Virus record (IMG/VR): IMGVR_UViG_3300045988_154391
Strand: one strand, 5' to 3'
DNA: 64,000 bases
Origin: a virus
Taxonomy: Duplodnaviria > Heunggongvirae > Uroviricota > Caudoviricetes
In this document: positions 1 to 64,000 of the stretch, in pieces
Layout of the letters: the number at the start of each line of letters is the position of its first letter
How positions within the stretch are numbered: position 1 is the stretch's first letter
Translations under genes and position numbers: made by a program
The notes under the pieces: model-generated
Seen by the model: the letters and a program-made list of their open reading frames with translations, nothing else
Told to the model about the DNA's origin: nothing
Database searches by the model: none

Positions 1-387
1 CAGAAAAATACGGCTGTTTTCCTGATCGAGCTTAACGCCCTGCGGGTAGCGGAATGCATCATTCTGTCCCCGCTTTTTGAATCGGGGAAAAGCAGCCCGA
101 TTCTGGAAGAAGTTTTTGTAAGCCCGCTCAAGGTCTTTCAGTGACTGTTGCAATGGCTGTGAGGGAGAATCTTTAAGCCATTCGGTTTCAGTGTCTTTTT
201 TCCACTCAACCAACCAGGAAGCCATTTTCGTGTAAGGGATGTATTTTTTACCGGCCTCATGATTCTCATTCTGAAGCGCCAGAGCACGATTGAAAACGAA
301 ACGACATGCGCCTGCGAAGCGCCTCATTTCACGCTCCTGTTGACCATCTGGTCTTAATCGGAATTTGAATGACACCTGTTGTTTCAT
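1..387 (-). CDS. tnpB: IS200/IS605-family TnpB (OrfB, RNA-guided nuclease family), N-terminal ~129 aa only; gene runs off the window start
   Basis: Minus-strand ATG at 387; translation MKQQVSFKFRLRPDGQQEREMRRFAGACRFVFNRALALQ...LKDLERAYKNFFQNRAAFPRFKKRG matches conserved TnpB N-terminal motifs (RFVxN, AYKNFF, FPRFKK). Absent from the ORF track because it is open at the window edge. Confidence 0.6.
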   Translation of the reverse strand, partial: MKQQVSFKFRLRPDGQQEREMRRFAGACRFVFNRALALQNENHEAGKKYIPYTKMASWLVEWKKDTETEWLKDSPSQPLQQSLKDLERAYKNFFQNRAAFPRFKKRGQNDAFRYPQGVKLDQENSRIFL

Positions 388-486
388 GTCACTATTTTAA
401 GCAAAAATAGCCGGGAGGAAAACTGTGCCTTATATCCCCACTATGAGGAGCGTGGGGAGCGGCACATTGGATAAGGCGTAACAGGG
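1..486 (-). mobile_element. Partial IS200/IS605-family (tnpB-type) element; one end near 435-486, rest outside window
   Basis: tnpB N-terminus plus a 7-bp-stem hairpin (TCCCCAC/GTGGGGA, 435-458) just upstream of the tnpB start, as expected for a subterminal hairpin of this IS family. Boundary is approximate. Confidence 0.4.
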
Positions 487-3474
487 ATGAGCTTAAGCGA
501 TCAGGTGGTTATGGCCACCAGCATAGAAACGCTGATCGAGCTGCTAAAGAACCTGCCCGATTACGGGCGGGTTTCGTATGTGGTGACAGCGAAGGGAGAC
601 GAGGTAAAAACGGCGTTTGATATCGTCGATGCCTCAGCTCTTTTGGTATCCAATACTCTGGATGGGAAAATTAATCCAGACTATCCCCAGGAACTTCAGC
701 CGCGCGATCGGACCCGCGCATCCAGCCTTCTTCAGGTTAACCAGATATCCAAGGATTTGCGTCCTGCCCAGCTTACCGATTCCGGTTTATCCAGCCATGG
801 CGCGCCGATAATTGGTGAGGACAATGCCGTTGAGTCAGGTAATGGGCGGACCATGGGGATCATCAAAGCCTATCAGGACGGCAATGCGGATCGGTATCGT
901 GAGTACCTGATTGAACATGCGACCGAATTCGGCATACGACCTGAAAAGGTTGAATCAATGACGGCTCCGGTACTGGTGCGCCGCCGGTTAACTAAGGTTG
1001 ACCGCGTTCAGTTTGCCAAGGACTCAAATATTTCTGATCTTCAGGAAATGGCAGCCAGTGAAAAGGCTTTTGTTGATGCCGACAGCATAACTCCGGCGAT
1101 GATGGCGCTGTTTAACCCATCAGAAAGCGGAGATCTGCTTAGCCGCAGTAATGACGCGTTTATCCGCGGATTCATGACGCAAGTTGGTGCCACACAGGCT
1201 GCTGGCCTTGTAACGGAAGATGGGCGACCAACACGGCAACTTGTAGACCGTATACAAAACGCGATCTTTGCCAAGGCATATAAGGATGCGCGCCTGGTAA
1301 GGATGGTTGCAGAAGAACCTGATCCGGATATGCGTAATGTTCTGACGGCGCTTAATGCGGCAGCCAATGATTTTGTCCAGATGCAGGCTTTATCAGGAGA
1401 AGCGCACAAGCAGGCTGTGACAACTATCGTTGATGGCATTGAAACAGCGGATAGCCTCGATAAAAAGGCGCTGGCGGCATTGAAAGATGCGGTAGACCTG
1501 GTAAGGCAATCGAAGGAGTCAGGCCAACATATTACCGATGTTATTGCTCAGGGGGATATGTTCAGCGAAACAGCCCCGGAAGTGAAAGCTCTCGCGTTGT
1601 TCATCGTCGCGAATAACCGTAGCGCGAAGCGTATGGCCACCGCCTTTAAATTGATGGCACAACGTATAAATGATGAGTTACAGCACCAGGGCCAGGCGCT
1701 GGGGGATATGTTTGGCGGTGGTGATGTGTCGTTACAGGATATCCTTCGCCAGGTGTCTCAGGAACTGGAAAACGAAGGCATGCAAGGGATATCCGGCGGT
1801 CTTTTCGAGTCCGTTTCCGGCGGTAGTTACAACGGTGTTGCTCCATATACCAGTTTGCTATTACATCGGGCATCCGGCATCAAAGACATTATTCATCTGA
1901 TCAGGCTGCTTTCCCGTACAGATCCCCATGATGAACAGCTTGTACAAGTGCTTGCGCATTTTGTTCGAATGCCTGTTGCCGACGTGAAAAAATGGTGCCG
2001 ATTATTCGGTATCAGCAATTCGTTACTTCGCGGCTTGTTAAATCACGCATCCTCCCTTGGGCGCGATGGCTTTGACGAGATAGCGCAGGCGATAAAAAAC
2101 GGAGATATGCCACCAGCTATTGACTGGTTTTCCATTCGCCCAACCAGGGTGAAAGCATTCCTTAGCGCGGCGCATTCGGCATCACCATTGGCAGAAATGG
2201 TTCAGAGGTTGTCGCTCATATTCACAGACCATACCGCGTTGGGTGATCTGACTCTGGACGAGATGAAAGATGCCTCCATTCAGTGGGCCGATCAACAAAA
2301 TGAGGTTAACTCAGACTTCTTGACAGCATTCAGGAAGGCCGTTAGTAAAGCGGATGATGCCCGTGGAATTCTGAAGGCATTTAAGGCATTGCAAAGTCGT
2401 GTTAATAAACATGTCGGTGATATCGATGGGGTAACGGCGGAAGGCCGGGATATCCTTAAAGAGCACGGCATAACGCCAGAGTTTATTGATGAGATCAGGA
2501 CTGATATGCAGCGTGAGGTCGTATCGTCCCTGCAAATCGTAGCCAGAGCTTTGGCGGATGCTAATCCGAAGAGTGCGGCCATTGTTAACCGGGTTATTGG
2601 TGATATTGAAGCATCGGAGGGCATGGGGGCGCTGAAACTCTTCCTTTCGCGAGCGTTTAATCCTAACGGCAATATTCTCCCTGGCATTATTGGTGAGGCT
2701 AAAAAGTATGTCAGTGAAGAAGAACTTGAGCAGCTTGACCAACTACTTAAGCGATTCTCATATAACCCGCAGACACGCTGGCAAATGAATCAGCGAAGTA
2801 TGGGTTCGGTCCACGAGAAAGTGTTATCTGCCATGAACAGTGCGATCGCAAACTCATCCGTATCTGAAGAAAAAGCTCTTGAGTGGGCTGACTCTTTTAT
2901 CACAGAAGAAGTGGAAGAAGCCCGCGCTGGACAGAATGGTGGGATAGACCTGCGCAAGGAACTTGCTGATATTTATCGCCTGACCGGCGGGAAAATATCG
3001 ACCTTATCAAAGGTAGTTCACCACCAGGGAAGGGCATATGCAAATCTAAATGGTGTTGTTGCTGTCAATTTGAACGATGAAAATGCAAGTGCACTGTGGC
3101 ACGAGCTGGGTCATCATCTTGAGTACAGTAACCCTGGTTTGTTAGAGAAAGCCCGGTCATTCCTGAAGGCCAATGTTGAAGGGGATAAGCCATCTTTCGT
3201 CAATATCGGTGGGCGTGGCAAGCCTGAATGGTGCTTCAGATCTCGATTGAGTAATATTTATATGGCGAAGGTATACCCGCCAGCCTCAGTAAGTAACACC
3301 GGGAAAATTCGGCAGAAATCACCGACTATTTCCAAAACGTCAGCAACGGAAGTATTCTCTATGGCTCTTCAGTTGTATCATGACAAAGAGGCCGCTGCCG
3401 CATCACTGATGAATGGTGACGGATTGCTGGAACTGTTATTAGGTGTGGCAAAGGAGCTAAATAATGCAGATTAA
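487..3474 (+). CDS. Large (995 aa) virion/antirestriction-like protein with C-terminal HExxH motif (WHELGHH); possibly DdrB-like
   Basis: Long ORF with start after AGGG; HExxH zincin-like motif near residue 880; sits where the P1 dar/ddr head-protein genes lie relative to ssb-lyz. Specific identity not verifiable here. Confidence 0.55.
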   Translation: MSLSDQVVMATSIETLIELLKNLPDYGRVSYVVTAKGDEVKTAFDIVDASALLVSNTLDGKINPDYPQELQPRDRTRASSLLQVNQISKDLRPAQLTDSGLSSHGAPIIGEDNAVESGNGRTMGIIKAYQDGNADRYREYLIEHATEFGIRPEKVESMTAPVLVRRRLTKVDRVQFAKDSNISDLQEMAASEKAFVDADSITPAMMALFNPSESGDLLSRSNDAFIRGFMTQVGATQAAGLVTEDGRPTRQLVDRIQNAIFAKAYKDARLVRMVAEEPDPDMRNVLTALNAAANDFVQMQALSGEAHKQAVTTIVDGIETADSLDKKALAALKDAVDLVRQSKESGQHITDVIAQGDMFSETAPEVKALALFIVANNRSAKRMATAFKLMAQRINDELQHQGQALGDMFGGGDVSLQDILRQVSQELENEGMQGISGGLFESVSGGSYNGVAPYTSLLLHRASGIKDIIHLIRLLSRTDPHDEQLVQVLAHFVRMPVADVKKWCRLFGISNSLLRGLLNHASSLGRDGFDEIAQAIKNGDMPPAIDWFSIRPTRVKAFLSAAHSASPLAEMVQRLSLIFTDHTALGDLTLDEMKDASIQWADQQNEVNSDFLTAFRKAVSKADDARGILKAFKALQSRVNKHVGDIDGVTAEGRDILKEHGITPEFIDEIRTDMQREVVSSLQIVARALADANPKSAAIVNRVIGDIEASEGMGALKLFLSRAFNPNGNILPGIIGEAKKYVSEEELEQLDQLLKRFSYNPQTRWQMNQRSMGSVHEKVLSAMNSAIANSSVSEEKALEWADSFITEEVEEARAGQNGGIDLRKELADIYRLTGGKISTLSKVVHHQGRAYANLNGVVAVNLNDENASALWHELGHHLEYSNPGLLEKARSFLKANVEGDKPSFVNIGGRGKPEWCFRSRLSNIYMAKVYPPASVSNTGKIRQKSPTISKTSATEVFSMALQLYHDKEAAAASLMNGDGLLELLLGVAKELNNAD

Positions 3475-3775
3475 AATCGCAGCGCCATTAGGTGGAGATG
3501 CCATTATCGAATTTGATGATAATGAAGAAGTTTCCGGGCGTTTAAGCATTATCTCCGGTGACATTACCGAGGACATGATCGCTGAAGCCATAGCTGGGGC
3601 AAATCCCAATAGCTATATGGGATTCGTTAACACCCTTGATGCTCCCGCAAGTGATGTTCTCCGAACGCTGCATCTTTACGCTGGCTGGTTTGTTGATTGG
3701 CCAGCAGTAGATGGTGGCGATGAGGACGACGACGACGATGATTTTGGTGATCATGTAGACCAGATCGTATATTGA
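3464..3775 (+). CDS. Small acidic protein (103 aa, poly-Asp C-terminus)
   Basis: ORF overlapping the end of the 995-aa gene by 11 nt, followed by a terminator hairpin. Confidence 0.45.
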   Translation: MQIKIAAPLGGDAIIEFDDNEEVSGRLSIISGDITEDMIAEAIAGANPNSYMGFVNTLDAPASDVLRTLHLYAGWFVDWPAVDGGDEDDDDDDFGDHVDQIVY

Positions 3776-3778
3776 AGA

Positions 3779-3807
3779 AATCCCGCCAGTCGGCGGGATT
3801 TTTTTAA
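3779..3807. terminator. Intrinsic terminator hairpin between convergent genes
   Basis: Stem TCCCGCC/GGCGGGA (3781-3787/3792-3798) followed by T7 on the plus strand. Confidence 0.6.
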
Positions 3808-4586
3808 TCGCTTTCCACTTCTTCCGTGGTGTTTTCTTGCAGTTCTGTTAATGCAGCACGACATAGGTTCCGGGCATTGGCTATAGCCACACTTTTGACT
3901 TCATCCGTCATCGTGCAGGTAATGTACTGATCGAGTTCTTCAGCGCGGATGATGCTTTTGCCAATCAGAAACTGTATTTGCCAGAGCAGATCGGCATCCA
4001 TAATCAGAATTTCTGCCGGGCCTTCAGGGCCAGCCGGGAAGGAAACATAAGACTGTTTGCCCAGGCCGACAACTCGACAACTTGCTTCAAGAATTGCGCG
4101 CTTGAGGTCTGACTTTATAACGGAAACAGGTTGATTTTCACCAGTGATTACGCCGTTGACATGGAAAGGCATGTAGCTTGAAATACGCTCCACTTTCCAC
4201 ACGCCAGCAAGCGATCCTTCATGCAGCACAATGGGGGTAACCGCGAGTTTCATCTCACCATATAGCTGCTGGCAGATAGCTGGATTGCTGAATACATCTA
4301 AAGGCTCACATTCAAACAGCGGCGCAATCTGCATGAGGTCCATCATGGTCATCCCTGGGGTACGAGCAGTAATGAATCTGCGCATACCAGTATCCATTGC
4401 GCTCCAGATTGCTACACCATGCTTTTTGCTCACTTCTTCAGTAAAGCCAAGGTGGCACATGATGGTTTTTTCGATAGCCAGATCAGAGATCGAAACCTTT
4501 TCGCCAGGCACACCATCATTATTGATGGTCACTTCGACACTCTGACCATTACGCAGGCGGTATTGAATTGCTTTAGTATTTTCCAC
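3804..4586 (-). CDS. Hypothetical protein (260 aa), last gene of the ssb operon
   Basis: ORF 6 nt downstream of the DUF2829 gene on the same strand; no recognisable motifs. Confidence 0.55.
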   Translation of the reverse strand: MENTKAIQYRLRNGQSVEVTINNDGVPGEKVSISDLAIEKTIMCHLGFTEEVSKKHGVAIWSAMDTGMRRFITARTPGMTMMDLMQIAPLFECEPLDVFSNPAICQQLYGEMKLAVTPIVLHEGSLAGVWKVERISSYMPFHVNGVITGENQPVSVIKSDLKRAILEASCRVVGLGKQSYVSFPAGPEGPAEILIMDADLLWQIQFLIGKSIIRAEELDQYITCTMTDEVKSVAIANARNLCRAALTELQENTTEEVESD

Positions 4587-4592
4587 GTTAAA

Positions 4593-5270
4593 TCACTCCA
4601 CTACAAACCAGTCACATGCCAGTAAGTCGCCTACAGAAGGAACCCACGGAACAACTACACCTTGTGCATTTTTTAAGGCGAAATAAGCACCATACGGAAC
4701 GAGGTCGCCGGGGAAATATCCCTTAATGGCTTCCATTCGTGCCGGGTACTGTCCTTCAGGAACCAGCCAGCAGAATTGGTTTTCGCCGTTCCACCCGCGT
4801 CGGGCAACTTTCTTGCCATCCTTCAGCCACATCAGCGCGTCAGAAAAGTCGGCTGCTTCAAGGTCGATTTCTTCTTGTAGAGTAGCGATACCGCCAGCAG
4901 AAATAGTTACGTCCCTGGCTGTAATGAATGTCACCCCATTGTGACCTTCAATGCTGAGCGATACCCCATTTTCGAAGAAGTCGTTAGTCCGACTAAAGCC
5001 TTCTTCAAATGTTTTTTCTGGTGAATAGGACAGAGATCCGTCCTCATAAGCGACCAGATATCCGCCAATTTCTGGTCGGTGTTTTTGCAAAAATATTTTA
5101 TCAACATGGACTTTTACCCCTTCTGGCTCAACGACTTCGATGTTGCAAAAAAGGACCACATCCATTAGGGCGATAATTTCGATATCTTTGATTTTTGAGG
5201 CGCGAACTGTTTTATGGCTTTTGTATTTTGGAAGTGCCGTCAAAAGCTCTTTCGTTGTCATGTTATTCAT
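4593..5270 (-). CDS. Two-domain protein with C-terminal DUF2829 (Thoeris anti-defense Tad2-like) domain
   Basis: ATG at 5270 preceded by GAGGAAAG. C-terminal ~85 aa (ALMWLKDGKKVARRGWNG ... PWVPSVGDLLACDWFVVE) fits the DUF2829 signature. The track ORF extends to a GTG at 5438. Confidence 0.6.
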   Translation of the reverse strand: MNNMTTKELLTALPKYKSHKTVRASKIKDIEIIALMDVVLFCNIEVVEPEGVKVHVDKIFLQKHRPEIGGYLVAYEDGSLSYSPEKTFEEGFSRTNDFFENGVSLSIEGHNGVTFITARDVTISAGGIATLQEEIDLEAADFSDALMWLKDGKKVARRGWNGENQFCWLVPEGQYPARMEAIKGYFPGDLVPYGAYFALKNAQGVVVPWVPSVGDLLACDWFVVE

Positions 5271-5467
5271 AGTCTTTCCTCTGCTTAAAACCTGATGTAT
5301 TGCGCCTTCAGGTGGGTCAGGAATGTTTTCCCACCAGCGAACGCAATATCTCGGGGTGTTCTTTTCGTGAAAAGCGCGTGCCATTGCCAACTTTGGCGTT
5401 TGTTTGCGAGTTCGTGCTTTTGTCGGCGTCTGGACCACCGCTTTTCTTTCAGTCGTTTTTTACACAT

Positions 5468-5956
5468 TCAAAACGGAATATCGTCGTCAAAGTCCATTGG
5501 AGGTTCGTTATTGGCGTTGCTCTGAGGTTTACCGCCACCACTGTATTGCTGGTGGTTTTGAGGTTGGTTTGATTGCCCCCAGCCATTTGAGGACTGTGAA
5601 TCGTCACGGCGAGCGCCGATCATTTGCATGGTGCCGCCCTGGCTGACGATAATTTCCGTCGTGTAACGTTCTACACCGGCGTCATCTGTCCACTTACGGG
5701 TTTTAAGTTTCCCTTCGATGTAGACCTGAGAACCTTTTCGTAAATACTCACTCGCAATTTCAGCAAGTTTTCCGAACAAAACGACTTTATGCCATTCTGT
5801 TTGCTCTTTCTGTTGGCCCGTTTGCTTGTCGCGCCATGATTCATTCGTTGCGATGCTGAGTCTTCCGACCGCTCCGCCATTTGGTATATACCTGATCTCC
5901 GGGTCTTGCCCCAGGGTACCAATCAGGATGACTTTGTTTACACCGCGTTGTGCCAC
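5468..5956 (-). CDS. ssb: Single-stranded DNA-binding protein
   Basis: Near-canonical SSB sequence ([19 protein letters not shown] ... acidic tail MDFDDDIPF); GTG start. Confidence 0.9.
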
Positions 5957-5975
5957 TTATCTTACCTAATAAAAT

Positions 5976-5992
5976 AAATTAATTAGAGCAAT
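5976..5992 (-). promoter_or_regulatory. C1 repressor operator upstream of ssb (Op21-like)
   Basis: Plus-strand AAATTAATTAGAGCAAT, one mismatch to the reverse complement of ATTGCTCTAATAAATTT, 20 nt upstream of ssb. Confidence 0.75.
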
Positions 5993-6016
5993 AATGTATA
6001 TCTTTGAAACGTGGCT

Positions 6017-6038
6017 AACAAGTGATTTGCATTATCCT
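6017..6038 (+). promoter_or_regulatory. Late-promoter-like element upstream of lyz
   Basis: AACAAGTGA-N7-TATCCT about 90 nt upstream of lyz; same architecture recurs upstream of prt, pacA, mat-like and the 43317 module. Confidence 0.4.
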
Positions 6039-6125
6039 GTGCCTTCTAAAGGGATCGAGTCAGTCGGTATTGGCGGTGAATGAGTGTTTGTCCTGGAGCG
6101 TAAAAAATTCGCTTATGAGGTCTTT

Positions 6126-6683
6126 ATGAAGGGAAAAACAGCCGCAGGAGGCGGTGCAATTTGCGCTATCGCGGTGATGATTACCATCGTGATGGGTAAT
6201 GGCAATGTGCGAACCAACCAGGCGGGGCTTGAGCTGATTGGTAACGCTGAAGGTTGCCGACGTGATCCATACATGTGCCCGGCGGGGGTATGGACTGACG
6301 GGATCGGTAATACACACGGGGTAACGCCGGGTGTGCGAAAAACCGACCAGCAAATCGCCGCTGATTGGGAAAAGAATATCCTGATCGCTGAACGCTGTAT
6401 TAATCAGCACTTCCGGGGCAAAGACATGCCCGATAATGCCTTCAGTGCAATGACAAGCGCGGCATTCAATATGGGATGCAATAGCTTACGGACCTACTAC
6501 AGCAAAGCGCGAGGCATGCGAGTAGAAACGTCCATCCACAAGTGGGCGCAGAAAGGGGAATGGGTGAATATGTGTAACCATCTCCCTGATTTCGTGAACA
6601 GTAACGGCGTGCCCCTGCGAGGTTTAAAGATTCGCCGTGAAAAAGAACGCCAGCTTTGCCTGACGGGGCTTGTCAATGAATAA
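6126..6683 (+). CDS. lyz: Endolysin (lysozyme) with N-terminal SAR segment
   Basis: MKGKTAAGGGAICAIAVMITIVMG hydrophobic N-terminus followed by a lysozyme-like body; ATG at 6126. Confidence 0.9.
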   Translation: MKGKTAAGGGAICAIAVMITIVMGNGNVRTNQAGLELIGNAEGCRRDPYMCPAGVWTDGIGNTHGVTPGVRKTDQQIAADWEKNILIAERCINQHFRGKDMPDNAFSAMTSAAFNMGCNSLRTYYSKARGMRVETSIHKWAQKGEWVNMCNHLPDFVNSNGVPLRGLKIRREKERQLCLTGLVNE

Positions 6684-6930
6684 ACTCCGGCAGCTCCGCC
6701 GACTTTCGACAATGAAGTTATCGCTGGCGGCGATAGTTTTTGACTCGATTTTCATGGCGGTATATGTGCTCAATGAGACGTGGCCACTGGAACCGCTATT
6801 GTATGCCGGGCTTCGGCTGTGCCTGACATTTTTGAGCATGGCTGCGAGATTGATGCAGCAGAAAGAAACCGCTTCAGATTGTCCACGCCGCGCGGTGCGC
6901 AAATATATGGCACGAAGGCGAAGGCGATAA
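6670..6930 (+). CDS. Small hydrophobic, Arg-rich protein (86 aa) downstream of lyz
   Basis: ORF overlapping the lyz stop; hydrophobic stretches; ends just before a terminator. Coding status uncertain. Confidence 0.3.
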   Translation: MSMNKLRQLRRLSTMKLSLAAIVFDSIFMAVYVLNETWPLEPLLYAGLRLCLTFLSMAARLMQQKETASDCPRRAVRKYMARRRRR

Positions 6931-6943
6931 TAGTTAACGAGAA

Positions 6944-6971
6944 CCCCGGCAGCTGCCGGGGTTATTTTTGG
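6944..6971. terminator. GC-rich hairpin terminator between lyz operon and pro
   Basis: CCCCGGCAG/CTGCCGGGG palindrome followed by TTATTTTTGG. Confidence 0.6.
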
Positions 6972-6974
6972 TGG

Positions 6975-9705
<2,731 letters not shown>

Positions 9706-9738
9706 TTAATTAGAATAATTCGCATCGTGTTTGAACGG

Positions 9739-9760
9739 AATTTAACACTAGTCACTTGTT
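9739..9760 (-). promoter_or_regulatory. Late-promoter-like element for prt
   Basis: Minus-strand AACAAGTGA-N7-TAAATT, about 43 nt upstream of the prt start. Confidence 0.4.
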
Positions 9761-9771
9761 AAGGATTACCA

Positions 9772-12700
9772 ATGAACAAGCTATCTATGGGGGTGTTTCG
9801 CTGTTCAAGTGTCAGCGAAATATTGAAATATATTAGGGCAATAACATCTCACCGAGCGCCGATTAGATACGGCGTGGAAAAGGTGGAAGGCAAAAGCTAT
9901 GACCGACTGCGCCGGGAGGCGAATCAGAAGGCGATAGATTTGCTTAATTCACTGGCGGACGGCGCGACACTGACAGATGAACAGCGCCAGATCCTGGCTG
10001 GGTACACCGGTGAAGGCGGCATTGGCGGGTCCGTCTCCGAATATTACACACCAAAGCCTATCGCTGAAGGCGTCTGGGAGATCATGAAGCTCTATGGCGC
10101 GGACGTAGGTAACACTCTGGAACCATCGGCGGGCACCGGCGTTTTTAATGAGACAAAACCGGTTGGTACGGTGATGACCGCGACTGAGATCAGCAGTGTT
10201 TCCGGTCGTATAAACCAGCTGTTACATCCGGAAGACAGCGTACAGATTTCCCCGTTCGAACAGCTGGCTATAAGCACACCTAACGATTCATTCGACCATG
10301 TTGTGGCTAACGTTCCGTTCGGCGGTCGTGATAACACACGCAACATCGATAAGCCTTACGCAGAAGAAACGGATATGGGGTCTTACTTCATGCTCCGCAT
10401 GCTGGACAAGATAAAGCCAGGCGGATTCATGTGCGTGATTGTGCCGCCGTCCATTGTTTCAGGTTCAAACATGAAGCGGTTACGCCTGCGCCTATCACGG
10501 AAAGCTGAATTTCTTGGTGCCCACCGCTTGCCTACCGGTACTTTTGACGCAAACGGGACCAGTACGGTCGTTGACGTGGTGCTGATGCGCAAACATCCGG
10601 CGGAGATGGCTGAGAAAATCCCCCTGGTGGATGAAGGCACTCTTGAATCGGCAAATGTGCTTTGGCCAACGTTTATTTCTGGCAAGTGGTTTGAAAAGGA
10701 CGGCCGCCGGTTTGTTCATGGCACCCAGGAGAAGGGATTCCAGGGGCGTATTGAGGTTCGTGCCGACGGGCAGATTGATAACCAGGCTCTTAAAGCGAAG
10801 CTGATTCATCGTTTCGAAAGTCGTATCGACTGGTCTTTGCTCGATATGGCTGAACCGTCACCGACAGCAGACGTTGTTGGTGAAGGGGAAATGCGCCTGA
10901 TTAATGGCGTATGGCAAAAATATGCTGGTGGTCGCTGGATTGAAGCTGATGCCGGGAAGGAACTTAAGATCGATGCTGCCAGTTATGGCGCGGATAGCTG
11001 GGAGGCTCTTCAGCGCAACCTGACTACAACAGAAGGCCGTCTCGGCATGACATTTACCCAGATGGCAAATGTCCGCGATAAGTACACCACATCAATCAGC
11101 GACGATATGGTGCAGCTGGTGGACTGGATTAACAGCCAGCCTGAAAAATACCGTGAACGCTTGTATCGCGGGGCGATGATTGGCCGGATGTTAATTGAAT
11201 ATCAGGACATGAAGGCCGCCGGGCATAGTGCTGAACAAATCGAACAGCAGCGCCTTTCTCTGGTATCCCGTTTGCAGGCAGAGATTGACCGTTTTGGTAA
11301 CCCCGGTCGCGGTCCGATAGCGAAATTGTCGGGGAGCGGTGCGCGCGCCTGGTTTGCTTTCCGTGGTGCAATTAAGCTGGATGGCACTATTTCTGACGAG
11401 CTGACAGGGAAGCTGGTTACGCATGATTCCAGCGCAAGTTATGACTCCACCAGCTATCAGGACACCCTGCGTTATCTCTATAGCGATCTCACCCGCGATC
11501 CAATCCAGCTCGATGATTTCCGCCTTGCGTTTACCGGCGAACTGCCAGCCAGTGATGAAGAGTTGCTTAATTTATTGGCCAGCACCCCTGGTATTGCGGT
11601 TTCACCGTATGGCGGGATTGTTCCGTTCGCCCGCGCCACCAGCGGCGACATTAACGAGATAGTGGCTCCAAAACAGGAATTCCTCGCCACACTCCCCGAC
11701 GGTCCAGTAAAGAACAACGTCCTTAATCAGCTGGCAGCTATCGAAGAGAAGCGCATCAAGACGCCAGCAGAGAATATCCGGTTTAAGCTCAATAGCCGTT
11801 GGTTCGACCGTTCCGTCATTCTGGAGTTTTTGCAGGAAAACGGCTATCCGGATCTGCGCTATGTGCAGTCAGTGCAGCTGGAAGGCGACGAAATGGTTTC
11901 TGACACCTATCACGGTGGTGATGGTCTGTTCGTCGGGCACCGATACGGTGTCGTCCAGCGCAAGGATAAAGAAACAGGTGAGATTCGCTACGAGTGGGAC
12001 CGTAAATCAGGTGAAAACGCGACCGGGTTCCCGGCACAGCTGGAAAAGTATCTCAATGGTGCGCGTATCGGTGGCAAAGATAGCGCGACGGCGAACGGCT
12101 ACCGCGAGCAGATGGCACTGCTTGAGGACCAGTTCAATAAGTGGATCAAGACGCACGATCGCTACGATGAGCTGGTTGCCAAATACAACGATGTGTTCAA
12201 TAGCAATATCCCGTATGAACACTCTGGCGATCCGCTTGGGTTGAAGGGATTAAGCGGTAAGCGCCAGCCATTTGATTACCAGAATAGCGAGGTGCGCCGA
12301 CTGTCCGAAGATGGGCGCGGCATCCTGGGCTTCGGCACCGGGCTGGGTAAAACCACGACCGCGCTGGCGCTTGAGGCGTTCAACTATGAGAACGGTCGCT
12401 CCACCCGTACTGCGTATGTAGTGCCTAAATCAGTGCTGGAAAACTGGTATTACGAAGCAAAAGAATTCCTGAGTGAAGAGGCATTCAGTAACTACCTGTT
12501 CGTCGGTCTTGATGTGCTGATGGATGGCGATCAGATTCGCCAGGTGCAGGTGCTCGATGAGAACGGTAAACCTGTTCTTGGTACTGATGGCACTCCAGTT
12601 ATGCGCGATGCTCTTAAGCTGGCAGATGAAGCCACTATCACGGCGCGGATGAACGCGATCCCGCACTCAAATTACCGTGCAGTCGTGTTTACCAAAGAAC

Positions 12701-15700
12701 AATACGCCCGCATTCCGCTACGTGATGACACCGTAGATGAGCATGCACAAGACATGCTTTATGACTTCGTTGCCGCCGGGCGCGTAGCCAGCGCAATGGA
12801 TTCCGACTCCCATCGTAAAGAGGCGGCGCGTCGCCGGGTATTGTCGGAGTATTCAGATACCGGTACCGAAAAAGCAGAGAAATATCCGTACTTTGAGGAT
12901 ATGGGCTTCGATAGTGTGATCGCCGACGAAGGCCACAACTACCGCAATAGCTATAAAAATGGTCGCGAAGCGTCACAACTGGCCTATCTGCCCACCAGCG
13001 CGGTGGCGCAATCGGCGCGGGATATGGCAATCAAAAACGCGTACCTGATGAAAAAGAATGGCGGGCGCGGGCCGGTTCTCCTGACTGCAACGCCAGTCGT
13101 TAACACCCCGATCGATGCATACAACATGCTTTCTCATGTTCTGCCGAAGGAATACTGGCAGAAGATGGGGATCTACGGTCCTGATGACTTCGTTAAATTC
13201 TTCGGCAAGACCAGGCTGGAAACGGTACAGAAAATCAGCGGTGAAGTTGAAGAAAAAATGGCGCTGGTGGGCTTTGAAAACCTTGATGCGCTGCGCGGTA
13301 TATTCCATCGCTGGGTAACGCTTAAAACGGCGGAAGACGTTAAGGATACCGTGGAGATCCCGGAGCTGGACGAACACCAGCAGGATGCACCACTTACTGA
13401 AGAACAACTGGCGGCGTATGAAGAATTGCGTCAGCAGGCGGAAGCGGCGGCCAAAGCCAACAATGGCGTAACGACCTCGGTCAATGAAGACGGCGTGATT
13501 GAGCACGAGAAAGCCCGTCCGATCTTCTCAATAATCAGGGATATGGACCGCGTATGTACTGACATGGACCTGTACTATCGCCGGATCACCTATCGTTTCC
13601 TGCCGGAGTACGCCGATGCGGTGCAGCAGCTGGCGGACAGTTTGCCTAAACAAGCCACCAGCGAAGACGACGACAGTGATGATTCAATCACGCAGCAATC
13701 GCAATACTCCCTGATAGATAAGGGCGAGTTTATTCAGTTGCAGGTTCCGGAAGCGTTCGAGCAGGAAGTGAATAAGCGCCTGGCCAGGTTTGGCATTGAC
13801 GAACAGACCGTAACTCACCCCGTTACGCCGAAATACGCGAAGCTGATCGCCACGCTGAAGGAGTTTTTCCCGGAAGGTAAGCAAATCATCTTCACCGATG
13901 AAAAAACGCAGCACCAGAAGCTCAAGCGCATTATCTGCAATGCTCTAAACCTTGAACCTTCAAAGGTGGGGATCCTGAATGCTCAGACGGTTGCCGAGGC
14001 AGGTAAAACCGGTAAGAAACTGAAAGCGGTTAAACCGCCGAAAGAGCTACCGGATGAACCAACAGATGCACAGATAGCGAAATACAACGAGCAAATGGCT
14101 CTGTATGACGCCTATATCGCGCAGCAAAATGAAATGTCGTTGGGCGGTCTGGAAAAGATTGCAGCCGACTTCCAGGAGGGCCGGACTCCGATCATCATCT
14201 GCAACAAAAAGGCAGAGGTGGGTATCAACCTGCATCGAGGAACGACTGACATCCATCATCTGACGTTGCCATGGACACCAGCCAGTATCGCACAGCGTAA
14301 CGGTCGCGGTGCCCGAGTTGGTTCCAACCGTGCAAGCGTTCGCGTTCACTACTACTGCGGCAAGGGTTCTTTCGATGAATACCGACTGAAGACGCTGAAG
14401 CGTAAAGCAGGCTGGATCTCCGATATCCTCCGCTCAGATAAGTCTGAAATGGAGAACGCCGACGCCAACGATATGATCGAAATGCAGATGTATACCGCTA
14501 AGGATGATGGCGAACGTCTGGCAATGATGCAGGTTCAAATGGATAAGGCGAAAGCCGCGCAACGCGCTCGCCAGAAAGAACAGGCTACTATCGACCTTCA
14601 GAACTACATCAAGGCGCAGCACGCAGCTGGCGAGGATGTGGAGGTACTTACCGCTGAATTAGAGCGAAGCAAAGCGGAACTTGAAAAGACCACCGCCGAG
14701 GTAGCTAAATTCAAACAGGCGGTAATGGCCAAAGCAGCTGATAACGCAGACTGGAAGGCCCGCTGGGGGAGCGTCCATCACACAGACCGTATGTTGTTAG
14801 CACAGTATCGCGCGTCGTTGAAAAACGCCATTCAGCGCAAGGCTAATATCTCTCAAGCCATCTCCCGCTATGAGAAATTATTGAACCGTACTCAGAAGGC
14901 CGCGACGGATATCAAACGCCTGCGCCCGCTGGTGGAGGATGCAATAAATAAAGGCATTCTGGATGTTGATCCTGACCTGGTTAACCATGCGAGTGAGTTC
15001 CTTGTTATCGGCGATCGCTCATGGCGTGTAGGCCAATACTACGATTGTGCCGGTGATATCGTTCGCATTAAGTCGCTGGACTTCGACAGCCAGCGCGCAG
15101 ACGTGGAGATCATCTTTACCTTCAAAGGCACCAAATCGGGTAACTGGGATGTGAAGACGCTGGATAAACAGGTTGATGTAACTCCCGATGAAGATGCTGT
15201 TATGCAGAAAATCAGTGGTGGCGTCTCCATCGCCGGGATTAACGACATCATTTCCTGTGACGATTTCTACCGTTTCCAGCAGCGCGGCATGATCAAAATA
15301 ACTGACTCGTACGGCGTTCAGACTACAGAGTCAGGCTATAGCATTGATTTTGTTGGTACCTATACGGACCCACTGAAGCATGCGGTTTACCCGGATCGCC
15401 GTGACGGCGCGCTGAAGTCGTCAATTGCAAAATGGGTGCTTGGTATGATGTCGGAAGGGAATAACCGCCAGGTCCGTTTGGCAGAAGTATTCCTGACTGA
15501 ACTGTTTGGCTCCAATTATGGCGATGTAATCGCGTCATACGGAGATACGCTATCCCCTGAAGCAATTCAGGAGAAAATAGCGGATGCGATCGCCAGAATG
15601 CCGGAGAAAACAAGCCAGGGGGCTACTCGTAACGGGGATTCTGAACTTGAGGTCACCAATGCCATTTTCGGTACCCATGAGTTCCGGGCGTCAGATTATG

Positions 15701-16539
15701 AGATCACCACAGCACAGTTTGGCACCATTGGCATTTACAGCAATAAAGACGAGATCAAGCAGGCAATGGACGCAGCAAGCGCGCGCATTGCAGCAGAACG
15801 GAAAGCCAATCTGAATCATGCAGTCGCCGCGCTGACTCAATCGTGGGTAACAGCAATCAGGGAGGCCGCCACCACAGGGAAAATCACACCGGCAATTGCG
15901 GATGTCGTAAACGACGGCTCTAAATTTATGGATGCCTATCAAATGGATGCGGTGCAGTTGCCATCAGCCTATGGGCAACTCAGCTATCGCATGACCTACA
16001 ACCTGGTATCAATGTTTACCGACCTTGCCATCCTTGGGCTGGTGGACCTTAACGAGGTTACGCCGGAATTACTCAGCATGCGCAAGAATCATGTTGAGAT
16101 ATTGCAGAGAATTAACACGGTTCTTGCCGGGCGCACCGATGAAGAGAAACAGGCCGACGCTGATCGGATAAACCTGGCCCTAGGCAACATCACGGAGGAA
16201 GAAATTGCCGCCAGAAACGAGAAACAAGAAGAGTTATCATCAATACAGGGTGATGCCACCAGCATAGCTCAGTCTCTTGGGCTGAATTATCGCGTATCCA
16301 CCGCCGACCTGAAGATGATGTACGCACCAAAATTCGCCGCTGGCGAGGTATTTGGGCTTCAGGAAGCCTCCGGCATGAAAGGGGTTCTTTTCCGTGCGAA
16401 AGACGCAATCAAGGCGAAATTCGGCGCTCGCTGGTTGCCAGCGAAGGCGAAGAACAGCGACTTCCCAGGTAACTGGTGGATTATCGAGACAAAACACAAC
16501 GTGGCGGACGTTCTGGCCGTCATCCAACAATACGCATAA
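9772..16539 (+). CDS. darB: DarB-like polyvalent antirestriction protein (methyltransferase + helicase), 2255 aa
   Basis: N-terminal MTase-like motif (NVPFGG), Walker A (GFGTGLGKT), DEGH box (ADEGHNYRN) and helicase-C region; size matches P1 DarB. Confidence 0.85.
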   Translation: MNKLSMGVFRCSSVSEILKYIRAITSHRAPIRYGVEKVEGKSYDRLRREANQKAIDLLNSLADGATLTDEQRQILAGYTGEGGIGGSVSEYYTPKPIAEGVWEIMKLYGADVGNTLEPSAGTGVFNETKPVGTVMTATEISSVSGRINQLLHPEDSVQISPFEQLAISTPNDSFDHVVANVPFGGRDNTRNIDKPYAEETDMGSYFMLRMLDKIKPGGFMCVIVPPSIVSGSNMKRLRLRLSRKAEFLGAHRLPTGTFDANGTSTVVDVVLMRKHPAEMAEKIPLVDEGTLESANVLWPTFISGKWFEKDGRRFVHGTQEKGFQGRIEVRADGQIDNQALKAKLIHRFESRIDWSLLDMAEPSPTADVVGEGEMRLINGVWQKYAGGRWIEADAGKELKIDAASYGADSWEALQRNLTTTEGRLGMTFTQMANVRDKYTTSISDDMVQLVDWINSQPEKYRERLYRGAMIGRMLIEYQDMKAAGHSAEQIEQQRLSLVSRLQAEIDRFGNPGRGPIAKLSGSGARAWFAFRGAIKLDGTISDELTGKLVTHDSSASYDSTSYQDTLRYLYSDLTRDPIQLDDFRLAFTGELPASDEELLNLLASTPGIAVSPYGGIVPFARATSGDINEIVAPKQEFLATLPDGPVKNNVLNQLAAIEEKRIKTPAENIRFKLNSRWFDRSVILEFLQENGYPDLRYVQSVQLEGDEMVSDTYHGGDGLFVGHRYGVVQRKDKETGEIRYEWDRKSGENATGFPAQLEKYLNGARIGGKDSATANGYREQMALLEDQFNKWIKTHDRYDELVAKYNDVFNSNIPYEHSGDPLGLKGLSGKRQPFDYQNSEVRRLSEDGRGILGFGTGLGKTTTALALEAFNYENGRSTRTAYVVPKSVLENWYYEAKEFLSEEAFSNYLFVGLDVLMDGDQIRQVQVLDENGKPVLGTDGTPVMRDALKLADEATITARMNAIPHSNYRAVVFTKEQYARIPLRDDTVDEHAQDMLYDFVAAGRVASAMDSDSHRKEAARRRVLSEYSDTGTEKAEKYPYFEDMGFDSVIADEGHNYRNSYKNGREASQLAYLPTSAVAQSARDMAIKNAYLMKKNGGRGPVLLTATPVVNTPIDAYNMLSHVLPKEYWQKMGIYGPDDFVKFFGKTRLETVQKISGEVEEKMALVGFENLDALRGIFHRWVTLKTAEDVKDTVEIPELDEHQQDAPLTEEQLAAYEELRQQAEAAAKANNGVTTSVNEDGVIEHEKARPIFSIIRDMDRVCTDMDLYYRRITYRFLPEYADAVQQLADSLPKQATSEDDDSDDSITQQSQYSLIDKGEFIQLQVPEAFEQEVNKRLARFGIDEQTVTHPVTPKYAKLIATLKEFFPEGKQIIFTDEKTQHQKLKRIICNALNLEPSKVGILNAQTVAEAGKTGKKLKAVKPPKELPDEPTDAQIAKYNEQMALYDAYIAQQNEMSLGGLEKIAADFQEGRTPIIICNKKAEVGINLHRGTTDIHHLTLPWTPASIAQRNGRGARVGSNRASVRVHYYCGKGSFDEYRLKTLKRKAGWISDILRSDKSEMENADANDMIEMQMYTAKDDGERLAMMQVQMDKAKAAQRARQKEQATIDLQNYIKAQHAAGEDVEVLTAELERSKAELEKTTAEVAKFKQAVMAKAADNADWKARWGSVHHTDRMLLAQYRASLKNAIQRKANISQAISRYEKLLNRTQKAATDIKRLRPLVEDAINKGILDVDPDLVNHASEFLVIGDRSWRVGQYYDCAGDIVRIKSLDFDSQRADVEIIFTFKGTKSGNWDVKTLDKQVDVTPDEDAVMQKISGGVSIAGINDIISCDDFYRFQQRGMIKITDSYGVQTTESGYSIDFVGTYTDPLKHAVYPDRRDGALKSSIAKWVLGMMSEGNNRQVRLAEVFLTELFGSNYGDVIASYGDTLSPEAIQEKIADAIARMPEKTSQGATRNGDSELEVTNAIFGTHEFRASDYEITTAQFGTIGIYSNKDEIKQAMDAASARIAAERKANLNHAVAALTQSWVTAIREAATTGKITPAIADVVNDGSKFMDAYQMDAVQLPSAYGQLSYRMTYNLVSMFTDLAILGLVDLNEVTPELLSMRKNHVEILQRINTVLAGRTDEEKQADADRINLALGNITEEEIAARNEKQEELSSIQGDATSIAQSLGLNYRVSTADLKMMYAPKFAAGEVFGLQEASGMKGVLFRAKDAIKAKFGARWLPAKAKNSDFPGNWWIIETKHNVADVLAVIQQYA

Positions 16540-16572
16540 CAGGAGCGCCCGGTTCGCCGGGCGTCGCATAAT

Positions 16573-17013
16573 ATGGCCACACTATCTGATACAATAAAAC
16601 CGAATAAAACATATCTTGAGGCGGTACTCCGTACAGCGTTGTTAGGAAAGACAGAAGACGAATACGTTGATTTCTTCCTGTCAGGGCTACGCGGGCGATT
16701 ACTGAAAAATCCCCGCCTGTACCGCAGCTATGGTCCATACTGGCCGGAAATTAAAAAATTATTACTGGAGCGCGGTTATGGTAATTTCGGTCGTCTCGTT
16801 GACCGTGACGTTCGCAAAATTTACCGTTATGACCGCCCGGCGCTAACACTCATAGCCGCGACGCTCTACAGCCAGGAGCGTTTTGATAATGGTCAGATAT
16901 ACTCAGCCTGGCATTTACTGCCAGTGCCTGAAGAAGTTGACGACCAGGACTATGAGTTTGAGTCTTACGATTTGGAAGTTGAAGCCTTGGCACAGGCTGG
17001 AGAGAAAACTTGA
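16573..17013 (+). CDS. ulx: Ulx-like protein downstream of darB
   Basis: 146-aa ORF in the position of P1 ulx; identification by synteny only. Confidence 0.55.
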   Translation: MATLSDTIKPNKTYLEAVLRTALLGKTEDEYVDFFLSGLRGRLLKNPRLYRSYGPYWPEIKKLLLERGYGNFGRLVDRDVRKIYRYDRPALTLIAATLYSQERFDNGQIYSAWHLLPVPEEVDDQDYEFESYDLEVEALAQAGEKT

Positions 17014-17258
17014 AAAAGCGATACTACACAGTAAAGCATGGGACGCTACGAGCATTACAAGAGTTTGCTGACAAGCATAACGTTGAGGTGCGCAGGGAAG
17101 GGGGAAGTAAAGCTCTGCGCATGTACCGCCCGGACGGGAAATGGCGGACGGTCGTCGATTTCAAAACTAACAGTGTTCCCCAAGGTGTCCGCGATCGGGC
17201 ATTCGAAGAATGGGAGCAGATCATCATAGATAACGCATTGCTCCTGAATGCTGATTAA
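17010..17258 (+). CDS. lxc: Lxc/Bof-like C1 co-repressor (82 aa)
   Basis: 82-aa ORF with TTG start overlapping the ulx stop; size and position match P1 lxc (bof). Confidence 0.6.
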   Translation: MKKRYYTVKHGTLRALQEFADKHNVEVRREGGSKALRMYRPDGKWRTVVDFKTNSVPQGVRDRAFEEWEQIIIDNALLLNAD

Positions 17259-17297
17259 ACTTTCCGCCCTTTTGCCCGGTCTATCGCCGGGCATCTT

Positions 17298-17939
17298 TCA
17301 GAGATAATTACCTTTACCCGTCAATTCCCCTTGTGGTACTTGTTTTTGCGCCAGTGTTTGGGTTCCGCGAATTATGTTAATCAGAGGGCTTAGTAACGAT
17401 GGTTCCTGGCGTGCCTCAACTTCTCCAGCCATTGCCCTGATGTAGTCGGCGCTGGCAACGTTGTTGTATTCCGTCGCAAAGCAACATAGTAACGTCAGAA
17501 CATGCTCTGTCGTTATTTCGCTCCAGTTGATGTTGAAAAATTCATCGCCTTTTTTATCGTGTTCGGAATCGAAGATGCTTTGGTGGAGGATGTATTTGCC
17601 GGATTCCTTGCGCGGTAACTTGATTGCTTTCTGGCGTTCCAGCTCCTTATAAATCTGCATTGCCTCAATTAGTACCGGCCTGCCGTTCATGAAGGGATCG
17701 CGCAACCTTACACGCTGGCCAACTCGACCAGTAATAAAGCTGTTTTCCTCTTCCACCAGCACGATAAACCCCTTTTCCTCTTTTTCTCGCAATTCGCGCA
17801 GCAGATGGAGTTCCATATCGCGGCGGCGTTCAGGGTAGCTGGTCCGCTCAGCCATTATCAGCTCGTTATTGATCCATGCAGCAGTCATTGACGCCGGTTT
17901 GCCGACGCTCATCGAAACAACGCATATTTTCTTATCCAT
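17298..17939 (-). CDS. mat: Mat-like protein
   Basis: ATG at 17939 preceded by AGGGGG (track ORF extends to 18086); lies between ref and lxc as P1 mat does. By synteny only. Confidence 0.45.
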   Translation of the reverse strand: MDKKICVVSMSVGKPASMTAAWINNELIMAERTSYPERRRDMELHLLRELREKEEKGFIVLVEEENSFITGRVGQRVRLRDPFMNGRPVLIEAMQIYKELERQKAIKLPRKESGKYILHQSIFDSEHDKKGDEFFNINWSEITTEHVLTLLCCFATEYNNVASADYIRAMAGEVEARQEPSLLSPLINIIRGTQTLAQKQVPQGELTGKGNYL

Positions 17940-18128
17940 AGCGCCCCCTACAAAAAAGAAAAGCCACCAGCGGCGGCTTAGCAATACAACAGAAGGTAGC
18001 GCCCGGTACTCAGACTGTGCCGTCCATGGAATATTTGAAAAGGGATCCATCCGTACCGGGCGTGTGATGATTCTGACTGAAGTCACTTGTCAGTTGTCAA
18101 TCATTTATCATTAAAAATAATATATTTA

Positions 18129-18689
18129 TTAGTGCATGATGTTTGCCATCTCATAGGCGTCAGCCAGTAACTCCATCTCTGACTTGTTCAGCAGGGTGAA
18201 TTCTTTCTTGCCTCCAACCACACCATCGGCATGAACAGGGACCAGCCAGGGGTATTTTGCTCTTACTTCAGCCGGTGCTGCATGCTGGTGGTGCCATCTA
18301 CAAAGTGGCAATTGCTTTTTATGACAACCCGGCGCGGTACGACCGGCGATATGGTGCAGAGACACCTCATTAGATATTACTCCATGCATATAGCAGGCAA
18401 TGCAGGGGAGAGCGCCAAGAGCATTGGCGATGCGCCGTTCCTCCGCCGTTGGTGTTCTCCCCTTCAAGCCACGAGATTTTATTTTTACCGCGCTTTTCCG
18501 CGTTTTGCTGGCTGGTGGGCGCTCTTTCTGTTTAGCGATACGGCGGTCGATAGTATCCCGCATTTTCTGATATTGAGATTCTCGCCAGACCGGATCAGCC
18601 AACTTTTCCCGTTGCCGAGCGATCGCTCGTTCTCTGGCTGCCTTCTGCCACTTGCGGCACTGTTCAATTTTTTGTTCGATTGTTTTCAT
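18129..18689 (-). CDS. ref: Ref, recombination enhancement function (HNH endonuclease)
   Basis: 186-aa protein with HNH-type Cys/His motifs (CIACYMHG ... HH ... CRWHH); size and sequence match P1 Ref. Confidence 0.85.
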   Translation of the reverse strand: MKTIEQKIEQCRKWQKAARERAIARQREKLADPVWRESQYQKMRDTIDRRIAKQKERPPASKTRKSAVKIKSRGLKGRTPTAEERRIANALGALPCIACYMHGVISNEVSLHHIAGRTAPGCHKKQLPLCRWHHQHAAPAEVRAKYPWLVPVHADGVVGGKKEFTLLNKSEMELLADAYEMANIMH

Positions 18690-18695
18690 ATGGTC

Positions 18696-18721
18696 AAAAA
18701 AAAGGCGGCCTAATGGCCGCC
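18696..18721 (-). terminator. Terminator-like hairpin plus U8 in the ref leader
   Basis: Minus strand reads GGCGGCC-AUUA-GGCCGCC-UUUUUUUU, ending 6 nt before the ref ATG, downstream of the Op2-like operators. Confidence 0.45.
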
Positions 18722-18774
18722 TATGATGTCAAGGAGTTAAGTAATGGCACGTCTTCGTAGTTGACAAAAACTGC

Positions 18775-18804
18775 GGCTCAATTATAGCAATAAATTAGAG
18801 CAAT
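18775..18804 (-). promoter_or_regulatory. Overlapping C1 operators upstream of ref (Op2a/Op2b-like)
   Basis: Two overlapping cores ATTATAGCAAT (18781-18791) and ATTAGAGCAAT (18794-18804), about 90-110 nt upstream of ref. Confidence 0.7.
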
Positions 18805-18911
18805 TGTAGACATTTCATTTATCGATAATCACATTTTTTCTCTTCAGTGCCTGTGTGCTATACTCCTTCTTGATTGATTGGATGCGGAATACAAACCCGC
18901 TCTTTTGTGCA

Positions 18912-18938
18912 GCCTGGCTCCTTGCCAGGCTTTTTTTT
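18912..18938 (+). terminator. Plus-strand intrinsic terminator at the cra-like gene 3' end
   Basis: Stem GCCTGGC/GCCAGGC with loop TCCTT, followed by T8. Confidence 0.5.
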
Positions 18939-19248
18939 ATTTCATCATGGAAGCTGTTAACGCTTTGGACCTTGCTGAACTGATTGAAAGGGCATTGTTT
19001 ACCTTACCCAGGAGTTCGCCAAATTCCCCCATCACTCTAGTAAGCCCGCGCCGCGCTTCCTCCTCCGTTGCATTCATCACAAAATGTTCAGCACTCCGCA
19101 TGCTTTTAACGGGGAACGCAACAGATATCGAGTCGATATCAGGCATCCTATCGCTCAACTTTACGGTGACAATGACAGATGGTGACTGAATTTGAGAGCT
19201 TACAGACAGCACCACATATTTTCCGTCTATTTTGAATTCCTTCCGCAT
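18937..19248 (-). CDS. cra: Cra-like small protein downstream of cre
   Basis: 103-aa ORF 50 nt after the cre stop on the same strand, the position of P1 cra. Confidence 0.45.
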   Translation of the reverse strand: MRKEFKIDGKYVVLSVSSQIQSPSVIVTVKLSDRMPDIDSISVAFPVKSMRSAEHFVMNATEEEARRGLTRVMGEFGELLGKVNNALSISSARSKALTASMMK

Positions 19249-19264
19249 GTGTCACCATAAATAT

Positions 19265-19281
19265 CAAATAATTAGAGCAAT
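19265..19281 (-). promoter_or_regulatory. Degenerate C1-operator-like site between cre and cra-like gene
   Basis: CAAATAATTAGAGCAAT; ATTAGAGCAAT core conserved, three mismatches in the AT-rich arm. Confidence 0.4.
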
Positions 19282-19298
19282 CAAGCGCAAATGAACGG

Positions 19299-20330
19299 CT
19301 AATCGCCATCTTCCAGCAGGCGCACCATTGCCCCCGTTTCACTATCCAGATTACGGATATAGTTCATGACAATATTTACGTTGGTCCAGCCACCAGCTTG
19401 CATGATCTCCGGTATTGAAACTCCGGCGCGGGCCATATCTCGCGCGGCTCCGACACGGGCACTGTGTCCAGACCAAGCCAGGTACCTCTGGCCAGAGTCA
19501 TCCTTAGCCCCGTAAATCAATCGGTGAGTTGCTTCAAAAATCCCTTCCAGGGCGCGAGTTGATAGCTGGCTGGTGGATGATGGCGAGGCAACACCATTTT
19601 TTCTGACCCGGCAAAACAAGTAGTTATTCGGATCATCAGCCACACCAGAGACAGAAATCCATCGCTCGACCAGTTTAGTTACCCCCAGGCTAAGCGCCTT
19701 CTCTACACCTGCGGTGCTAACCAGCGTTTTCGTTCTGCCAATATGGATTAACATTCTCCCACCGTCAGTACGTGAGATATCTTTAACCCTGATCCTGGCA
19801 ATTTCGGCTATACGTAACAGGGTGTTATAAGCAATCCCCAGAAATGCCAGATTACGTATATCCTGGCAGCGATCGCTATTTTCCATGAGTGAACGAACCT
19901 GGTCGAAATCAGTGCGTTCGAACGCTAGTGCCTGTTTTGCACGTTCACCGGCATCAACGTTTTCTTTTCGGATCCGCCGCATGACCAGTGAAACAGCATT
20001 GCTGTCACTTGGTCGTGGCAGCCCGGACCGACGATGAAGCATGTTTAGCTGGCCCAAATGTTGCTGGATAGTTTTTACTGCCAGACCGCGCGCCTGAAGA
20101 TATAGAAGATAATCGCGAACATCTTCAGGTTCTGCGGGAAACCATTTCCGGTTATTCAACTTGCACCATGCCGCCCATGACCGGCAAACGGACAGAAGCA
20201 TTTTCCAGGTATGCTCAGAAAACGCCTGGCGATCCCTGAACATGTCCATCAGGTTCTTGCGAACCTCATCACTCGTTGCATCGACCGGTAATGCAGGCAA
20301 ATTTTGGTGTACGGTCAGTAAATTGGACAT
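19299..20330 (-). CDS. cre: Cre tyrosine recombinase
   Basis: 343-aa protein starting MSNLLTVHQNLPALPVDATSDEVRKNLMDMFRDRQAFSEHTWKMLLSVCRSWAAWCKLNNRKWFPAEPEDVRDYLLYLQARGL, essentially the P1 Cre sequence; loxP about 415 bp upstream. Confidence 0.97.
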   Translation of the reverse strand: MSNLLTVHQNLPALPVDATSDEVRKNLMDMFRDRQAFSEHTWKMLLSVCRSWAAWCKLNNRKWFPAEPEDVRDYLLYLQARGLAVKTIQQHLGQLNMLHRRSGLPRPSDSNAVSLVMRRIRKENVDAGERAKQALAFERTDFDQVRSLMENSDRCQDIRNLAFLGIAYNTLLRIAEIARIRVKDISRTDGGRMLIHIGRTKTLVSTAGVEKALSLGVTKLVERWISVSGVADDPNNYLFCRVRKNGVASPSSTSQLSTRALEGIFEATHRLIYGAKDDSGQRYLAWSGHSARVGAARDMARAGVSIPEIMQAGGWTNVNIVMNYIRNLDSETGAMVRLLEDGD

Positions 20331-20558
20331 TTAACACTCAGATAATGGTTTAAGTAAAGTGTACAGGATCGGCTCTGCCTTTACCTGTTTATGATTCTCG
20401 TCATAGAAACGCCAGCGACCGCGCGTGCGTTCTATTTTCTCTTCACCGCGCGATAATGACAGTTGACAACTATCACGATCAAACCCTTTTGCCCGCCAGT
20501 AACCACGGTTTTTCTCAAGCTCAAGATGAGTGGACACTTTAGCAGCTGAATATCCCAT
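20331..20558 (-). CDS. Small basic ORF (75 aa) immediately upstream of cre
   Basis: Stop TAA directly abuts the cre ATG; start preceded by GAGGTG and the recurrent CCAATCAATCA motif. May instead be non-coding cre promoter region. Confidence 0.3.
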   Translation of the reverse strand: MGYSAAKVSTHLELEKNRGYWRAKGFDRDSCQLSLSRGEEKIERTRGRWRFYDENHKQVKAEPILYTLLKPLSEC

Positions 20559-20747
20559 TTTTCACCTCTGATTGATTGGTGGTGCTAAGTGCGCTACGCG
20601 AAATCTGGAGCACTAACACTGCCAACATTTCGCAGATTTTACGTAGCGCAACCTTGATCAAATGATCAAGTGATCACTATTTGACCTGATAAGGTATTGA
20701 ACTGTATGGATTTACAGGTAAATTGATCATGTTCAATAACCCTTAAG

Positions 20748-20781
20748 ATAACTTCGTATAATGTATGCTATACGAAGTTAT
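20748..20781. other. loxP: loxP recombination site
   Basis: Exact 34-bp ATAACTTCGTATA-ATGTATGC-TATACGAAGTTAT. Confidence 0.97.
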
Positions 20782-20824
20782 TAGGTCTGAAGAGGAGTTT
20801 ACGTCCAGCTGCGCATAAAAATCA

Positions 20825-20841
20825 AGAATTATTAGAGCAAT
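20825..20841 (-). promoter_or_regulatory. C1 operator (Op99 cluster-like) between loxP and coi
   Basis: AGAATTATTAGAGCAAT, two mismatches to the operator reverse complement. Confidence 0.65.
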
Positions 20842-20907
20842 AAATTTTGAGAGAAAAATCCCACTCCACCAGCCAAAAACTGGATTGTTTTTCATAGTTG
20901 TTTGACA

Positions 20908-20924
20908 ATTGCTCTAATAAATTA
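20908..20924 (+). promoter_or_regulatory. C1 operator (Op99 cluster-like), inverted partner of 20825-20841
   Basis: ATTGCTCTAATAAATTA, one mismatch to consensus. Confidence 0.75.
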
Positions 20925-21162
20925 TAGTTTTGCCGCCGTTACGTAATACGACTTTGGATTCACTATTTAATGTGTCTTCAGCGTTGTAGAGCGGCTCAGA
21001 AGGAAATGAGCAAACAGGGAAACCTTATACAACGGCATTACAGCTATGCATTGCTCATCTTACACACAGCGCAATGTTGTTAGATTACCCCAGCATGGAT
21101 CATGGGTGAAACAGTAGGTCAGAGCTTCAGGCTCTGTGTTGTCAATACAGTGAGGCATAATT

Positions 21163-21372
21163 ATGGCTTTCATTCAACCAACCATCGACGACGTTAGACA
21201 TTGCTCTAACGCTTTATCTGTAGACCCTGCCGAAACCGACGCTGCCCGCGCCATTGCTGAACACTACTCAAAGATATCCAATCAGGAGTACCGCATCACC
21301 CAAGACGACCTGGATGACCTCACTGACACAATCGAATATCTCATGGCAACTAACCAGTTAGACTCACAATAA
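21163..21372 (+). CDS. coi: Coi, C1 inactivator
   Basis: 69-aa ORF directly upstream of c1 on the same strand, as in P1 immC. Confidence 0.85.
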   Translation: MAFIQPTIDDVRHCSNALSVDPAETDAARAIAEHYSKISNQEYRITQDDLDDLTDTIEYLMATNQLDSQ

Positions 21373-21482
21373 ATGCACTAATAAATCTATTATTTTTGTT
21401 TGATCCCTCTATAATATAGGTCAGTAATGACCGGTTTTCTCAGCCGGGCGTTATTGACCATGTCAATTCTGGAGGAGGATCA

Positions 21483-22334
21483 ATGATAAATTATGTCTAC
21501 GGCGAACAACTGTACCAGGAGTTCGTCAGCTTCAGGGATCTCTTTCTAAAAAAAGCTGTTGCACGCGCCCAACACGTTGATACAGCCAGCGACGGTCGTC
21601 CTGTACGCCCGGTTGTCGTTCTACCGTTCAAAGAAACTGACAGCATTCAGGCTGAAATTGATAAATGGACTTTAATGGCGCGGGAACTGGAACAGTACCC
21701 AGACCTCAATATCCCAAAGACTATTTTATATCCAGTGCCTAACATCCTTCGCGGTGTGCGCAAGGTTACAACTTATCAGACAGAAGCTGTGAACAGCGTC
21801 AACATGACCGCTGGCCGCATTATTCATCTGATTGATAAGGACATTCGCATCCAAAAAAGCGCGGGGATCAATGAGCACAGTGCGAAATACATAGAGAACC
21901 TGGAAGCAACAAAAGAGCTAATGAGGCAGTACCCGGAGGATGAAAAATTCCGTATGCGCGTACACGGCTTTAGCGAAACAATGCTGCGCGTCCACTACAT
22001 TTCCAGTAGCCCTAACTACAATGATGGTAAATCAGTTAGTTACCATGTGCCACTGTGTGGCGTGTTTATCTGCGATGAAACTCTCCGTGATGGAATTATC
22101 ATCAACGGTGAATTCGAAAAAGCAAAATTTAGCCTTTATGACTCCATAGAACCGATCATCTGCGACCGCTGGCCGCAAGCAAAAATATATCGCCTGGCAG
22201 ATATTGAAAATGTAAAAAAACAAATTGCCATCACTCGCGAAGAGAAAAAGGTTAAGTCAGCCGCATCAGTTACGCGCAGCCGTAAAACCAAGAAGGGGCA
22301 GCCAGTAAACGACAACCCCGAAAGCGCGCAATAA
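21483..22334 (+). CDS. c1: C1 repressor
   Basis: 283-aa protein starting MINYVYGEQLYQEFVSFRDLFLKKAVARAQHVD, matching P1 C1; strong GGAGGAGG SD. Confidence 0.95.
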   Translation: MINYVYGEQLYQEFVSFRDLFLKKAVARAQHVDTASDGRPVRPVVVLPFKETDSIQAEIDKWTLMARELEQYPDLNIPKTILYPVPNILRGVRKVTTYQTEAVNSVNMTAGRIIHLIDKDIRIQKSAGINEHSAKYIENLEATKELMRQYPEDEKFRMRVHGFSETMLRVHYISSSPNYNDGKSVSYHVPLCGVFICDETLRDGIIINGEFEKAKFSLYDSIEPIICDRWPQAKIYRLADIENVKKQIAITREEKKVKSAASVTRSRKTKKGQPVNDNPESAQ

Positions 22335-22338
22335 ATTA

Positions 22339-22365
22339 TGCCCGGCATCAACCGGGCATTCTTCC
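22339..22365. terminator. Hairpin terminator between convergent c1 and antirepressor-like gene
   Basis: Stem TGCCCGG/CCGGGCA with T-rich flanks on both strands. Confidence 0.5.
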
Positions 22366-22366
22366 A

Positions 22367-23482
22367 TTATTCAGCTGCCACCGGTTTTAACAAGCCAGCA
22401 TCGAGCAGTTTACGCGTCAACCACTGCTGGCCTTTACCCGTTAATTGAGGCGTCAACCGTATCTGGTAGCCATCTTCATCATCCAGCACCACTTCTTTCA
22501 CCGTGAAATACCCCGCGTTGATGTACTGCTGGAACGGCACATTTTTACGTCCACCGGACGCTATCAGGATGCCGTTCTCCCGTAACCAGACAAACAGCGC
22601 GTTTTGCTTAAGTCCAACAACCTTTGCAAAATTCCCAATCAGGATCCCTTTAGCTACTGATACCCGGTCGGCAAAATCGACTTTAGGAGCGGCGGCCACC
22701 AGCTGCTGATTTAGCTGGTGGGCTTTCTGTTCCAGAAGCTGCTTTTGTTCAGCCAGTTCGGCAGCCAGGCGCAGAGCTTCTGGAAGCGTCTGGGGGATTG
22801 CAACCGGTTGCTGTTCTTTTTGCCGGAAGTAGCTGTCTTCCAGTTTTTCAAAGAATGCCCATGCCTGATCGGTTTCGAGCATTTTAGCGTGGCGGGCTGC
22901 GCCGCGTTCCGTCCAGAGGATGAGTGAGCGGGCTTTAGGAGAGATAGGATTTTGTGAGTTACTTAAAGTCACCCGCAAATTGTTCAAATCATCTCCAATA
23001 ACTTTATAGAAATGCTTGCCTTCACAAAAACGTTCAGCATTACGGGAAAAGTTCTTCTTGATGTTATCCGCATCTGTCCCATACCCCTTAGCAAGGATCT
23101 TAGTTGTCACTACACGCACTCCCTGCCACTCTAGAACGGGAATTTCATCCGGCTGACTTTGAACAACCACCAGTTCTGATTCCTGAACTAAAGGTGTATT
23201 AATTTTTTCAGATTTAACGTTAGTAGCTTTCATTCTGTGTGCCTCCTTGCGTGTTTCGGCTGCGACGGTTGCGTAATTCAGATGCCCCTGTTCGAGCAGG
23301 TATTCACGGATATCAGACAGCAGGATACGGTGAACAGCGTTCTTGTCCTTTCTCCGGTAAAGTTGTTTGGTGATCATGAAGTAGTTGGCAATAACGCCTG
23401 GTATATCCCTGGTACTGATACAGGCAGTGTGCTGTTCAATTGCCTCGATCATCTCTTCACGGGTGACTAATGACGTTCTCAT
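22367..23482 (-). CDS. Antirepressor-like protein (ORF6N-like N-terminal and KilA-C-like C-terminal domains), 371 aa
   Basis: ORF6N-like region (VVTTKILAKGYGTDADNIKKNFSRNAERFCEGKHFYKV ... SPKARSLILWTERGAARHAKML) and KilAC-like C-terminus (NFAKVVGLKQNALFVWLRENGIL ... YINAGYFTVKEV). Strong internal start at 23233 (AAGGAGG) is an alternative. Confidence 0.7.
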   Translation of the reverse strand: MRTSLVTREEMIEAIEQHTACISTRDIPGVIANYFMITKQLYRRKDKNAVHRILLSDIREYLLEQGHLNYATVAAETRKEAHRMKATNVKSEKINTPLVQESELVVVQSQPDEIPVLEWQGVRVVTTKILAKGYGTDADNIKKNFSRNAERFCEGKHFYKVIGDDLNNLRVTLSNSQNPISPKARSLILWTERGAARHAKMLETDQAWAFFEKLEDSYFRQKEQQPVAIPQTLPEALRLAAELAEQKQLLEQKAHQLNQQLVAAAPKVDFADRVSVAKGILIGNFAKVVGLKQNALFVWLRENGILIASGGRKNVPFQQYINAGYFTVKEVVLDDEDGYQIRLTPQLTGKGQQWLTRKLLDAGLLKPVAAE

Positions 23483-23700
23483 AGTCCCTCCTGAGCAGAA
23501 GCGTTAACAGGGAGGCACCAGTAACTGAGAGAATTGCGTGAATCAGTGGAAAAACGGGCAGAGAAAATACATGGGGCGTCAGGAAGCTGAGAGCGGGCCT
23601 CATCTTCTGTCGGTGCAATAACGAAGTGATAGTGACGTTTTTGGCAGGAGTAAAAGCGCCAGATAAATTCAGGATGAGTTGGGGTAGGGATAGTAGCCAT
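23479..23700 (-). CDS. Small ORF (73 aa) translationally coupled to the antirepressor-like gene
   Basis: ATG at 23700 preceded by AAGGAGG; its stop overlaps the downstream start as ATGA. Confidence 0.3.
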   Translation of the reverse strand: MATIPTPTHPEFIWRFYSCQKRHYHFVIAPTEDEARSQLPDAPCIFSARFSTDSRNSLSYWCLPVNASAQEGL

Positions 23701-24018
23701 ATTGGCAGCCTCCTTAGACGTTGGTATGTAACCACCGCAGAAGAGACCAATCTTGCTGGCGGTGGACTGTACGGAGTTGGCCTTACTGGCGTCCAAGGTA
23801 ACCAGCCTACCCGAAGGTAGCCCCATACAGCCCACCATTGTAGAGGTGTGCGTGTACGCCGATACAAAAAAAGACGCGAGCGGCGTCTGTATCGCCTTAG
23901 ACTTAAGCGGGAGGCCAATCCCGGCACCCGTTTTAATGAGGTGCCTGATAAGCATAAACCGAAAATGCCTCAAGGCGCAAGAGGTCAGGTTCAATGTAAC
24001 ATCGGCAGTTAAAAAACA

Positions 24019-24035
24019 CAATTTATTAGAGCAAA
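24019..24035 (-). promoter_or_regulatory. C1-operator-like site just downstream of pacB
   Basis: CAATTTATTAGAGCAAA, two mismatches, both terminal; lies upstream of the antirepressor-like operon. Confidence 0.5.
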
Positions 24036-24038
24036 TAT

Positions 24039-25523
24039 TCATTCATTAAGCCATGCCAGAGCTTCATCAACCTGCGCTTCGTCTTCGACGCTAAGCACTT
24101 CATCCTGGGGAACATAATCCGCCAGCATAGCGAAACAATATGTATCCCAATGGTCTGGTGAGTGCAGGTTGAGTTTTTTCTTCATATCCTCCTTACTCAT
24201 CACCTTCCATTGACCTGCGGAGTTAATCCCTACAGGGATTTTCGACGCTTCCTCAATAGTTTCATTACCCTTATCCAGTCTCATACGACCAGATTTTACG
24301 GCCTCTGCGGCTTGAACGTTGGCATAAGCACGTTTATCAAAGTACAGGCTCTTATCTTCACGGCTATGCATCTTTTTACCCCAGCGTATACGCTGTACGG
24401 TAATACCATAATACTCGTACATCAGATCCGCCGTTGCTTTACCCAGCCCATCACCGTCTATCGCTATGGTGATATTTGGAAATCGCTCAGGATTACATTC
24501 TGCGAAAATTTTGGCGGCAAGCTGCGTTTCTGTAACGTCTGTGTATTCCAGCATTCGATAGTTGATTACACGGCGTTTATTTCTCTGGCCGGACACCATC
24601 ATGATATTGATAACGGACTTATCCCGTCCCGTACCACCAGCAACGTCCACACATGCAAGCCAGCCCCATCCTTTGGCAATCTTGACTTTCCGCCGCGTCG
24701 CACGTTCAACCTCATCACGTCCAAGAAGGAAGCCATCCTGTGATTTAGGGAATAGTCCGCGTACCTTAATCATGTACATAGGGTTATCACGCCCGCCGTA
24801 CTCCGCCAGCTTCATTTTGATAAATGCTGGCGTTACCAGCGGTGATTCCTCACTGTTAAGCGTGATCGCCGTATAAACGCCATCAGGGTTACCAGGACGC
24901 TTGGCCAGTTTATGGTGAGTATCGTAGAAATAGCCGCTTGGGCGTGTAGGCTGTGACAGTAATAAGATGCGGTTATCCTGTCCGGTAAGAGCACCGGTGA
25001 TGATACCGAAAGCTCTATCACTGACACCGGAGGCTTCATCGATAATATACAGAAGATGATCTGCGTGTTCACCGGCGAGAGCTTCTTCACTTCCCAGACG
25101 AAAGCCCTTCGGTACTACAGTCCATACACCTTTACCAGTAACCTCATAGAAAGCGGTTTCTGTCAGAACAAAATAATCAGCAAGCCATGGAAAACGGCTG
25201 GTGGCAGTAGCCCAGTTTATCTTGATGTACTTGAATATACCGGTCATTACCTGCTGAATTTTGTTCGCAACGATAATGGCGCGGGCACCGGGATACATGA
25301 TTATGAACAACATGATCATGATAGAAGTCATGTCTGATTTCCCGGTACCGTGACCAGACGAAACAGATGTCTTGCTACCCTGTTCCTGCACAGACTCAAT
25401 AATCAGATCCTGCTGCCAGGTAGGTGTTTTGCCGAACAAAACATCAGCGGCAGCAATCCAGTCATAACGATATAGCGCCACCAGCTCGCGCCAACGTGGA
25501 TCCGTTACGCAACTTCTGGCCAT
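24039..25523 (-). CDS. pacB: Terminase large subunit PacB
   Basis: 494-aa protein with terminase ATPase/nuclease organisation; start overlaps the pacA stop. Confidence 0.9.
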
Positions 25524-26716
25524 TAATCATCATCCCCGTATAGCTTGCGGGTAACTTCTTCGTCTTCCTCCTCGTCTTCGTCCAGGTCTTGTTCCAGCCA
25601 TGGGTCGTTTGATACACCTTCAGTATCAACATCTCCATAACCGCCTGTATCAACGATATCGGCGATTTCTTCCCTACGCTGCTCAATCCACAATGCGGCA
25701 TCGGCGCGGCGGTTGGCGGCCCGTTCTCGCGCAACTTTGTCCAGATCTTCAAGAGAAGGGCCACCGACGGCTGTTTGCCTTTCCTCATCATCGGTATTGG
25801 TCTTAGGAGCACGCAGATCGGCTTTGATTTGCTCCAGCATCAGGGGCGGCACTTTTCCGCCATGCGCCTCGATGAATTCAGCTGCTTCCAGCACTGACCA
25901 GTTATTTTCACGCTTTCGTTCGTATGCCAGCTTAACAATGCCAGCTTGCCCCATAGATAAAGCGTGCTTTTCCGCCTCCCGGCTTTCTTTTCGATAGTTA
26001 TTCCGAATGCTGTAAATGGTGTTGATCAGGCTGCTTATCTGCGCGGAACAGCTGTTTAGCATGCTCGCGATACGATATTCAGGCGGAGTCCCTTCATCAT
26101 CGTCTTTTTGCTGATCGCGCATTTCCTGCACCAGACGAATACACGTATCCCTGGCGTTCTCCAGCATAAGGAGATGAGAAAGAGACTTTTCCAGAAGAGT
26201 GGTTTCCAGAACATCGGCCCCGGACCGACGCAACATAGCGCGCGCGGCCTTCCGCGCTTCAACGTTATCTATCAGGTAATCGCCAGCTTCGAATTCAAAG
26301 CGTTCACCATCATCATCCAGGGTGTCGCGTTCCAGGCGATCACGTAAGGTCCGGTGGGCGCGGGTGATCACGTCATGATCATCAGAACGATCATTTATGC
26401 GCTTATTTTGGCGCTTCGCATTCTCGACTGCGGCACTGACAACGGCATTAACCCTTTGTTTTTCCGCTATTTCAGCCGCAATGTGATCACCTGCATGTTG
26501 ATCATTAGAGTGATCAATGATCATGCTTTTTAGTGGCTTCCTGACTGGCTTATTTGGCTTGCGGCTGTCCGCTGTCCTGGTGTCTTCTTTGAAGGCACGG
26601 AGATAACGACGTGCAGTATTAGGGTTAAGATTAAACTCGGCGGCATACTGTGCGATGGTGTAACCACCATCTCGCGCCAGGCGAGCAAAATTCTTCTTGT
26701 GATCGTCCCAGGTCAC
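25523..26716 (-). CDS. pacA: Terminase small subunit PacA (contains pac site)
   Basis: 397-aa ORF with GTG start and acidic C-terminus; the TGATCA hexamer clusters of pac lie inside it. Confidence 0.9.
26365..26523. other. pac packaging site: seven TGATCA-type hexamers in two clusters
   Basis: Cluster 1: TGATCA at 26365-26370 and 26376-26381, CGATCA at 26388-26393. Cluster 2: TGATCA at 26484, 26499, 26511, 26518. Matches the described 3+4 architecture of P1 pac. Confidence 0.75.
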
Positions 26717-26801
26717 TTATGCTTCCTTTCGTAAAAACTCTTTTTGACGCGAGGGTAACGAAAGTCACATGTCAAAAGGCCCGGAACGGGCAAGCAATCA
26801 A

Positions 26802-27254
26802 TCAGATACGTGCGGATGTGGCATTACCGTAATGACGGTGCTGACGGGCCACCTTATTGAAAAGTTGACGCGCCATTACCCAAGGCTGGTGCTCCCGGCG
26901 TTCCTTTTCGTCCTGCGTCATATAGAGTTCGTTCTGGAGTTTTTCATCAAACCGGCGCGGAGCGCGGCTACGGCGAAAGAATTCAGGATTCAGAGAGTGG
27001 ATCTGAAATCTACGTGGGCGTGTACTGTCATCAATCAAAACAGACGAATACTTAGACACAGCGATAGCCTTTAAGCGCAGATAAACATCGCGCTTATCGA
27101 CATCCAGATGCGGGTATTCCTTTTCAAGAATTGCTGCGAGTTCTTTCGCTGATAGAAGAGATTTAGTGCGGATCATGTAATCCGCAATCTCGTACGATGT
27201 TATTCGTGAGTGATTTATTTCCATGAAGTGGCGTCCCTGCCAGTTAAGTAACAT
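26802..27254 (-). CDS. lpa: Lpa, late promoter activator
   Basis: 150-aa ORF with SD AGGTGACAGG, immediately upstream of pacA; C1 operator about 70 nt upstream. Confidence 0.85.
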   Translation of the reverse strand: MLLNWQGRHFMEINHSRITSYEIADYMIRTKSLLSAKELAAILEKEYPHLDVDKRDVYLRLKAIAVSKYSSVLIDDSTRPRRFQIHSLNPEFFRRSRAPRRFDEKLQNELYMTQDEKERREHQPWVMARQLFNKVARQHRHYGNATSARI

Positions 27255-27323
27255 CCTGTCACCTACTGATTAGCCCATGTCAACTAATCAACGTGGAATA
27301 TAATACCCTCGATTAAAGAAATG

Positions 27324-27340
27324 GCAATACATTAGAGCAA
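27324..27340 (-). promoter_or_regulatory. C1 operator upstream of lpa
   Basis: CAATACATTAGAGCAAT; ATTAGAGCAAT core conserved. Confidence 0.6.
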
Positions 27341-27342
27341 TT

Positions 27343-28386
27343 TTATCTAACGCTCGACGAGTGACTTGTGATAGCGCCGACTCCAAGCGCGTAATCAAAG
27401 AACAATCGTTGATGCATCGCCAGCCTACCGTGCGTCTTCTCCCAATTATCGCGGTCACGCTCAATATCACGCTGGCATGACTGGCACAGAGGAATTGCGT
27501 AAATGTCATGCGCGCATAATCGACTATGACGAACGATATAAGGCGTAATGTGAGCGCCAGCTCCCGCCGCTCCACACCCACAGCATGGACGGGAAGCAAC
27601 AAAGTCCATGTACTCAGGTAATTTTAGCGATTGCAGTTTTGGTATTTTGAAATGCGCCATGCCAGGGTCGGAGTCAACATCCACAGGGCATACTTTTGCA
27701 CGCATCGGCGCGGCGCGTTCTTCCATCATCTGAACATATGCTGTAGCGCGATCGTCATACGGGCGAATATCCGCCTCTTTCAGAGGTCCGCTATCCTGCG
27801 TTGCGGCTTTCATCTTATTTATTGATATACGGCAAACTTCTTCCGGCATCAGGTGCATCATGTTGCGCATGAAAGCCCACCAGCACAGTTCCTGAATACT
27901 TAAATCATGGCCATCTGAAAGCCCCATTTCCTGACGGGCGACATCCAGTATCCAGTTAACGCGATTATTATGCAGCGTTTCTTTCAGCTCATTAAAACCA
28001 CGCATCCGGTAATGGTTATCGTGATGCCAGCACAACAACACCGCGCTATTGTCTCGTTCTGCGTGGACAATATGGTTGTCACACCAGCTACGATCTGCGG
28101 CCTGGCATTGCCCCTCTTTCCTGCGCAACCACGCCACCAGCGCGTCAATTCCACCAATACGGCGAAACAGTTCATCGCTGTTAAAAAACGGCTGCAACGC
28201 CTCATTTGTTGCCATGGTTTGCTCGGTAACAACGAGGCCGTCTTCCATGTGCTCGATTAACTCACGCGGCACCGGCTCCATAATAAATTTACGGCCAGCC
28301 TCCACCAGCTTTCTGACCTCCTGATCCACTTTGAACGTGGCGAGGCCAAGCTCTTTCTGTACAAAGGGAGTAATTACGGCTTTCAC
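27343..28386 (-). CDS. pdcB: PdcB-like Cys-rich protein (347 aa)
   Basis: ORF with GTG start (AAAGGTG SD) between pdcA and lpa; named by synteny with P1. Confidence 0.55.
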
Positions 28387-28413
28387 ATCACACCTTTAAT
28401 CACTGATTGGGCT

Positions 28414-28593
28414 TTATCTGCTGCCCGGCATTCTCTGTTTAAGCACAACCATTTCCTGACGGCATAACACAGCAATAGCTGTCCTGGCACCAATTTGCTT
28501 ACCAACCAGGTATTGCTTTACCTCGCGGCGACTCACGCCATCAAGAAGCATCTTTAACGCTTCACGGGACAATTTGTTGTATTTACGTGCCAT
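28414..28593 (-). CDS. pdcA: PdcA-like small protein (59 aa)
   Basis: ATG at 28593 with GGAG SD, 4 nt after the doc stop; by synteny. Confidence 0.45.
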   Translation of the reverse strand: MARKYNKLSREALKMLLDGVSRREVKQYLVGKQIGARTAIAVLCRQEMVVLKQRMPGSR

Positions 28594-28597
28594 TAAT

Positions 28598-28978
28598 CTA
28601 CTCCGCGGAACCATACAATCTACGTAACGTGTCGGCGACAGAAGATACAGATATCTCTCCGGTCGCAGCCCCTACGGTAAGGTCTGCCAGTTCAGGTGAA
28701 TCAAATACCTGCACCCCGTTACGGCGTAGAAATAGCAGCGCACTGTTTAGCGCGGTACGCTTATTGGCATCATTGAATATATGCCCTCTCGCTGTAGCCA
28801 CCAGGTAGGTGGCGGAGACTTCGAAAAGGTCGGTGATCTCTTCGTAGGCAACTCTGGCCTGAACTCTCCCGATAATGGCCTCTGCCCTACCCGGATCAGA
28901 CATTCCCGGCAGGCCGCCGTAGCGGCTTATATTCGCATCATGAAGCGCAATAAGTTCTTCCGGTGATATATGCCTCAT
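28598..28978 (-). CDS. doc: Doc toxin (Fic-family kinase)
   Basis: 126-aa protein [39 protein letters not shown] ... matches P1 Doc; start overlaps the phd stop (TAATG). Confidence 0.95.
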
Positions 28979-29199
28979 TATCGGTTAACCAGTTCCTTGT
29001 TGGTGGAGTCCAGGGTGTCAAACAGGGATGCAAATTCAGCATCCAGCGCCGCTTTTTTGTAGGCTTCGAAAGTAGCCTTGCTGACAATTACTGCTGGCTC
29101 ACGGCCTCTGCGGGTGATTTCAACCTCTTCCCCGGCTTCAACATTGTTGAGCACTTCAGAAAGGTTGCCACGCGCGGTACGGAAGTTAATGGATTGCAT
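28978..29199 (-). CDS. phd: Phd antitoxin
   Basis: 73-aa protein [56 protein letters not shown] ... matches P1 Phd. Confidence 0.95.
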
Positions 29200-29216
29200 A
29201 AACACCTCGTGTACTC

Positions 29217-29240
29217 GTTATGTGTACACAATTATAAACT
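29217..29240. promoter_or_regulatory. Candidate phd-doc operator (GTGTAC palindromes)
   Basis: TCGTGTACTCG and TGTGTACACA 20-40 nt upstream of phd. Confidence 0.45.
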
Positions 29241-29271
29241 TCACAGGCATAAAGCACCAGCACTTTGCAGC

Positions 29272-29661
29272 TTAAATAACCGGACAATCATCAAATTCCC
29301 CACTTCGGGCATCATTGATGACATGAGTGATCACACCAAAAACAGCATTACTGCCCGTGTATCCATCGTCATCTACTGGTAACGCCTCTTTCTTCCCGGT
29401 GCTTAAATCCTCCAGGTGCTGGCGCGGATACTTCCTGTATCTCTTTATGCGATATTCACCCTCCATAGCGCACACAAGCAGAGAACCATCAACCGGAGTA
29501 AGCGAGGAATCAACCACCAGCAAAGCACCCTGCAATATTCCCTCACGGTGATGGCTATCAGCTGCCCGCATGAAGTAGGTCGCTGAAGGATGTCTAATTA
29601 TCTGCTGATCAAGAGAAATTCGGCTTTCAACATAATCCGCCGCAGGAGAAGGGAAGCCCAT
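29272..29661 (-). CDS. humD: HumD, UmuD-like S24 peptidase
   Basis: 129-aa LexA/UmuD-like protein; LexA box immediately upstream. Confidence 0.85.
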   Translation of the reverse strand: MGFPSPAADYVESRISLDQQIIRHPSATYFMRAADSHHREGILQGALLVVDSSLTPVDGSLLVCAMEGEYRIKRYRKYPRQHLEDLSTGKKEALPVDDDGYTGSNAVFGVITHVINDARSGEFDDCPVI

Positions 29662-29679
29662 AGCGTTTTACCTCAATGA

Positions 29680-29699
29680 TACTGTTTATTCATACAGTA
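29680..29699. promoter_or_regulatory. LexA (SOS) box upstream of humD
   Basis: TACTGTTTATTCATACAGTA, a CTGT-N8-ACAG palindrome, 19 nt upstream of the humD start. Confidence 0.7.
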
Positions 29700-29784
29700 T
29701 ACATTGAAAAGGCATAGTTTGTGAAAGCGGGGTTTGTAGGCGCGCCACGCTGGGGGCTAATCACATTTCTCCCCCATCTTGCCG

Positions 29785-30036
29785 TTATTTTTTTGGTGCA
29801 TCCTCGTTCTGATACACCGGATCGCTCCCTTTTGGCAACTGGAGGCTTAACTGCCGATAGTGCCGTAACCGTTCCATGAAATAGGTGCGCAGGTTTTCCG
29901 GTTGCTCACGGGCCACCTGCTCTGCAATCACAGGTATATTCAGCCGTTCTTTGTAAGCAACGCCGCTGGCGGCAAGGTCTACGTTCACCTTGTCTCGCTC
30001 TTCCTGGCTTTTAGCTGCTATATTTCGATCTGACAC
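29785..30036 (-). CDS. hot: Hot, homolog of DNA polymerase III theta subunit
   Basis: [43 protein letters not shown] aligns with E. coli HolE; GTG start with GGAGG SD. Confidence 0.85.
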
Positions 30037-30403
30037 AAGAAACCTCCAGGAGTTAGTGGATCAGGCACATGCACAATAACGTTCTCAATGTTAGCCGTTC
30101 AATTCAGACAATCAGAGACTGCACCAGTGTGGTGGCATCAATCCCATTGCGGAACAGCATAGACGAACTGCAAATTCGTGTATTGAATCCGAATCAGGCT
30201 AATAAGCAATTGCGCTTTATTTTGACGCTGAAAAGTGAAACAGAGGGGATAAAGCACAGCGTAAAAGTGTTTTCTGAGGCCATTCTGCTTAATGGGAAGC
30301 TCCGGCATCTGGTAAGGCCAGAACGTCAATATCCTGACGTCCTGGCGCGTGAAAAAGACCTTCTTTCTGAAGTTCAGGATAGGGTGATCGATTTCGTCAA
30401 ATG

Positions 30404-30688
30404 CTATCCCCTGCATTGAGGGCAGGTGTTCCCTTCCGCAAAGTAGGGAAAATTGCTATCAAGTTCATCACACCATCTGCGATGGTCGTAGCACCAAAAC
30501 GCCTCCCACGGTGCACGGAAATACTTCATCCACCAGGACACTCGATCAGGTATATCTGCTGGTGGCAGTTCTTCTGGCAATAATTTGCCTGATAATTCCC
30601 TTTCCGCCCGCGACAGCATTTTTTTGAGGCTCGCGTTCTCTTTTTCAAGCTCATCTACGCGCACCTGTAATTCAGCTTTCGTTGGCAT
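30404..30688 (-). CDS. Hypothetical protein with coiled coil and C-terminal CxxC motif
   Basis: ATG at 30688 with GAGGTGG SD (track ORF extends to 30769). Confidence 0.45.
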   Translation of the reverse strand: MPTKAELQVRVDELEKENASLKKMLSRAERELSGKLLPEELPPADIPDRVSWWMKYFRAPWEAFWCYDHRRWCDELDSNFPYFAEGNTCPQCRG

Positions 30689-31610
30689 GGTCCACCTCAT
30701 GCTTTTCAGCCACCAGCGGCAATAAAGCCCTGGCCATCTTATGAACCAATAGTGCATCAATAATGCCAAGCGTATGCCCCGGCTTAATGTTTAATGCCGC
30801 CTCAAGGTGACACCTTTCCAGGTCACTTTTCTCGGCTTGTTTATGATGATCTGGTGTAATAACGTCGCCCAAAACACGGCTAATTCTTTCTCGTAATTGC
30901 TGGGTGCCAGCACACTTGATCGCTGTATCGTGGAGACGGTTAACCAGTTCGCGATAAACATGCGGCTTAATGCGGATACGTTCACCGGTGACGCCCTTTC
31001 CTGGCGCTGGCACCGAACTATCCGGAATATCCGGATAGTTGCCAGCCTCGTAAGCTACCCACAGCCAGTGCATGAATGTTTCAGTGGACACACAACCACA
31101 GTCCACATCGATTTTCCCGCGTTGCTGTTCCAGCCATTGCCCAAAATCCAACCTGTAAGTCTTACTTTCAAGTTCATCACCATTGAACTCGACTTTCTGC
31201 GACGCTATGAGAGCTGATTCGTATTGTTCGCGAGTGACAACTGACTGGTATTCATCGCTATCAAGGCCACCAATTGGAAGCTCAATCTCACAACAAAAAT
31301 TGCGCCCAAAGAAAGTGTCTTTTTTGTGGTCTGAGCCAAAAGCAAAAGTCGCGCATGGTGCCATTAAATTGACACTGGGTAGGTAACAATAACTCATTCC
31401 ATCAGGCCACCCGCCGCACTTAGGCAGCTCCTTCACTAACAAGTCGATAAACTTCATTTTTTTATCATCTTTGCAAGCCGCCAAAGCCATTTGGGCAAGT
31501 GCCAATACTTCATCTGCCGTATATCCAGCACCGTGACCATACATTTCGATACGGGAAATAATCTCTGATATACGCTCTTCAGTGATTCTGGTCATTTCTT
31601 TTTGCGCCAT
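30672..31610 (-). CDS. Hypothetical protein (312 aa)
   Basis: Long ORF in the co-directional accessory block; no motif recognised. Confidence 0.55.
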   Translation of the reverse strand: MAQKEMTRITEERISEIISRIEMYGHGAGYTADEVLALAQMALAACKDDKKMKFIDLLVKELPKCGGWPDGMSYCYLPSVNLMAPCATFAFGSDHKKDTFFGRNFCCEIELPIGGLDSDEYQSVVTREQYESALIASQKVEFNGDELESKTYRLDFGQWLEQQRGKIDVDCGCVSTETFMHWLWVAYEAGNYPDIPDSSVPAPGKGVTGERIRIKPHVYRELVNRLHDTAIKCAGTQQLRERISRVLGDVITPDHHKQAEKSDLERCHLEAALNIKPGHTLGIIDALLVHKMARALLPLVAEKHEVDHANES

Positions 31611-31966
31611 TTCTTTTCACATTCCTTAGTCCATTTTTCAATGTTCATTTTGGCAATATCAGTCATTCCATCACCTAAGAAATACTTTTTCCGGTACGTC
31701 TTGCACTTAAACCACACTACAACAGCCACCAGCCAGAAAATAAAAGGCCATACGGCAATACCAACTCCAGCCGCGATAAAGCCCAATATCCATAAATGAA
31801 GCTCTCCAACTTCTGTTTCCGGCAATATTCTTAAAGAATTAAACAGCAGGCTGAACGAATGGTCGTATGCATTGGCAGTATAAGACATGCAATCCATATA
31901 ATTAAAGTCATAGCCTGCGGCTGCCGCCCATAATGGGCGGTCAAGAAAATGTTTTAGTGTCATCAT
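31592..31966 (-). CDS. Predicted membrane protein (124 aa)
   Basis: Two hydrophobic segments and a Lys-rich C-terminus. Confidence 0.5.
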   Translation of the reverse strand: MMTLKHFLDRPLWAAAAGYDFNYMDCMSYTANAYDHSFSLLFNSLRILPETEVGELHLWILGFIAAGVGIAVWPFIFWLVAVVVWFKCKTYRKKYFLGDGMTDIAKMNIEKWTKECEKKWRKKK

Positions 31967-31972
31967 ATTAAT

Positions 31973-32266
31973 TTAAGGTTCAGACCAGTTATCTTCAATA
32001 GCAATGCTTAATCTTTGTAGCCATTCTGCTAATTTCAGCATTGCTTCTCTTTCGCTTAAACCACACGGAAAATCATCAAGCGATATTGTTGGCTTGAAGT
32101 TTCCCAAATTATCCATTTCAACGGTCAGATTTTGCTCCAGAACGGTATTTCTTACGCGGCTATTGTGCCGAAGCAAATATACTGAACGTGATTTATTGGT
32201 TTTGTGGTCGAACGTATATTCGGTAAGTATCATCTGACTTCCGCCATGATTATTACCGCGCCACAT
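31973..32266 (-). CDS. Hypothetical protein
   Basis: ORF in the accessory block; start ambiguous. Confidence 0.45.
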   Translation of the reverse strand: MWRGNNHGGSQMILTEYTFDHKTNKSRSVYLLRHNSRVRNTVLEQNLTVEMDNLGNFKPTISLDDFPCGLSEREAMLKLAEWLQRLSIAIEDNWSEP

Positions 32267-32289
32267 AATTACTCCGTGTTAATTGAAAT

Positions 32290-32571
32290 TTAGCTATTAA
32301 TCTTCACTTTTATCGCGTACACCTTTACCGGTTTATCACCGAAGTGTGGATGTGTGATTGTTTTTATTTCATATCCGTTATACGGGACGTCAATTCTGCG
32401 ACTGAAGTCTTCGCGCTTCGGATATCCCTTTGTGATAATCAGGCGGTCATACTCGCGGAACATAATTCGCTTATTCCAGTAGTCATTACACAGGCGATAC
32501 TCTTCCGTTTTCTCTCCGCGAATCATGGCATCGAAGTATTCACCTTTAACGGCAAGTTGCAGGTTAGCCAC
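32290..32571 (-). CDS. Small ASCH/PUA-like protein
   Basis: Motif pattern GEYFDAMIRGEKTEEYR ... YDRLIITKGYP resembles ASCH/DUF3850-type domains. Confidence 0.5.
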   Translation of the reverse strand: MANLQLAVKGEYFDAMIRGEKTEEYRLCNDYWNKRIMFREYDRLIITKGYPKREDFSRRIDVPYNGYEIKTITHPHFGDKPVKVYAIKVKINS

Positions 32572-32851
32572 GACCTTCCTCCTTTGGCTTGTGAATTTGT
32601 ATCGTCATGCCGCTTTGAGTGGTGACTACAACGACAGAACCAGGCTGAAGACTGTTAAGATTGAATGCTTCGTAAAACGAAGCCAAGGCCAGCGCTTTTT
32701 TATTCTTTCGGTTCCACCAACGCCATCCATTGCTACAGGCTACACTGACAATCCACTGTCCACTCCTGTAAGCCATATAAAACCAGATGAGCAAAACCTG
32801 AATGAATGCTATCCAGTCAATAATCGTATATTTCGCGAAGGAGACCATCAA
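32564..32851 (-). CDS. Small membrane protein, paralog A
   Basis: Shares the segment KKALALASFYEAFNLNSLQPGS with the 34449-34772 product (RQKALEAFYDAFELSRIEPGTT). Confidence 0.5.
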   Translation of the reverse strand: MMVSFAKYTIIDWIAFIQVLLIWFYMAYRSGQWIVSVACSNGWRWWNRKNKKALALASFYEAFNLNSLQPGSVVVVTTQSGMTIQIHKPKEEGRG

Positions 32852-33420
32852 TTAACCTCCTGCGGCGGTTCCGGTAGAGGCATCCAGTACAAGGCGTTCC
32901 CTAACCACGATAAAGTGCCGTCGCTCAACTCCACGTATTCCCCTTGTACCTGTCCTGCCATATACTCGCCGTGCTTTGAATAAATTAAAATCCAATCATC
33001 TTGAGCGGGCATTCGCTCACTACAGCTTATCCAACCATCCGGAGTTACCGGATAGTTGCCCGACAGCTCGTTCAACTTGTAAGTTTGGCTTACAGGTTCG
33101 GCTTCCAGTTCTGCAATGCGCTTCTCTGCAGCTTCCAGCTCAACGCGCAGCTTCCCTACCGTTAGCGCAATTTCCTCGTTCTCCTGGTCGCGGCGTTTGA
33201 TGTATTGCTGGTTTCTTTCCCGTTCATCCAGCAGCGCCAGCACGGTTTCTGGTCCGGTCAGAAATTTGAAGGCGTTGAGCGCATCAATATCCACACCGTA
33301 ATCCTTAAGTTCCTGTTCACTTAACAAATCATCATCAACTGGCAACATTAACAGGCGTTCCATTGCCGGAATTGCACGTTCTGCCGCCTCACGCAGTGCC
33401 TGATAGTTAATTTTGGTCAT
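32848..33420 (-). CDS. Ead/Ea22-like protein, paralog 1
   Basis: N-terminal NYQALREAAERAIP motif shared with the 34736-35611 product; central coiled coil (IAELEAE). Confidence 0.6.
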   Translation of the reverse strand: MTKINYQALREAAERAIPAMERLLMLPVDDDLLSEQELKDYGVDIDALNAFKFLTGPETVLALLDERERNQQYIKRRDQENEEIALTVGKLRVELEAAEKRIAELEAEPVSQTYKLNELSGNYPVTPDGWISCSERMPAQDDWILIYSKHGEYMAGQVQGEYVELSDGTLSWLGNALYWMPLPEPPQEVN

Positions 33421-33421
33421 A

Positions 33422-33721
33422 TCACATCCTCCTGAAGCCGTTGCATTTACGTAAAAAATCGCAGATATAGCCCTTCATTTTTTCGTGCCAATCTCGATCA
33501 TTCCCATTGCACCAACCATCAGGTGGAGTCCAGTTTTCTATCAGAGCAGCCATTTTCTTTGCTTTCGCCGGAGTAGCTGTTGCGGTATCGCAGTAATGAC
33601 GAGTGTCAACCAACGTATCCATACCATCGATATCAAGTACGCAAAACCATGTGTGATTCGGCATTTCAACAGATGGTATTTGTTGCCCACGTCGACGTTT
33701 ATCAATAAGACATACAGTCAC
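33422..33721 (-). CDS. Hypothetical Cys/Trp-rich protein (99 aa)
   Basis: ORF tightly packed between two Ead-like paralogs. Confidence 0.45.
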   Translation of the reverse strand: MTVCLIDKRRRGQQIPSVEMPNHTWFCVLDIDGMDTLVDTRHYCDTATATPAKAKKMAALIENWTPPDGWCNGNDRDWHEKMKGYICDFLRKCNGFRRM

Positions 33722-34452
33722 TGGTTGCCTCCTTTGCGAAGCTGGGCAGCAAAGTCAACTAACCACTCAGTCATTTCAACCTTCCCTACCAGGTCTGAAC
33801 CAGGGTGCATACAGCAATCACTCTGCGCCGCTTTGAAATCCTTATACTCATATTCTTGGGCCACCAGATTTTTTGCAGCTTCTATAGCAGCATCCACGCC
33901 CTGCGCCCGCACTTCAGCCAGGAAAGCATCGGTGGCTGGCATATTTCCTGTTGCCTTCATGGCCTCCAAAATAACCAGAACGCCATCTCGCCCAACCACC
34001 TCAGCGATAACCTCAGTGTTGTCGCCAACAACATCGCAGAATGCCTGAACTGCCTTACGAGCCAGCTCATTCTCCACTGCCAGCGCCGTGCGATTACCCT
34101 CCAGCTCTGCAATGCGCTGTTTTGCGGCATCCAGTTCAATCGACAATTTTTCCAACTGCTCTTGATGCTTCTTGTATTCCTGATATGCGTGCCAAGACTG
34201 ACCTTTGCGCACACTATCAGTGATATCAGTAATCTGTTCTGGTGTTAGCGTGGTCAGTGGCTGTGATGGGAAAATAAGCACTTTCCCGGAATCCCAATCA
34301 AAACCAGCGTGAATTGACTGAACCTCAACTGAAGGTGTTGAACCAATGCTGCCAGGCGAATGAACAACGATTGTTACATCCATATCGCGACGATGGCTGT
34401 GGTTGTTGGACAAAATACGATTCACCAACTCAGAAAATTTGGAAAATTTCAT
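33718..34452 (-). CDS. Ead/Ea22-like protein, paralog 2
   Basis: C-terminal ATDAFLAEVRAQGVDAAIEAAKN shared with paralog 3 (ATDAFLSEIRAEARNEGI); coiled coil IAELEGN. Confidence 0.6.
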   Translation of the reverse strand: MKFSKFSELVNRILSNNHSHRRDMDVTIVVHSPGSIGSTPSVEVQSIHAGFDWDSGKVLIFPSQPLTTLTPEQITDITDSVRKGQSWHAYQEYKKHQEQLEKLSIELDAAKQRIAELEGNRTALAVENELARKAVQAFCDVVGDNTEVIAEVVGRDGVLVILEAMKATGNMPATDAFLAEVRAQGVDAAIEAAKNLVAQEYEYKDFKAAQSDCCMHPGSDLVGKVEMTEWLVDFAAQLRKGGNQ

Positions 34453-34772
34453 GCTGATTCCCCTTTCTCTGCTCTCTCCTGTCGGAACATCACTATCATC
34501 AGGTCGCCTTTTGTCGCTATCCTGGCTGTTGTACCTGGTTCAATGCGGCTAAGCTCAAATGCGTCATAGAACGCTTCTAATGCCTTCTGGCGTAGTTCCT
34601 GTTTGCGCCGTTTTTTCCACTGTTTTAGGAAAATGGAACCCAGCCATCGCCATGTGCGGGACATGATGTAAAGCCAACCGAGAAGTGCCAGACCGGTATT
34701 TAGGAGCGTATCGATCGTTATTGTCGTGTCGATATTCACTGGCTGCTTCCTTTGCGAATCTGTTCCGCCCAT
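34449..34772 (-). CDS. Small membrane protein, paralog B
   Basis: Paralog of the 32564-32851 product; one hydrophobic helix. Confidence 0.5.
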   Translation of the reverse strand: MGGTDSQRKQPVNIDTTITIDTLLNTGLALLGWLYIMSRTWRWLGSIFLKQWKKRRKQELRQKALEAFYDAFELSRIEPGTTARIATKGDLMIVMFRQERAEKGESA

Positions 34773-35611
34773 TCTTCAAGGGATTTCTCCGCATATTCAC
34801 CAGACAGGCCATCAATCGGATGCGCTTCATTAGCCAACTCTTCTTTCGCTGACAAAATCATGCGTGTAACGTCGAAAACTTCACGCAAAGACTTATTGAT
34901 AAATCCGTGATTGAACGCAGCAGCAAGACGGCTGGCGGTATAGTTAATCCCCTCGTTGCGTGCTTCCGCACGAATTTCAGACAGGAAAGCATCGGTGGCT
35001 GGGGTTTCGACATTAGGTCGAAGCTCATAATCACAAACTCTTTCAATCCATGGTGATACTCTGTCGCATTTCCTCTTCTTGCGTTCACCGACCTTGGTTG
35101 CCTGCTGAATAATTACCCCCCAGCAAATGCTTTCGACCTCTTCGCTCCATCCATCGCAAGCATCGCCTCTATAGTCGTCAATTGCAGCCTCAGCAGCAGC
35201 GATAGCCTCCTCAGCAGTTTTGTGACACTCGAAACTAAATTCAGAGCCATATGAGAAATACATAGCCCCGGCCTTCAGCGCCGCATTCTCCGCTGCCAGC
35301 GCCGCGAGATTAGTCTCAAGCTCTGCAATTCGACACATAGCATCAATATTTGTGTCCTCCAGGCGCTTAATTTCACCAAGCAGCTCCAGTGCAACCTTTG
35401 GGTTGAACGCGGCAACATAACGAGCGTTGTTCTCTGCATTTTTCTGTCCATCAAAGCCGGTCCATTTGATAACGTCTTCACATCGTTCATCACCGGGCGT
35501 GTGCACCGCATAAGTACCAGTATCCGTCGAAATAAATGCGACCCATTCGTCTGGTGTTGCCTTTTCTGCCGCCTCACGCAGTACCTGATAGTCAATTGTC
35601 ATTCTCGCCAT
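34736..35611 (-). CDS. Ead/Ea22-like protein, paralog 3
   Basis: N-terminal DYQVLREAAEKATP and C-terminal ATDAFLSEIRAEA motifs; coiled coil IAELETN. Confidence 0.6.
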   Translation of the reverse strand: MARMTIDYQVLREAAEKATPDEWVAFISTDTGTYAVHTPGDERCEDVIKWTGFDGQKNAENNARYVAAFNPKVALELLGEIKRLEDTNIDAMCRIAELETNLAALAAENAALKAGAMYFSYGSEFSFECHKTAEEAIAAAEAAIDDYRGDACDGWSEEVESICWGVIIQQATKVGERKKRKCDRVSPWIERVCDYELRPNVETPATDAFLSEIRAEARNEGINYTASRLAAAFNHGFINKSLREVFDVTRMILSAKEELANEAHPIDGLSGEYAEKSLEEWAEQIRKGSSQ

Positions 35612-36243
35612 CCTTCACAGTTGTAATCACTACAGCCTTCAAAATCATATGGGCTGTACTGCCAGGTTATTTTTCCGCAATGCGGACAATTCCAACGCAC
35701 CTTCCCGCTTCGCGACTTCTTTCTTCTGTTTTGCTTTTTCAACCAGTCAGGCATGACCAAACCTGCGCCCTGAACCATTGTTCTGCGGTTAAAGTTATTG
35801 ATATTGAACGTCCGGCGCTTTGCTGCATCAGCAATGGAAAATGGCAACCAAACTATTCCTGGTTCGTTTTTGTTGGCGACGCTAAAGATGGTCGCTTTAC
35901 TGAAGTCATCTGTTGGCAATCCACCGTGTTGAAGCCAGTAAACATCGTTGCCGTTCCAGCTACCTTTTTTGTAGGCCACATACGCAGTGCAATCTGACTC
36001 AATCAGGCTTTCTGTAGGGATGTACTGGCAATCAACGTGCCACACAGCCATTGCATCCACGCTATCAGCGCAAACAGGCTGATCGATATCTCGTCCACAA
36101 TTCCAGGCTTTTTGGGCTGCTTCCAGCGTGTAAACATGAGCGCGATCGATATCAGAACTGTAACCATTGCCGTTATGGCAATGGAATGAGGCGTTATTAC
36201 CCACAGTTTCACGCAAGCACATCATGTAAAAGCGGTTATTCAC
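35599..36243 (-). CDS. Hypothetical protein with C-terminal zinc-ribbon (CPHCG ... C..C)
   Basis: 214-aa ORF in the accessory block. Confidence 0.55.
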   Translation of the reverse strand: MNNRFYMMCLRETVGNNASFHCHNGNGYSSDIDRAHVYTLEAAQKAWNCGRDIDQPVCADSVDAMAVWHVDCQYIPTESLIESDCTAYVAYKKGSWNGNDVYWLQHGGLPTDDFSKATIFSVANKNEPGIVWLPFSIADAAKRRTFNINNFNRRTMVQGAGLVMPDWLKKQNRRKKSRSGKVRWNCPHCGKITWQYSPYDFEGCSDYNCEGWRE

Positions 36244-36451
36244 TGGATGCCTCCCAGCAAATTTGTCTTATATAAGAACTGTTAACGCGCTTTACTTTCC
36301 CGTCGAACTCCAGTTTCTTTAGACGACGCAAAACGTATGCCGTTTTGAGTGTGCGATATTTATCCCTAAGCCAGTTGGTCACGACGTAAGTCATACAGCG
36401 CCCGTGTTCTTCCAACACCCGAACTATTTCTTCGTCGGTTGGCTTGCTCAT
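36236..36451 (-). CDS. Small hypothetical protein (71 aa)
   Basis: Overlapping-stop arrangement within the operon. Confidence 0.45.
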   Translation of the reverse strand: MSKPTDEEIVRVLEEHGRCMTYVVTNWLRDKYRTLKTAYVLRRLKKLEFDGKVKRVNSSYIRQICWEASSE

Positions 36452-36669
36452 TTTGTCGCTCCTTCAGCTTTCTCTACTTTCGCTGCCATGATTTCCAGCT
36501 TTTGTGCTGCCGATGCCGCTAACCTGTGAAATTCATCATCTGTTTCAACTGGAATTGGTACAAACCTGACACCAATTTGAGCAAGGCTATGCGCCATTTC
36601 GAGACTTGCTCTTAACTCTGCTGGGGATGCTTTATTCAGGCCGACTTCCTCACAAATAACTGATTGCAT
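36448..36669 (-). CDS. Small hypothetical protein (73 aa)
   Basis: Overlapping-stop arrangement within the operon. Confidence 0.45.
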   Translation of the reverse strand: MQSVICEEVGLNKASPAELRASLEMAHSLAQIGVRFVPIPVETDDEFHRLAASAAQKLEIMAAKVEKAEGATK

Positions 36670-36678
36670 ACGCTCGCC

Positions 36679-37284
36679 CTACTGAATACGCTCAAACTCG
36701 ATTACCCAAACCCAGGGATTAGCACTCCAGCTTTCTTCGCCGTAGATGGATTCCCACAGGCGCTGGAACGCAACCTTGGCCATTGCGAAATCCCCCTTGG
36801 GAGTAAGGAATGTTCCCGGGTGATCAGGAAGCAAACTTCCAGCAGGCGGAACGCCCTCATCCCTTGCATCGCATTCGCTGATATCGTTCAACCGCTCAAC
36901 GCGCACGTTGGTAATTTCCAGAAGAATGCGCGATGCCCAGCGCGGCATGTGAATTGATGGCGTCCACTTTTCTGATACTGGTTTATTACAAACCTCGACC
37001 GGAACCCGGTGCGTTTGTTCTGTCCAGGAGTTACGCACGCTTGCGCGATAAACCAGCGTTGCGACGTCCGTCGCTTTGCCATGTACCCGGTAGGTTTCGC
37101 GAACCCAAATACGATCGCCCGGTTGACCATATGGACAATGCTTGGCAAGCAACTCTGCGGCCACTGCCCGTCCATAGAATTTTTCTTCAACAATCCTGCG
37201 AGTCTGTGTTTTATTCCCGCCAAGAATTGCCCGGACCATCTCATCGTTAAAAATCATGCCGCGCTCTTTCACTTCGCCTTTCAT
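36679..37284 (-). CDS. ASCH-domain protein (201 aa)
   Basis: Pattern TQTRRIV ... GDRIWVRETY ... HMPRWASRILLEITNVRVERL is typical of ASCH domains. Confidence 0.6.
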   Translation of the reverse strand: MKGEVKERGMIFNDEMVRAILGGNKTQTRRIVEEKFYGRAVAAELLAKHCPYGQPGDRIWVRETYRVHGKATDVATLVYRASVRNSWTEQTHRVPVEVCNKPVSEKWTPSIHMPRWASRILLEITNVRVERLNDISECDARDEGVPPAGSLLPDHPGTFLTPKGDFAMAKVAFQRLWESIYGEESWSANPWVWVIEFERIQ

Positions 37285-37462
37285 GCATCCCCCTTACCCA
37301 TGTGCGACGATGCCGCCAAAAGTGATAGAGAACAGCCAGAAATAGATCGCGGCCATAATGATTTTGAATGCCGTGTTCATATTTTCATCTCCTGTGATTG
37401 ATTGGATACATGCCGCGCCTTGCGGCATGTTTTTATTTTCACTTTCTCTGTTTTAAAAATCA

Positions 37463-37479
37463 ATATTTATTAGAGCAAT
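37463..37479 (-). promoter_or_regulatory. C1 operator at the 3' end of pap
   Basis: ATATTTATTAGAGCAAT, one mismatch; overlaps the pap stop codon. Confidence 0.7.
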
Positions 37480-37985
37480 TATTGTTGATGGAGAAGCGCG
37501 TTTTCATACTCCCTGACCATTAACGTAAGCACGCCGTGCCTCCTGAAAACACGCGCCACTTCAATCTTATCTTCCAGCGCGAACGCGATTTTACTTAGAC
37601 CAATTTTCTTAAGGAGATCAATCTTTGCTGGGCCGTCATTTCTGTCATCGGTGGCAGGACGCATAGATAGCAAAGGCTCAGCCCCGTTTGTTACGTACTT
37701 CCGCAGCCAGGCTCGTGTTTTATCCCTTGCGATCTCACAGCGCCCGGTTACAAACCAGACCGTGTAAACGTTAAATAACTGGCGCACAATATCAATAACT
37801 GGAGTTATGGGAGTATCAGTGTCACAGGCGAGATTAAACTCGTTCCAGTCCTTTGTTAATGCACCTTTACCTGGTGGCGGAAGCAAATGCAGTCTGTCTT
37901 CAGTTGCCTCTGATATTGTTCCATCAATATCAACTATGACGATATACGGACGTTCCTGGTGTGCGTGTTTATTGAAAATACTCAA
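37479..37985 (-). CDS. pap: HAD-superfamily phosphatase (Pap-like)
   Basis: DxDGT motif (IVIVDIDGTISE) near the N-terminus. Confidence 0.7.
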   Translation of the reverse strand: MSIFNKHAHQERPYIVIVDIDGTISEATEDRLHLLPPPGKGALTKDWNEFNLACDTDTPITPVIDIVRQLFNVYTVWFVTGRCEIARDKTRAWLRKYVTNGAEPLLSMRPATDDRNDGPAKIDLLKKIGLSKIAFALEDKIEVARVFRRHGVLTLMVREYENALLHQQ

Positions 37986-38057
37986 ATGCCCTCCTCATTG
38001 GACGAAAAAAATGCTGGTGGGCGCACTCCACCAGCATTAAAAGTGACACTGTAACTG

Positions 38058-39320
38058 TCAGCGAACGTAAATAGTGCCGCCGTTCTCTTTTTCCCATGCA
38101 TCGCTACGTGCATAGCAAACATCGAGAAGTCTTCTTGCCGCTGTTTCCTCTAAACCCAATTCGACAACCAACTGCTCATGACGGCGGGTAACCACATCAA
38201 ACAGGGTATGCAGCCCTTTAGCTGCCAGATCATCAATAAATTCCGGTTCGAACGGCAGCTCTGCCTCTGCCAACATAACCTCTTGCGCCCACTCAACTCG
38301 ACGGACCAGTTCCGGGCGGCGGCTTTCCATCTCTTTACAGATCAATTCATGGAAGAACTCTACCCAACCTTCCGGCTGGAACTCGCGGAAAATGGCCAAC
38401 GGCTGGAAGTTTGGCATCAACCATTCGTTGATCCGGATATCAATGGCATAGCCCATGTCGCAGCAGAACTGATAAGCAAAGTCCAGCTTAGAAACGATAT
38501 AAGGACGCTCGTTATTGAACTCTTTAGGCGATGAGATCCCATAAGCCAGGAGGCGCGGGAAGAAGGAGATTTGCCCTAACGTCGGATGAAGTTTGCTTGC
38601 AGGGAAACGGCGCTCAGTAATGCCATACATTTCCTTCTTGAGCGTCGCAAATTTGGCATTCTCATTAACCAGCGCGGTAACCTCTGCTTTTTTATTAGCA
38701 AATGCCACGCGCGCTTCGCTTGCATCTTTAATAGTTTTTTTGAGCTGTTGGTTAAGGTCGGCGACCTGCTTACGCAGTTCCTGTCGCTCGCTTTTAGCTT
38801 TGTTATAGCGTTTCTCAAGGTTAAAAGGATCAAGTTTCATGATCTCTTTATATTGAGATTTTAGCGTTGAAATCTGTGAGTTCCGCAGTTCAACCATCGC
38901 GGTCATTTCATTGAGTTTTGTTTCCAGCTCAATGCTTATACGTTCGGCATTATCAGCACGCTGGTTGGCGTCATGCGTCGCATCGTCGATCGCGTCCTGT
39001 TGCTGGCGTTTCAAATGTTCAATTTGCAGCTGAAGCTCTTCAATTTCTTTACCCTTCAGACCGAGATCCAACTGCATATTTTCAGCTGCATCGACCAGGG
39101 AGTTATGGCTATCAGCTTCTGCGTTATAAACATCAATAAGCTGTGCGTGAAGCATCTCCGCTGACTGAACCGCATTATCAAAAAAACGTGCTGTGAGGTC
39201 ATCACAACTAACGCGGCGTTGCGCGGCCCGGATGTTCTGGATAATGGCCGGGATACCGGCATTCAGGACATCAGGGATAGATACATTTTCGATTGATTGG
39301 TTTTGTGCTGAAGTGCTCAT
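38058..39320 (-). CDS. Coiled-coil protein (420 aa)
   Basis: Long heptad-rich central region. Confidence 0.6.
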   Translation of the reverse strand: MSTSAQNQSIENVSIPDVLNAGIPAIIQNIRAAQRRVSCDDLTARFFDNAVQSAEMLHAQLIDVYNAEADSHNSLVDAAENMQLDLGLKGKEIEELQLQIEHLKRQQQDAIDDATHDANQRADNAERISIELETKLNEMTAMVELRNSQISTLKSQYKEIMKLDPFNLEKRYNKAKSERQELRKQVADLNQQLKKTIKDASEARVAFANKKAEVTALVNENAKFATLKKEMYGITERRFPASKLHPTLGQISFFPRLLAYGISSPKEFNNERPYIVSKLDFAYQFCCDMGYAIDIRINEWLMPNFQPLAIFREFQPEGWVEFFHELICKEMESRRPELVRRVEWAQEVMLAEAELPFEPEFIDDLAAKGLHTLFDVVTRRHEQLVVELGLEETAARRLLDVCYARSDAWEKENGGTIYVR

Positions 39321-39321
39321 T

Positions 39322-39540
39322 TCAAAGTTCCGTATTAGCTTGTGCTTCGGTCATTTTTCCTAAGTATGAAGGTGGAAGGACTACGCAATTTGTATCCAGT
39401 CCCTCACCTATGGCAGCCTGTAAAATTCTGGCTAAGGTGAGTCTCTTGTTGCGATACCTGGTGATGACATGCCTGATACCGCCGGTCGGCGTAACAAAGG
39501 CGATCAGCCAGTAGTGATATTTCCGTCGGAATGGCCACAT
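39322..39540 (-). CDS. Small hypothetical protein (72 aa)
   Basis: Short ORF directly downstream of the operator pair; may be leader sequence. Confidence 0.35.
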   Translation of the reverse strand: MWPFRRKYHYWLIAFVTPTGGIRHVITRYRNKRLTLARILQAAIGEGLDTNCVVLPPSYLGKMTEAQANTEL

Positions 39541-39554
39541 AGTGCACCTTGTAG

Positions 39555-39571
39555 ATTGCTCTAATAAAAAA
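39555..39571 (+). promoter_or_regulatory. C1 operator, left member of an inverted pair
   Basis: ATTGCTCTAATAAAAAA; 14-nt core conserved. Confidence 0.6.
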
Positions 39572-39603
39572 CGTGATGAGTGTACATCACGTTTTAAAAA
39601 TAT
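39572..39603. terminator. Bidirectional hairpin terminator between the two inverted operators
   Basis: Stem CGTGATG/CATCACG with a 6-nt loop, A-run on one side and T-run on the other. Confidence 0.5.
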
Positions 39604-39620
39604 GGAATTATTAGAGCAAT
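39604..39620 (-). promoter_or_regulatory. C1-operator-like site, right member of the inverted pair
   Basis: GGAATTATTAGAGCAAT; core conserved. Confidence 0.5.
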
Positions 39621-39621
39621 A

Positions 39622-40323
39622 TTATTCTGATTCTCGCTCAAAAAATGAGCTGATAAGGGGAAGCCAATCCTCTGACACTTCGCGAGGTCGCGGTTTGCCG
39701 TGGAAAAAGATTATTCGGCAGTCTTTTGGTAATGCCCCATTCCCCCTGGAGTAACGCGCGCTCGCATATTTCGAACCAGGTTCCACAACATCGGCCTTGT
39801 AACTTACAAACCATCCCGGATACAGATCCTGAAATGCTGGTGTATCATCGCCCATAACCTTTCGTAAGAACCCCTGGTCACCCCAACACTCAGTAGTGAC
39901 ACAACGAGAAATCCAACCTTCCGGATCTTGCCAGAATGCACTCCAGATATGCGCTTTAACACTATTTGGTATCCACAGGGCACCGCTGCCACGATATTGT
40001 GGATGGTAAAAATCCCTAAGCATGGTGAAGCTGGTTGGTGGATGCTCTAGGATTGGGCGTATATCACCGGCAATAACCGTGTCCAAATCCAGATAGAACA
40101 GATCATCGGTTATATCCGGTCGGAACAACTCGATTTTCGCCCACCAGCCACGGCACTTTTGCCACTGGTTGATCAATGGGACAACTTTGACGCCAGGTAC
40201 ATGTAAACGCTTCAGGTCTGTCAGGCAAATAATTTCATAGCCTTTTGGCAGTTGATTAACCAGCCACTGCACATCGGAAGCGTTATAGTCACCACCAGAG
40301 CGAAAAACTAAAGCAATCTTCAT
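39622..40323 (-). CDS. Putative glycosyltransferase-like protein (DxD-type motif YLDLDTV)
   Basis: 233-aa ORF; start overlaps the ppp stop. Confidence 0.5.
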
Positions 40324-41012
40324 GCTGCACCATCACCTTTCACTTTCATCAATGTCAGGTTTCCGCAAAATACGGCACCAGTGTCGATATACTGCTGATT
40401 CCAGAATGTCTTCGGGCTTTTCACCGGAGTGTGACCAAAGATAAAACGATCTGCGCCCGAAATTTCGCCACCAATATCATCCATCGAATCACTGATACGC
40501 TCGCGCGCCCAGACAACGTTGAAAAGCGGCACCTCCTTACCGAATTGATATTCATTATCCGGATAGTCGGCATGGGCTATAACGATAGTTTCTTGCCCGA
40601 TGTTCAACTCAATGATATAGGGCAGTCGTCTTACCAACTCCACCAGCGCCCTGGCTAATATTTCCTGATCAGCGTCCAGCATGAAGAACCATTGACCGCC
40701 ATTCATTAGCCAGTTATTCACGTTGCCATCAGGACTTAACGCATCAATCATCAGCCGCTCATGGTTGCCCATAACCGCTCTGAACCATGGCATCTGCAAT
40801 AGCTCCAGGCATTTAACATTTTCGGTGCCGCGATCGATAATGTCGCCGACCGATATCAGTAAATCCTGCGCAGGGTCAAAATCCACACGATGGAGTTCGG
40901 ACATCAGTCTGGTGTAGCAACCATGCAGATCACCAACAACCCAGACATTCCTGTATTTGGTACCGTCGATACGGTGATAAATTGTGGGTGCTATCATGTA
41001 TTCTTCAGCCAT
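40320..41012 (-). CDS. ppp: Ser/Thr protein phosphatase (calcineurin-like metallophosphatase)
   Basis: Motifs GDLHG, GDIIDRG and GNHE. Confidence 0.85.
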
Positions 41013-41620
41013 TCTTTAAGAGTCATCTGCGGAATACCTCCCATTTTCCCGCATGAAACAACGTCAATCTGTTCACGCGCAGACTGGAATAACAAAGGCA
41101 GGTGACTTAGATTTTTTGGCGTGCCGCCGGAGTGAACTCGTGGCTCTTGCGTAGCGTCAACGCCCACCAGGGCTACATGTTTGAATCCGATATGGAAAGC
41201 CAGGTTCAGAGCACCATATGCACTATTGCCGCTGGCAATTTCATTCTCATCTTCGCAAAGGCCGAAATGTCCGGACCAGCGCCACGCCCACCACTCGGGA
41301 GAATTCGTATTTTTTGGCTCCATGCCGCGTTCAGCCACACGACGGAAGCACAGAACGCCGTCTCTGACTTCACGTTCTTTAACATCGGGTAGTGCCATGC
41401 AATAACAAACACCACGGCGACGGCGGCCACGACCAACGCGCCGCATATTGTCTGGCGATGGATCAAGTGTGAAAAAATAAGAAGCGCGGTTAAGCGAGTC
41501 GATGGCCCCATTGACCGCTATAATCGGTACTCCGCGCGGCGCAACAAAGTTTGCGGCGCTTGGGCCACTGCCGACGATAATAACGCGATCACTGCCTCTA
41601 AATTTATTCTTGGGAAACAT
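40994..41620 (-). CDS. GSGPS-motif protein (DUF115/GT42-like), paralog 1
   Basis: [12 protein letters not shown] ... PIIAVNGAI ... [10 protein letters not shown]; paralogous to the next gene. Confidence 0.55.
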
Positions 41621-53794: not shown

Positions 53795-56373
53795 ATAGCC
53801 ATAACGTCATGAGCAACACCACGAGTGTCTCCCTTACAAGACACAGAACGTCTGGCAAAGAGAGGTTCCACTCTGAAGCCTCTGTCCTGATAAAGTTCTC
53901 TGACGTTTGGCGCGCCACTGTTAGTAATGAGTACCTTTGCACCTCGGCGATGAGCATCCGTCAACAGAGACACCAGGCGTTTTTGCTCTTCAAACTTAAA
54001 GTCATGACCGGAATAGTTCGTGAACCCCTCTGTATTGGGGAGCGGTTCATACGGCGGATCGCAAAAGATGACATCTCCTTCTCCGGCAGCTTCAATCACT
54101 GCTGCAAAATCACCGCATACAAACTCAGACCGCCCTTCCGCACCGAGGAAGGCTTCCATCTCCTGTAATGGGAAATACGGAGTTTTATACTTCCCATAAC
54201 CGACATTGAACTCACCGGCCTGGTTGTAGCGCGTCAATCCGTTAAAACAATGACGGTTCAGGAACAAAAACGCCGCTGCGCGATGTAAATCATCATAGAC
54301 TTGTTTGTTAAACGCATTCCGTACTGCCAAGTATCCCTCCTGGGTGTTGTAGTCCAGGAAAAAACGATGTGCCAGAGTGATAAGTGAATGCTCCTCGCGT
54401 TGCAGAGTCTTGTAAAAGTTAATCAGGTCAGCATTCACATCATTTAGCAGATTTTCCTGGTATCCGGCATTCATGAAGACAGCTCCGCCACCGACGAAAG
54501 GTTCAATCAGGCGCTTCCCTTCTGGCAAATAGCGAAAGATTTGTTCCAGAACACCAAATTTTCCACCGGCCCATTTGAATATGGACCGTTCGAATTCTGC
54601 CGCTGGTTTAACTTTTCGCTCTTTTGTTTCACTTCCTTCTTTCTGCCGACATACGGCCTTAGTAATCCGATCGCCAATCCAGCGCATTACTGGTATTGCC
54701 ATACTATTGCCGATCGCTTTGTAACGCGGTCCGTCAGCTGCAAGCATCGCGGCCTCTTCTTCGCTTAAATCTGGATAGTGATTGCGAAGATATGCCAGTT
54801 CATCTGAATTAACTTTTTTACGCTTTTCCGTCGGGATCAACGTATGCCCATCAGGAAAACCTTGAAGTCTCTCACATTCGACAGGGGTAAGACGGCGAAC
54901 ACTCATCATATGAGGTAAGTAACCATTCTCACCTAATTCGCCTTTTTCAATACTTTTCTGCCCCCCAAAAGATAACGCAACGGCGTCAGCTGTAGCGCGG
55001 GAATCAAGAGTAAAACTTATCTCTTTTTGCCACCCTTTACCTTGCGGTCCAGCATCATCTTTTCGCCCAATTTGTGCATGTTGTAGCGAATACGCAACAG
55101 CTGGTGGGCAGCCTGCATTTGGATTGCTATTAACAGAATTACCTGATCGTAAAGTCGGAGAACATTCAATAGAAACATCTTGTCCATAATCTTTGCAGGA
55201 AAAAGCTACAACTGCATTTTCTTGACCATGGTTACGACCAATAGTATGTGCCAATTCACAATTAACATCAGGATCTTGTGTTCCATGAATAGCCATCACC
55301 GCCAGATGTTCGTGACTTTCTTGTGATCTGGCACGAAGAGTGCCTGCACCTTCACGCCAACTACCAGCACCAGTACTACTGAAAACAGCTAAATCGGTTG
55401 CATCTTTAAAATCTCTGGCCTTGACAGTAGAAGCAGTCTCATCATCAGCATATTCGCCAAATGCAACCATTCGATAAGCACCAACAAGCCCACTTCCGCG
55501 CTGCGCAAAAATCTCTTGGTTACTTGCACCGATTCCGCCAGTATTGTGTGACTGGTTAAGTGTCGGGTGAGGATTTACAGGGTTATCCCAATGGCTCCCG
55601 CTTTTAATGCCATTTCCAACATTTCCGGCAACTTCCTTCCCCTCGCCTCTGCTCGGCGCAATATTCCGGCGCACGCCTTCGAACTCAAAAAGTACCGTTG
55701 CGGGATCGAGGTCTGTTCGAGCACTTGCGACAACAAACACGCGTCGGCGTCGTTGTGCCACTCCGAAGTATTGGGCATCAAGGATTCTCCAGGCCACCTT
55801 TCGCTGCGGTCCATAAATACAACCACACTGCGGCCACTTTGGAACATGGCAACCGGTTTTGCCATCCCACCGCCAGAACGCGTTGCTTTTTCCTGATTCA
55901 GGTCGATCACCTGGTTCAAATGGCACATCTTCTCCAGCCAATCCGGCAAGGAAACATCCGAAGGCGTTATCTGCCGATGACAAGACTCCTGGGACATTTT
56001 CCCAGACGATAACGGCTGGTTTGAGAAATGACTCAGCCCGTTTGTCGTCAATTGCATTTGCAAGCTCCACATACTTTAAAGTTAGCGCGCCACGCTCATC
56101 ATCAAGCCCACCACGTAATCCCGCGATACTGAATGCCTGACAAGGTGTTCCCCCGACGAGCACATCAGGGGATTCGATTTCCCCAGCCAGGACTTTTTTG
56201 GCAAGTTTTGTCATGTCGCCAAGGTTGGCGACATGGGGCCAGCGGTGCGCAAGAACGGCAGATGGAAAAGGCTCGATTTCAGCAAACCACGCCGGACGCA
56301 TACCCAACGGTTCCCAGGCAATACTCGCGGCTTCAATTCCACTGCAAACAGATCCATAGCACAGCTCTTTCAC
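53785..56373 (-). CDS. dmt: Bifunctional DNA methyltransferase: C5-cytosine MTase N-terminal, Dam-like N6-adenine MTase C-terminal
   Basis: C5 motifs ([39 protein letters not shown]) then N6 motifs (FKWAGGK, CDPPYEP); GTG start coupled to the hrdC stop. Confidence 0.85.
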
Positions 56374-57275
56374 TGCTTAGCCTCTCCACCAAGGGCATTT
56401 ACCAGAGCATCAACCAGGCACGAAATTTCACTGGTCAACAGGAAGAAATCTGCGTCCAGTCGCTGCGCTACATCTTCACTATCAATATCAGAGTTCTGAT
56501 CAAGCAATTCATCCGCAAATTTGACGCTGGTAAGGCTGAAGTTATGGTCCAGTGTAAATTTAATGCGGTTCTGCCAGTCGAGTGCCAACTTAGTGACGAG
56601 CTTGCCAGCTTCCAGGTGTGTGGAAATTTCATCGCTTCCCAAATCCTGCTTTTTCACTCGGGCAATACCGCCATCCTCAAGCACTGCCTTAAGTTCTGCC
56701 GCATCCCCCATTTGAAATCCCTGTGGAGCACTACCATCACGTACCCAGTCGGTCAGCGTTAATTCAATGGGATTTTCAACACTCAGGGGAACAACAGGAA
56801 GAGAACCCAGAGACTTACGCATAAGCGCGAGCATATCCTCTGCCTGCCGCGCGCTGGCATTGATATAGATACGTTTAGTTGAACCGTCGTAGATCGCCTG
56901 GATAACAGAAAACTTTGAAAAAGCCCGTGGCAGAAGAGAATGCAGAACTTCGTCTTTCAGGGAGTCCTTCTCTGTTTTCTTCAGTTTACGCGCTTGTTCT
57001 TGCTCAAGTTTTTCAATTTTTTCTTGAATAGCTCGCTGGATAACCGGCGGGGGAAGAATTTTTGTTTCGCGCTTTGCTTCAACAAGGATAAAACCATTTC
57101 CATGCATAGCGATAACTTCGGAATTATCACCAAATGGAGATACAAAACCGAACTTGGCCATATCCTGACTACCGCATGGCGTGAAAAGGATCATTTTCTT
57201 TTTATCTTCTAAGTCGGTCAGATCCGCCTCACGAGAAAGTTTATAAATAGTAATGTTTTTCCAGTGCTTAAACAT
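56370..57275 (-). CDS. hrdC: RdgC-like recombination-associated protein
   Basis: 302 aa from ATG at 57275 (AAGGG SD); RdgC-family sequence. Confidence 0.8.
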
Positions 57276-57615
57276 GTTGTAACCCTTGAATATCAACCAC
57301 AGAAAGCTCGTCTTTGTAGAAAAAGGCCAGGTTGTGGCACCCCCTCGTTTGAGCGTATGAGCTGGGACCAATTTCGTTCTTCCAGACAAATGGCTTCAAA
57401 TCCGTACGGCGAAGCATAAAAACGCGATTTGTTCCGCTCTGATTCCCAATGAGGCAAAAGCCTTCTTTCACCTTGATAGCCTGCAAGTTGTCGAGTTCAC
57501 CGCTGGTTACACGGCTATCGAACTCTTTGCGGCTTATTAGCTCCATCTGCATCTGACGACTCCAAACAAATGCCCATTGAAGGGCGATGGCTGAATGGTA
57601 CCGAAAATACGACAT
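57268..57615 (-). CDS. uhr: Uhr-like ORF upstream of hrdC
   Basis: ORF between the C1 operator and hrdC; no clear SD, so coding status uncertain. Confidence 0.4.
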
Positions 57616-57623
57616 AAAAAACA

Positions 57624-57640
57624 ATATTTATTAGAGCAAT
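57624..57640 (-). promoter_or_regulatory. C1 operator upstream of the uhr-hrdC-dmt operon
   Basis: ATATTTATTAGAGCAAT, one mismatch. Confidence 0.75.
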
Positions 57641-57721
57641 TTTGCAATAGTTGAACTCCATGTAGACCACAAACAACCTGAGTTAAAATAACGAAAATCA
57701 GAGCAAATAATTGGTGATGAC

Positions 57722-58006
57722 GTGGCAAGTATTGCAACAAAAGACAGCATTTGTTCGGGGCACGGAGGATTCCCATCCAGGCCTCCTGTAGAGAGTGAAC
57801 CACTACTTAAAGTCAACGGAGTCGAAGTGTTAGTTGATGGTAAGCAATATGCACAGCATACCGATGGAAACAGTACGCACGGTGGGCAAGCTATATCAAC
57901 CAGGGCATGGTTTACCGTCAATGGTAAAGGGATCGTATGCGTTGGTGACCCTGTTTCATGCGGATCTACCGTAGCGTCCGGAGACGGCCTGGTTCAGGTA
58001 AGTTAG
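57722..58006 (+). CDS. Small PAAR-like protein (94 aa)
   Basis: Gly/Cys pattern ICSGHGG ... THGG ... VCVGDPVSCGSTVASGDG resembles PAAR-type spike-tip proteins. Confidence 0.45.
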   Translation: MASIATKDSICSGHGGFPSRPPVESEPLLKVNGVEVLVDGKQYAQHTDGNSTHGGQAISTRAWFTVNGKGIVCVGDPVSCGSTVASGDGLVQVS

Positions 58007-58014
58007 GAGATATC

Positions 58015-58803
58015 ATGCTGGAAAAAGACTACCAGTTATCCGCATATAAAAAATTGGCTGCCGCCGGTGGGATGAAAACACCTGGTGCCATAACATCAGC
58101 ACGAAACAGTGCTAACACAGCAAAACTGCTTGCAGAAGAATTGACCGGATTAATTCTGGATACAATTGTCTATCCCGACACTATTACCAGCTATGTTTCA
58201 ACGATCAGAACAACCACAACCGGCTTAACGAACATTGGAGAACTGGCAACTAAGCACGCGGACCTGTTGGCTGGTTATGCAGATCTGTCAATGCTGCTTC
58301 AACTCGATATTGGTTGGGATGTTTACTGCCGTGCTAATGAGCGAGAAGTATCAGAACTGCCGATCTCTATTGCCATTGGTGATGTGACTATTACTAAATC
58401 GCTTGAGGACGCTGTAAACGCGCTTAATACATCAAGTTTAGTCGCTGCTATGGGGGAGATTAACCAGACCCTTAACACTGGCTCAGGAAGCTCGTCAGGC
58501 TCTGGTTCAGGCGGCGGCACTGCCACTCCCCCACCAGCACTAACAGAAGAGCAAATTGAATCTCTGAAAGTAGCAACTGAACAGTTTGGGGTTGTTTTCA
58601 ACCAGACAACAGCGCCCACAACTGCGTTACAACAGCAGTATGAACGAGCGAATGAAAGCGCCAATGTAGCCATAACTGCTTATAACCATGCTATCGGTAC
58701 TGCTCTTGCGGAAGCATCAGCAAATAAGGCCAGCACAGCCAGCGCAGTTGCTGCTTTGGTTCCTGATTCTGTTCTTGATGAATTAAACAAAGCGGCACAG
58801 TAA
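58015..58803 (+). CDS. Hypothetical protein with Gly/Ser-rich linker (263 aa)
   Basis: ATG at 58015 with TAGGAG SD. Confidence 0.55.
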   Translation: MLEKDYQLSAYKKLAAAGGMKTPGAITSARNSANTAKLLAEELTGLILDTIVYPDTITSYVSTIRTTTTGLTNIGELATKHADLLAGYADLSMLLQLDIGWDVYCRANEREVSELPISIAIGDVTITKSLEDAVNALNTSSLVAAMGEINQTLNTGSGSSSGSGSGGGTATPPPALTEEQIESLKVATEQFGVVFNQTTAPTTALQQQYERANESANVAITAYNHAIGTALAEASANKASTASAVAALVPDSVLDELNKAAQ

Positions 58804-58842
58804 CAAAGGACTTCATTGATAATTTTTTTTCAGGAGGAAGAC

Positions 58843-59265
58843 ATGTCATTCTTTTCTACGTTAAAAACAGCTTTGTCTTTGAAGGAGAAACTTGCTGCTA
58901 CTGGTGTTCTTGTTCTGATTTGCGCACTTGTTGGTGCTGGGTTTGCATGGGAACGTCATCAGCTAAAGCAAGCCATCGAGAAAATTGGCAGTCTTGATCA
59001 GGCTGTTAAGGAACGTGATAAGTCAATAATGGATCTTAACCAGACCATTGAGACGATGAACAAAGCAGAGCAACATTTTCACAGCCAGGAAGTGAAAAAT
59101 GAATCAGAACAAGCCAAATATGCTGACAGGCAAATGGAACGAAAAGCTGAAGTTCAGAAACAACTGGTTGCGGCGGGTAATGTTCGCCAGCGCATTCCTG
59201 CTGACACTCAGCGGTTGCTCCGGGAGTCGATCAGCGAATTTAACGCCGACGCCGACAAAGGTTAA
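58843..59265 (+). CDS. i-spanin-like protein (N-terminal TM helix plus periplasmic coiled coil)
   Basis: ATG at 58843 with AGGAGG SD; TM segment ATGVLVLICALVGAGFAW then coiled coil. Confidence 0.55.
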   Translation: MSFFSTLKTALSLKEKLAATGVLVLICALVGAGFAWERHQLKQAIEKIGSLDQAVKERDKSIMDLNQTIETMNKAEQHFHSQEVKNESEQAKYADRQMERKAEVQKQLVAAGNVRQRIPADTQRLLRESISEFNADADKG

Positions 59266-59431
59266 CCACCCTGCCCCCAAAAGTGCATTTATGTGCAGAA
59301 TGCCAGAGTTTAGCAGTGAATATTTTGATGATCTGCCAGCGTATATCCTCGATACAGAAACGATGCTGATGGGGATTAACAGGAAGAATCGCAACGTTAA
59401 TGATTACAACCGCGCTATCAGCGGTAACTAA
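59180..59431 (+). CDS. o-spanin-like lipoprotein overlapping the i-spanin gene out of frame
   Basis: Signal peptide with lipobox LTLSGC; gene starts inside the upstream ORF in another frame and extends past it. A TTG at 59168 is an alternative start. Confidence 0.5.
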   Translation: MFASAFLLTLSGCSGSRSANLTPTPTKVNHPAPKSAFMCRMPEFSSEYFDDLPAYILDTETMLMGINRKNRNVNDYNRAISGN

Positions 59432-59442
59432 AAGGGATTTTT

Positions 59443-59835
59443 ATGTCTGATAAAGTAACAGTAAAGCAAACTATCAACAAAGCGACTTCAATCTACAAAA
59501 TTGAGCACATCACTGTTGGCAAGCCAGGATCTGAACAATACCGTCATGCTTTCGAGCTTGCCGATCAGCTTGGTTTAAAACACCCGGATTGCATTGAGCA
59601 TGTATTTCCGACCTATGCTGATGAGCAATGTACTCATGTTCTTACCGAAGAGGATTTTTTCAGCACTGAAGAACGAGAAGGCGTTGATCGCTGCATTGGT
59701 GTGATTTGCTCTTCAGTGAGTTATGAGTTATTCCCTAATGTCCATGAAAATGGTGGTATTGGATACCAATTCCTGTACGAAGGCGATGAGCTTAAATGTT
59801 ATGAACATGGTCTTCTTATCGAAAGCGTAGAATAA
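59443..59835 (+). CDS. Hypothetical protein (130 aa) next to the origin
   Basis: ORF followed by a hairpin terminator. Confidence 0.5.
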   Translation: MSDKVTVKQTINKATSIYKIEHITVGKPGSEQYRHAFELADQLGLKHPDCIEHVFPTYADEQCTHVLTEEDFFSTEEREGVDRCIGVICSSVSYELFPNVHENGGIGYQFLYEGDELKCYEHGLLIESVE

Positions 59836-59876
59836 TACCCTTCCTTCCAACCGGCTATGTTGGCCGGTTTATTCAA

Positions 59877-59985
59877 CTTATCCACAGCATAGATCCAATA
59901 AACAGATCCTAAAGAGAACCCAGGAAGATCCAAAGAAGATCCCGGATCGCTGTAAGCCGCGCCATTTCTGGCCTGAAATGGGATC
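59877..59985. other. Replication origin core: DnaA box plus cluster of Dam GATC sites
   Basis: TTATCCACA at 59877-59885; GATC at 59892, 59905, 59927, 59938, 59945 and 59982. Confidence 0.65.
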
Positions 59986-59989
59986 AACA

Positions 59990-60092
59990 TTGACTATACG
60001 CGATTTTATGTTGACTGTGCACGATTTATTGTTGACTGCACGCGATTTATTGTTGACTATACGCGACAGAAACATTGACTGTACGCGATTTT
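59990..60092 (+). repeat. Five direct iterons at ~21-bp periodicity upstream of repA
   Basis: TTGACT(A/G)T(A/G)CGCGATTT-type repeats starting at 59990, 60011, 60032, 60053 and 60075. Confidence 0.75.
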
Positions 60093-60168
60093 AGAGCCTG
60101 ACTATTCACAGTTGTTGATAACTGCAATCCAGATGACGCCAGGCCGCGACACATATGGAGAAACCACG

Positions 60169-61053
60169 ATGCCGGAAGAAAATAAAGGCTTCCTTAGCGT
60201 TGAAGAAGTTGCAGGAAATACAGGAGAAATCCACAGCCTGAAACCCAATAACAATAGCACTATACAACCCATCGCTTTGTTGCGCTTAGGTGTGTTTGTG
60301 CCAACCTTAAAATCTACCAATGTGGCACTACGTCGCGGATCGTCAGTTACTACAAACACAACGAACGCAACCGAAGAACTATCAAGCCTCAAAATTGTTG
60401 AGCAGGAAGGCTATGAGGGAATTGAAATACATGGTCCACGCCTGGATATGGATACTGATTTTAAGGTGTGGGTGGGCATAACCTCCGCGTTGTTTGACTA
60501 CGCACCTGATGATGACGGCATAATCACCCTGCCATTCTCCGAGTTTGCCGATCGATGCGGCTATCCACGTAAGCGCCTTTCAAAGGCGTTCCGTAAAAGT
60601 ATTGATGACTCTCTGACACGCATTCAGCAGACAGTTGTCAAATTCCGCTTCCCGGCGGCAAAAGGTCATCTCAATAACATTAACGTCAACTTGTTGGCAT
60701 ATAGCAGCCTGAATACCGAGCTTGATGTTATCGAGATCCAGCCGCAGAAACAGCTATCTGAACTTTACTATGTTGACTATAAGCGAATCCTGAAGCTGAA
60801 GATGCTGGATAAGCTCGGGCGCAAAGAGACGGCCAAGGTACTGTATACATTCTTTGAGGCTCTACCTGCCAACCCGGCACCTGTCAGCATTGAGCGCCTT
60901 AGAGCAAGGCTTAATCTCAAATCATCCGTTAGCGTGCAAAATAGCGTTATCAGAAAAGCCATGAAAGATTTGGAAGCTATTGAATATCTTAAATTTTCAG
61001 AGATAAAAAACGGCAGGAAAATCGGCTTCCAGATCCATAAGCGCAATCCATAA
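60169..61053 (+). CDS. repA: RepA replication initiator (iteron-binding)
   Basis: ATG at 60169 with GGAGAAA SD; shares blocks with P1 RepA as recalled (IQPIALLRLGVFVP, GPRLDMDTDFKVWVG, C-terminal RNP) but is clearly diverged. Confidence 0.8.
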   Translation: MPEENKGFLSVEEVAGNTGEIHSLKPNNNSTIQPIALLRLGVFVPTLKSTNVALRRGSSVTTNTTNATEELSSLKIVEQEGYEGIEIHGPRLDMDTDFKVWVGITSALFDYAPDDDGIITLPFSEFADRCGYPRKRLSKAFRKSIDDSLTRIQQTVVKFRFPAAKGHLNNINVNLLAYSSLNTELDVIEIQPQKQLSELYYVDYKRILKLKMLDKLGRKETAKVLYTFFEALPANPAPVSIERLRARLNLKSSVSVQNSVIRKAMKDLEAIEYLKFSEIKNGRKIGFQIHKRNP

Positions 61054-61317
61054 TATTGACTATATGCGATAGCGAGAAGTTGACTATAGGCGACATTCGT
61101 TGACGCTGGTGGATTTTTGCTGGCGTCAATATTCTGCAAGCTGCTATTGAGATGGCTTTTAGGGTCATTTCATCGCGTATAGTCAACGTTTCTCCCGACA
61201 ATATCTTACATAGTCGATTTTTGGTGGAGTTAAATCGACTACAGTCAACTTTTGACTGTAGTCACATCGCGCATAGTCAACTATTCACATTAACTTTCGC
61301 GCATAGTCAACATTTGC
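61052..61317. repeat. incA-like control locus: about eight iteron copies in both orientations downstream of repA
   Basis: TTGACTATATGCGAT, TTGACTATAGGCGAC, and inverted copies CGCGTATAGTCAAC, CTACAGTCAAC, GCGCATAGTCAAC (twice). Confidence 0.65.
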
Positions 61318-61345
61318 GCGGTTCTCATCAAGCAGTGGTATTGAT

Positions 61346-62155
61346 ATGCAAGAAGAGAAACAACACTACCTCTACGTTCTGGTGCCGGAGAACGGAGATA
61401 CTTTTAAAATCGGCATTTCATGTGGTCCATTGGCACGGTTTAAAGGGCTACAAGTGAATCCCGATTTTGCGCTTTCACGGGTCTATCGTGGTACGCGTTT
61501 GGCAATAGTTAATCTTGAGCGGGCTTTACACGCAACCTTTTTCCCCTGGAATGCGCCGTGGGAGAAAAGCGCCGGTGGCGGGCATACTGAATGGTTTACA
61601 CGAGAGTGTCTTGATAAGGTTTTGGCTCATATCGAATATCTAAATGATATGTGGGGAGGGATTCTCGAGCGGATTAAGTCGAATGATTTACTTCAGCGTC
61701 CAGTAGATGCTGCTCGCTCTTTCGAAAAAGAACTGGATGTTACTTCTATCGTGACTTTCAAAGATGACGCAGGAATGAGGGATGTGGCTTATGTCTCCAT
61801 ATCTGGCTATGAACCTGACGCGATCCGCGCTCAATGTGAATTGCTGAAAGCGATGTTTACGCTTCGGACTAAATATCCCTGGGAGACAGGGCGGGTGTGC
61901 TTCCCTATGGAAGAGTTAACCGCCACCATTGATTCCCAGCTTTACCACGATAATCCAGAGAAGTTTTTTAGCCTTTTAGCCGGTAATGGGCTTAACTGTG
62001 TGTCCGGACTGGGGCGAAGTAGAATCCAACATGCCTCGCTCTTCGGTCCCTTCTTTTACGATCGAAACGGGTGCTTTGAGGCTGAACTTCCGGCGCTTAC
62101 GCGTGCTATAGATACTATCGATTTCGAACGATTATTCGCAGCTCTTAACAAATAA
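61346..62155 (+). CDS. T5orf172/GIY-YIG-like domain protein (269 aa)
   Basis: N-terminal pattern YLYVLVPENGDTFKIGIS ... R ... LERALHATF ... GGHTEWF fits the T5orf172 signature; C-terminal ~170 aa uncharacterised. Confidence 0.6.
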   Translation: MQEEKQHYLYVLVPENGDTFKIGISCGPLARFKGLQVNPDFALSRVYRGTRLAIVNLERALHATFFPWNAPWEKSAGGGHTEWFTRECLDKVLAHIEYLNDMWGGILERIKSNDLLQRPVDAARSFEKELDVTSIVTFKDDAGMRDVAYVSISGYEPDAIRAQCELLKAMFTLRTKYPWETGRVCFPMEELTATIDSQLYHDNPEKFFSLLAGNGLNCVSGLGRSRIQHASLFGPFFYDRNGCFEAELPALTRAIDTIDFERLFAALNK

Positions 62156-62162
62156 CACTGAT

Positions 62163-62183
62163 GCCCCTGAACGGGGCTTTTTT
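62163..62183 (+). terminator. Intrinsic terminator after the T5orf172-like gene
   Basis: Stem GCCCC/GGGGC with loop TGAAC, followed by T6. Confidence 0.6.
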
Positions 62184-62323
62184 GTGCCCTCCTTGCAACT
62201 CTCTATCGTGCAAAATGAACCAAACATGCAGAGAATGCTATGTACAAGCATCTACGCATACATTATTATTTTATGCAGCATTTTTAATTAAATTCAAAAA
62301 TACAGCATAAAGGATGACTTTCG

Positions 62324-63520
62324 ATGAGTGATTCCAGCCAGCTTCACAAGGTTGCTCAAAGAGCAAACAGAATGCTCAATGTTCTGACTGAACAAGTACA
62401 GTTGCAAAAGGATGAGCTACACGCGAACGAGTTTTACCAGGTCTATGCGAAAGCGGCACTGGCAAAACTGCCTCTACTGACTCGAGCGAACGTTGACTAT
62501 GCCGTAAGTGAAATGGAAGAAAAGGGTTATGTTTTCGATAAACGCCCTGCTGGCTCTTCAATGAAATATGCGATGTCAATTCAGAACATCATTGACATAT
62601 ATGAACATCGCGGAGTGCCAAAATACCGGGATCGCTACAGCGAAGCGTATGTGATTTTCATCTCCAATCTTAAAGGCGGTGTGTCAAAAACTGTATCGAC
62701 GGTTTCTCTGGCGCATGCAATGCGTGCTCACCCTCATCTTCTGATGGAAGATTTAAGGATTCTGGTTATTGACCTTGATCCGCAATCTTCAGCAACGATG
62801 TTTTTAAGCCATAAACACTCTATTGGTATCGTAAACGCAACATCTGCACAGGCTATGTTGCAGAATGTAAGCCGTGAAGAGCTGTTAGAGGAGTTTATTG
62901 TTCCTTCTGTTGTACCTGGGGTTGACGTTATGCCTGCGTCGATTGACGATGCCTTTATTGCATCCGATTGGAGAGAGCTGTGCAATGAGCATCTACCGGG
63001 TCAGAACATCCATGCTGTCCTGAAAGAAAATGTGATTGATAAGCTGAAGAGCGATTATGACTTTATCCTCGTTGATAGTGGTCCTCACCTTGACGCCTTC
63101 CTGAAAAATGCTTTGGCCTCGGCCAATATACTGTTTACACCTCTGCCGCCAGCAACTGTCGATTTCCACTCATCGCTTAAATACGTTGCCCGCCTTCCTG
63201 AGTTGGTGAAACTCATTTCGGATGAAGGCTGCGAGTGCCAGCTTGCGACTAACATTGGTTTTATGTCCAAGTTGAGTAACAAGGCAGACCATAAGTATTG
63301 CCATAGCCTGGCTAAAGAAGTGTTCGGTGGGGATATGCTCGATGTCGTCCTCCCTCGCCTTGACGGTTTTGAACGTTGCGGCGAGTCTTTTGACACTGTT
63401 ATTTCAGCTAACCCGGCAACGTATGTTGGTAGTGCTGATGCATTGAAGAACGCGCGAATTGCCGCGGAAGATTTTGCTAAAGCAGTTTTTGACCGTATTG
63501 AATTTATCAGATCTAACTGA
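62324..63520 (+). CDS. parA: ParA partition ATPase
   Basis: 398-aa protein MSDSSQLHKVAQRANRMLNVLTEQVQLQKDELHANEFYQVYAKAALAKLP ... with deviant Walker A (SNLKGGVSKT); matches P1 ParA. Confidence 0.92.
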   Translation: MSDSSQLHKVAQRANRMLNVLTEQVQLQKDELHANEFYQVYAKAALAKLPLLTRANVDYAVSEMEEKGYVFDKRPAGSSMKYAMSIQNIIDIYEHRGVPKYRDRYSEAYVIFISNLKGGVSKTVSTVSLAHAMRAHPHLLMEDLRILVIDLDPQSSATMFLSHKHSIGIVNATSAQAMLQNVSREELLEEFIVPSVVPGVDVMPASIDDAFIASDWRELCNEHLPGQNIHAVLKENVIDKLKSDYDFILVDSGPHLDAFLKNALASANILFTPLPPATVDFHSSLKYVARLPELVKLISDEGCECQLATNIGFMSKLSNKADHKYCHSLAKEVFGGDMLDVVLPRLDGFERCGESFDTVISANPATYVGSADALKNARIAAEDFAKAVFDRIEFIRSN

Positions 63521-63536
63521 GGAGTAAGAAACCCCC

Positions 63537-64000
63537 ATGTCAAAGAAAAACAGACCAACAATTGGGCGAACCCTTAATCCTTCAATATTAAGCGGATTTG
63601 ATAGTTCTTCAGCCTCTGGCGATCGAATCGAGCAGGTATTCAAGTTATCAACTGGTCGCCAGGCCACATTTATCGAGGAGATAATTCCTCCGAACCAGGT
63701 AGAAAGCGATACCTTTATTGATCAGCATAACAACGGGCGTGACCAGGCATCTCTTACGCCAAAATCATTAAAAAGTATCCGAAGCACTATTAAGCATCAG
63801 CAATTTTACCCTGCAATAGGTGTTAGACGGGCTACAGGGAAAATTGAAATTTTGGATGGTTCCCGGCGTCGAGCTTCTGCCATCTTAGAGAACGTAGGGT
63901 TGCGGGTTTTAGTCACGGACCAGGAGATCAGCGTTCAGGAAGCGCAAAATTTAGCGAAAGACGTTCAGACAGCATTGCAGCACAGCATTCGAGAAATAGG
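63537..64000 (+). CDS. parB: ParB partition protein, N-terminal part; continues past the window end
   Basis: ATG at 63537 after GGAGTAAG; MSKKNRPTIGRTLNPSILSGFDSSSASGDRIEQVFKLSTGRQATFIEE ... matches the P1 ParB N-terminus. Confidence 0.85.
   Translation, partial: MSKKNRPTIGRTLNPSILSGFDSSSASGDRIEQVFKLSTGRQATFIEEIIPPNQVESDTFIDQHNNGRDQASLTPKSLKSIRSTIKHQQFYPAIGVRRATGKIEILDGSRRRASAILENVGLRVLVTDQEISVQEAQNLAKDVQTALQHSIREI

Follow-up and report, generated by a model that had tools for sequence, protein, structure and literature searches.

The IS200/IS605 family of insertion sequences includes tnpB-only derivatives that are non-autonomous. One member of this family, IS609 of E. coli (insQ/ydcM of K-12), has a length of about 1.34 kb and has cleavage sites with the sequence TTAT on the left and TCAA on the right (Venturini et al. 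2019, PMC6906374). The same study describes an "IS609-like sequence" at positions 25,544-26,881 of pSvP1 (Venturini et al. 2019, Sci Rep 9:18861, PMC6906374), as well as an IS609 copy in pJIE250-3 that occupies a different site, between the head-processing and lysis operons. Neither a role of TnpB as an RNA-guided nuclease nor a target of its guide is discussed there (PMC6906374). We checked the pSvP1 interval and found that it lies between the homologues of ddrB and ddrA and that it is the same insertion as the one present in Salmonella phage SJ46 and Escherichia phage RCS47. It is an annotated feature in the records of both SJ46 and RCS47. The paper on SJ46 is silent about the element, as is a further survey of P1-like plasmids. 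The insertion is already known and is an ordinary feature.

In this study we analyze a stretch of 64,000 nucleotides (the window) from the Caudoviricetes virus record IMGVR_UViG_3300045988_154391. Positions 1-3500 of the window match SJ46, RCS47 and Escherichia phage vB_EcoM-813R1 over the full length with 97.9-99.5% identity, and the same range of identity is observed with many plasmids from E. coli, E. albertii and Salmonella that are mostly ~86-110 kb in size and reach up to 147 kb. Judged by its sequence, the window is an SJ46-like P1-type phage-plasmid. With P1, P7 and other P1-type genomes the match to the window begins at position 471 (98.0-98.5%). The gene order of P1 in this region is darA-ddrA-ddrB-hxr, with the ddrA stop codon located 12 bp ahead of the ddrB start, and in SJ46 ddrA and ddrB are separated by a 1209-bp gene on the other strand, annotated as insQ / transposase IS605. 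Positions 1-470 of the window are very probably the leftmost 470 bp of an IS609-like IS200/IS605 element of 1335 bp that lacks tnpA, that arose by a single insertion at a TTAT and that has since been inherited with the phage-plasmid backbone. The coordinates of the features discussed below are collected in Table 1.

Table 1. Features of the left part of the window, with the basis on which each was assigned
Feature	Position	Strand	Basis
tnpB, 5' part (codons 1-129 of 402), with an ORF that runs on past the left edge of the window	1..387	-	Stop-free translation, Pfam, identity to SJ46
LE (left end), the 83 bp from the tnpB start codon to the terminus of the IS609-like element	388..470	-	Junctions; alignment with eight other IS609-type LEs; DNA fold z = -3.9
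Second 7-bp hairpin, CTATTTT/AAAATAG, just 5' of the tnpB start	392..410		Overlaps the TAAAAT motif
Outer 6-bp stem, TGTGCC/GGCACA, around the LE hairpin	424..465	-	Predicted fold; support weak
Subterminal LE hairpin, TCCCCAC / 10-nt loop / GTGGGGA, perfect 7-bp stem	435..458	-	DNA folding; foot 12 nt from the element end
TTAT target and presumed TAM (ATAA on the + strand), adjoining the LE	471..474	-	Junction comparison with P1
Native remnant of the ddrA-ddrB junction, 16 bp (TAAGGCGTAACAGGG plus the A of the old stop region)	471..486	+	Equal to P1 except for one base
ddrB, 995 aa, Dar anti-restriction capsid protein gene	487..3474	+	98.5% nt identity to P1 ddrB; Pfam ddrB-ParB, E 1.7e-39

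The limits of the element are defined by comparing an empty site with an occupied one. Written in the orientation of the element, with a slash at each junction, the empty site of P1 reads GTTACGCCTTAT/GCTGCCTCTTT and the occupied site of SJ46 reads GTTACGCCTTAT/CCAATGTGCC...GGAGGATGTCAC/GCTGCCTCTTT. At the junctions themselves, GCCTTAT/GCTGCC in P1 is replaced by GCCTTAT/CCAATG...GATGTCAC/GCTGCC in SJ46. The element, which measures 1335 bp in close relatives, is positioned 3' of the TTAT and has not duplicated any target bases. A TTAT also flanks the LE at five further independent sites of IS609-type copies. On the ddrB side the element terminates at window position 470, and homology to P1 resumes at 471, which is 16 bp ahead of the ddrB ATG at 487. 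A first-pass annotation of this DNA had proposed an IS200/IS605 tnpB element directly upstream of a 995-aa antirestriction-like gene, and both parts of this proposal hold up; the element is supported by the TnpB domains in relatives and by the clean, TTAT-adjacent junction relative to P1, and the 995-aa gene is ddrB of P1, with its ddrB-ParB domain (Table 1). The comparison with the P1 ddrA-ddrB junction that it had recommended reveals an uninterrupted junction in P1 and an insertion 3' of the TTAT. Its estimate that the element ends 30-50 bp from the start of the 995-aa gene is replaced by a distance of 16 bp, with the boundary at 470/471. The suggestion that the native upstream context of this gene was displaced is right for the 12-bp spacing from ddrA stop to ddrB start of P1, which is lost through the insertion, and wrong for the nearest 16 bp, which are native.

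At the end of ddrA (SJ46 stretch 5134-5139) the final sense codon is interrupted by the element, such that GCA TAA has become GCG TGA with the G and the TGA donated by the right end (RE) of the element. Since the element supplies both a silent ending for this Ala codon and a TGA stop, DdrA remains 121 aa in length. The old TAA stop codon of ddrA, which is now unused, persists as the complement of the TTAT target beside the LE. The element very probably entered once, by the single-strand mode of its family, 3' of the TTAT that lies within the last ddrA sense codon, and in an orientation in which tnpB is transcribed away from ddrB. The insertion explains the 1.35-kb gap that separates ddrA from ddrB in the SJ46/RCS47-type sublineage.

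DdrB belongs to the capsid-packaged Dar anti-restriction proteins (PLoS Pathog 2026, PMC12810830), and its gene does not appear, on the evidence of its sequence, to have been turned into a pseudogene by the insertion. Transcription of ddrB from the late promoter upstream of lydA would cross the antisense element by read-through, a route that is suggested by the lack of a strong terminator match together with purifying selection on ddrB. A scan for promoters and terminators returned one promoter-like site at window 369-398 that faces ddrB and, on the plus strand, a single weak terminator-like site, with both counts at chance level. The promoter-like site was considered as a relic of the tnpA promoter, and this idea was dropped because its hexamers are not conserved in the matching K-12 sequence. 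Additionally, the iddB gene of P1, a 132-aa antisense ORF within ddrB, is intact in the window (1041-1439, minus strand). On the 3' side of ddrB (window 3464-5438) isaB and the IS1 copy of P1 are missing, and the genes that come immediately after hxr, here and in SJ46 alike, are an isaA-like one of 260 aa and another of 281 aa; in RCS47 an ISSod13-family transposase follows hxr instead (RCS47 stretch 6412-7452).

The window contains the N-terminal part of TnpB, as the first-pass annotation had deduced for the minus strand of 1-387 from three named motifs. The 129-aa translation that runs from position 387 to position 1, MKQQVSFKFRLRPDG...FPRFKKRGQ...SRIFL, is free of stops over its 129 codons and carries the motifs RFVFN, AYKNFF and FPRFKK; its residues 1-48 match Pfam HTH_OrfB_IS605 (E 1.4e-16). 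It is 99.2% identical at the amino acid level to SJ46 TnpB (residues 1-129), a protein that is intact at 402 aa. A search within the window for a second tnpB or a second copy of the element, comparable to the one in pJIE250-3, found none. The portion of tnpB past codon 129, the RuvC and zinc ribbon domains, the RE and the guide RNA region are located to the left of the window and were read in relatives that are 97.9-99.5% identical to it. Both the RuvC and zinc-finger domains and the two IS ends, whose absence the first-pass annotation had named as grounds for giving up the element, are found in these near-identical relatives. For example, the 402-aa TnpB of SJ46 has the domains HTH_OrfB_IS605, OrfB_IS605 (RuvC) and Cas12f1-like_TNB (zinc ribbon), scores 384 bits with the NCBIfam model guided_TnpB, and aligns end to end with the TnpB of ISDra2 (8bf8; E 1.4e-50). 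Its RuvC triad of D183/E267/D363 corresponds to D191/E278/D361 of ISDra2, and all four Cys residues of the two CxxC pairs are kept. Near-identical tnpB segments are also present in Morganella phage IME1369_01 (96.5% over window 1-371), where the product is annotated as a "putative virulence protein", and in Aeromonas phage AP1 (93% over window 200-371).

Each end of the element carries a subterminal hairpin, and the element has no terminal inverted repeats. The 7-bp hairpin at 435-458, correctly taken for the subterminal hairpin in the earlier reading of this DNA, aligns with the corresponding region of eight other IS609-type LEs and is homologous to the CCCCGTCC-TTCA-GGGCGGGG hairpin found in them. 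The LE identity of this hairpin follows from its homology to IS609-type left ends and not from the stem itself. The idea that a 7-bp hairpin is significant alone was rejected, as the window contains 106 perfect ones (loops of 3-12 nt) versus ~39 in mononucleotide shuffles. Relative to the other left ends, the LE hairpin of the P1-borne lineage has a 5' arm that is shifted by 2 nt, a loop of 10 nt versus 4 nt and changes at two stem positions. Because the 5' arm in the window is out of register with the consensus hairpin, a column-by-column test of covariation was abandoned. An LE stem of 6-7 bp is kept in SJ46 and in pZ1323CEC0017-3, and RCS47 has a 6-bp stem that includes one G-T pair. The outer stem (Table 1) has a GCGCC/GGCGC counterpart in IS609 of K-12 with one double (compensatory) change, and it is mismatched in two other copies. 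The hairpin at 392-410 may be an expression signal for tnpB; the TAAAAT motif that it overlaps recurs together with similar pairing in other tnpB-only IS609-like copies.

At the other end of the element, the RE of SJ46 contains a CCACACCC-CGAA-GGGCGTGG hairpin that has counterparts in RCS47 and in K-12. The loop of this hairpin is inverted between lineages, with CGAA in SJ46 (stretch 5150-5170) and pZ1323 versus TTCG in RCS47 (stretch 1650-1670), and the stem is kept. This inversion looks like a hairpin-loop flip. The RE of the element ends in TCAC, and four other IS609-type copies end in TCAA. A relic copy on the chromosome of E. coli GPEC79 (stretch 1670-1710) has an LE hairpin that is a perfect 16-bp palindrome, CCTTATATCCCCGTCC-TTCA-GGGCGGGGATATAAGG; this copy is flanked by TTAC rather than TTAT and adjoins an IS421.

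The element and IS609 have in common the TTAT left flank, homologous hairpins at both the LE and the RE, and an RE that ends in GGAGGATGTCA(A/C). They differ in the LE hairpin, which has 8 bp and a 4-nt loop in IS609 and a 6-7 bp stem with a 10-nt loop in the element, and in the RE tetranucleotide, which is TCAA in IS609 and TCAC in the element. They also differ in gene content: a divergently oriented tnpA separates the LE from tnpB in the K-12 and O177 copies of IS609, whereas the element here is without tnpA. Only 83 bp separate the LE terminus from tnpB, and the Y1 (HUH) transposase gene tnpA is absent from this interval. Identity with chromosomal IS609 insQ is 93.5-94.4% at the DNA level over the part between roughly codon 6 of tnpB and the RE; outside this part, in the LE and the initial 16 nt of tnpB, the sequences are only ~70-80% alike. 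As this chromosomal identity and the matches to both phage tnpB segments break at window position 371, the LE together with the 16 nt at the 5' end of tnpB appears to form a mosaic block of its own.

What is left of tnpA overlies the LE. The plus strand of the LE (window 404-474) reads ...ENCALYPHYEERGERHIG followed by a stop, which is homologous to the C-terminal tail of IS609 TnpA, and the remnant has ENCALYP... here versus ENRALYP... in K-12. In intact IS609 the tnpA frame passes through the LE hairpin, and the equivalent stretch of a related plasmid was annotated by PGAP as a 66-nt tnpA pseudogene (stretch 2463-2528). A tnpA-less form with a conserved ...TTTTCC-N-GGCT-TTTTTGCTTAAAATAG... 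joint and a consensus LE is also found at other sites on other plasmids. Thus, the occurrence of the same tnpA-less architecture at other plasmid sites indicates that it is a recurrent derivative form. For the copy studied here, the altered LE hairpin, the TCAC end and the loss of tnpA together suggest that it no longer transposes.

Plasmid and genome collections give a consistent distribution for the element. In PLSDB, 75 plasmid records span the occupied junction and 276 carry an uninterrupted ddrA/ddrB junction. Variants of the LE with at least 95% identity occur in 64 records among 5426 complete E. coli genomes; among those listed, all are plasmids, of 92-154 kb, most of them ~95-100 kb. 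We looked for the LE variant (at least 95%) in any other context and found it on P1-size plasmids at the ddrA/ddrB junction only, with no evidence of mobility. Three lineages have an element of 1335 bp with an intact tnpB of 402 aa, and they differ from one another by up to 51 substitutions (3.8%). Synonymous divergence is 0.04-0.11 for the element and 0.015-0.07 for the adjacent ddrB. Among the IS-bearing lineages, dN/dS is 0.18-0.23 for tnpB and 0.04-0.12 for ddrB (purifying selection), and both genes appear to be maintained. Some variants near the RE of RCS47 are identical to the K-12 allele, and the low dN/dS of tnpB could come in part from recombination with chromosomal IS609 alleles. The overall pattern fits a single old insertion that was inherited with the backbone by SJ46, RCS47, pSvP1 and the ~75 PLSDB plasmids.

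The position of the insertion also allows a prediction for what its TnpB could act upon. The omega RNA would consist of the 3' end of tnpB and the RE, and its guide would be the adjoining ddrA flank, GCTGCCTCTTTAATGTTGGC..., which runs antisense to the ddrA 3' end. TnpB with this omega RNA would cut at TTAT followed by GCTGCCTCTTTAATGT..., which is the unoccupied ddrA/ddrB junction, and a cut at the empty junction would favour retention or copying of the element. Over more than 22 nt the guide region has the sequence of the P1 empty site, the TTAT is likewise identical, and the same site is found in the 276 IS-free plasmids. The last 175 nt up to the RE terminus are highly conserved and have a consensus fold in which 4 of 54 pairs show double changes among five very similar sequences, a set that lends the fold little support from covariation. 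An Rfam scan of the whole element for omega RNA returned only a sub-threshold match to RAGATH-18 (28 bits versus a gathering score of 44.9).

From these features it might be proposed that the element is a transposase-free, site-locked "homing" TnpB, that is, a transposon fossil that is kept by selection and whose guide would cut the empty ddrA/ddrB junction of rivals for the purpose of exclusion or copying. We regard this proposal as doubtful. We also consider it unlikely that the element acts as a gene drive or excludes competitors without a transposase, a scheme in which TnpB-omega RNA would cut IS-free P1-type entrants that are then either destroyed or converted to IS+ by homologous repair. 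Such a drive would find its target on the 276 PLSDB plasmids that carry the empty site of P1, which agrees in full with TTAT and the guide-equivalent flank, and it would account for a tnpB that is intact and under purifying selection despite the missing tnpA, the restructured LE hairpin and the TCAC end. Experiments on other elements have moreover demonstrated drive on plasmids by an IS200/IS605 TnpB (Mears et al. 2025 preprint, PMC11870625). However, only about one fifth of P1-type plasmids are occupied (75 versus 276), so there has been no sweep, which argues against a strong drive. The element has also diverged to roughly the same extent as its flanks (dS of 0.10 versus 0.06-0.07), as would be the case under plain vertical descent, and co-residence of two such replicons is restricted by P1 superimmunity and incompatibility.

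The possibility that the element is non-autonomous yet still mobile, with the P1-borne copy representing one stop of an active transposon that a chromosomal IS609 TnpA excises and reinserts, is less probable again. Without TnpA the element would be unable to excise or transpose alone; its best prospect of movement would be a TnpA that a chromosomal IS609 provides in trans. A potential source of TnpA is widespread, in that 4868 of the 5426 complete E. coli genomes carry an IS609-type tnpB, some with adjacent tnpA sequences, and the presence of the tnpA-less architecture at other sites and on other plasmids suggests that such derivatives have moved. Against this, the chromosomal tnpA copies that were examined are pseudogenes, the LE variant is known at one site only, the register and loop of the LE hairpin deviate from the consensus that is bound by the cognate TnpA, and the RE tetranucleotide is TCAC and not TCAA. 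Finally, a domesticated, nuclease-dead TnpB that, like TldR, represses a phage or host gene under RNA guidance is highly improbable, for although TnpB-derived TldR regulators are reported on temperate phages and tnpB is conserved here without tnpA, the RuvC D-E-D triad and zinc ribbon are intact in a full-length protein (402 aa) and the native flank continues to occupy the position of the guide, just as it does in transposon copies.

A single old insertion of an IS609-like, tnpA-less element that is passed on with its backbone is the reading that we favour. As such, the insertion marks a sublineage of P1-like phage-plasmids, the SJ46/RCS47 type, and ESBL genes are present on many of these. If its TnpB is active, the element would be a natural RNA-guided nuclease that resides on a phage-plasmid and is aimed at the equivalent locus of IS-free relatives. 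It would then also provide a simple test system for gene drive and inter-phage competition, as occupied and empty alleles are both abundant in nature.

Two further systems are close to the element. The TAM of ISDra2 is TTGAT, and the TAM expected for the element described here is TTAT. ISDra2 has its own tnpA whereas the element here is without one, and the nuclease activity of the latter is only predicted. The TnpB/omega RNA of ISDra2 (PDB 8bf8, 8exa, 8h1j) nevertheless has in common with the element the D-E-D triad and the CxxC...CxxC arrangement, and the logic by which the LE flank supplies the TAM and the RE flank supplies the guide is the same. The drive reported by Mears et al. 2025 (PMC11870625) involves other elements that reside on multicopy plasmids, whereas P1-type prophages have a low copy number and a drive by the element here is hypothetical. 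That case and the present one are alike in that a plasmid-borne IS with tnpB has a guide that matches IS-free copies of the same plasmid (PMC11870625).

Follow-up and report, generated by a model that had tools for sequence, protein, structure and literature searches.

A Tad2-domain fusion with a Dec-like N-terminal module beside isaA in a P1-like phage-plasmid

Described Tad2 proteins, Dec and the P1 background

Proteins of the Tad2 family (DUF2829) form homotetramers whose pockets lie where protomers meet. Ligand specificity varies widely among them, and in the characterised members an insertion in the fold forms a second ligand pocket. MoTad2 (ModTad2), a stand-alone protein of 89 aa from a Myroides odoratus prophage (PDB 9EIB, 8V3E), sequesters His-ADPR, the signal of type II Thoeris, and also inhibits Pycsar by holding cUMP/cCMP in the second pocket, at the interface where HgmTad2 binds cyclic dinucleotides. 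In HgmTad2 (AcrIIA7, 8KBI), gcADPR is contacted by W21/N22/G23, W87, S90 and D93, mutation of which lowers binding. HgmTad2 has a longer insertion than MoTad2, to which cGG/cGAMP bind, while SPO1 Tad2 (8SME) has a shorter one. The domain tolerates fusion at either end, as seen in Acb4-Tad2 of phage Pm86, which was tested and stays functional, and in Tad2-Sequestin; Sequestin (PF21825) is itself a known sponge that was uncovered by the criterion of fusion to Tad2. Dec of phage L (PDB 6E3C), on the other hand, is a late, capsid-binding trimer. Its OB-fold binds capsids, its residues 90-134 are disordered in the monomer and become a trimeric beta-helix on assembly, and the protein ends in this spike.

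In P1, the isaA-IS1-isaB interval has been published as variable region RD-2 of P1-like elements, isaA and ssb were found to be non-essential by CRISPRi, and the laboratory phage was blocked by E. coli Pycsar in published assays. A 2025 DefenseFinder survey recorded "Tad2 AcrIIA7 (anti-Thoeris)" in 56% of P1-like and 93% of D6-like phage-plasmids. From this survey and the DUF2829 name used by RefSeq, the presence of a Tad2 gene in such phage-plasmids was already known. In the literature we found no description of a Dec-like OB/stalk fusion, of an allele mosaic in the second-pocket insertion, of an exact insertion at the isaA start or of a recurrent Tad2-isaA adjacency, and the searchable literature yielded no paper that combines Tad2 with an OB-fold.

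The ssb-Tad2-isaA locus

We analysed a 64,000-nucleotide stretch of DNA (the window), the first 17 kb of which match phage P1 in reverse orientation. A 2.7-kb stretch around the Tad2 gene matched E. coli plasmid NZ_CP148287.1 at 100% identity, Salmonella phage SJ46 at 99.6% and vB_EcoM-Ro157c2YLVW at 99.2%; these near-identities, together with the P1 match over 17 kb, show that the source element is a P1-like phage-plasmid. Of 628 PLSDB plasmids that matched the 2.7-kb query, 106 covered at least 80% of it, implying that both the Tad2 fusion gene and isaA are present in them. The P1-matching end carries ddrB (487-3474, plus strand), hxr (3464-3775, plus strand), three minus-strand genes and then lyz, pro, prt and darB. 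The first gene of the minus-strand unit is ssb (5468-5956), which encodes the phage single-strand DNA-binding protein (Pfam SSB, E=7e-40) and is annotated ssb in P1 and SJ46. It is followed by the Tad2 fusion gene (4593-5270, minus strand; 678 bp, 225 aa), with its ATG at 5270 and its stop at 4593-4595, and after a gap of 6 nt by the isaA orthologue (3804-4586, minus strand; 260 aa), whose GTG start at 4586 has a GGAG 9 nt upstream. The initial annotation had placed the interval beside the Dar antirestriction genes, and comparison with P1 bore this out, with ddrB and hxr flanking it. The convergent hxr gene (103 aa; PHROG 2292; annotated hxr in P1 and SJ46) forms the right-hand boundary of the variable slot. 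Its product is called 'possible repressor, homolog of Xre' in the P1 annotation, and a Pfam search returned no HTH and no other match for it. The protein is very strongly acidic, with a pI of 4.05, a net charge of about -21 over its 103 aa and a DDDDDD tail, and its gene overlaps the ddrB stop by 11 nt. In these respects hxr resembles the closing gene of the Dar/Ddr operon, perhaps for a DNA mimic or a packaged protein, more than a repressor gene.

Upstream of ssb, and overlapping the ssb promoters, is the operator for the C1 repressor, Ossb (formerly Op21; 5976-5992, minus strand). Its sequence, ATTGCTCTAATTAATTT, has one mismatch to the C1 consensus ATTGCTCTAATAAATTT, and the surrounding stretch differs from the annotated Op21/Ossb promoter-operator region of P1 by four substitutions, none of them within the operator. 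Ten C1-operator-like sites were found in the window against 0.04 expected by chance. These sites, which include 20825-20924 and 53767-53794 besides eight others, contain an overlapping inverted pair (53767/53778) and a close pair (20825/20908), both of which are probably bivalent operators of the kind known from P1. A late-promoter search detected no box before the Tad2 gene; its sole find was the nearby LPlyz, an exact match, and allowing 2 mismatches gave pure noise. Operator identity and the lack of a late-promoter box in front of the gene thus upheld the earlier placement of the Tad2 gene in a C1-controlled early unit. Of the further claim that three genes sit behind one C1 operator, the operator upstream of ssb stood, with the same sequence as P1 Op21, and we infer a single operon in which the Tad2 gene and isaA are co-transcribed with ssb from Pssb. 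A sigma-70 and terminator scan reported no promoter at the locus; since neither the known ssb promoters nor the plain hairpin came up in it, we did not rely on it, and it was likewise too insensitive to exclude a promoter inside the leader between ssb and the Tad2 gene. The hairpin (3778-3801) lies between the isaA stop and the convergent hxr stop and is common to the ssb-Tad2-isaA and ddrB-hxr units. It has a 10-bp GC-rich stem, with folding energies of -17.1 kcal/mol on the minus strand (z=-4.0) and -24.2 kcal/mol on the plus strand (z=-5.9), there followed by U7, and by these predictions it can terminate transcription in both directions.

The gene start proposed initially, a GTG at 5438 that gives an ORF of 281 aa, was rejected in favour of the ATG at 5270. 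RefSeq calls the 225-aa protein, named as DUF2829-containing, from this ATG on at least 1000 contigs, and the PHROG 872 alignment begins at residue 57 of the 281-aa ORF. In D6-like plasmids the 225-aa gene begins 14 nt after dut and lacks the extension. The 56 leader codons are open in P1 too, there in the frame of another gene, isaA; in that frame all three substitutions between the window and P1 in this stretch are non-synonymous. Taken together, these observations identify the 56 codons as an over-extension of the ORF, so that the 197 nt after ssb are best read as a conserved leader (5271-5467, minus strand), which ends in the ribosome-binding site AGAGGAAAG followed by N4-ATG. Alignment showed that the leader is near-identical to the ssb-isaA leader of P1, with 3 substitutions, and that homology stops exactly at the ATG. 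Its RNA is moderately structured (fold z=-2.6), and an Rfam scan of the locus, leader included, gave nothing above threshold. Although two open frames cross the leader, it is probably not translated. Within this region, an ORF of 60 very basic residues (pI 11.7; 5285-5467, minus strand) opens at an ATG that overlaps the stop of ssb (TGAATG) and closes 12 nt short of the Tad2 start; the only annotations of it come from a handful of older GenBank records.

The initial annotation had placed the interval at a variable position of P1, and we matched it to the isaA-IS1-isaB interval of that phage. Near-identity between the window and P1 runs from ssb to the end of the leader, and the same ATG opens isaA in P1 (core MTAQNTKTIQYRL...) and the Tad2 gene in the window, where isaA follows (MENTKAIQYRL...). 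The Tad2 gene is absent from P1, the breakpoint falling exactly at the isaA start codon; in P1, isaA is followed by IS1 and isaB and then by hxr. Tad2 cassettes have been placed repeatedly just before isaA in phage-plasmids of the P1 and D6 types. Other cargo was also seen in the slot: p50EVA-2 has a HipA-family kinase (YjjJ; L011 1905-3209) between ssb/isaA and hxr, while P7 (L003 3152-4267) and the mcr-1 plasmid pD72-mcr1 (L010 1191-2303) have an OmpC/NmpC-type porin in place of isaA.

The 260-aa protein encoded 6 nt downstream had been described as lacking any recognisable motif. The spacing was as stated and no Pfam, NCBIfam or PDB sequence match was found, but the protein could be identified as the orthologue of P1 IsaA, with 95% identity to the IsaA core and a PHROG 2326 match over residues 1-260 (E=1.5e-149). 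IsaB was considered as its counterpart and dismissed, since it shows no similarity; P1 isaB is unrelated to the Tad2 gene as well as to isaA. In contrast to the 260 aa found here, P1 IsaA (YP_006486) is annotated with 320 aa because it includes the leader ORF (3586-4548 in NC_005856, our L001), and most gene callers start homologues at an internal ATG (262-264 aa). The P1 annotation is thus over-extended by 56 codons, which are the ssb-isaA leader. The first ~14 codons of isaA in the window (MENTKAIQY...) are D6-like and unlike P1, marking a recombination joint, although the D6-type homologue as a whole is only 49% identical to the 260-aa protein. The family is small, consisting mostly of members from P1/D6-type elements and about 15 remote relatives with 19-45% identity. 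An AF2 model of IsaA was confident (pLDDT 87, pTM 0.83) and predicted two alpha/beta units and a long C-terminal helix.

Domains and alleles of the fusion protein

The DUF2829 signature that had been noted at the C-terminus was confirmed by a Pfam HMM search, in which PF11195 (Tad2-like) matched residues 197-280 of the 281-aa ORF and all but the first of its 73 profile positions (2-73), with E=2.5e-22 and a score of 79.6 bits, the gathering cutoff being 25 bits. Both motifs quoted earlier, ALMWLKDGKKVARRGWNG and PWVPSVGDLLACDWFVVE, occur in the translation. The domain comprises residues 138-225 (4593-4859, minus strand, including the stop), and its fold, an N-terminal helix and then an antiparallel beta-sheet that carries an insertion, was recovered in an AF2 model of moderate confidence in this part (pLDDT 50-93). 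By sequence and predicted fold, these 88 C-terminal residues are a genuine Tad2-family domain. The nearest solved relatives were MoTad2/ModTad2 (9eib, 8v3e) at E about 1e-19, followed by HgmTad2/AcrIIA7 (8kbi), SPO1 Tad2 and SptTad2; HgmTad2 and SPO1 Tad2 share the DUF2829 fold at lower identity (E about 1e-9). We used the HgmTad2 residues as the pocket reference, the His-ADPR contacts of MoTad2 being published only as figures. The gcADPR contacts W21/N22/G23, W87, S90 and D93 are kept here, as W160/N161/G162, W209, S212 and D215. W160, G162, W209, S212 and D215 were invariant in 31 relatives, and N161 is replaced by K in some alleles; at the position of T92 of HgmTad2, which contacts the adenine, our protein has Gly and MoTad2 has Ser. 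Between the two Tad2 motifs lies a segment of 46 residues, the length found in MoTad2, and the two segments can be aligned. With about 46-50% identity, the domain is closest to MoTad2, so that His-ADPR (type II Thoeris) and cUMP/cCMP (Pycsar) are suggested, by analogy, as the most likely ligands. This assignment is weak because specificity varies so widely in the family. Binding was demonstrated for MoTad2 while it is predicted from sequence here, and the domain, which stands alone in MoTad2, makes up only the C-terminal third of our 225-aa protein.

The ~140 residues in front of this domain had been called uncharacterised, and indeed no Pfam model covers them. They are nevertheless recognisable as a homologue of the OB-fold and stalk of Dec. 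Residues 1-96 form the Dec-like OB-fold domain (4983-5270, minus strand), of which residues 5-96 were confidently predicted as a small beta-barrel. Residues 97-137 (4860-4982, minus strand) form an acidic, beta-rich linker that aligns to the start of the Dec trimeric spike (Dec residues 90-124). A profile of 20 N-modules matched Dec at E=1.8e-7, with an alignment that spans the conserved P-E-[IV]-G-G-Y-L...F-E motif and runs into the spike start, while a single-sequence search reached only E=0.27 and the N-domain by itself, used in a word-indexed homology search, brought up nothing beyond close fragments. The linker had a pLDDT below 50 in the monomer model; this low confidence, found also for the Dec monomer, may mirror the monomer disorder of the C-terminal part of Dec. 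The N-terminal OB-fold is therefore of the Dec type, but the late structural character of Dec was not found, the gene lying in the C1-controlled ssb unit. Unlike Dec, in which the spike ends the protein, the stalk here measures 41 aa and is followed by the Tad2 domain, in an early, repressor-controlled unit. We infer that the Dec-like OB-fold and stalk probably act as an oligomerising scaffold. dUTPase, likewise a trimer, is found joined to this Tad2 domain in two distinct arrangements. A stalk that is trimeric like that of Dec would, on the other hand, clash in symmetry with a Tad2 tetramer.

Close alleles from E. coli, Salmonella and Shigella combined two exchangeable linker types with three insertion types, having 46, 54 or 37 residues between WNG and W.PS. 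All six of the possible combinations occur, and the flanks stay conserved. An internal-deletion derivative without the Tad2 domain (P0088) was also found.

Proposed role and competing readings

We consider it likely that the 225-aa gene codes for a cytoplasmic sponge, expressed early, that takes up the signalling molecules of bacterial immunity, with the Dec-like module as a scaffold and isaA as a separate accessory gene. On infection or prophage induction, C1 would leave Op21, and ssb, the Tad2 gene and isaA would be transcribed up to the hairpin at 3778-3801. As in other Tad2 proteins, the C-terminal domain would form oligomers, and it would hold ADPR-derived TIR signals in the conserved pocket made of the WNG loop and the W..S..D motif, and a second ligand, a cyclic mononucleotide or dinucleotide, may bind the pocket made by the 46-residue insertion. 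A Thoeris- or Pycsar-type effector would then never be activated. The N-terminal OB-fold and stalk would provide the oligomerising scaffold, and isaA would be a separate, conserved, non-essential accessory gene of P1/D6-type phage-plasmids. A bolder version of this proposal, which we hold to be doubtful, is that the N-module is either a new signal-binding module, making a two-specificity sponge, or a trimerising scaffold by which Tad2 oligomers are cross-linked to give large assemblies, and that IsaA, whose gene always comes next in P1/D6 phage-plasmids, may be an anti-defence protein of a kind not yet described.

The 260-aa protein had initially been presented as a partner of the Tad2 protein, and a two-gene module, in which IsaA processes, degrades or relays the Tad2-bound signal or inhibits a second defence system, was weighed on the distribution of both genes. 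An IsaA homologue follows the Tad2 gene directly, at 6-22 nt, in five loci (window/SJ46, D6, p92_MLI108-2, L008 and L014) that represent two phage-plasmid lineages and two genomic contexts, the D6-type order (cre - wHTH - dut - Tad2 - isaA) differing from the P1 ssb unit. This recurrence and the confident fold of a conserved IsaA family speak for cooperation. However, IsaA occurs without Tad2 in P1, p50EVA-2, L005-L007 and L009, and OB-Tad2 occurs without IsaA in lambdoid-type early regions of other phages (L013, Klebsiella phage SopranoGao (L015) and L016), which does not fit a partnership and makes the two-gene module improbable. The 370-bp joint formed by the Tad2 C-terminus and the isaA start was 97% identical between the window and D6, while the rest of the D6-type homologue (P0133, presumably D6 orf113) was only 49% identical at the protein level, suggesting recombination that used isaA as an arm. 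We read the adjacency as a shared insertion slot and not as an obligate pair. In D6-type elements we also observed a conserved protein of ~167 aa with a repeated winged-helix-like motif (...RxVYTF), encoded before dut, Tad2 or isaA beside a cre-like recombinase (L005 930-1439; L008 3580-4083; L009 1-339), for which no Pfam match was found.

The N-terminal OB-fold could also be a second, undescribed signal-binding module, which would make the protein a dual sponge comparable to Acb4-Tad2 and Tad2-Sequestin. Fusion to Tad2 is the very criterion by which Sequestin was recognised as a sponge, the OB-Tad2 architecture is conserved across diverse enterobacterial phages, and in P0061 and P0109, relatives of the window protein, a Sequestin domain lies at the C-terminus. 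Nucleotides or oligosaccharides are common ligands of OB folds, and such matches were present among the structures listed; a Pfam-based fusion screen would have missed an N-domain that has no Pfam model. Still, we think such a dual function quite unlikely. In the Acb4 and Sequestin fusions the partner is a known sponge, whereas here the only significant relative of the N-domain is a capsid-binding protein, and the domain has few invariant polar residues. Moreover, the same Tad2 domain is fused to dUTPase (two ways), a tail-fibre repeat and other small beta-barrel modules as well as C-terminally to Sequestin, and the dUTPase and tail-fibre modules are not sponges. The dUTPase-Tad2 fusions (P0056; L008 4064-4978) arose in two ways in D6-like elements that have dut directly upstream of the Tad2 gene, and one of them is named simply 'dUTP diphosphatase' by NCBI. 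In a temperate phage, an OB-Tad2 fusion adjoins an Acb2/Tad1-hairpin gene (L013 3598-4648), and another locus encodes a triple OB-Tad2-Sequestin fusion of 363 aa (L016 4001-5092); the two look like small anti-signalling islands in early regions.

The main structural rival is a virion-associated protein, whose Dec-like OB-fold and stalk would bind a P1-type capsid, or the head interior like the Dar proteins, with DUF2829 displayed as an adhesin-like ligand binder or injected as a pre-made sponge. The profile homology that reaches into the Dec spike, a variant (P0023) in which a phage tail-fibre repeat lies N-terminal to the same Tad2 module, and the position of the locus between head-processing and Dar/Ddr genes are consistent with this role. 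We nevertheless judge it very unlikely: the gene belongs to the early ssb unit under C1 control and lacks a late-promoter box, while LPlyz close by is an exact match; other phages place the fusion beside repressor and anti-defence genes and not among structural genes; the nucleotide-pocket residues are conserved; and a few copies per virion would be a weak sponge. It is thus the early-gene context, here and in other phages, that disfavours a place on the virion. That the protein is an AcrIIA7-type anti-CRISPR against Cas9 is hardly credible: E. coli and Salmonella hosts have type I CRISPR and are not known to have type II, and although DUF2829 was first reported as AcrIIA7, and two structures deposited as such, 8kbi and 9kzr, are hit at E about 1e-9, later work found this protein (HgmTad2) to be a sponge for gcADPR and cyclic dinucleotides, and Cas9 binding was never demonstrated.

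Our preferred reading, an early cytoplasmic sponge on a Dec-like scaffold, bears on P1-like phage-plasmids, which are common in clinical E. coli, Shigella and Salmonella. For annotation, the analysis provides a corrected start codon, the over-extension of P1 IsaA and a domain assignment for about 140 formerly blank residues. If the Dec-like scaffold holds true, capsid-decoration modules would have been re-used in cytoplasmic counter-defence; if instead the protein were virion-associated, sponge domains would be carried on virions. P1 is a laboratory workhorse, and since the laboratory phage is naturally without the gene and is blocked by Pycsar, it can serve directly as an isogenic background in which to ask against what the series of natural alleles protects. 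Should the three insertion alleles differ in ligand, the locus would show, in compact and natural form, how sponge specificity evolves when cassettes are exchanged.

Follow-up and report, generated by a model that had tools for sequence, protein, structure and literature searches.

The DNA analysed here, hereafter the window, is a 64-kb stretch of a P1-like phage-plasmid, with a GC content of 48.5% and an orientation reversed relative to the P1 reference. Using megablast, window positions 5000-22000 match P1, P7, RCS47, SJ46 and their relatives at 97-98%. The ORF listing and the annotations of P1 and RCS47 give the gene order cre-c8-ref-mat / lxc-ulx-darB (Table 1). The lxc gene ends with a TAA codon at 17256-17258 and the mat gene, read on the minus strand, ends with a TGA codon at 17298-17300. 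Both ORFs are intact and the space between their stop codons is exactly 39 bp, in agreement with the distance of about 40 bp given for lxc and the mat-like gene in the first-pass annotation.

Table 1. Positions of the genes and other features discussed in the text, in window coordinates.
Feature	Position	Strand	Description
Ossb, C1 operator (former Op21)	5976-5992	-	exact match to P1 21015-21031
darB	9772-16539	+	2255 aa, 99.0% identical to P1 DarB; backbone anti-restriction gene
ulx	16573-17013	+	146 aa, 98.6% identical to P1 Ulx; Ulx-like anti-restriction; one operon with lxc
lxc (bof)	17010-17258	+	82 aa, 100% identical to P1 Lxc; C1 repressor modulator; left border of the slot
39-bp spacer	17259-17297	.	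between the convergent lxc and mat stops; empty state of the res-mod slot RD-1
Stem-loop	17273-17293	+	GC-rich, inside the spacer
mat	17298-18050	-	maturation control gene bounding the slot on the right; product of 250 aa with 96% identity to P1 Mat
ref	18129-18689	-	ORF listing and P1/RCS47 annotation
c8	18937-19248	-	ORF listing and P1/RCS47 annotation
cre	19299-20330	-	ORF listing and P1/RCS47 annotation
loxP	20748-20781	-	exact 34-bp match; P1 coordinate 1 aligns to window 20764
Hairpin, ant terminator	22340-22357		GCCCGGCATCAACCGGGC
Antirepressor	22367-23482	-	ORF6N and KilAC domains
C4 antisense RNA	23755-23842		75.9 bits
isrK-like RNA	23867-23944		

Comparison with P1 (NC_005856) by blastn shows what is missing between these two stop codons. 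Window positions 5267-17265 align with P1 21740-9743 at 98.4% identity and positions 17329-20764 align with P1 3437-1 at 95.9% identity, while P1 3438-9742 is replaced by 63 bp of the window. According to the P1 annotation, the replaced interval carries res (3544-6456), a mod gene interrupted by IS5 (IS5 at 7652-8846) and the promoters of both genes. The stop-to-stop distance is 6,281 bp in P1, so that the direct adjacency of mat and lxc seen in the window is not shared by this phage, and 5,082 bp once IS5 and its 4-bp duplication are subtracted, which is the exact slot length of the IS5-free type III alleles in IMG/VR. The EcoP1I res-mod genes, placed between mat and lxc of P1 in the first-pass annotation, are indeed found there in P1 and P7 and are absent from the window (blastn, tblastn). 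The distance from Ossb to the lox centre is 14.78 kb in the window versus 21.02 kb in P1. These 14.78 kb plus a slot of 5,082 bp bear out the expectation that an insert of about 5 kb would bring ssb to about 20 kb from loxP, in line with the former operator name Op21.

The slot is the one that holds the EcoP1I (EcoP7I) cassette in P1 and P7, with the lxc and mat stops as borders and flanking proteins 96-100% identical. Both flanks (95.9-98.4% by blastn, 96-100% for the proteins against P1) keep the synteny of the RD-1 slot of Punavirus P1-like phage-plasmids, and the breakpoints relative to P1 (P1 9743 and P1 3437) coincide with the published borders of RD-1, described by Venturini et al. 2019 as P1 3,469-9,749 and as res-mod with IS5 (PMC6906374). 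The content differs: P1 encodes Mod and Res in the direction of lxc, with no hairpin downstream of that gene, whereas the window has only 39 bp and a hairpin. The bases common to the window spacer and the ends of the P1 cassette are limited to about 8, just beyond the lxc stop, with no similarity otherwise, and neither direct repeats nor target duplications were found at the slot borders in the junction sequences inspected.

The spacer reads ACTTTCCGCCCTTTT-GCCCGG-TCTATCG-CCGGGC-ATCTT. Its core, GCCCGG-TCTATCG-CCGGGC, forms a stem-loop of 8 pairs, 6 of them G-C, as in the GC-rich stem-loop of intrinsic terminators; the folding energy of the surrounding 56-nt segment is -16.8 kcal/mol, with a z-score of -2.46 relative to shuffled sequences. 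On the lxc strand, the tail AUCUUUC contains 4 T in 8 positions, which is below the threshold of a simple terminator scan, hence the lack of a call; on the mat strand, the stem is followed by AAAAGGG, with no U-tract. An Rfam scan at gathering thresholds detected no known RNA family in the spacer. A hairpin is also present at 45 nt or less from the lxc stop in representatives of all the other slot alleles except type III R-M (55-nt segments, -12 to -25 kcal/mol), and in this sole exception mod-res read in the lxc direction. Judging from the sequence, the stem-loop is probably a minimal intrinsic terminator of the darB-ulx-lxc unit; it would most likely end the darB-ulx-lxc transcript and thereby keep antisense transcription out of mat. 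Three copies of the motif GCCCGG-N3-9-CCGGGC are present in the window (16547-16562, 17274-17292 and 22340-22357), compared with 0.03 expected. All three copies are intergenic and lie beside stop codons, and identical stems with other loops are found downstream of lxc in several other slot alleles.

We then searched for res-mod or any other R-M system in the 64 kb. Using tblastn, P1 Res gave no homologue in the 64 kb (best E = 0.77), nor did P1 Mod rebuilt without IS5 (best E = 4.0); neither a Res of about 970 aa adjacent to mod nor an N6-adenine Mod of about 650 aa is thus present. An ORF of 995 aa (487-3474) has the size of a Res, but it encodes DdrB (Pfam ddrB-ParB). The only methylases in the window are those of the backbone genes darB and dmt. 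The statement that no restriction or modification ORFs occur nearby is therefore right for R-M systems and too broad for individual domains, given the N6-methylase and SF2-helicase domains of darB (Pfam N6_Mtase, SNF2-rel_dom, Helicase_C and a weak ResIII) and the methyltransferase encoded by dmt (53785-56373; C5-cytosine methylase domain N-terminal, D12 Dam-type domain C-terminal). The genes darB, dmt and ddrB belong to the P1 backbone and are not an R-M system. The dmt product is 861 aa long in the window versus about 754 aa in P1.

This absence is read from 64 kb of an element of roughly 93-98 kb. A type III or other R-M system could sit elsewhere in the element, for example in another variable region: about 30 kb fall outside the window, and a type I R-M system is reported in the pmgT-lxr region (RD-5) of other P1-like plasmids (PMC6906374). 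We consider such a relocation very improbable. Besides the tblastn results for the 64 kb, RD-5 of the window (about 30030-37193) carries genes of the lambdoid ea22/DUF551/ASCH type, and its single PADLOC match is marginal (PD-Lambda-4_A, E = 0.0036, 13 bits); more generally, PADLOC gave no credible match to a defence system among 10 ORFs from the non-P1 segments. As for the remainder, the closest relative at the slot is the E. coli plasmid EC23 p2, which is 100% identical over ulx-lxc-mat but not identical to the window as a whole (97.5% in ddrB, coordinates offset by about 0.9 kb). Its part lying beyond the coverage of the window (about 34 kb) contains backbone genes only, with no Res or Mod match. 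The presence of res or mod elsewhere in the element, named in the first-pass annotation as a refuting finding along with a direct mat-lxc adjacency in P1, is thus not observed in the 64 kb or in the EC23 p2 remainder.

To determine how often the empty junction recurs, a 1,514-bp ulx-lxc-mat query was run against PLSDB and matched 703 plasmids, 80 of them in one piece. The 101-bp junction (17240-17340) was found at a coverage of at least 80% in 32 of the about 703 PLSDB plasmids possessing the region. The region was also present in 706 of 5,426 complete E. coli genomes, and 36 of these 706 display the empty junction, one of them on the chromosome. This chromosomal case (NZ_CP093011.1, E. coli strain 131, about 4,439,245-4,440,762) suggests an integrated P1-like element. 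An IMG/VR scan with Lxc yielded 80 loci, 73 of which had both borders, and the DNA between the borders was clustered. The 39-bp spacer was found in 7 of these 73 loci, plus one locus (L055) with an empty 29-bp variant. The element is thus among the roughly 5-10% of P1-like phage-plasmids with an empty res-mod slot, a rough frequency given that IMG/VR loci and database plasmids are redundant and non-independent samples. The 39-bp spacer was not detected by blastn-short in P1 or in the cargo alleles L004-L009. A loss or collapse of the cassette during assembly has almost no chance of explaining the junction, which phage RCS47 and dozens of plasmids finished independently share base for base, with both flanking ORFs intact and ending with proper stop codons.

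Among phage records, RCS47 (FO818745 / NC_042128) alone is empty at the junction. Phage JL22 was also considered: its alignment, although confined to one site, is split in two by about 1 kb of additional DNA, i.e. a small cargo. RCS47 has the same 39-bp spacer except for one loop base and the same Mat C-terminus except for one residue, and its ulx-lxc-mat region aligns as a single piece with 98.5% identity. The window therefore carries the RCS47-type cargo-free allele, defined by the spacer ACTTTCCGCCCTTTTGCCCGGTCT(A/G)TCGCCGGGCATCTT and the Mat tail ...QKQVP(Q/R)GELTGKGNYL. The two elements also share the RCS47/SJ46-type repA region (97.7%) and the extra ant module beside c1, as described for RCS47 in PMC6906374. 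In contrast, RCS47 covers only 45% of the pmgT-lxr variable region of the window and is interrupted near isaA by IS26/blaSHV-2, an insertion not seen in the window. Because of these differences, its backbone is considered as related to that of the window but mosaic. The PLSDB backbones that best match window positions 16000-40000 have RelA/SpoT or SIR2 in the slot, and their coverage never exceeds 92%.

In the IMG/VR survey, at least 12 alternative cargos occupy the slot at the same borders, and many of them match defence-candidate profiles. They comprise SIR2-like genes in two variants (11 and 2 loci), DUF2971 / PDC-S31 (10 loci), GNAT (7 loci), type III R-M (7 of the 73 loci), PIN (6 loci), RelA/SpoT / PDC-S33 in two variants (6 and 3 loci), icd-ant with JukA (4 loci), YaaC with a nucleoside deoxyribosyltransferase-like gene (4 loci), AraC with EAL (4 loci) and a small lipoprotein (1 locus). 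The same cargos were found in the sampled PLSDB plasmids, together with one more icd-ant allele. Their GC content ranges from 32 to 43%, below the value for the whole window, and is 35.7% for the type III R-M allele. Owing to these allele counts, the R-M state of P1 is a minority state just like the empty one.

That the slot is a known variable position, as proposed in the first-pass annotation, agrees with both this survey and the literature. In Venturini et al. 2019, res-mod is missing in all three (3/3) P1-like plasmids of the study and the site is termed a hot spot (PMC6906374), and in Zhang et al. 2022, res-mod is variable region 1 among 54 P1-like elements (PMC9603915). In a 2025 survey, no more than about 28% of the P1-like elements of E. 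coli had a recognised defence system, the systems found including type III R-M, dGTPase, PrrC and CapRel, with type III R-M in only a minority of P1-like phage-plasmids (bioRxiv 10.1101/2025.09.12.675607). The feature is thus real and already known: it is an allele without cargo of a variable slot described in the literature. The available text of PMC6906374 and PMC9603915 presents res-mod as replaced by other ORFs and does not spell out a fully cargo-free state or an allele-specific mat tail.

The two borders of the slot do not behave in the same way. Similarity among slot alleles stops at the lxc stop or within a few bases of it, while at the other border it is lost within the mat coding sequence. 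Compared with P1, 9 of the 10 differences in Mat fall in the last 51 residues, six of them in the last 19, and the last 100-150 nt or so of mat (about 17298-17440) are diverged and allele-specific. Across alleles, the identity of mat to the window is 62-85% in the last two 60-nt bins and mostly 95-100% upstream; the SIR2 allele reaches 95% in the penultimate bin. Accordingly, when diversity among 71 loci is counted in 50-nt bins starting at the mat stop, it amounts to 30%, 26% and 14% in bins one to three and to 1-7% further on; it is 0-6% on the lxc side. The diverged tails nevertheless keep the reading frame and the motif VPxGxLTGKxNY. Among P1-like elements (window and L004-L091), the C-terminal 20-40 residues or so of Mat are hypervariable and co-vary with the slot cargo. 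A functional match between this C-terminus and the cargo, beyond simple hitch-hiking, is conceivable but unlikely. The tail of the empty allele is private: over the last 60 nt, it matches the sampled cargo alleles at 24/30 and 23/30 positions at best. We therefore regard the empty allele as a distinct haplotype and not as a fresh deletion of EcoP1I.

This divergence weighs against a single recent event in which a P1/P7-type ancestor carrying EcoP1I would have lost its 5-kb cassette. Such a deletion would fit the presence of res-mod at this place in the reference phages P1 and P7, and a clean deletion would also leave a spacer without similarity to the flanks of the P1 cassette. It is nonetheless largely refuted, and we give it very little credit. 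The empty allele and the type III R-M allele agree at only 18/30 and 21/30 positions in the final 60 nt of mat, i.e. 21 differences; no remnant of res or mod was found; and the spacer has a sequence other than that of P1, with a left half that also occurs in an icd-ant cargo allele. Moreover, the identical junction is widespread over hosts and continents, and type III R-M too is carried by a minority of loci (7/73), with a low GC content of the kind expected of acquired DNA. A derivation of the spacer from this icd-ant allele (L010/L011) was also rejected: the left half is shared, but the mat side of that allele is P1-like, which does not correspond to a simple deletion.

We therefore consider the window as carrying a naturally circulating cargo-free allele of the lxc/mat cargo slot (RD-1) of P1-like phage-plasmids, with a probability of about 0.88. 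On a neighbour-joining tree of the conserved flanks, the 14 allele states need 30 Fitch changes (minimum 13, shuffled mean 53) and the nine empties need 6, these switch counts being approximate as the flanks are recombining DNA diverged by about 1% and are rearranged in three of the loci. The flanks nearest to those of the window on this tree belong to DUF2971, GNAT, YaaC or R-M alleles. Since the alleles are scattered over the tree, the suggestion that the empty state helps to classify the element is weak: with alleles reshuffled among backbones, the state of the slot classifies poorly. Such a scattering fits an exchange of cassettes through homologous recombination in the flanking genes. The AT-rich cassettes would be swapped by crossovers falling in lxc/ulx at one border and within mat at the opposite one; a cassette would therefore carry along the diverged 3' end of mat that belongs to it. 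The cargo-free state would be one such exchangeable haplotype.

The GCCCGG-loop-CCGGGC hairpin next to lxc could itself be a joint for the gain or loss of cassettes, through stem microhomology, template switching or structure-specific recombination, but we regard this as unlikely. The 29-bp cargo-free allele L055 (IMG/VR UViG_3300045988_152416, about 9250-9278) has a hybrid hairpin, in which the left arm and the loop are those of RelA/SpoT-b, while the right arm, like the mat tail, is that of the 39-bp empty allele. In the icd-ant allele (L010/L011), the sequence follows the window spacer up through the left arm, then continues with the own hairpin of the ant module, GCCCGGCATCAACCGGGC, which is also found at the c1/ant junction of the window (22340-22357). 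The excess of the motif in the window hints at joints within the stems, although these resemblances could equally be coincidence among similar terminators.

Without the cassette, the host probably gains no EcoP1I-type restriction, and the DNA of the element should lack AGACC methylation, which would affect the hosts that its virions can enter. An addiction based on R-M would likewise be absent, while the anti-restriction genes of P1 (darB, ulx and ddrB) and the orphan methylase gene dmt are kept. Very little depends on this finding, the variability of the slot itself being already published. A single, sharply bounded slot with twelve or more cargos, most of them defence-like and each tied to its own mat 3' end, may nevertheless be of modest use for the mapping of defence hot spots.

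Finally, the window also departs from P1 at other published hot spots of the RD-1 to RD-5 series, namely isaA/IS1, repA, tciABC and pmgT-lxr. A non-P1 segment at about 22334-24040 corresponds to an extra ant/C4 module. This second immI-like module (22340-23944) lies between c1 (21483-22334) and the pac genes, an arrangement reported for RCS47. The replication region (59972-62222) has a repA of the RCS47/SJ46 type and not of the P1 type, with a T5orf172/GIY-YIG-like gene (61346-62155) between repA and parA. RD-5 (pmgT-lxr, 30030-37193) is about 7 kb long in the window versus about 2 kb in P1 and contains early genes of lambdoid-prophage type (ea22/ead-like, DUF551, ASCH), parts of which are 96-99% identical to Stx-converting and CUS-3-like phages. 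The tciABC region of P1 is replaced at 51040-53109 by a gene for an SPFH/Band-7 lipoprotein (51140-51967), and this stretch carries four tRNA genes (Met-CAT, Ser-TGA, Thr and Asn). The non-P1 segment within it (about 51121-52541) comprises the SPFH protein gene and the tRNA-Ser gene (52448-52534), the latter having no counterpart in the available part of the P1 annotation. In two relatives, L093 (Cronobacter pCrono684-2, 5494-6849) and L092 (EC23 p2, 33641-34849), RD-2 beside ssb holds an anti-phage dGTPase gene, and TnpB is found between the darA operon and ddrB; other variable regions of P1 therefore also gather defence or mobile cargo.

Follow-up and report, generated by a model that had tools for sequence, protein, structure and literature searches.

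The intergenic region between c8 and ref in P1-family phages carries two G/C-rich hairpins that lie 190 bp apart and are followed by T-runs on opposite strands, which raises the question of what transcripts they end and what those transcripts do. We addressed this in a 64,000-nt stretch of viral DNA (hereafter, the window), which belongs to a P1-family phage with ~95% identity to P1 in the c8–ref region and onto which the P1 annotation was placed by a constant offset (window = L001 + 16599). The region probably holds two transcription units that stand back to back, and a strong intrinsic terminator closes each of them.

Layout of the c8–ref region

The landmarks on the ref side and the c8 gene are as follows.

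18129–18689, minus strand: ref gene, 186 aa, RecA-dependent HNH nuclease, PF16786 (ORF list, P1 annotation, Pfam tag on homologues)
18696–18703, minus strand: U8 tract of terminator A, with GACCAT and then the ref ATG after it (sequence)
18704–18722, minus strand: hairpin A, 7-bp G/C stem GGCGGCC/GGCCGCC with loop ATTA (sequence, folding)
18722–18749, minus strand: P1ref, a weak predicted promoter (P1 annotation, scan of P1, window–P1 alignment)
18723–18778, minus strand: ref leader transcribed from P2ref (folding, lineage alignment)
18781–18809, minus strand: P2ref promoter, -10 TATAAT at 18781–18786 (promoter scan, P1 annotation)
18788–18804, minus strand: Oref C1 operator, formerly Op2a, overlapping P2ref (P1 annotation)
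18818–18824, minus strand: H-NS nucleation motif CGATAAA, between the two divergent promoters (sequence; PMC4713147)
18937–19248, minus strand: c8 gene, 103 aa, annotated as 'establishment of lysogeny, putative' (ORF list, P1 annotation)

The P1 record places P2ref/Oref and P1ref at exactly matching sites. A first-pass annotation of the window had described Op2-like operators upstream of ref; only one operator lies there, Oref at 18788–18804, whereas the former Op2b is Omat, which lies inside the 3′ end of ref. P1ref reads TTGCCA-16-CATCAT in P1, while its -35 in the window is GTGCCA with a 1-nt deletion, and this promoter is not conserved in the sister lineages described below. Its start would lie inside the 5′ arm of hairpin A, so P1ref transcripts could not form the terminator. 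The window further differs from P1 near ref by an extra A·U closing pair in hairpin A and by one extra base before the ATG (GACCAT versus GCCAT). CGATAAA is the H-NS nucleation motif reported for ref's 5′ regulatory region (Ronayne et al. 2016, PMC4713147). Homologues of c8 are confined to the P1 family, with identities of at least 78%, and cra is a 75-codon gene upstream of cre (20331–20558).

Hairpin A is a maintained intrinsic terminator

On the minus strand, hairpin A reads AGGCGGCC-ATTA-GGCCGCCT, and a T-run (T8 in total) and GACCAT separate it from the ref ATG at 18689. Its 7-bp G/C arms occupy 18704–18710 and 18715–18721 on the plus strand, and the optional A·U closing pair (18722/18703) is present in the window. 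The perfect 7-bp GC stem and U8 at 18696–18721 that the first-pass annotation had described were thus located exactly, with the T-run ending 6 nt before the ATG. The absence of an obvious Shine-Dalgarno sequence was also borne out: the ref start region (UUUUUUUUGACCAUAUG) contains none, and the U8 tract occupies the place where it would be. Folding of the leader, which had been proposed as a check, returned hairpin A with pair probabilities of at least 0.997 in the full leader; the hairpin alone has a predicted energy of -16.6 kcal/mol, and at equilibrium the terminator fold dominates the full leader at -26.2 kcal/mol.

Hairpins of this kind are rare. When both strands of the 64-kb window were scanned for perfect stems (7 bp or more, 6 or more of the pairs G/C) with a loop of 3–8 nt and a T-run of 7 or longer, four hairpins were found, two of which are A and B, while 100 dinucleotide-preserving shuffles of the window yielded none. 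Terminators A (minus strand) and B (plus strand) each have 8 T in total, counting the stem-closing T. There is no T-run on the opposite strand of either, so that each is expected to work in one direction only. Hairpin A is the first minus-strand terminator downstream of cre–c8, with no other between the c8 stop codon and hairpin A, and it is placed between the -10 of P2ref (18781–18786) and the ref ATG (18689), with the terminator itself at 18696–18722.

The stem of hairpin A is fixed in 54 P1-family haplotypes, while the loop varies (ATTA, ATCA, TAAA) and the T-run ranges from 7 to 10. The same layout of operator-promoter, leader, terminator and ref was also found in three sister phage-plasmid lineages, in which Ref is 62–68% identical and the neighbouring genes differ: a C1-type operator over TATAAT is followed by a ~55-nt leader, a 6–7-bp G/C hairpin, T7–8 and ref. 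The sister-lineage stems differ in sequence (GACGGTC/GACCGTC, GACGGTC/GGCCGTC and GCCGCC/GGCGGC). In an alignment of 13 leaders, 98.9% of cells in hairpin A pair, compared with 16–70% when the partners are slid by 1–3 columns, and three of the seven pairs carry changes on both sides, a U·G intermediate included. The terminator is the only structure in the consensus fold of this alignment (RNAalifold), and its U-tract is present in all four lineages. Immediately 5′ of the hairpin lies a CUCC(Y)UGAC box that is likewise common to all four. In an Escherichia albertii plasmid, ref is replaced by a convergent ant gene and Oref, the leader and hairpin A are retained. The leader terminator is absent from Ref clades at 58% identity or less, and it is therefore not intrinsic to ref regulation everywhere. 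Hairpin A is a real, evolutionarily maintained canonical intrinsic terminator, at which we infer that transcription ends.

Proposed attenuation and insulation of ref

The first-pass annotation had read hairpin A as an attenuator, and this reading gains from its position downstream of the C1-controlled P2ref and from its retention through compensatory changes. It is not new in itself: a 1988 study by Windle, Laufer and Hays (J Bacteriol 170:4881) put forward, according to its title, "attenuator-antiterminator control" of P1 ref. In outline this half of the locus was thus known before, and the element concerned is the same, with hairpin, U-tract and P2ref/Oref identical or nearly so. What is added here is the covariation across lineages, a likely second role as the terminator of cre–c8, and the finding of no statistical support for a specific antiterminator. 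Transcripts from the C1-repressed P2ref and read-through transcripts from cre–c8 would both reach terminator A 14 nt before the ref ATG, and terminator A would for that reason both insulate and attenuate ref. It may shield ref, which encodes a harmful RecA-dependent nuclease, from cre–c8 transcription that is expected to continue in the lysogen, and it may dampen ref expression once C1 is removed. The ref mRNA would then come only from the polymerases that pass the terminator and from whatever transcription starts at the weak P1ref, and it would be translated from a U-rich leader that has no Shine-Dalgarno sequence. In this view, the P1 attenuator of the 1988 proposal (Windle, Laufer and Hays) would be terminator A. 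Ref harms the host and raises killing by ciprofloxacin (PMC4713147); a strong, maintained terminator between every upstream promoter and ref would help to explain the possible silence of ref in the lysogen, and it fits the later and weaker induction of ref relative to other C1-controlled genes.

Two other readings of hairpin A differ from simple termination in what they predict for the rest of the leader. It could be one half of a regulated attenuator-antiterminator switch, in which an alternative leader fold sequesters the 5′ arm and a signal or factor decides the outcome; we regard this as possible but less than probable. Before the 3′ arm is made, GCCGC and GUCAAC (with UUGAC) can pair against the 5′ arm in the nascent leader, giving a predicted alternative fold of -14.9 versus -9.1 kcal/mol, and in the sister lineages a conserved AACUGUC box is predicted to pair with GACGGU in a like manner; evidence for such control is also claimed in the title of Windle et al. 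(1988). However, the energy gain is no better than that of shuffled upstream leaders (the fraction of shuffles at least as good was 0.02–0.47), the pairing does not appear in the RNAalifold consensus, which recovers the terminator alone, and at equilibrium the terminator fold outweighs the antiterminator (-26.2 kcal/mol, probabilities of at least 0.997). Nor is there a conserved leader peptide to drive a switch, since the frame is closed in the window and the T-run varies from 7 to 10; the in-frame TTG ORF that we considered is open in P1, closed by TAG in the window and crossed by this variable T-run. The Rfam scan found no riboswitch or leader family in the ref leader; a protein factor is possible as a sensor. 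Alternatively, hairpin A might act chiefly on translation by occluding ribosome binding near the ref start codon, as the first-pass annotation had also suggested. Hairpin and U-tract do fill positions -34 to -7 relative to an ATG that has no Shine-Dalgarno sequence, but the stem stops 14 nt short of the ATG and in every predicted fold excludes the start codon and its immediate flank. In record L090 the hairpin lies ~95 nt from the annotated ref start codon, and in the plasmid mentioned above it is retained with no ref gene behind it. A G/C stem followed directly by U7–8 is moreover the signature of a terminator, and the U-tract, which a translational occluder would not need, is kept in four lineages. 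Occlusion as the main function is therefore highly improbable.

Hairpin B probably ends a predicted small RNA

The plus-strand features between ref and c8 are as follows.

18836–18864, plus strand: predicted promoter (promoter scan of P1, 9/12 with upstream TG; conservation)
18872–18938, plus strand: predicted ~67-nt small RNA (fold, conservation)
18911–18938, plus strand: terminator B, stem AGCCTGGC/GCCAGGCT, loop TCCTT, then T-run (sequence, folding, hairpin scan)

The second terminator of the first-pass annotation was found where it had been placed. On the plus strand, hairpin B reads AGCCTGGC-TCCTT-GCCAGGCT, with its stem at 18911–18931 and a T-run ending at 18938; it has 8 bp, 6 of them G/C, a 5-nt loop and a predicted energy of -15.6 kcal/mol. 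The stem is invariant except for one C-G to U·G change, while the loop varies and the T-run ranges from 6 to 9. Neither hairpin B nor stem 1 of the predicted RNA (see below) shows a double compensatory change, which reflects how closely related the P1 family is, and the evidence for structural maintenance is weaker for hairpin B than for hairpin A. We found no distant c8 homologues, below ~78% identity, in which covariation of hairpin B could be followed.

About 50 nt upstream of hairpin B lies an extended -10 element, TGcTATACT (18856–18864), preceded by a 17-nt spacer and a -35-like TTTTCT (TTTTCA in P1). The promoter scan of P1 lists TTTTCA-17-TATACT with the upstream TG. The -35 is poor, matching at 3/6 positions in the window and 4/6 in P1. 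The extended -10 does not vary among 54 haplotypes, in a setting where 73% of the columns of the adjacent spacer vary. From the predicted RNA start to terminator B is 47 nt.

The RNA so delimited folds at -23.2 kcal/mol (z-score -3.4). It would comprise a single-stranded 5′ seed, GAUUGAUUGG (18872–18881), a weakly supported stem 1 (18880–18903), a linker rich in U, CUCUUUUGUGC, and, with its U-tail, terminator hairpin B. Nucleotides 1–8 are unpaired in both the minimum-energy and the centroid folds, and nucleotides 1–10 are the same in 17 of 18 variants, whereas 4 of the positions in the 7 nt upstream vary. In stem 1, two of three substitutions are disruptive; the other substitutions in the predicted RNA fall in loops or give G·U pairs.

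The whole block from the extended -10 to the T-run (18856–18938, 83 nt) has a diversity of 0.006, compared with 0.035 for ref, 0.050 for cre, 0.097 for c8 and 0.055–0.068 for the spacer and P2ref; across the locus, neighbouring genes range from 0.03 to 0.13. Among 900 sliding windows over the 4.5-kb cra-cre-c8-ref-mat locus it ranks 9th–21st lowest, with diversity computed ignoring gaps, which come from rearranged loci. The limits of the conserved block coincide exactly with the -10 element at its start and the T-run at its end. Records with the module number 697 for plasmids and 18 for phages. All belong to the P1 family, and the module adjoins c8 even where ref has been lost.

Most likely, then, hairpin B ends a previously unannotated and highly conserved ~67-nt small RNA gene beside c8. 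The extended -10 promoter would fire away from ref and terminator B would stop the transcript at the c8 stop codon, giving a discrete RNA of ~67 nt (18872–18938). Its predicted anatomy, with a single-stranded 5′ end, a U-rich stretch, a hairpin and a long U tail, is that of an enterobacterial regulatory small RNA. We infer promoter activity, the existence of the RNA in the cell and what it regulates from the sequence. The first-pass annotation had likewise envisaged a short plus-strand transcript ended by this hairpin, and the invariant extended -10 and the conserved promoter-terminator block lend that idea support in silico. It had taken the transcript to be antisense to the 3′ end of a cra-like gene; the gene is c8 according to the P1 annotation, and the overlap is its stop codon alone (18937–18939), which sits within the T-run of hairpin B. 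As an antisense RNA it would face the 3′ UTR of c8 or read-through RNA, not coding sequence.

In the sources consulted, no annotation or report of this RNA was found, and the P1 RNA-seq literature among them is at gene level and mentions no RNA at the site of hairpin B. Missing terminator features in the P1 and P7 records are uninformative, because the P7 record also omits an equally strong hairpin at 38010–38038. A search of Rfam on both strands at a permissive threshold gave sub-threshold matches, the best being SorX (22.6 bits versus 46.6) and STnc50 (25.4 versus 55), which cover mainly the terminator-like structure.

Several coding explanations of the block were also considered and rejected. 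A 42-codon hydrophobic plus-strand ORF (18855–18983) crosses the terminator and its T-run, whose length of 6–9 means that the frame is not conserved. A type I toxin-antitoxin pair finds no fitting toxin ORF, given this frame and a c8 product that is not toxin-like. A minus-strand gene after AAGGAG (18864–18869) has no start codon following, and AAGGAG is variable.

P1 is among the best-studied phages and the source of Cre-lox, and P1-type phage-plasmids are widespread carriers of resistance genes. If true, the ~67-nt RNA would give the region 3′ of cre–c8 a regulatory component that is new and easy to test, and it may bear on the role of c8.

Alternative readings of the conserved block

The same conservation could arise with no discrete plus-strand RNA. 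Hairpin B would then be an antisense backstop for c8–cre or a stabilising hairpin at the 3′ end of the c8 mRNA, and the block would be conserved as a minus-strand 3′ UTR or as a recombination joint between mosaic modules. The weak plus-strand -35 is in keeping with this, as are the highly variable c8 and ref promoter regions on either side, which would be expected at a module boundary, and the minus strand of the block presents a hairpin, CCAATCAATC and an AAGGAG-like sequence in a manner resembling the 5′ UTR at 37396–37407. Yet the T-run makes hairpin B a terminator for the plus strand only, the minus strand continuing as GCACAAAAG, and the block opens exactly at the invariant TGnTATACT and closes at the T-run. 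The minus-strand AAGGAG varies, its complement being CTCGTT or CTCTTT among the variants, and no start codon follows it. We consider this reading unlikely.

An RNA that acts purely in cis, as lambda OOP does, is possible and in our judgement less than probable. It would pair with the c8 3′ UTR or with cre–c8 read-through RNA, leading to RNase III cleavage and lowering c8 or read-through toward ref. Since c8 lacks a terminator of its own ahead of hairpin A, its transcripts must contain the complement of the whole plus-strand RNA. The module always accompanies c8, even without ref, and c8 is annotated as a putative lysogeny-establishment gene, in parallel to what is reportedly the case for cII and OOP in lambda. 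The coding overlap, however, is the c8 stop codon alone (18937–18939), and on this ground we did not class the RNA as an OOP-type cis-antisense RNA, which would overlap coding sequence substantially. Action in cis also leaves unexplained the invariance of the first 10 nt next to variable nucleotides just upstream, and the over-representation elsewhere in the genome of the complement of these 10 nt.

Candidate targets in trans

CCAATCAATC, the complement of the invariant 5′ 10 nt of the predicted RNA, was found 5 times where 0.20 would be expected, and two of these occurrences lie immediately upstream of ribosome-binding sites. Each of the three extra copies lies on a sense strand and at, or close to, a start codon. 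The candidate target sites are as follows.

20570–20579, minus strand: candidate target site 1, CCAATCAATC directly 5′ of the cra Shine-Dalgarno sequence (CCAATCAATCaGAGGtgaaaaATG) (motif search)
37396–37407, minus strand: candidate target site 2, the 12-mer ATCCAATCAATC between a hairpin and the AGGAG Shine-Dalgarno sequence of a 28-codon ORF (motif search)
39291–39300, minus strand: candidate target site 3, CCAATCAATC at codons 7–10 of pmgS/shtB (motif search)

Of the 64 family loci with a locatable cra start, 63 have site 1. Site 2 lies in a 5′ UTR downstream of the C1 operator annotated Op(hea) in P7, precedes upf86.8 and is also present in P7. When two mismatches were allowed, CCAATCAATC showed no enrichment, and no further copies were found in the other 49 kb of P1. 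The E. albertii sequence has no compensatory change between seed and target. A ranking of all translation starts by duplex energy was too noisy to use.

These matches allow a tentative proposal, which we rate as distinctly unlikely, that the ~67-nt RNA is a trans-acting phage sRNA. Its GAUUGAUUGG(AU) would pair with (AU)CCAAUCAAUC 5′ of ribosome-binding sites and so control translation of the cra(–cre) mRNA arising from the upstream cre promoter, of the small ORF that opens a C1-controlled operon ahead of upf86.8 (downstream of the operator named Op(hea) in P7), and possibly of pmgS. If true, a trans-acting RNA would add to P1 gene control a layer of RNA regulation beyond c4.

Relation to known regulatory RNAs

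OOP of lambda is a 77-nt antisense RNA convergent with cII. The predicted RNA is alike in being short, in having its own promoter and intrinsic terminator, and in converging on the 3′ end of a lysogeny-establishment gene; OOP, however, overlaps ~50 nt of cII coding sequence whereas the predicted RNA reaches the c8 stop codon only, and the two share no sequence similarity. Like Hfq-dependent enterobacterial sRNAs, the predicted RNA is, at the level of sequence, 60–80 nt long, begins with a conserved single-stranded 5′ end, and runs through a U-rich stretch into a terminator hairpin whose U tail has 7 or more residues. GcvB has a G/U-rich seed that reportedly pairs with C/A-rich elements upstream of ribosome-binding sites, and in a similar manner a C/A-rich box with complementarity to the G/U-rich seed GAUUGAUUGG stands immediately 5′ of two Shine-Dalgarno sequences. 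Unlike these RNAs, the predicted one is phage-encoded, has phage genes as its candidate targets and has no Rfam match.

Within P1 itself, the nearest precedent is the c4 antisense RNA of the immI region (Citron and Schuster 1990, as cited in PMC8201110). Both are small regulatory RNAs, proven or predicted, of the same phage with short complementary boxes near the ribosome-binding site of a phage mRNA; c4 is processed from its target's own operon transcript, whereas the predicted RNA would be a separate primary transcript from another locus and with another sequence.

The ref side of the region invites a comparison with StxS, a short RNA made by early termination downstream of the late promoter of a Shiga-toxin phage and a proven regulator (PMC7547250). 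Its analogue would be the ~83-nt product from P2ref to terminator A, both RNAs arising from a promoter-proximal phage terminator; that of StxS is overcome by the Q antiterminator, and the likeness of the ref leader to StxS is one of layout. It is a further possibility that this terminated leader, with its conserved CUCCU box, is a C1-controlled small RNA in its own right, since the leader persists in a plasmid that has lost ref.

The c8-ref locus in a P1-family phage

By sequence, the phage represented by the window is a member of the P1 family (Punavirus): positions 18100–19300 share 96% identity with phages JL22 and RCS47 and 95% with P1. Genes were mapped through the annotated P1 record (L001), in which a position plus 16599 gives the window coordinate.

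Features of the locus taken from the P1 annotation
18129–18689, minus strand, ref (RecA-dependent HNH nuclease gene)
18937–19248, minus strand, c8
19299–20330, minus strand, cre
20331–20558, minus strand, cra
18781–18786, −10 element of P2ref, one of two ref promoters annotated in P1
18788–18804, Oref (formerly Op2a), the C1 repressor operator overlapping P2ref
18722–18749, P1ref, the other annotated ref promoter, weak and predicted
within the 3′ end of ref, Omat (formerly Op2b)

Identity to P1 reaches 98% in the c8-ref intergenic sequence, and the two terminator-like hairpins in this region, here called A and B, match those of P1 exactly. The gene beside hairpin B, labelled cra-like in the first-pass annotation, is c8 according to the P1 annotation. 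A homologue search returned no c8 relatives below ~78% identity. Many database entries give c8 69 aa from an internal start, versus 103 aa from the putative start used here (18940–19248, minus strand).

Elsewhere, diversity in 60-nt windows reaches its minimum for the whole cra-mat locus (0.002–0.006) in the 5′ part of mat and adjoining sequence (17735–18059), perhaps because of the overlapping late promoter LPmat/Pmat and the operator Omat close by. The lxc gene (17010–17258, plus strand) directly adjoins mat (17298–18086, minus strand) at the junction 17258–17298; the type III restriction-modification genes res and mod, located between lxc and mat in P1, are missing from this phage.

Two strong hairpins on opposite strands

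Hairpin A, located on the minus strand at 18696–18721 exactly as first annotated, consists of AGGCGGCC-ATTA-GGCCGCCT; a T-run totalling 8 T, GACCAT and the ATG of ref come next. Hairpin B, on the plus strand, consists of AGCCTGGC-TCCTT-GCCAGGCT and a T-run to 18938. Folded in isolation, A and B reach −16.6 and −15.6 kcal/mol, respectively, and each is a terminator for one strand only because the opposite strand has no T-run after the stem. In the predicted fold ensemble of the ref leader the terminator stem of A prevails, its pairs all having a probability of 0.997 or higher. A strict scan of both strands of the 64 kb (perfect stems ≥7 bp with ≥6 G/C pairs and a T-run ≥7) revealed four hairpins, two of them A and B, and no hairpin of this class was present in 100 dinucleotide shuffles. 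The remaining two, comparably strong, are at 3779–3800 (plus strand) and 38010–38038 (minus strand); the latter sits between pmgS/shtB and pap and has no annotation in the P7 record.

Hairpin A, a probable leader terminator of ref

Within the P1 family, 80 related loci were collected, which collapse to 54 different intergenic haplotypes. All of these have the stem GGCGGCC/GGCCGCC, altered only by C-to-T changes at the 3′ base that produce G·U pairs and a longer U-tract. Haplotypes differ in the loop (ATTA, ATCA, TAAA) and in the length of the T-run (7–10). The family is too closely related to show compensatory changes. Ref homologues at 45–68% identity were found on ~90-kb contigs, which are P1-like phage-plasmids. 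Those with a Ref 62–68% identical to that of the window (L088 from Klebsiella aerogenes, L089 and L177 from Salmonella, L178, L179, L271, and L090 from Pantoea) carry ref in a different gene neighbourhood, without cre or c8. The order upstream of ref is retained in these sister lineages: a C1-type operator (for example, ATTGCTCTAATATTTAT) over TATAAT, a ~55-nt leader, a hairpin with a 6–7-bp G/C stem and a 4-nt loop, T7–8 and ref, with 10–17 nt between the T-run and the start codon (~95 nt in L090). Their stems differ in sequence (GACGGTC/GACCGTC, GACGGTC/GGCCGTC and GCCGCC/GGCGGC).

In an alignment of 13 leaders, the terminator is the sole consensus structure, with 98.9% of cells paired versus 16–70% when the partners are slid by 1–3 columns. 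Three of the seven pairs changed on both sides (G-C to A-U; C-G to U-A via a U·G intermediate; G-C to C-G); these changes represent few independent events, yet they are exactly as a maintained helix predicts. More distant Ref clades (≤58% identity; 171-aa prophage forms) lack both the P1-type operator and the leader terminator, and thus the terminator goes with a ref that has its own C1-controlled promoter. Hairpin A is very probably a real leader terminator, one described earlier for P1: the title of Windle, Laufer and Hays (1988) names attenuator-antiterminator control of ref. What is new is covariation between lineages and a probable further function, that of terminating cre-c8 transcripts.

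Between lineages, the ref leader is most conserved in the terminator and, next to that, in a CUCC(U/C)UGAC box immediately 5′ of hairpin A (18733–18741, minus strand) that looks like the 16S anti-Shine-Dalgarno. Equivalents of the box are present in L088, L089, L178 and L179.

A terminator scan showed hairpin A to be the first minus-strand terminator past the c8 stop codon, so cre-c8 transcripts should stop at it. These transcripts, expected in lysogens, would run through Oref and the leader before ending at A, leaving ref insulated. P2ref transcripts made after loss of C1 would likewise have to cross hairpin A, and ref output would therefore be attenuated. In P1, P1ref (TTGCCA-16-CATCAT) has its predicted start within the 5′ arm of A, so that its transcripts would bypass the terminator; this promoter is weak, altered in the window relative to P1, and not kept in the sister lineages.

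Two further modes of control by hairpin A were weighed. Occlusion of translation initiation, raised in the first-pass annotation, is unlikely, as the stem stops 14 nt short of the ATG and does not pair with it in the predicted folds. The U-tract occupies the expected Shine-Dalgarno position, and ref is thus probably translated weakly from a U-rich leader. In an antiterminator switch, the 5′ GCCGC of the nascent leader, plus GUCAAC with UUGAC, could pair against the 5′ arm of the terminator (−14.9 versus −9.1 kcal/mol), and an analogous pairing, AACUGUC:GACGGU, is predicted in sister lineages. The energy gain did not exceed that of shuffled leaders (fractions 0.02–0.47), the alternative pairing is missing from the leader consensus fold, and comparison within the P1 family found no conserved leader peptide. 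These comparisons gave no computational support for a specific switch, and a constitutive, partial terminator is therefore the simpler reading.

A TTG-initiated frame running through hairpin A in frame with ref (L001 2091–2153, minus strand; 20 additional codons in P1) is not conserved: TAG closes it in the window (18720–18722), and the T-run length varies in the family.

The ref gene is a replaceable cassette; L085 (pTB-nb1), L086 (E. fergusonii pHNCF11W) and L087 (E. albertii p2RM15113) all keep c8, the plus-strand RNA module and Oref/P2ref. A convergent antirepressor gene, ant, replaces ref in L087, where Oref, the leader and hairpin A are retained. In L085 and L086, the replacement begins at approximately leader position 18745 and takes in both ref and hairpin A, while the promoter stays.

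A predicted small RNA ending at hairpin B

The sequence features around hairpin B most probably mark it as the end of a small-RNA gene that is divergent from P2ref, unannotated and strongly conserved. TGcTATACT (18856–18864), located ~50 nt upstream, is an extended −10 element; its −35 is poor (TTTTCT in the window, TTTTCA in P1), and a promoter scan lists the plus-strand promoter in P1 itself (9/12, upstream TG). An RNA begun at the predicted start, ~18872, would be 67 nt long. In its predicted fold (−23.2 kcal/mol, z-score −3.4) the 5′ end is unpaired, a small stem and a U-rich linker come next, and the terminator and U tail complete the molecule. The short plus-strand transcript proposed in the first-pass annotation thus holds at the sequence level, given the upstream −10, the downstream terminator and the conserved block; its antisense extent was misdescribed, the predicted RNA overlapping only the c8 stop codon.

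Diversity by region, computed ignoring gaps
18856–18938 (extended −10 to T-run), 0.006
ref coding sequence, 0.035
cre coding sequence, 0.050
spacer 18811–18855, 0.055
P2ref/Oref, 0.068
c8 coding sequence, 0.097

The 18856–18938 block ranks 9th to 21st lowest among 900 sliding 60-nt windows of the 4.5-kb locus, and its limits are the −10 element and the T-run. Among 18 distinct variants, four positions differ in the 7-nt stretch that separates the −10 from 18872, and the first 10 nt of the RNA, GATTGATTGG, are altered in one. The remaining substitutions in the RNA lie in loops or yield G·U pairs, except in stem 1, which is poorly supported and has two disruptive changes. The T-run is 6–9 long, so no reading frame could be conserved through it. 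Searches of plasmid and phage collections placed the module in 697 and 18 records, respectively, every one from the P1 family; it remains with c8 where ref is lost. Rfam gave no family match, and no report of an RNA at this site was found in the searchable P1 literature.

Possible targets of the plus-strand RNA

As c8 transcripts have no terminator of their own, the entire RNA would find its complement in them. It is therefore possible that the RNA acts in cis as an antisense to the c8 3′ UTR, as lambda OOP does on its neighbour, although here the overlap with c8 is the stop codon only.

Taken as a putative seed, the invariant 5′ end of the RNA has the complement CCAATCAATC, which occurs five times in the window, the small-RNA locus itself included, versus 0.20 expected, and five copies were reached in none of 100 shuffles.

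Copies of the putative seed complement outside the small-RNA locus
20570–20579, candidate site directly before the cra Shine-Dalgarno, in 63 of 64 family loci with a locatable cra start
37396–37407, candidate site (12-mer) between a hairpin and the Shine-Dalgarno of a 28-codon ORF
39291–39300, candidate site in codons 7–10 of pmgS/shtB
48243–48252, antisense to a minus-strand gene and therefore probably not a target

The site at 37396–37407 lies in a 5′ UTR downstream of the C1 operator annotated Op(hea) in P7. The arrangement resembles G/U-rich seeds pairing with C/A-rich boxes upstream of ribosome-binding sites. No enrichment was seen with two mismatches allowed, the other 49 kb of P1 contain no extra copies, and the E. 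albertii seed variant has no compensatory change in cra. Taken together, we consider targets in trans unlikely.

The ref start region of L178, TTTTTTTTGGGCCAATCAATCATG, holds the seed-complement 10-mer directly before the start codon (1491–1500), a single case; the motif is not enriched across distant loci overall. A second motif, ACAAAAGAGCG(G), complementary to the single-stranded linker CCGCUCUUUUGU of the RNA, has three copies, marginally above chance and all within long ORFs (50279–50290 and 54617–54627, minus strand; 21909–21918, plus strand). The 28-codon ORF (37294–37377, minus strand) encodes a hydrophobic peptide, MNTAFKIIMAAIYFWLFSITFGGIVAHG, behind a good Shine-Dalgarno. It lies between Op(hea) of P7 and upf86.8 and is unannotated in the P7 record; the SJ46 record lists a 'membrane protein' around this area.

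Follow-up and report, generated by a model that had tools for sequence, protein, structure and literature searches.

Small RNAs of the RybB, OmrA/OmrB and MicA type, which are enterobacterial and Hfq-dependent, are ~60-90 nt long. They have their own promoter, keep the seed single-stranded at the very 5′ end, and contain an internal hairpin and a U-rich stretch; the Rho-independent terminator has a long U-tail, and several mRNAs are paired at or beside the ribosome-binding site. For OmrA, the 5′ part is the one used for its known targets. P1 and P7 carry the c4 antisense RNA (immI, RF01695), a small RNA that pairs with short boxes at a ribosome-binding site of the same phage and draws its specificity from lineage-specific pairing. 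RNase P releases it from a longer transcript, and it pairs via loops of a folded structure; in the annotation, its boxes a2/b2 precede icd, whose translation is blocked. Prophages add DicF of Qin, AsxR/AgvB and related EHEC small RNAs, which are horizontally acquired, short, terminator-ended and base-pairing, and which have mainly host mRNAs or host small RNAs as targets.

P1 is among the most studied and used of phages (Cre-lox, generalized transduction, PAC vectors), and its annotation is unusually detailed, yet the spacer between c8 and ref has no listed RNA gene. We analysed 64,000 nt of a P1-like phage-plasmid (hereafter the window) in which an 11-nt motif recurs. From sequence comparison, we consider it likely that this motif is part of a phage-encoded, trans-acting, base-pairing small RNA system. 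The predicted RNA resembles the RybB, OmrA/OmrB and MicA type in size, layout and the placing of its candidate targets, c4 in its predicted pairing with sites of its own phage by lineage-specific matches, and the prophage RNAs in origin, size, ending and predicted mode of action. Its features are collected in Table 1.

Table 1. Predicted small RNA gene, its candidate targets and neighbouring features in the window
Feature	Position	Strand	Basis or remark
Predicted extended -10 promoter of the small RNA	TG 18856-57, TATACT 18859-64	+	Read from sequence
Predicted small RNA, ~68 nt	18871..18939	+	Fold and terminator call
5′ seed UGAUUGAUUGG, unpaired	18871..18881	+	First motif copy of the original prediction
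Hairpin 1	~18880-18903	+	Predicted fold
U-rich linker	18904-18910	+	Sequence
Terminator stem-loop	18911-18931	+	Rho-independent terminator call
U8 tail	18932-18939	+	Sequence
cre	19299-20330		Abuts cra ORF
cra ORF	20331-20558	-	Abuts cre
Predicted target 1 CCAAUCAAUCA, cra 5′ UTR	20569..20579	-	Complementarity to small RNA nt 1-11
C4-type RNA	23755-23842		Sole C4 match in window; lacks complement of motif
Second seed-sequence copy (not a target) UGAUUGAUUGC	26794..26804	-	Overlaps lpa stop codon
28-aa hydrophobic ORF, precedes pmgT	37294-37380	-	SD CAGGAG
Predicted target 2 UGUAUCCAAUCAAUCA, before the small ORF	37395..37410	-	Complementarity to small RNA
pmgS ORF	38058-39320	-	Holds target 3
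Predicted target 3 CCAAUCAAUCG, within pmgS, nt +21 to +31	39290..39300	-	Complementarity

Motif copies and a predicted small RNA gene in the c8-ref spacer

A scan of the whole window recovered all copies on which the original prediction rested: the plus strand reads TGATTGATTGG exactly at 18871-18881, 20569-20579 and 37395-37405, and a 10/11 copy, CGATTGATTGG, lies at 39290-39300. Copies with one mismatch also occur at 32189, 26794 (minus strand) and 48243 (minus strand); those at 32189 and 48243 are within ORFs and look like chance. The related motif described before pdcB near 28421 is CCAATCAGTGA, at ~28400-28410; it has 7 nt in common with the motif and is a weak case. Three copies had been placed 1-3 nt before a Shine-Dalgarno (SD) sequence, which is correct for cra and for the small ORF (which encodes 28 aa rather than 29) and incorrect for the copy at 18871. 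That copy, assigned to the ref leader, is upstream of the ref promoters and of the C1 operator Oref, and the SD-like AGAAGGAG beside it has no start codon after it. The 39290 copy does not precede an SD but lies inside pmgS.

The number of copies says little. The chance expectation of about 0.03 offered in support of the motif becomes 0.09 for a pre-chosen 11-mer, and the count alone is not significant. The window holds 87 distinct 11-mers with at least three copies, against ~17 in Markov-1 simulations, with most of the excess coming from C1 operators and Chi-like words; with ~17 such words expected by chance alone, a threefold 11-mer is nothing unusual. This expectation is what speaks for regarding the repeats as functionless coincidence, a reading to which we attach almost no credence, since comparative data contradict it: lineages with spacers that can no longer be aligned keep the motif at equivalent positions and with unchanged orientation, and it co-varies with the seed described below. 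The signal is carried by position, strand and conservation, not by copy count.

The third exact copy, at 18871, is best explained, from its sequence context, by a small RNA gene on the opposite strand that runs from promoter to terminator and whose 5′ seed it forms. The unit combines promoter and Rho-independent terminator elements on one strand, contains no ORF, is antisense to the c8-ref spacer and adjoins the c8 stop codon. An extended -10 element of the form TGnTATACT lies 6-7 nt before the copy on the plus strand, and a terminator is called in the spacer on that strand only. The fold leaves the seed free and forms two hairpins (-23.2 kcal/mol, z = -3.24). No good -35 accompanies the -10 element at 18856-18864, and a simple promoter scan left the promoter uncalled in the window and in the related pCVMN1543; in lineage L088 the same kind of scan calls TTCACT-16-TATAGT with a TG on the small RNA strand. 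This assignment would account for two oddities of the copy: it has no ORF behind it because it would be the seed of an RNA on the other strand, and the adjacent GAGTATAnCACA would be conserved because it is the -10 element on that strand. AGAAGGAG is the complement of the stretch between the -10 element and the plus-strand RNA start. The complementary small RNA that the original prediction proposed to look for thus has a candidate, one that is covered by no Rfam family, annotation or searchable paper.

This anatomy is conserved. We compared nine lineages, namely the window, pCVMN1543, L092, L099, L097, L091, L088, L090 and L103; the C1 repressors of the eight further lineages are 54-80% identical to that of the window, and Cre of L103 is 64% identical. 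The core CAATCAATCA occurs at equivalent places in all eight, whose spacers are beyond the reach of BLAST, always sense to the downstream gene and mostly 9-15 nt, or 0 nt, from its start codon. TGnTATA(C/G)T stands 6-7 nt upstream of GATTG in 9/9 lineages, with one match per locus, so that -10 element and seed are both kept. Hairpin 1 differs in sequence from lineage to lineage and is conserved in shape: seven other versions of the RNA adopt the same fold (z = -2.3 to -3.9), although their hairpin-1 sequences are unrelated. Terminators are called on the small RNA strand only, and the terminator helix is 96.9% paired, with two compensatory pairs and, in 5/8 lineages, G-U pairs, which are strand-specific. 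In 6/8 lineages the small RNA strand is the more stable one, with a margin that reaches 14 kcal/mol; P1 and L097 have equal folding energy on the two strands. Within the P1 group, the gene is kept in 60/61 loci that contain the region. The seed is therefore conserved and predicted to be single-stranded, and the remainder of the RNA is conserved by structure, not by sequence.

Predicted targets and their co-variation with the seed

The remaining copies have the properties of targets for such an RNA: they are always sense to a gene and predicted to be unpaired. Target 1 ends 1 nt before the SD GAGGUG (GAGGTG in DNA) and 10 nt before the cra AUG, can form 11 contiguous Watson-Crick pairs with nt 1-11 of the small RNA, and has a mean unpaired probability of 0.67. 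It is invariant across 63 P1-group loci, and it follows the same leader hairpin in pCVMN1543, L092, L099, L088, L090 and L103, where the first gene differs. Target 2 directly precedes the SD CAGGAG, with the motif 14 nt from the ATG of the small ORF; a C1 operator and a 5′ hairpin lie upstream of it. In pCVMN1543 the homologue of the small ORF has an equivalent site before it, there preceded by another hairpin. It forms 16 contiguous pairs (13 of them Watson-Crick) with the cognate RNA, against 8-10 with the RNAs of other lineages, and is the best trans site for nt 1-17 on both strands of the whole window (-23.0 kcal/mol). Target 3 forms 10-11 pairs. Its codons (N-Q-S-I) and its nucleotides are both kept in pCVMN1543, where the flanks differ, and of the three sites we consider it the weakest, since conservation of the protein could play a part.

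Sequence comparison thus finds complementary sites at the translation-initiation regions of unlinked genes, and these sites change together with the seed. The P1-type seed ..UUGG matches CCAA.. in its targets; that of L088, ..UUGU, matches ACAA.. at 3/3 targets; that of L090, ..UUGAUUAG, matches (A)AUCAAUCAAUCA; and that of L091, GAUUGGUUG, matches CAACCAAUC at ref. Bases flanking the core pair with the cognate RNA as well, for 16 bp at the small ORF of the window, 13 bp in pCVMN1543 and 12-14 bp in L092, and the likeness among motif copies extends on one side only, that inside the RNA. The last A of the target motif would stay unpaired in pCVMN1543-type lineages, which nonetheless conserve it. 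Summed cognate pairing is exceeded by none of the 40,320 possible relabelings, whether or not G-U pairs are counted, for lineages that are not phylogenetically independent; the test measures the similarity of the 18871-type copy to the other copies, and alone it also fits a co-evolving protein that reads all copies. The suggestion of a shared translational control element, or of a site recognised by a regulatory RNA or protein, accordingly divides: the cra, small-ORF and pmgS copies behave like RNA targets (accessible, by an initiation region, conserved and co-varying), and the 18871 copy is best read as complementing them from within the gene of the predicted regulator.

A protein or the ribosome could instead read every copy, that at 18871 included, as a cis-site with no small RNA involved; a C/A-rich, G-free translational enhancer or standby site would be one example, and the site of a phage RNA-binding protein or nuclease on early messages another. 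The motif is indeed G-free, C/A-rich and abuts SDs, several of its carriers have a weak SD or none (for ref in L091/L092 the sequence is CCAAUCAAUCAUG, and pCVMN1543 has no good SD at its first gene), and concerted lineage variants would fit a co-evolving protein. We nevertheless judge this unlikely. It leaves unexplained the -10 element at a fixed 6-7 nt, the conserved hairpin and the U-tailed terminator opposite one copy only, the lack of a start codon after the 18871 copy in P1, and the extension of similarity between copies only toward the RNA interior. Further, complementarity of the motif to 16S/23S rRNA is no better than that of shuffled motifs, 25% of which do as well.

The host could also supply the pairing RNA. 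OmrA nt 10-18 (AUUGAUUGG, verified from MG1655) are the exact complement of CCAAUCAAU, the match falls in the 5′ part of OmrA, and at cra it would form 11 contiguous pairs plus CCCA:UGGG at the start codon (-23.5 kcal/mol), so that the motif might wire phage genes to the EnvZ-OmpR/sigma-S response. We think this very unlikely: the lineage variants (A in L088, a single repeat in L097/L091) track the phage's own copy and not a host RNA, OmrA offers no partner for the conserved CA at the 3′ end of the motif, and we found no literature linking OmrA to P1. In L088 an IS element points to a Klebsiella/Raoultella host. OmrA cross-talk with these sites could be a side effect of seed similarity.

The lpa stop codon is overlapped by a second, sense-strand copy of the seed sequence, with a terminator-like hairpin, GCCCGuuCCGGGC, and UUUU behind it, and the number of (TGAT)n units there varies among P1-group isolates (1, 2 or 6). 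These features would suit a regulator formed by the lpa mRNA 3′ end, or by a small RNA cut from it, an explanation that we hold to be highly improbable. The copy is limited to the P1 clade: it is absent from L088, L090, L091 and L092 and partial (AUUGAUUG) in pCVMN1543, lineages in which the targets keep the motif. Its flanks lack co-variation, and local folding gives no significant score (z = -0.9). Instead of the main regulator, it may represent one more carrier of the seed, specific to this clade.

Proposed mode of action and role in P1-type phage-plasmids

Returning to the RNA of the c8-ref spacer, we infer that a ~68-nt transcript is made from the plus strand of the window (the P1 minus strand, at P1 positions ~1827-1895), starting ~7 nt after the extended -10 element and ending at the Rho-independent terminator. 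Its first 10-11 nt, (U)GAUUGAUUGG, would act as a single-stranded seed that pairs with CCAAUCAAUCA and a few lineage-specific flanking bases. Two sites would be just 5′ of SDs, that of cra, with which the cra-cre-c8 operon begins, and that of the 28-aa ORF heading the pmgT operon; a third would be early in pmgS. Because the duplexes would end 1-3 nt from the SD, inside the 30S footprint, repression of translation initiation is the most likely outcome, and the predicted pairing most likely represses cra(-cre), the 28-aa ORF(-pmgT) and pmgS. The direction of regulation is uncertain, as the duplexes leave the SD itself uncovered; at cra a weak 4-bp stem that involves the SD extends into the motif, which makes activation conceivable. 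Secondary mRNA decay would follow, probably with help from Hfq; in the predicted fold, the U8 tail and U-rich linker are compatible with Hfq binding. A preprint on the P1vir delta-hfq transcriptome describes broad under-induction, with cra, cre and ref included, an effect that is not specific. The RNA may also act in cis, since it is fully complementary to read-through transcripts leaving c8.

The RNA might serve as a further post-transcriptional layer of P1-type immunity, constitutive in the plasmid prophage and silencing leaky C1-controlled and maintenance messages; we put this forward tentatively, as a doubtful possibility. The silenced genes of the window and P1 would be cra-cre, the small ORF-pmgT operon and pmgS, possibly with repA in P1, and those of relatives would include parM-like and marR-like genes and ref. 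Such a layer would work as a threshold filter, overrun once C1 is inactivated. Because seed and targets co-evolve by lineage, it would yield RNA "immunity types" particular to each lineage, the role that c4 plays for P1 and P7. In that case the classical "establishment of lysogeny" locus c8, assigned only putatively to the adjacent ORF, could really be this RNA.

A conserved small RNA whose multiple targets include the cre operon as well as two "morphogenetic" operons would give P1 a new level of regulation. The same would hold for the large family of P1-like phage-plasmids, now common in E. coli, Salmonella and Klebsiella, many with resistance genes. Cre expression cassettes with the native cra leader retain the predicted repressor site, which may be of practical relevance. 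The prediction is directly testable, since lineage co-variation gives ready designs for compensatory mutations.

Comparison with known systems

Established elements of P1 do not account for the motif. It is not the Lpa-dependent late promoter -22 box (AAGTGACTT plus a -10), as the boxes of eight annotated P1 late promoters are unlike it, nor the 17-bp C1 operator ATTGCTCTAATAAATTT; C1 operators lie near some copies and are separate sequences. Among RNA families, no Rfam model, OmrA-B included, matches the predicted RNA at its curated threshold. Nt 3-11 are identical to OmrA nt 10-18, and we rejected OmrA/OmrB membership given the lack of an OmrA-B match, an identity limited to these 9 nt, and a phage-plasmid context in place of the chromosomal aas-galR locus. 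C4 membership was likewise rejected: in a search of 18700-19100, no C4 (RF01695) match came up even with E allowed to reach 10.

The predicted RNA also departs from each system in its setting. Unlike the enterobacterial Hfq-dependent small RNAs, it resides on a phage-plasmid and is predicted to target operons of that phage itself; unlike the prophage small RNAs, its conserved, co-varying predicted targets are phage genes. As in the type I toxin-antitoxin pairs TisB/IstR-1 and ShoB/OhsC, in which the antitoxin RNA has a separate gene, its strongest predicted target (16 bp) is the initiation region of a very hydrophobic 28-aa ORF, whose peptide matches no family model; unlike in those pairs, the predicted RNA gene is 18.5 kb from the ORF and has other predicted targets. 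Unlike c4, it would have its own promoter and terminator and a linear 5′ seed, and whereas c4 acts, by annotation, on its own operon, the predicted RNA has sites in at least three separate operons.

The motif and its surroundings

The phage-plasmids P1, P7, SJ46 and RCS47 match positions 18000–40000 of the window at 95–98% identity by megablast, with the P1 plus strand corresponding to the window minus strand and lox lying near 20766. Gene order was taken from the P1 annotation and from ORF lists. The window carries three tRNA genes, as P1 does, and an extra module between c1 and pacB, with no insertion at the equivalent place in P1. This module contains a C4-type antisense RNA (75.9 bits), an isrK-like RNA (60.8 bits) and two ORFs, 371 and 187 aa long; antirepressor and Icd-like proteins are annotated at this place in related plasmids.

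Positions of genes, motif copies and predicted elements in the window
Feature	Position	Strand	Basis
ref	18129-18689	-	P1 annotation/ORF lists
Extended -10 of predicted sRNA	18856-18864	+	
Motif, exact copy (start of predicted sRNA)	18871-18881		sequence scan
Predicted sRNA (c8-ref spacer)	18871-18939	+	
Terminator hairpin of predicted sRNA	18911-18931	+	terminator scan
c8	18937-19248	-	P1 annotation/ORF lists
cre	19299-20330	-	P1 annotation/ORF lists
cra	20331-20558	-	P1 annotation/ORF lists
Motif, exact copy (ahead of cra)	20569-20579		sequence scan
c1	21483-22334	+	P1 annotation/ORF lists
Extra c1-pacB module	22367-24042		
C4-type antisense RNA	23755-23842	-	
isrK-like RNA	23867-23944	-	
(TGAT)n tract at lpa stop, with following terminator-like hairpin	26774-26804	-	
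lpa	26802-27254	-	P1 annotation/ORF lists
28-aa hydrophobic small ORF, preceding pmgT	37294-37380	-	
Motif, exact copy (ahead of small ORF)	37395-37405		sequence scan
pmgS	38058-39320	-	P1 annotation/ORF lists
Motif, 10/11 copy (within pmgS)	39290-39300		sequence scan
tRNA gene	51040-51112	-	
tRNA gene	52959-53031	-	
tRNA gene	53037-53109	-	

A scan of the window confirmed the recurrent 11-nt motif in three exact copies and one 10/11 copy. The original prediction had argued from the rarity of such a repeat, but enrichment loses its significance when every 11-mer is counted: the named 11-mer is expected 0.09 times in the window, and 87 different 11-mers reach at least three copies there, against about 17 in Markov-1 simulations. 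Because many 11-mers are repeated this often anyway, copy count alone is no proof. The excess consists mostly of C1 operators and Chi-like words: the 11-mers repeated most often come from C1 operators (ATTGCTCTAAT, at 11 sites) or are Chi-like, with GCTGGTGG or CCACCAGC.

Read in gene sense, all four copies are CCAATCAATC(A/G). Those at 20569 and 37395 have a hairpin immediately before them and a Shine-Dalgarno sequence (SD) immediately after, with the ATG of cra 10 nt and that of the 28-aa ORF 14 nt downstream. The 18871 copy, previously assigned to the ref leader, falls outside that leader because the ref promoters and the C1 operator are downstream of it; behind it stands an SD-like AGAAGGAG with no start codon. 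Cra, C8 and the small ORF have no Pfam or NCBIfam match. Sequence of the 28-aa ORF (window 37290–37373) recurs at 98.8% identity over 84 nt in many IncF and other plasmids, downstream of hsdR, and the P1 annotation likewise records that this stretch resembles sequence found downstream of hsd loci. In the one example inspected (NZ_CP021690.1, locus L004), an IS1 adjoins the ORF, which as a result lacks its first codons and the leader that carries the motif.

The known signals considered do not account for the motif. The Lpa late-promoter −22 box is AAGTGACTT, and the C1 operator likewise has a different sequence. Pairing with 16S, 23S or 5S rRNA, by which the motif could be a translational enhancer, is at chance level, no better than for shuffled motifs. 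The motif and its variants also appear to misfit the consensus of IHF, DnaA, Fur and RNase P (hairpin plus CCA) sites, of MazF- or ToxN-type cleavage sites, and of Hfq A-R-N repeats, CsrA GGA and NusA-KH.

A predicted RNA gene at 18871

The original prediction had proposed searching for a complementary small RNA (sRNA), and we found a predicted RNA gene that starts, on the plus strand, at the 18871 copy of the motif itself. On that strand an extended −10 element (TGtgcTATACT) is followed after 6 nt by TGATTGATTGG (the motif copy), a hairpin, a U-rich linker, a terminator and U8; the terminator scan called the hairpin with its T8 on the plus strand and not on the c8 strand. As read from sequence, this is the anatomy of a ~68-nt sRNA whose 5′ terminus forms the seed, and the predicted fold leaves nt 1–9 unpaired and forms two hairpins (−23.2 kcal/mol, z = −3.24). 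The same reading would explain why a conserved GAGTATAnCACA stands beside this copy, being the −10 element read backwards, and why no start codon follows it, since the copy would begin a plus-strand RNA gene. A mosaic junction or recombination linker would fit the downstream genes, which do vary by lineage, but leaves this gene-like anatomy unexplained.

A pattern joining promoter and seed (TGnTATAnT, 3–9 nt, GATTG) was searched in 11 sources (the window, P1 and nine other loci) and matched once in each, always in the c8–ref spacer and in the same orientation, with a constant 6–7 nt from the −10 to GATTG; a slightly relaxed pattern matched the same single place in the lineage L103. The sRNAs of seven other lineages adopt the same folded shape (z −2.3 to −3.9), although the sequence of hairpin 1 is unrelated between clades. 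In the Salmonella plasmid pCVMN1543 and in the lineage L088, terminators were called on the sRNA strand and not on the other. A promoter scan of L088 also returned a sigma-70-type promoter that has the TG and ends 6 nt upstream of the seed. Across lineages the terminator helix is 96.9% paired with two compensatory pairs, and five lineages have a G-U pair where the opposite strand would have a C-A mismatch. In six of the eight lineages folding favors the sRNA strand over its complement, with a difference of as much as 14 kcal/mol; this does not hold in P1. Within the P1 group the gene is kept in 60 of the 61 loci containing the region, and two stem substitutions there are C-to-U, yielding G-U on the sRNA strand.

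An inverted repeat surrounds the sRNA −10 in pCVMN1543 (15790–15830, L006) and at the equivalent places in L091, L092, L097 and L099, for example GCGAATGA..TCATTCGC, CGGATG..CATCCG and GCGAACG..CGTTCGC. Its two arms change in a compensatory way from lineage to lineage, and it is absent in P1 and the window. The repeat could be a dimeric-repressor operator at the sRNA promoter or the leader hairpin of the following sense-strand gene.

Conservation and co-variation of seed and target sites

The same motif copies are present in P1, where conservation was to be checked, and P1 is too close a relative for this to be informative. In pCVMN1543, C1 is 80% identical and just 57 nt around cra can be aligned by BLAST. 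There the motif occurs downstream of lox after the same leader hairpin (the first gene behind it differs), ahead of the homologous small ORF with a different hairpin, in the spacer downstream of c8, in pmgS, and ahead of one more unannotated gene behind a C1 operator. Further lineages came from contigs of C1 homologues with 54–79% identity and from a Cre-based scan of species-representative genomes, which gave three loci and contributed a Pantoea element; a C1 search in viral contigs returned near-identical P1 relatives only. Across these diverged lineages a core, CAATCAATCA, recurs always in the sense of the following gene, usually 9–15 nt from the start codon (0 nt at ref of L091 and L092) and in some lineages ahead of new genes, such as parM-like and marR-like ones. 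The base preceding the core is uniform across the sites of one genome: the P1 type has C, L088 has A and L090 has T. L097 and L091 have one repeat only. Such concerted, lineage-specific variants point to a factor that the element itself encodes.

This bears on the host sRNA OmrA, whose nt 10–18 (AUUGAUUGG; E. coli omrA, L094) are identical to nt 3–11 of the predicted sRNA (window 18873–18881) and belong to the 5′ part of OmrA. The complementarity is real and OmrA could pair with P1-type sites, but the lineage variants are not explained by it: the A variant occurs in L088, even though the IS element of that lineage is 99.5% identical to Klebsiella and Raoultella plasmid copies. Given the shared stretch, OmrA might share targets with the phage RNA or cross-regulate phage sites. 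Another candidate partner is the 3′ end of lpa, whose stop codon lies within a (TGAT)n tract, UGAUUGAUUGC, that equals the sRNA-seed sequence and is followed by a terminator-like hairpin. It resembles a 3′-UTR sRNA but was rejected as the partner because it is limited to the P1 clade; its tract has two units in 65 of 67 P1-group loci, one in L019 and six in L037. A point change in the tract was seen in L053, and (TGAT)3 gives a stop codon in each of the three frames. Slippage was seen only at this stop codon and the targets hold 1–3 units, which speaks against phase variation through (CAAT)n slippage. The two RNAs of the c1–pacB module were also tried as partners and rejected, the c4-type sequence having no complement of the motif. 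Besides the c8–ref copy, no other conserved trans anti-motif was found in the complete pCVMN1543 genome or the 20-kb loci.

We then scored contiguous pairing, anchored at sRNA nt 1–3, between 18 translation-initiation regions of eight genomes and all eight sRNAs. Cognate pairs reach past the shared core in a lineage-specific manner.

Pairing of predicted sRNAs with target sites
Genome	Target	Sequence feature	Pairing
Window	small ORF	UGUAUCCAAUCAAUCA	cognate sRNA 16 bp; foreign sRNAs 8-10 bp
pCVMN1543	3/4 targets	AAACCAAUCAAUC or GAACCAAUCAAUC, with ..UUGGUUU	cognate 13 bp
L092	two targets	with ..UUGGCUCG	cognate 12 and 14 bp
L088	three targets	A:U	cognate 11 bp each
L090	two targets	triple repeat	cognate 12 and 13 bp
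L091	ref	CAACCAAUC vs variant seed GAUUGGUUG	cognate 9 bp, compensatory

The cognate scores sum to 210 when G-U pairs are allowed and to 198 for Watson-Crick pairs alone. Each sum is the maximum of all 40,320 relabelings; the fraction reaching this maximum is 2 × 10^-5, for lineages that are related to one another. By itself this test reads the same for RNA pairing as for a co-evolving protein that recognizes all copies, and it is the one-strand gene anatomy that tips the balance to RNA.

Among trans sites on either window strand, that of the small ORF matches sRNA nt 1–17 best (−23.0 kcal/mol), bettered solely by the sRNA's own antisense, and the motif sites are predicted to be mostly unpaired (P(unpaired) 0.67–0.77). 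A scan of the complete P1 genome, for which Watson-Crick matches were retained because the G-U-tolerant version was too noisy, found seed matches adjoining the start codons of cra, the small ORF, pmgS and repA. The repA match (AUGAAUCAAUCAU; P1 62620–62628, L104, outside the window) pairs over 9 nt with sRNA nt 1–9, directly at the start codon, and is not conserved in pCVMN1543, whose Rep differs; it could be chance or an extra target through which the RNA would be tied to the control of plasmid copy number. In P1 and in the window (39290–39304), the pmgS site (AAAACCAAUCAAUCG) forms 14 bp with the pCVMN1543-type sRNA versus 10–11 bp with its own, which suggests exchange of the pmgS module between lineages.

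Proposed mechanism and known systems

Together, these comparisons show that a predicted promoter-seed-hairpin-terminator unit is conserved, that conserved complementary sites lie by ribosome-binding sites in separate operons, and that the two co-vary. The original prediction was a shared translational control element, or a target of a regulatory RNA or protein. The finding is real and goes beyond this: as a computational prediction, the motif marks a regulator with its regulon and not a bare cis-motif. We consider an sRNA acting on these targets the probable explanation, and within this model repression is moderately favored over activation.

The RNA would be transcribed with its 5′ end at 18871 or 18872 (about 1894–1895 in P1) and its 3′ end in the U-tract at 18932–18939, and would require Hfq, which the U-tail and U-rich linker fit, and it would repress translation of its targets. 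The predicted duplex would end 1–3 nt from the SD, inside the 30S footprint, and would cover the start codon at ref of L091 and L092. Because cra abuts cre, repression could spread to cre by translational coupling, and the RNA may also act in cis, being antisense to read-through from c8.

No Rfam model reached threshold at the sRNA locus of the window or seven relatives (the best sub-threshold match was SorX, with 22.6 bits where the gathering score is 46.6). In 18 phage records, among them the detailed P1 annotation, this place is either empty or annotated with c8 alone. In the searchable literature we found neither the motif in a relevant context nor the sRNA sequence, nor a P1 sRNA at the c8–ref place. 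The predicted RNA is new within a classical phage and directly testable. In its working it would be similar to the 5′-seed, Hfq-dependent sRNAs of enterobacteria and to c4 of P1, without being a member of either family.

Follow-up and report, generated by a model that had tools for sequence, protein, structure and literature searches.

What fills the space between pacB and c1? In P1 these genes lie 24 nt apart, whereas in the 64,000-nt stretch of viral DNA analyzed here (the window) they are separated by 1,704 bp, and alignment to P1 showed that divergence begins exactly at the pacB and c1 stop codons. The interval is bounded upstream by pacB (24039-25523, minus strand) and, at its other end, by the convergent c1 repressor gene (21483-22334, plus strand), which is 99% identical to P1 C1; C1 is the presumed operator binder and the presumed antirepressor target. 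The first-pass annotation had placed an antirepressor gene here and reported no counterpart at this position in P1, which the 24-nt P1 spacing bears out. It had also read the operon as a new immunity layer beside Coi. The antirepressor-type operon, a C1-operator-like site, and convergence with c1 all stood, but the layer is not of a new kind, because a C4 gene and an IsrK/a1b1-type leader make the locus a full immI-type cassette. Of the refuting conditions set at first pass, prior characterization of the gene in P1 holds by half: the homologous genes have been characterized in P1 and P7, but they occupy a different locus and differ in antisense specificity. Rather than a new circuit run by C1 alone, the region is paralogous to the immI operon of P1 (Oc4, leader, c4, icd, ant1/ant2), and it is not immI itself because it is located between pacB and c1 and relatives carry the canonical copy separately. 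With a probability of roughly 0.8, we read it as a functional second immI-type immunity cassette, paralogous to c4-icd-ant1/ant2 of P1 and P7, on the basis of its anatomy, homology, RNA structure, and co-variation between C4 and its targets.

The gene nearest c1 is an ant1 homologue of 371 aa (22367-23482, minus strand). The ORF6N and KilAC domains anticipated for its product were confirmed by Pfam, with ORF6N at residues 116-201 (68 bits, cut-off 27.8, E 8.7e-19) and ANT/KilAC at residues 259-360 (107.4 bits, cut-off 25.3, E 5.9e-31). Identity to P1 Ant1 was 55% overall; by a count along the alignment, it is about two-thirds over residues 1-100 and ~93% over residues 226-369 (144 residues), whereas the centre (125 residues), where the ORF6N domain replaces an unassigned segment of P1 Ant1, was unalignable. 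Met84 aligns with the Met84 start of P1 Ant2 and opens a nested ant2-type frame of 288 aa (22367-23233, minus strand), with AAGGAGG (23242-23248) 8 nt upstream. Immediately upstream of ant1 we identified an icd homologue of 73 aa (23479-23700, minus strand), named "host cell division inhibitor Icd-like protein" in RefSeq and sharing 80% identity with P1 Icd across 66 residues (E 3e-41); a Shine-Dalgarno sequence, AAGGAGG, precedes its ATG by 8 nt. The icd stop codon and the ant start overlap as ATGA at 23479-23482, as the first-pass annotation had described. A hairpin common to the ends of c1 and ant had been predicted as well and was found at 22338-22359 (ATGCCCGG/CCGGGCAT; 9 bp, 6 of them G-C pairs), within the 32-nt gap between the 2 stop codons. 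It is the centroid hairpin for either strand (z about -2.7), is terminator-like on the minus (ant) strand only, and is a candidate to terminate ant and perhaps c1 as well; read-through of ant transcripts into c1 would be speculation.

The Ant1 and Ant2 homologues are predicted to bind and inactivate C1, given that their N- and C-terminal parts are homologous to those of P1 Ant1 and that the genome also encodes a P1-type C1. With a central third unlike that of P1 Ant1, the target could differ from C1. The likeliest of the alternatives, which we nevertheless regard as improbable, retains the regulatory cassette and changes its output: the Ant-like protein would act on another resident prophage's repressor or on a host target, as with P1 KilA, or Icd would be the main payload through a cell-division block, and the locus would serve inter-element warfare or host manipulation instead of P1 immunity. 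Such an output would suit a centre that is unrelated to P1 Ant1 and varies from 64% to 100% identity among copies at the same locus, a few of which have a P1-type centre instead, and KilAC-domain proteins, P1 KilA among them, have several reported roles; in Gifsy-1, the KilAC-domain protein AnrP induces antQ (PMC4825925). Against this alternative, the protein closely resembles P1 Ant1/Ant2 over its first 100 and last 144 residues and retains the nested Ant2 start, the co-resident C1 is nearly that of P1, and a C1 operator ties the cassette to the C1 regulon.

That operator is a C1-operator-like 17-mer, TTTGCTCTAATAAATTG (24019-24035, minus strand), which begins 3 nt past the pacB stop codon and had been picked out at first pass. 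It differs from the C1 operator consensus ATTGCTCTAATAAATTT at 2 positions, and the window holds 16 sites with 3 or fewer mismatches to this consensus vs 0.39 expected from shuffles. TTTGCTCTAATAAATTG aligns with P1 Oc4, AATGCTCTAATAAATTT, and is the positional homologue of Oc4 (Op51); an equivalent site lies at a fixed distance, ~197-219 nt upstream of C4, in all parsable homologous loci except one, L077. A consensus promoter scan of the minus strand of the leader passed no promoter, and promoters were assigned solely by alignment to those annotated in P1. The candidate promoter TTGTGT-17 nt-TACATT (23993-24021, minus strand) overlaps the operator and would be the counterpart, by position, of P1 P2c4/P51a. 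A second candidate, TTGAGG-17 nt-TATCAG (23945-23973, minus strand), aligns with P1 P1c4/P51b (TTGACC-17-TATAGT); P51b itself is constitutive, and its homologue here has a poor -10 (TATCAG), with an alternative -10, TATGCT, at 23951-23956.

The operator-like site was the part of the control region that the first-pass annotation had recognized, whereas it overlooked both RNA elements downstream. The first is a leader RNA of the IsrK/c4-a1b1 type (23867-23944, minus strand), identified by Rfam, its fold, and its complementarity to C4. It scored 60.8 bits against isrK (RF01394; gathering score 50) over model positions 1-77, and c4-a1b1 gave a weak match of 20.5 bits at the same position. Within the leader, a1 (TTGGCCT, 23912-23918, minus strand) sits inside a hairpin loop and b1 (GTCTAAGG, 23895-23902, minus strand) is single-stranded, and a terminator-like site follows, consisting of an intrinsic terminator hairpin (23872-23888, minus strand) and a run of 7 T. 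The second is a full-length C4 antisense RNA gene (23755-23842, minus strand), which matched Rfam C4 (RF01695) over the full model at 75.9 bits (gathering score 45) and folds with a minimum free energy of -41.6 kcal/mol (z -3.5). It presents a b' loop, UACCUUGGAC (23791-23800, minus strand), and a single-stranded a' segment, AAGGCCAA (23777-23784, minus strand).

RNAduplex energies of C4 against its flanks, for whole molecules and for segments, were uninformative, since intramolecular structure was ignored and short duplexes were lost in noise; targets were instead found by explicit searches for contiguous complements and by co-variation. The target region in the icd-ant mRNA (23709-23750, minus strand) comprises a2 (TTGGTCT, 23744-23750) and b2 (GTCTAAGG, 23712-23719), the latter extending into the icd Shine-Dalgarno sequence (23709-23715). 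C4 a'/b' can form duplexes of 7-8 bp at all 4 sites, a1/b1 and a2/b2, which keep their positions across loci, and the distance from the end of b2 to the icd ATG is 11 nt in all types. The type found in the window has 1 G.U wobble each in b'-b1, b'-b2, and a'-a2 (3 of the 4 duplexes), which could make C4 a weaker repressor in this type than in the others.

Both the fold and the pairing of C4 are conserved. All 27 of 27 stem pairs were kept among 6 window-type and RCS47-type sequences, 9 of them with compensatory double changes relative to the RCS47-type copies, a result reached by 0 of 500 shuffles; the count was restricted to these 6 because the P1-type stems were out of register in a MAFFT alignment of 13 C4 variants. 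Across 79 IMG/VR loci, the 6 elements (a', b', a1, b1, a2, and b2) co-vary in 12 specificity types, with 5 a'/b' combinations at the pacB-c1 locus and 7 on P1-type leaders. The a1, a2, and b2 elements match a'/b' in every type, and b1 does so in all but the single-locus type L077. None of the 5 pacB-c1 types matches a canonical immI C4.

These observations bear on the idea, part of the earlier reading, that C1, bound at 24019-24035, is the direct and main brake on the antirepressor operon, as a new layer with no antisense component. The operator-like site is present and conserved and overlaps a plausible -35 element, as this idea would have it, but a full-length, co-varying C4 gene and 4 target sites fall within the stretch from operator to icd, and the same layout in P1 is governed chiefly by C4. 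In P1 immI, C4 is the chief control, and C1 acts on only 1 of the 2 promoters. We consider control mainly by C1 very unlikely and retain the reading of an immI-type cassette with an antisense switch.

The cassette is widespread, being found in 264 of 5,426 complete E. coli genomes (about 5%), in 268 PLSDB plasmids, and in phage RCS47. It is already annotated in RCS47 and in hundreds of plasmids and was mentioned without analysis in 2019 (PMC6906374). Co-occurrence of the pacB-c1 cassette with canonical immI was seen in close relatives only. The canonical and pacB-c1 C4 segments do not match each other in 673R5, RCS47, or E. coli CH427, with cognate pairings of 7-9 bp and noncognate pairings of 6 bp or fewer, mostly with G.U. 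A search of the window for canonical immI found a single C4 match, and P1 immI DNA matched only the cassette; by synteny, the canonical immI of the source genome would lie beyond coordinate 64000. A decaying immI duplicate without present function would fit a paralogue alongside a canonical copy and the G.U wobbles in 3 of the 4 window-type duplexes, but it is scarcely credible given that reading frames, Shine-Dalgarno sequences, and ATGA coupling are all intact, compensatory changes keep the RNA stems, targets track the C4 segments in 5 types, and the cassette is widely retained.

For promoter use, C1 binding, RNA processing, binding of Ant to C1, and biological role in this second immI-type cassette, we infer the following course. 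Transcription would start just downstream of the C1 operator, with the operator-overlapping promoter shut by C1 and the second, weak promoter probably on in the lysogen. The transcript would run first through the IsrK/a1b1-type leader, ending at its intrinsic terminator, and read-through past this terminator would yield the C4 precursor and the icd-ant mRNA. The a'/b' segments of processed C4 would then pair with a2/b2 and cover the icd ribosome site, so that no Icd would be translated, and neither Ant1 nor Ant2 would be made because ant translation would be coupled to that of icd via the ATGA overlap. Where C4 is missing or outcompeted, Ant would be produced, bind C1, and lift repression. This could be triggered by entry into a cell whose resident prophage lacks the same C4 type or by leader a1/b1 sites soaking up C4. 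The 2 cassettes would be orthogonal because their a'/b' segments differ within the same genomes, and the phage would have a second, independent heteroimmunity specificity.

The closest known system is immI of P1 and P7, which has the same parts in the same order and at nearly equal spacing (Oc4/Op51, P51a/b, a1 b1, c4, a2 b2, icd, and ant1/ant2). Shared details include the operator ~200 nt upstream of C4, an icd ribosome site covered by b2, an Icd of 73 aa whose gene is coupled to ant through ATGA, and nested Ant1/Ant2 from residues 1 and 84, and the N- and C-terminal parts of Ant are homologous to P1 Ant1. In contrast to canonical immI, located between sim and kilA, the cassette lies between pacB and c1 beside immC; its leader scores as Rfam isrK and not as c4-a1b1, its a'/b' specificity is unlike that of any canonical type observed, the centre of its Ant is an ORF6N domain, and its 3' end is a hairpin facing c1.

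Similarities extend to the isrK-orf45(STnc1160)-anrP locus of Salmonella Gifsy-1 (PMC4825925), where likewise a leader passes the isrK gathering score, a processed stable RNA lies beyond an intrinsic terminator and is reached by read-through, and translation of an antirepressor-like gene is coupled to that of a small ORF upstream. Activation of translation of the read-through mRNA in trans by the short, terminated IsrK RNA, and Hfq binding, are known only for Gifsy-1, where the output is antQ induction (PMC4825925). The small ORF of the cassette, however, is a 73-aa Icd homologue and not orf45, and unlike Gifsy-1 the cassette has a C1 operator. In P4 immunity (CI RNA, seqA/seqC), a processed RNA from an untranslated leader also pairs with sites up- and downstream of itself, and the P4 SeqA RNA has been called a structural homologue of IsrK (PMC4825925). 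Unlike the cassette, P4 CI works via premature transcription termination of replication genes, and P4 immunity carries neither an icd-ant payload nor a C1 operator. Coi, encoded at 21163-21372, and the cassette Ant are both expected to inactivate C1, and both genes adjoin c1; Coi, however, has 69 aa, is not homologous to Ant, and is controlled by C1 operators only, without an antisense RNA.

In its parts and logic the cassette follows a system already elucidated in the 1990s, and the cassette itself, a complete extra immI-type copy between pacB and c1 with its own antisense specificity, is common in P1-like plasmids. Resistance genes in E. coli and Salmonella are often carried by P1-like phage-plasmids, and the immunity system decides between coexistence and displacement of 2 such elements. 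If the cassette is functional, the single-immI picture from P1 and P7 would be insufficient to predict the immunity of elements that bear it. More tentatively, and with the balance of likelihood on the other side, the heteroimmunity of P1-like phage-plasmids may be combinatorial and spread over several loci, with up to 4 c4-icd-ant cassettes per backbone (at immI, between pacB and c1, replacing ref, and in a tail-gene gap), each with its own a'/b' code from shuffled a and b alleles. Cassettes would spread as mobile units, and the threshold for induction would be set by the IsrK-type leader, acting as an anti-antisense sponge. Every cassette would serve as a shield, its C4 silencing incoming phages with the same code, and a weapon, its Ant derepressing resident prophages that lack that C4, and these roles would drive cassette diversification and spread. 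The natural allelic series of C4 segments and targets offers ready-made orthogonal antisense-target pairs.

A 187-aa ORF (23479-24042) with a Pfam Phage_ASH match, named "ash family protein" in RefSeq, was rejected as a gene. In all RCS47-type copies its frame is closed 6 codons ahead of icd, within the window type its length varies, and substitutions in the region track RNA pairing.

The window is a P1-like (Punavirus) genome in reversed orientation relative to the P1 map, with cre (19299-20330) on the minus strand, coi (21163-21372) and c1 (21483-22334; product 99% identical to P1 C1) on the plus strand, and pacB (24039-25523) and pacA (25523-26716) on the minus strand. The convergent pacB and c1 are separated by 1,704 bp (22335-24038), and alignment to P1 diverged precisely at both stop codons; the P1 gap is only 24 nt and contains no gene, in agreement with the first-pass annotation. 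The insert was found to carry an operator, a leader with a1/b1, c4, a2/b2, icd, and ant1/ant2, in the order and with the spacing of the annotated P1 immunity operon immI; it thus forms an immI-type cassette, complete in its parts, at a locus other than that of immI. Elsewhere in the window, 8 kb (29275-37290) remained unmatched by megablast against the closest complete relative, Escherichia coli CH427 plasmid unnamed2, which has a type I restriction-modification system in its place, and 3 tRNA genes were located on the minus strand (51040-51112, 52959-53031, and 53037-53109; compare the P1 tRNA region).

The 371-aa ORF (22367-23482, minus strand) had been described as an antirepressor preceded by a small overlapping ORF, and both points held, with Pfam matches to ORF6N (residues 116-201, E 8.7e-19) and ANT/KilAC (residues 259-360, E 5.9e-31) and an ATGA at 23479-23482 joining the upstream stop to the ATG. 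The upstream ORF (23479-23700, minus strand; 73 aa, with a Shine-Dalgarno-preceded ATG) was 80% identical to P1 Icd. The large protein is homologous to P1 Ant1 (55% overall identity); counted from the alignment, identity was about two-thirds over residues 1-100 and about 93% over residues 226-369; the middle was unrelated, carrying ORF6N in the window protein and no Pfam domain in P1 Ant1. Met84, with AAGGAGG upstream, aligned with the Met84 that starts P1 Ant2 (Ant1 and Ant2 are 347 and 264 aa in P1). Across IMG/VR relative loci L005-L083, the Ant center (residues about 100-225, window 22807-23182) was a mosaic hotspot: its ORF6N variants were 64-100% identical within one locus, and a few copies, L005 and L038, had a P1-type center instead. 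Among copies at the pacB-c1 locus, the N- and C-terminal parts were 87-100% identical.

Between the operator and icd, Rfam identified 2 minus-strand RNA elements overlooked by the first-pass annotation, whose finding was real and correct at the gene level: a full-length C4 antisense RNA (23842..23755; 75.9 bits, gathering score 45) and, just upstream, an isrK match (23944..23867; 60.8 bits, gathering score 50). Loop b' (UACCUUGGAC) and linker a' (AAGGCCAA) were single-stranded in the C4 fold. Complementary to a' were a1 (23912-23918, TTGGCCT), in a leader hairpin loop, and a2 (23744-23750, TTGGTCT), and complementary to b' were b1 (23895-23902) and b2 (23712-23719), both GTCTAAGG. The b2 site extended into the icd Shine-Dalgarno and ended 11 nt before the ATG, and the counterpart sites in P1 are annotated as C4 targets. 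Because the P1 leader had a c4-a1b1 match at the same relative position, and the window leader a weak one too, the Rfam families isrK (RF01394) and c4-a1b1 (RF03163) appear to be one element filed twice. The matches upstream of C4 were to isrK in the window (23867-23957, minus strand) and to c4-a1b1 in P1 immI (L003 4454-4506, minus strand).

The proposed C1-operator-like 17-mer, TTTGCTCTAATAAATTG at 24019-24035 (minus strand), had 2 mismatches to the consensus, and sites with ≤3 mismatches were enriched in the window (16 observed vs. 0.39 expected). The operator-to-C4 distance was fixed in all parsable loci except 1 (L077). No promoter of the cassette passed a consensus scan; promoters were assigned only by alignment with P1 and are the weakest link of the model. 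The hairpin reported between the convergent genes, of 9 bp (22338-22359), lay within the 32 nt that separate the c1 stop from the ant stop and was terminator-like on the ant strand only. The 16 operator-like sites spanned 5976-57640, including one perfect-consensus site at 53778-53794 that overlaps another on the opposite strand (53767-53783).

A 187-aa ORF (23479-24042, minus strand) matched Pfam Phage_ASH and carries the RefSeq name "ash family protein", and it was rejected as a gene since its reading frame was not conserved: in RCS47-type copies a stop interrupts it 6 codons ahead of the icd ATG, and window-type copies differed in how long it stayed open. Substitutions across it tracked RNA pairing. 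We read this ORF as translated leader plus C4 region, and the Phage_ASH match may reflect conserved RNA sequence, not protein.

The strongest evidence for a real antisense circuit is comparative and comes from 79 loci recovered by an Icd-based scan of IMG/VR. Five a'/b' combinations were identified at the pacB-c1 locus: the window type (AGGCCAA/CCTTGGAC; 27 sequences, window included), the RCS47 type (GTCTCAA/CCTTTGAC), and GTTCCAA/CCTTTGAC, GTTCCAA/CCTTTTGC, and GTCTCAA/CCTTTTGC. P1-type leaders showed 7 combinations, from 2 a' and 5 b' alleles. In every combination, a1, a2, and b2 fit the C4 segments; b1 fit as well, with the single-locus type L077 as the one exception. Comparison of window-type with RCS47-type C4 showed 27 of 27 stem pairs retained, 9 with compensatory double changes, a conservation reached in 0 of 500 shuffles, and slid controls collapsed.

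On sequence, the pacB-c1 cassette is a duplicate of immI and not a relocation, since 4 elements (phages RCS47, vB_EcoM-673R5, and JL22 and the CH427 plasmid, whose cassette is 99.6% identical) have both it and the canonical, kilA-adjacent immI. It was the only cassette within the window, and synteny places the predicted canonical immI beyond the window end. In 673R5, RCS47, and CH427, a' and b' differed between the 2 C4 RNAs, and each C4 fit its own targets only (cognate pairing 7-9 bp; noncognate ≤6 bp, mostly with G.U).

The P1 model of immI control, from the P1 annotation and established literature, underlies the proposed working. C1 would repress the operator-overlapping promoter, and a second, candidate promoter would maintain C4 supply in the lysogen. 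C4 would block the ribosome site of icd and, since ant translation is coupled to that of icd, Ant synthesis as well; where cognate C4 is absent, Ant1/Ant2 would inactivate C1. The window leader is classed as IsrK type; in Gifsy-1, short IsrK RNA ends at its own terminator and activates in trans translation of the read-through antirepressor mRNA (PMC4825925). The a1/b1 leader may have a comparable sponge role here.

The cassette (≥80% of length) was present in 268 PLSDB plasmids and 264 of 5,426 complete E. coli genomes. Paralogous to a classical and well-understood system, it is widespread and had already been annotated: the large gene is "ant" in RCS47, RefSeq names are KilAC antirepressor and Icd-like protein, and Venturini et al. 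mention it with reference to RCS47 (PMC6906374). A D6-like plasmid has been reported to contain a second c4-icd region (PMC6799933). Our literature search, of incomplete coverage, found no paper identifying its C4 gene, targets, or specificity types. New here are the completeness of the cassette as an immI unit whose antisense code is its own and polymorphic, its predicted orthogonality to the canonical immI that shares its genomes, and additional copies at other backbone sites of relatives; the relevance to phage-plasmid competition is moderate, and the mechanism is not of a new kind.

Some IMG/VR relatives (L073, L079, L068, L071, L078) had an extra c4-icd-ant cassette with a P1-type leader, replacing ref (18129-18689 in the window) or beside the neighboring 262-aa gene, with flanks matching window 17302-18137 and 18698-20131. 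Another site (L082, L083) corresponded to a 45-nt gap (window 48068-48114) between a convergent 210-aa tail/baseplate-region ORF and a 324-aa ORF, and IMG/VR contig 2698536372_000019 harbored 3 cassettes in 22 kb.
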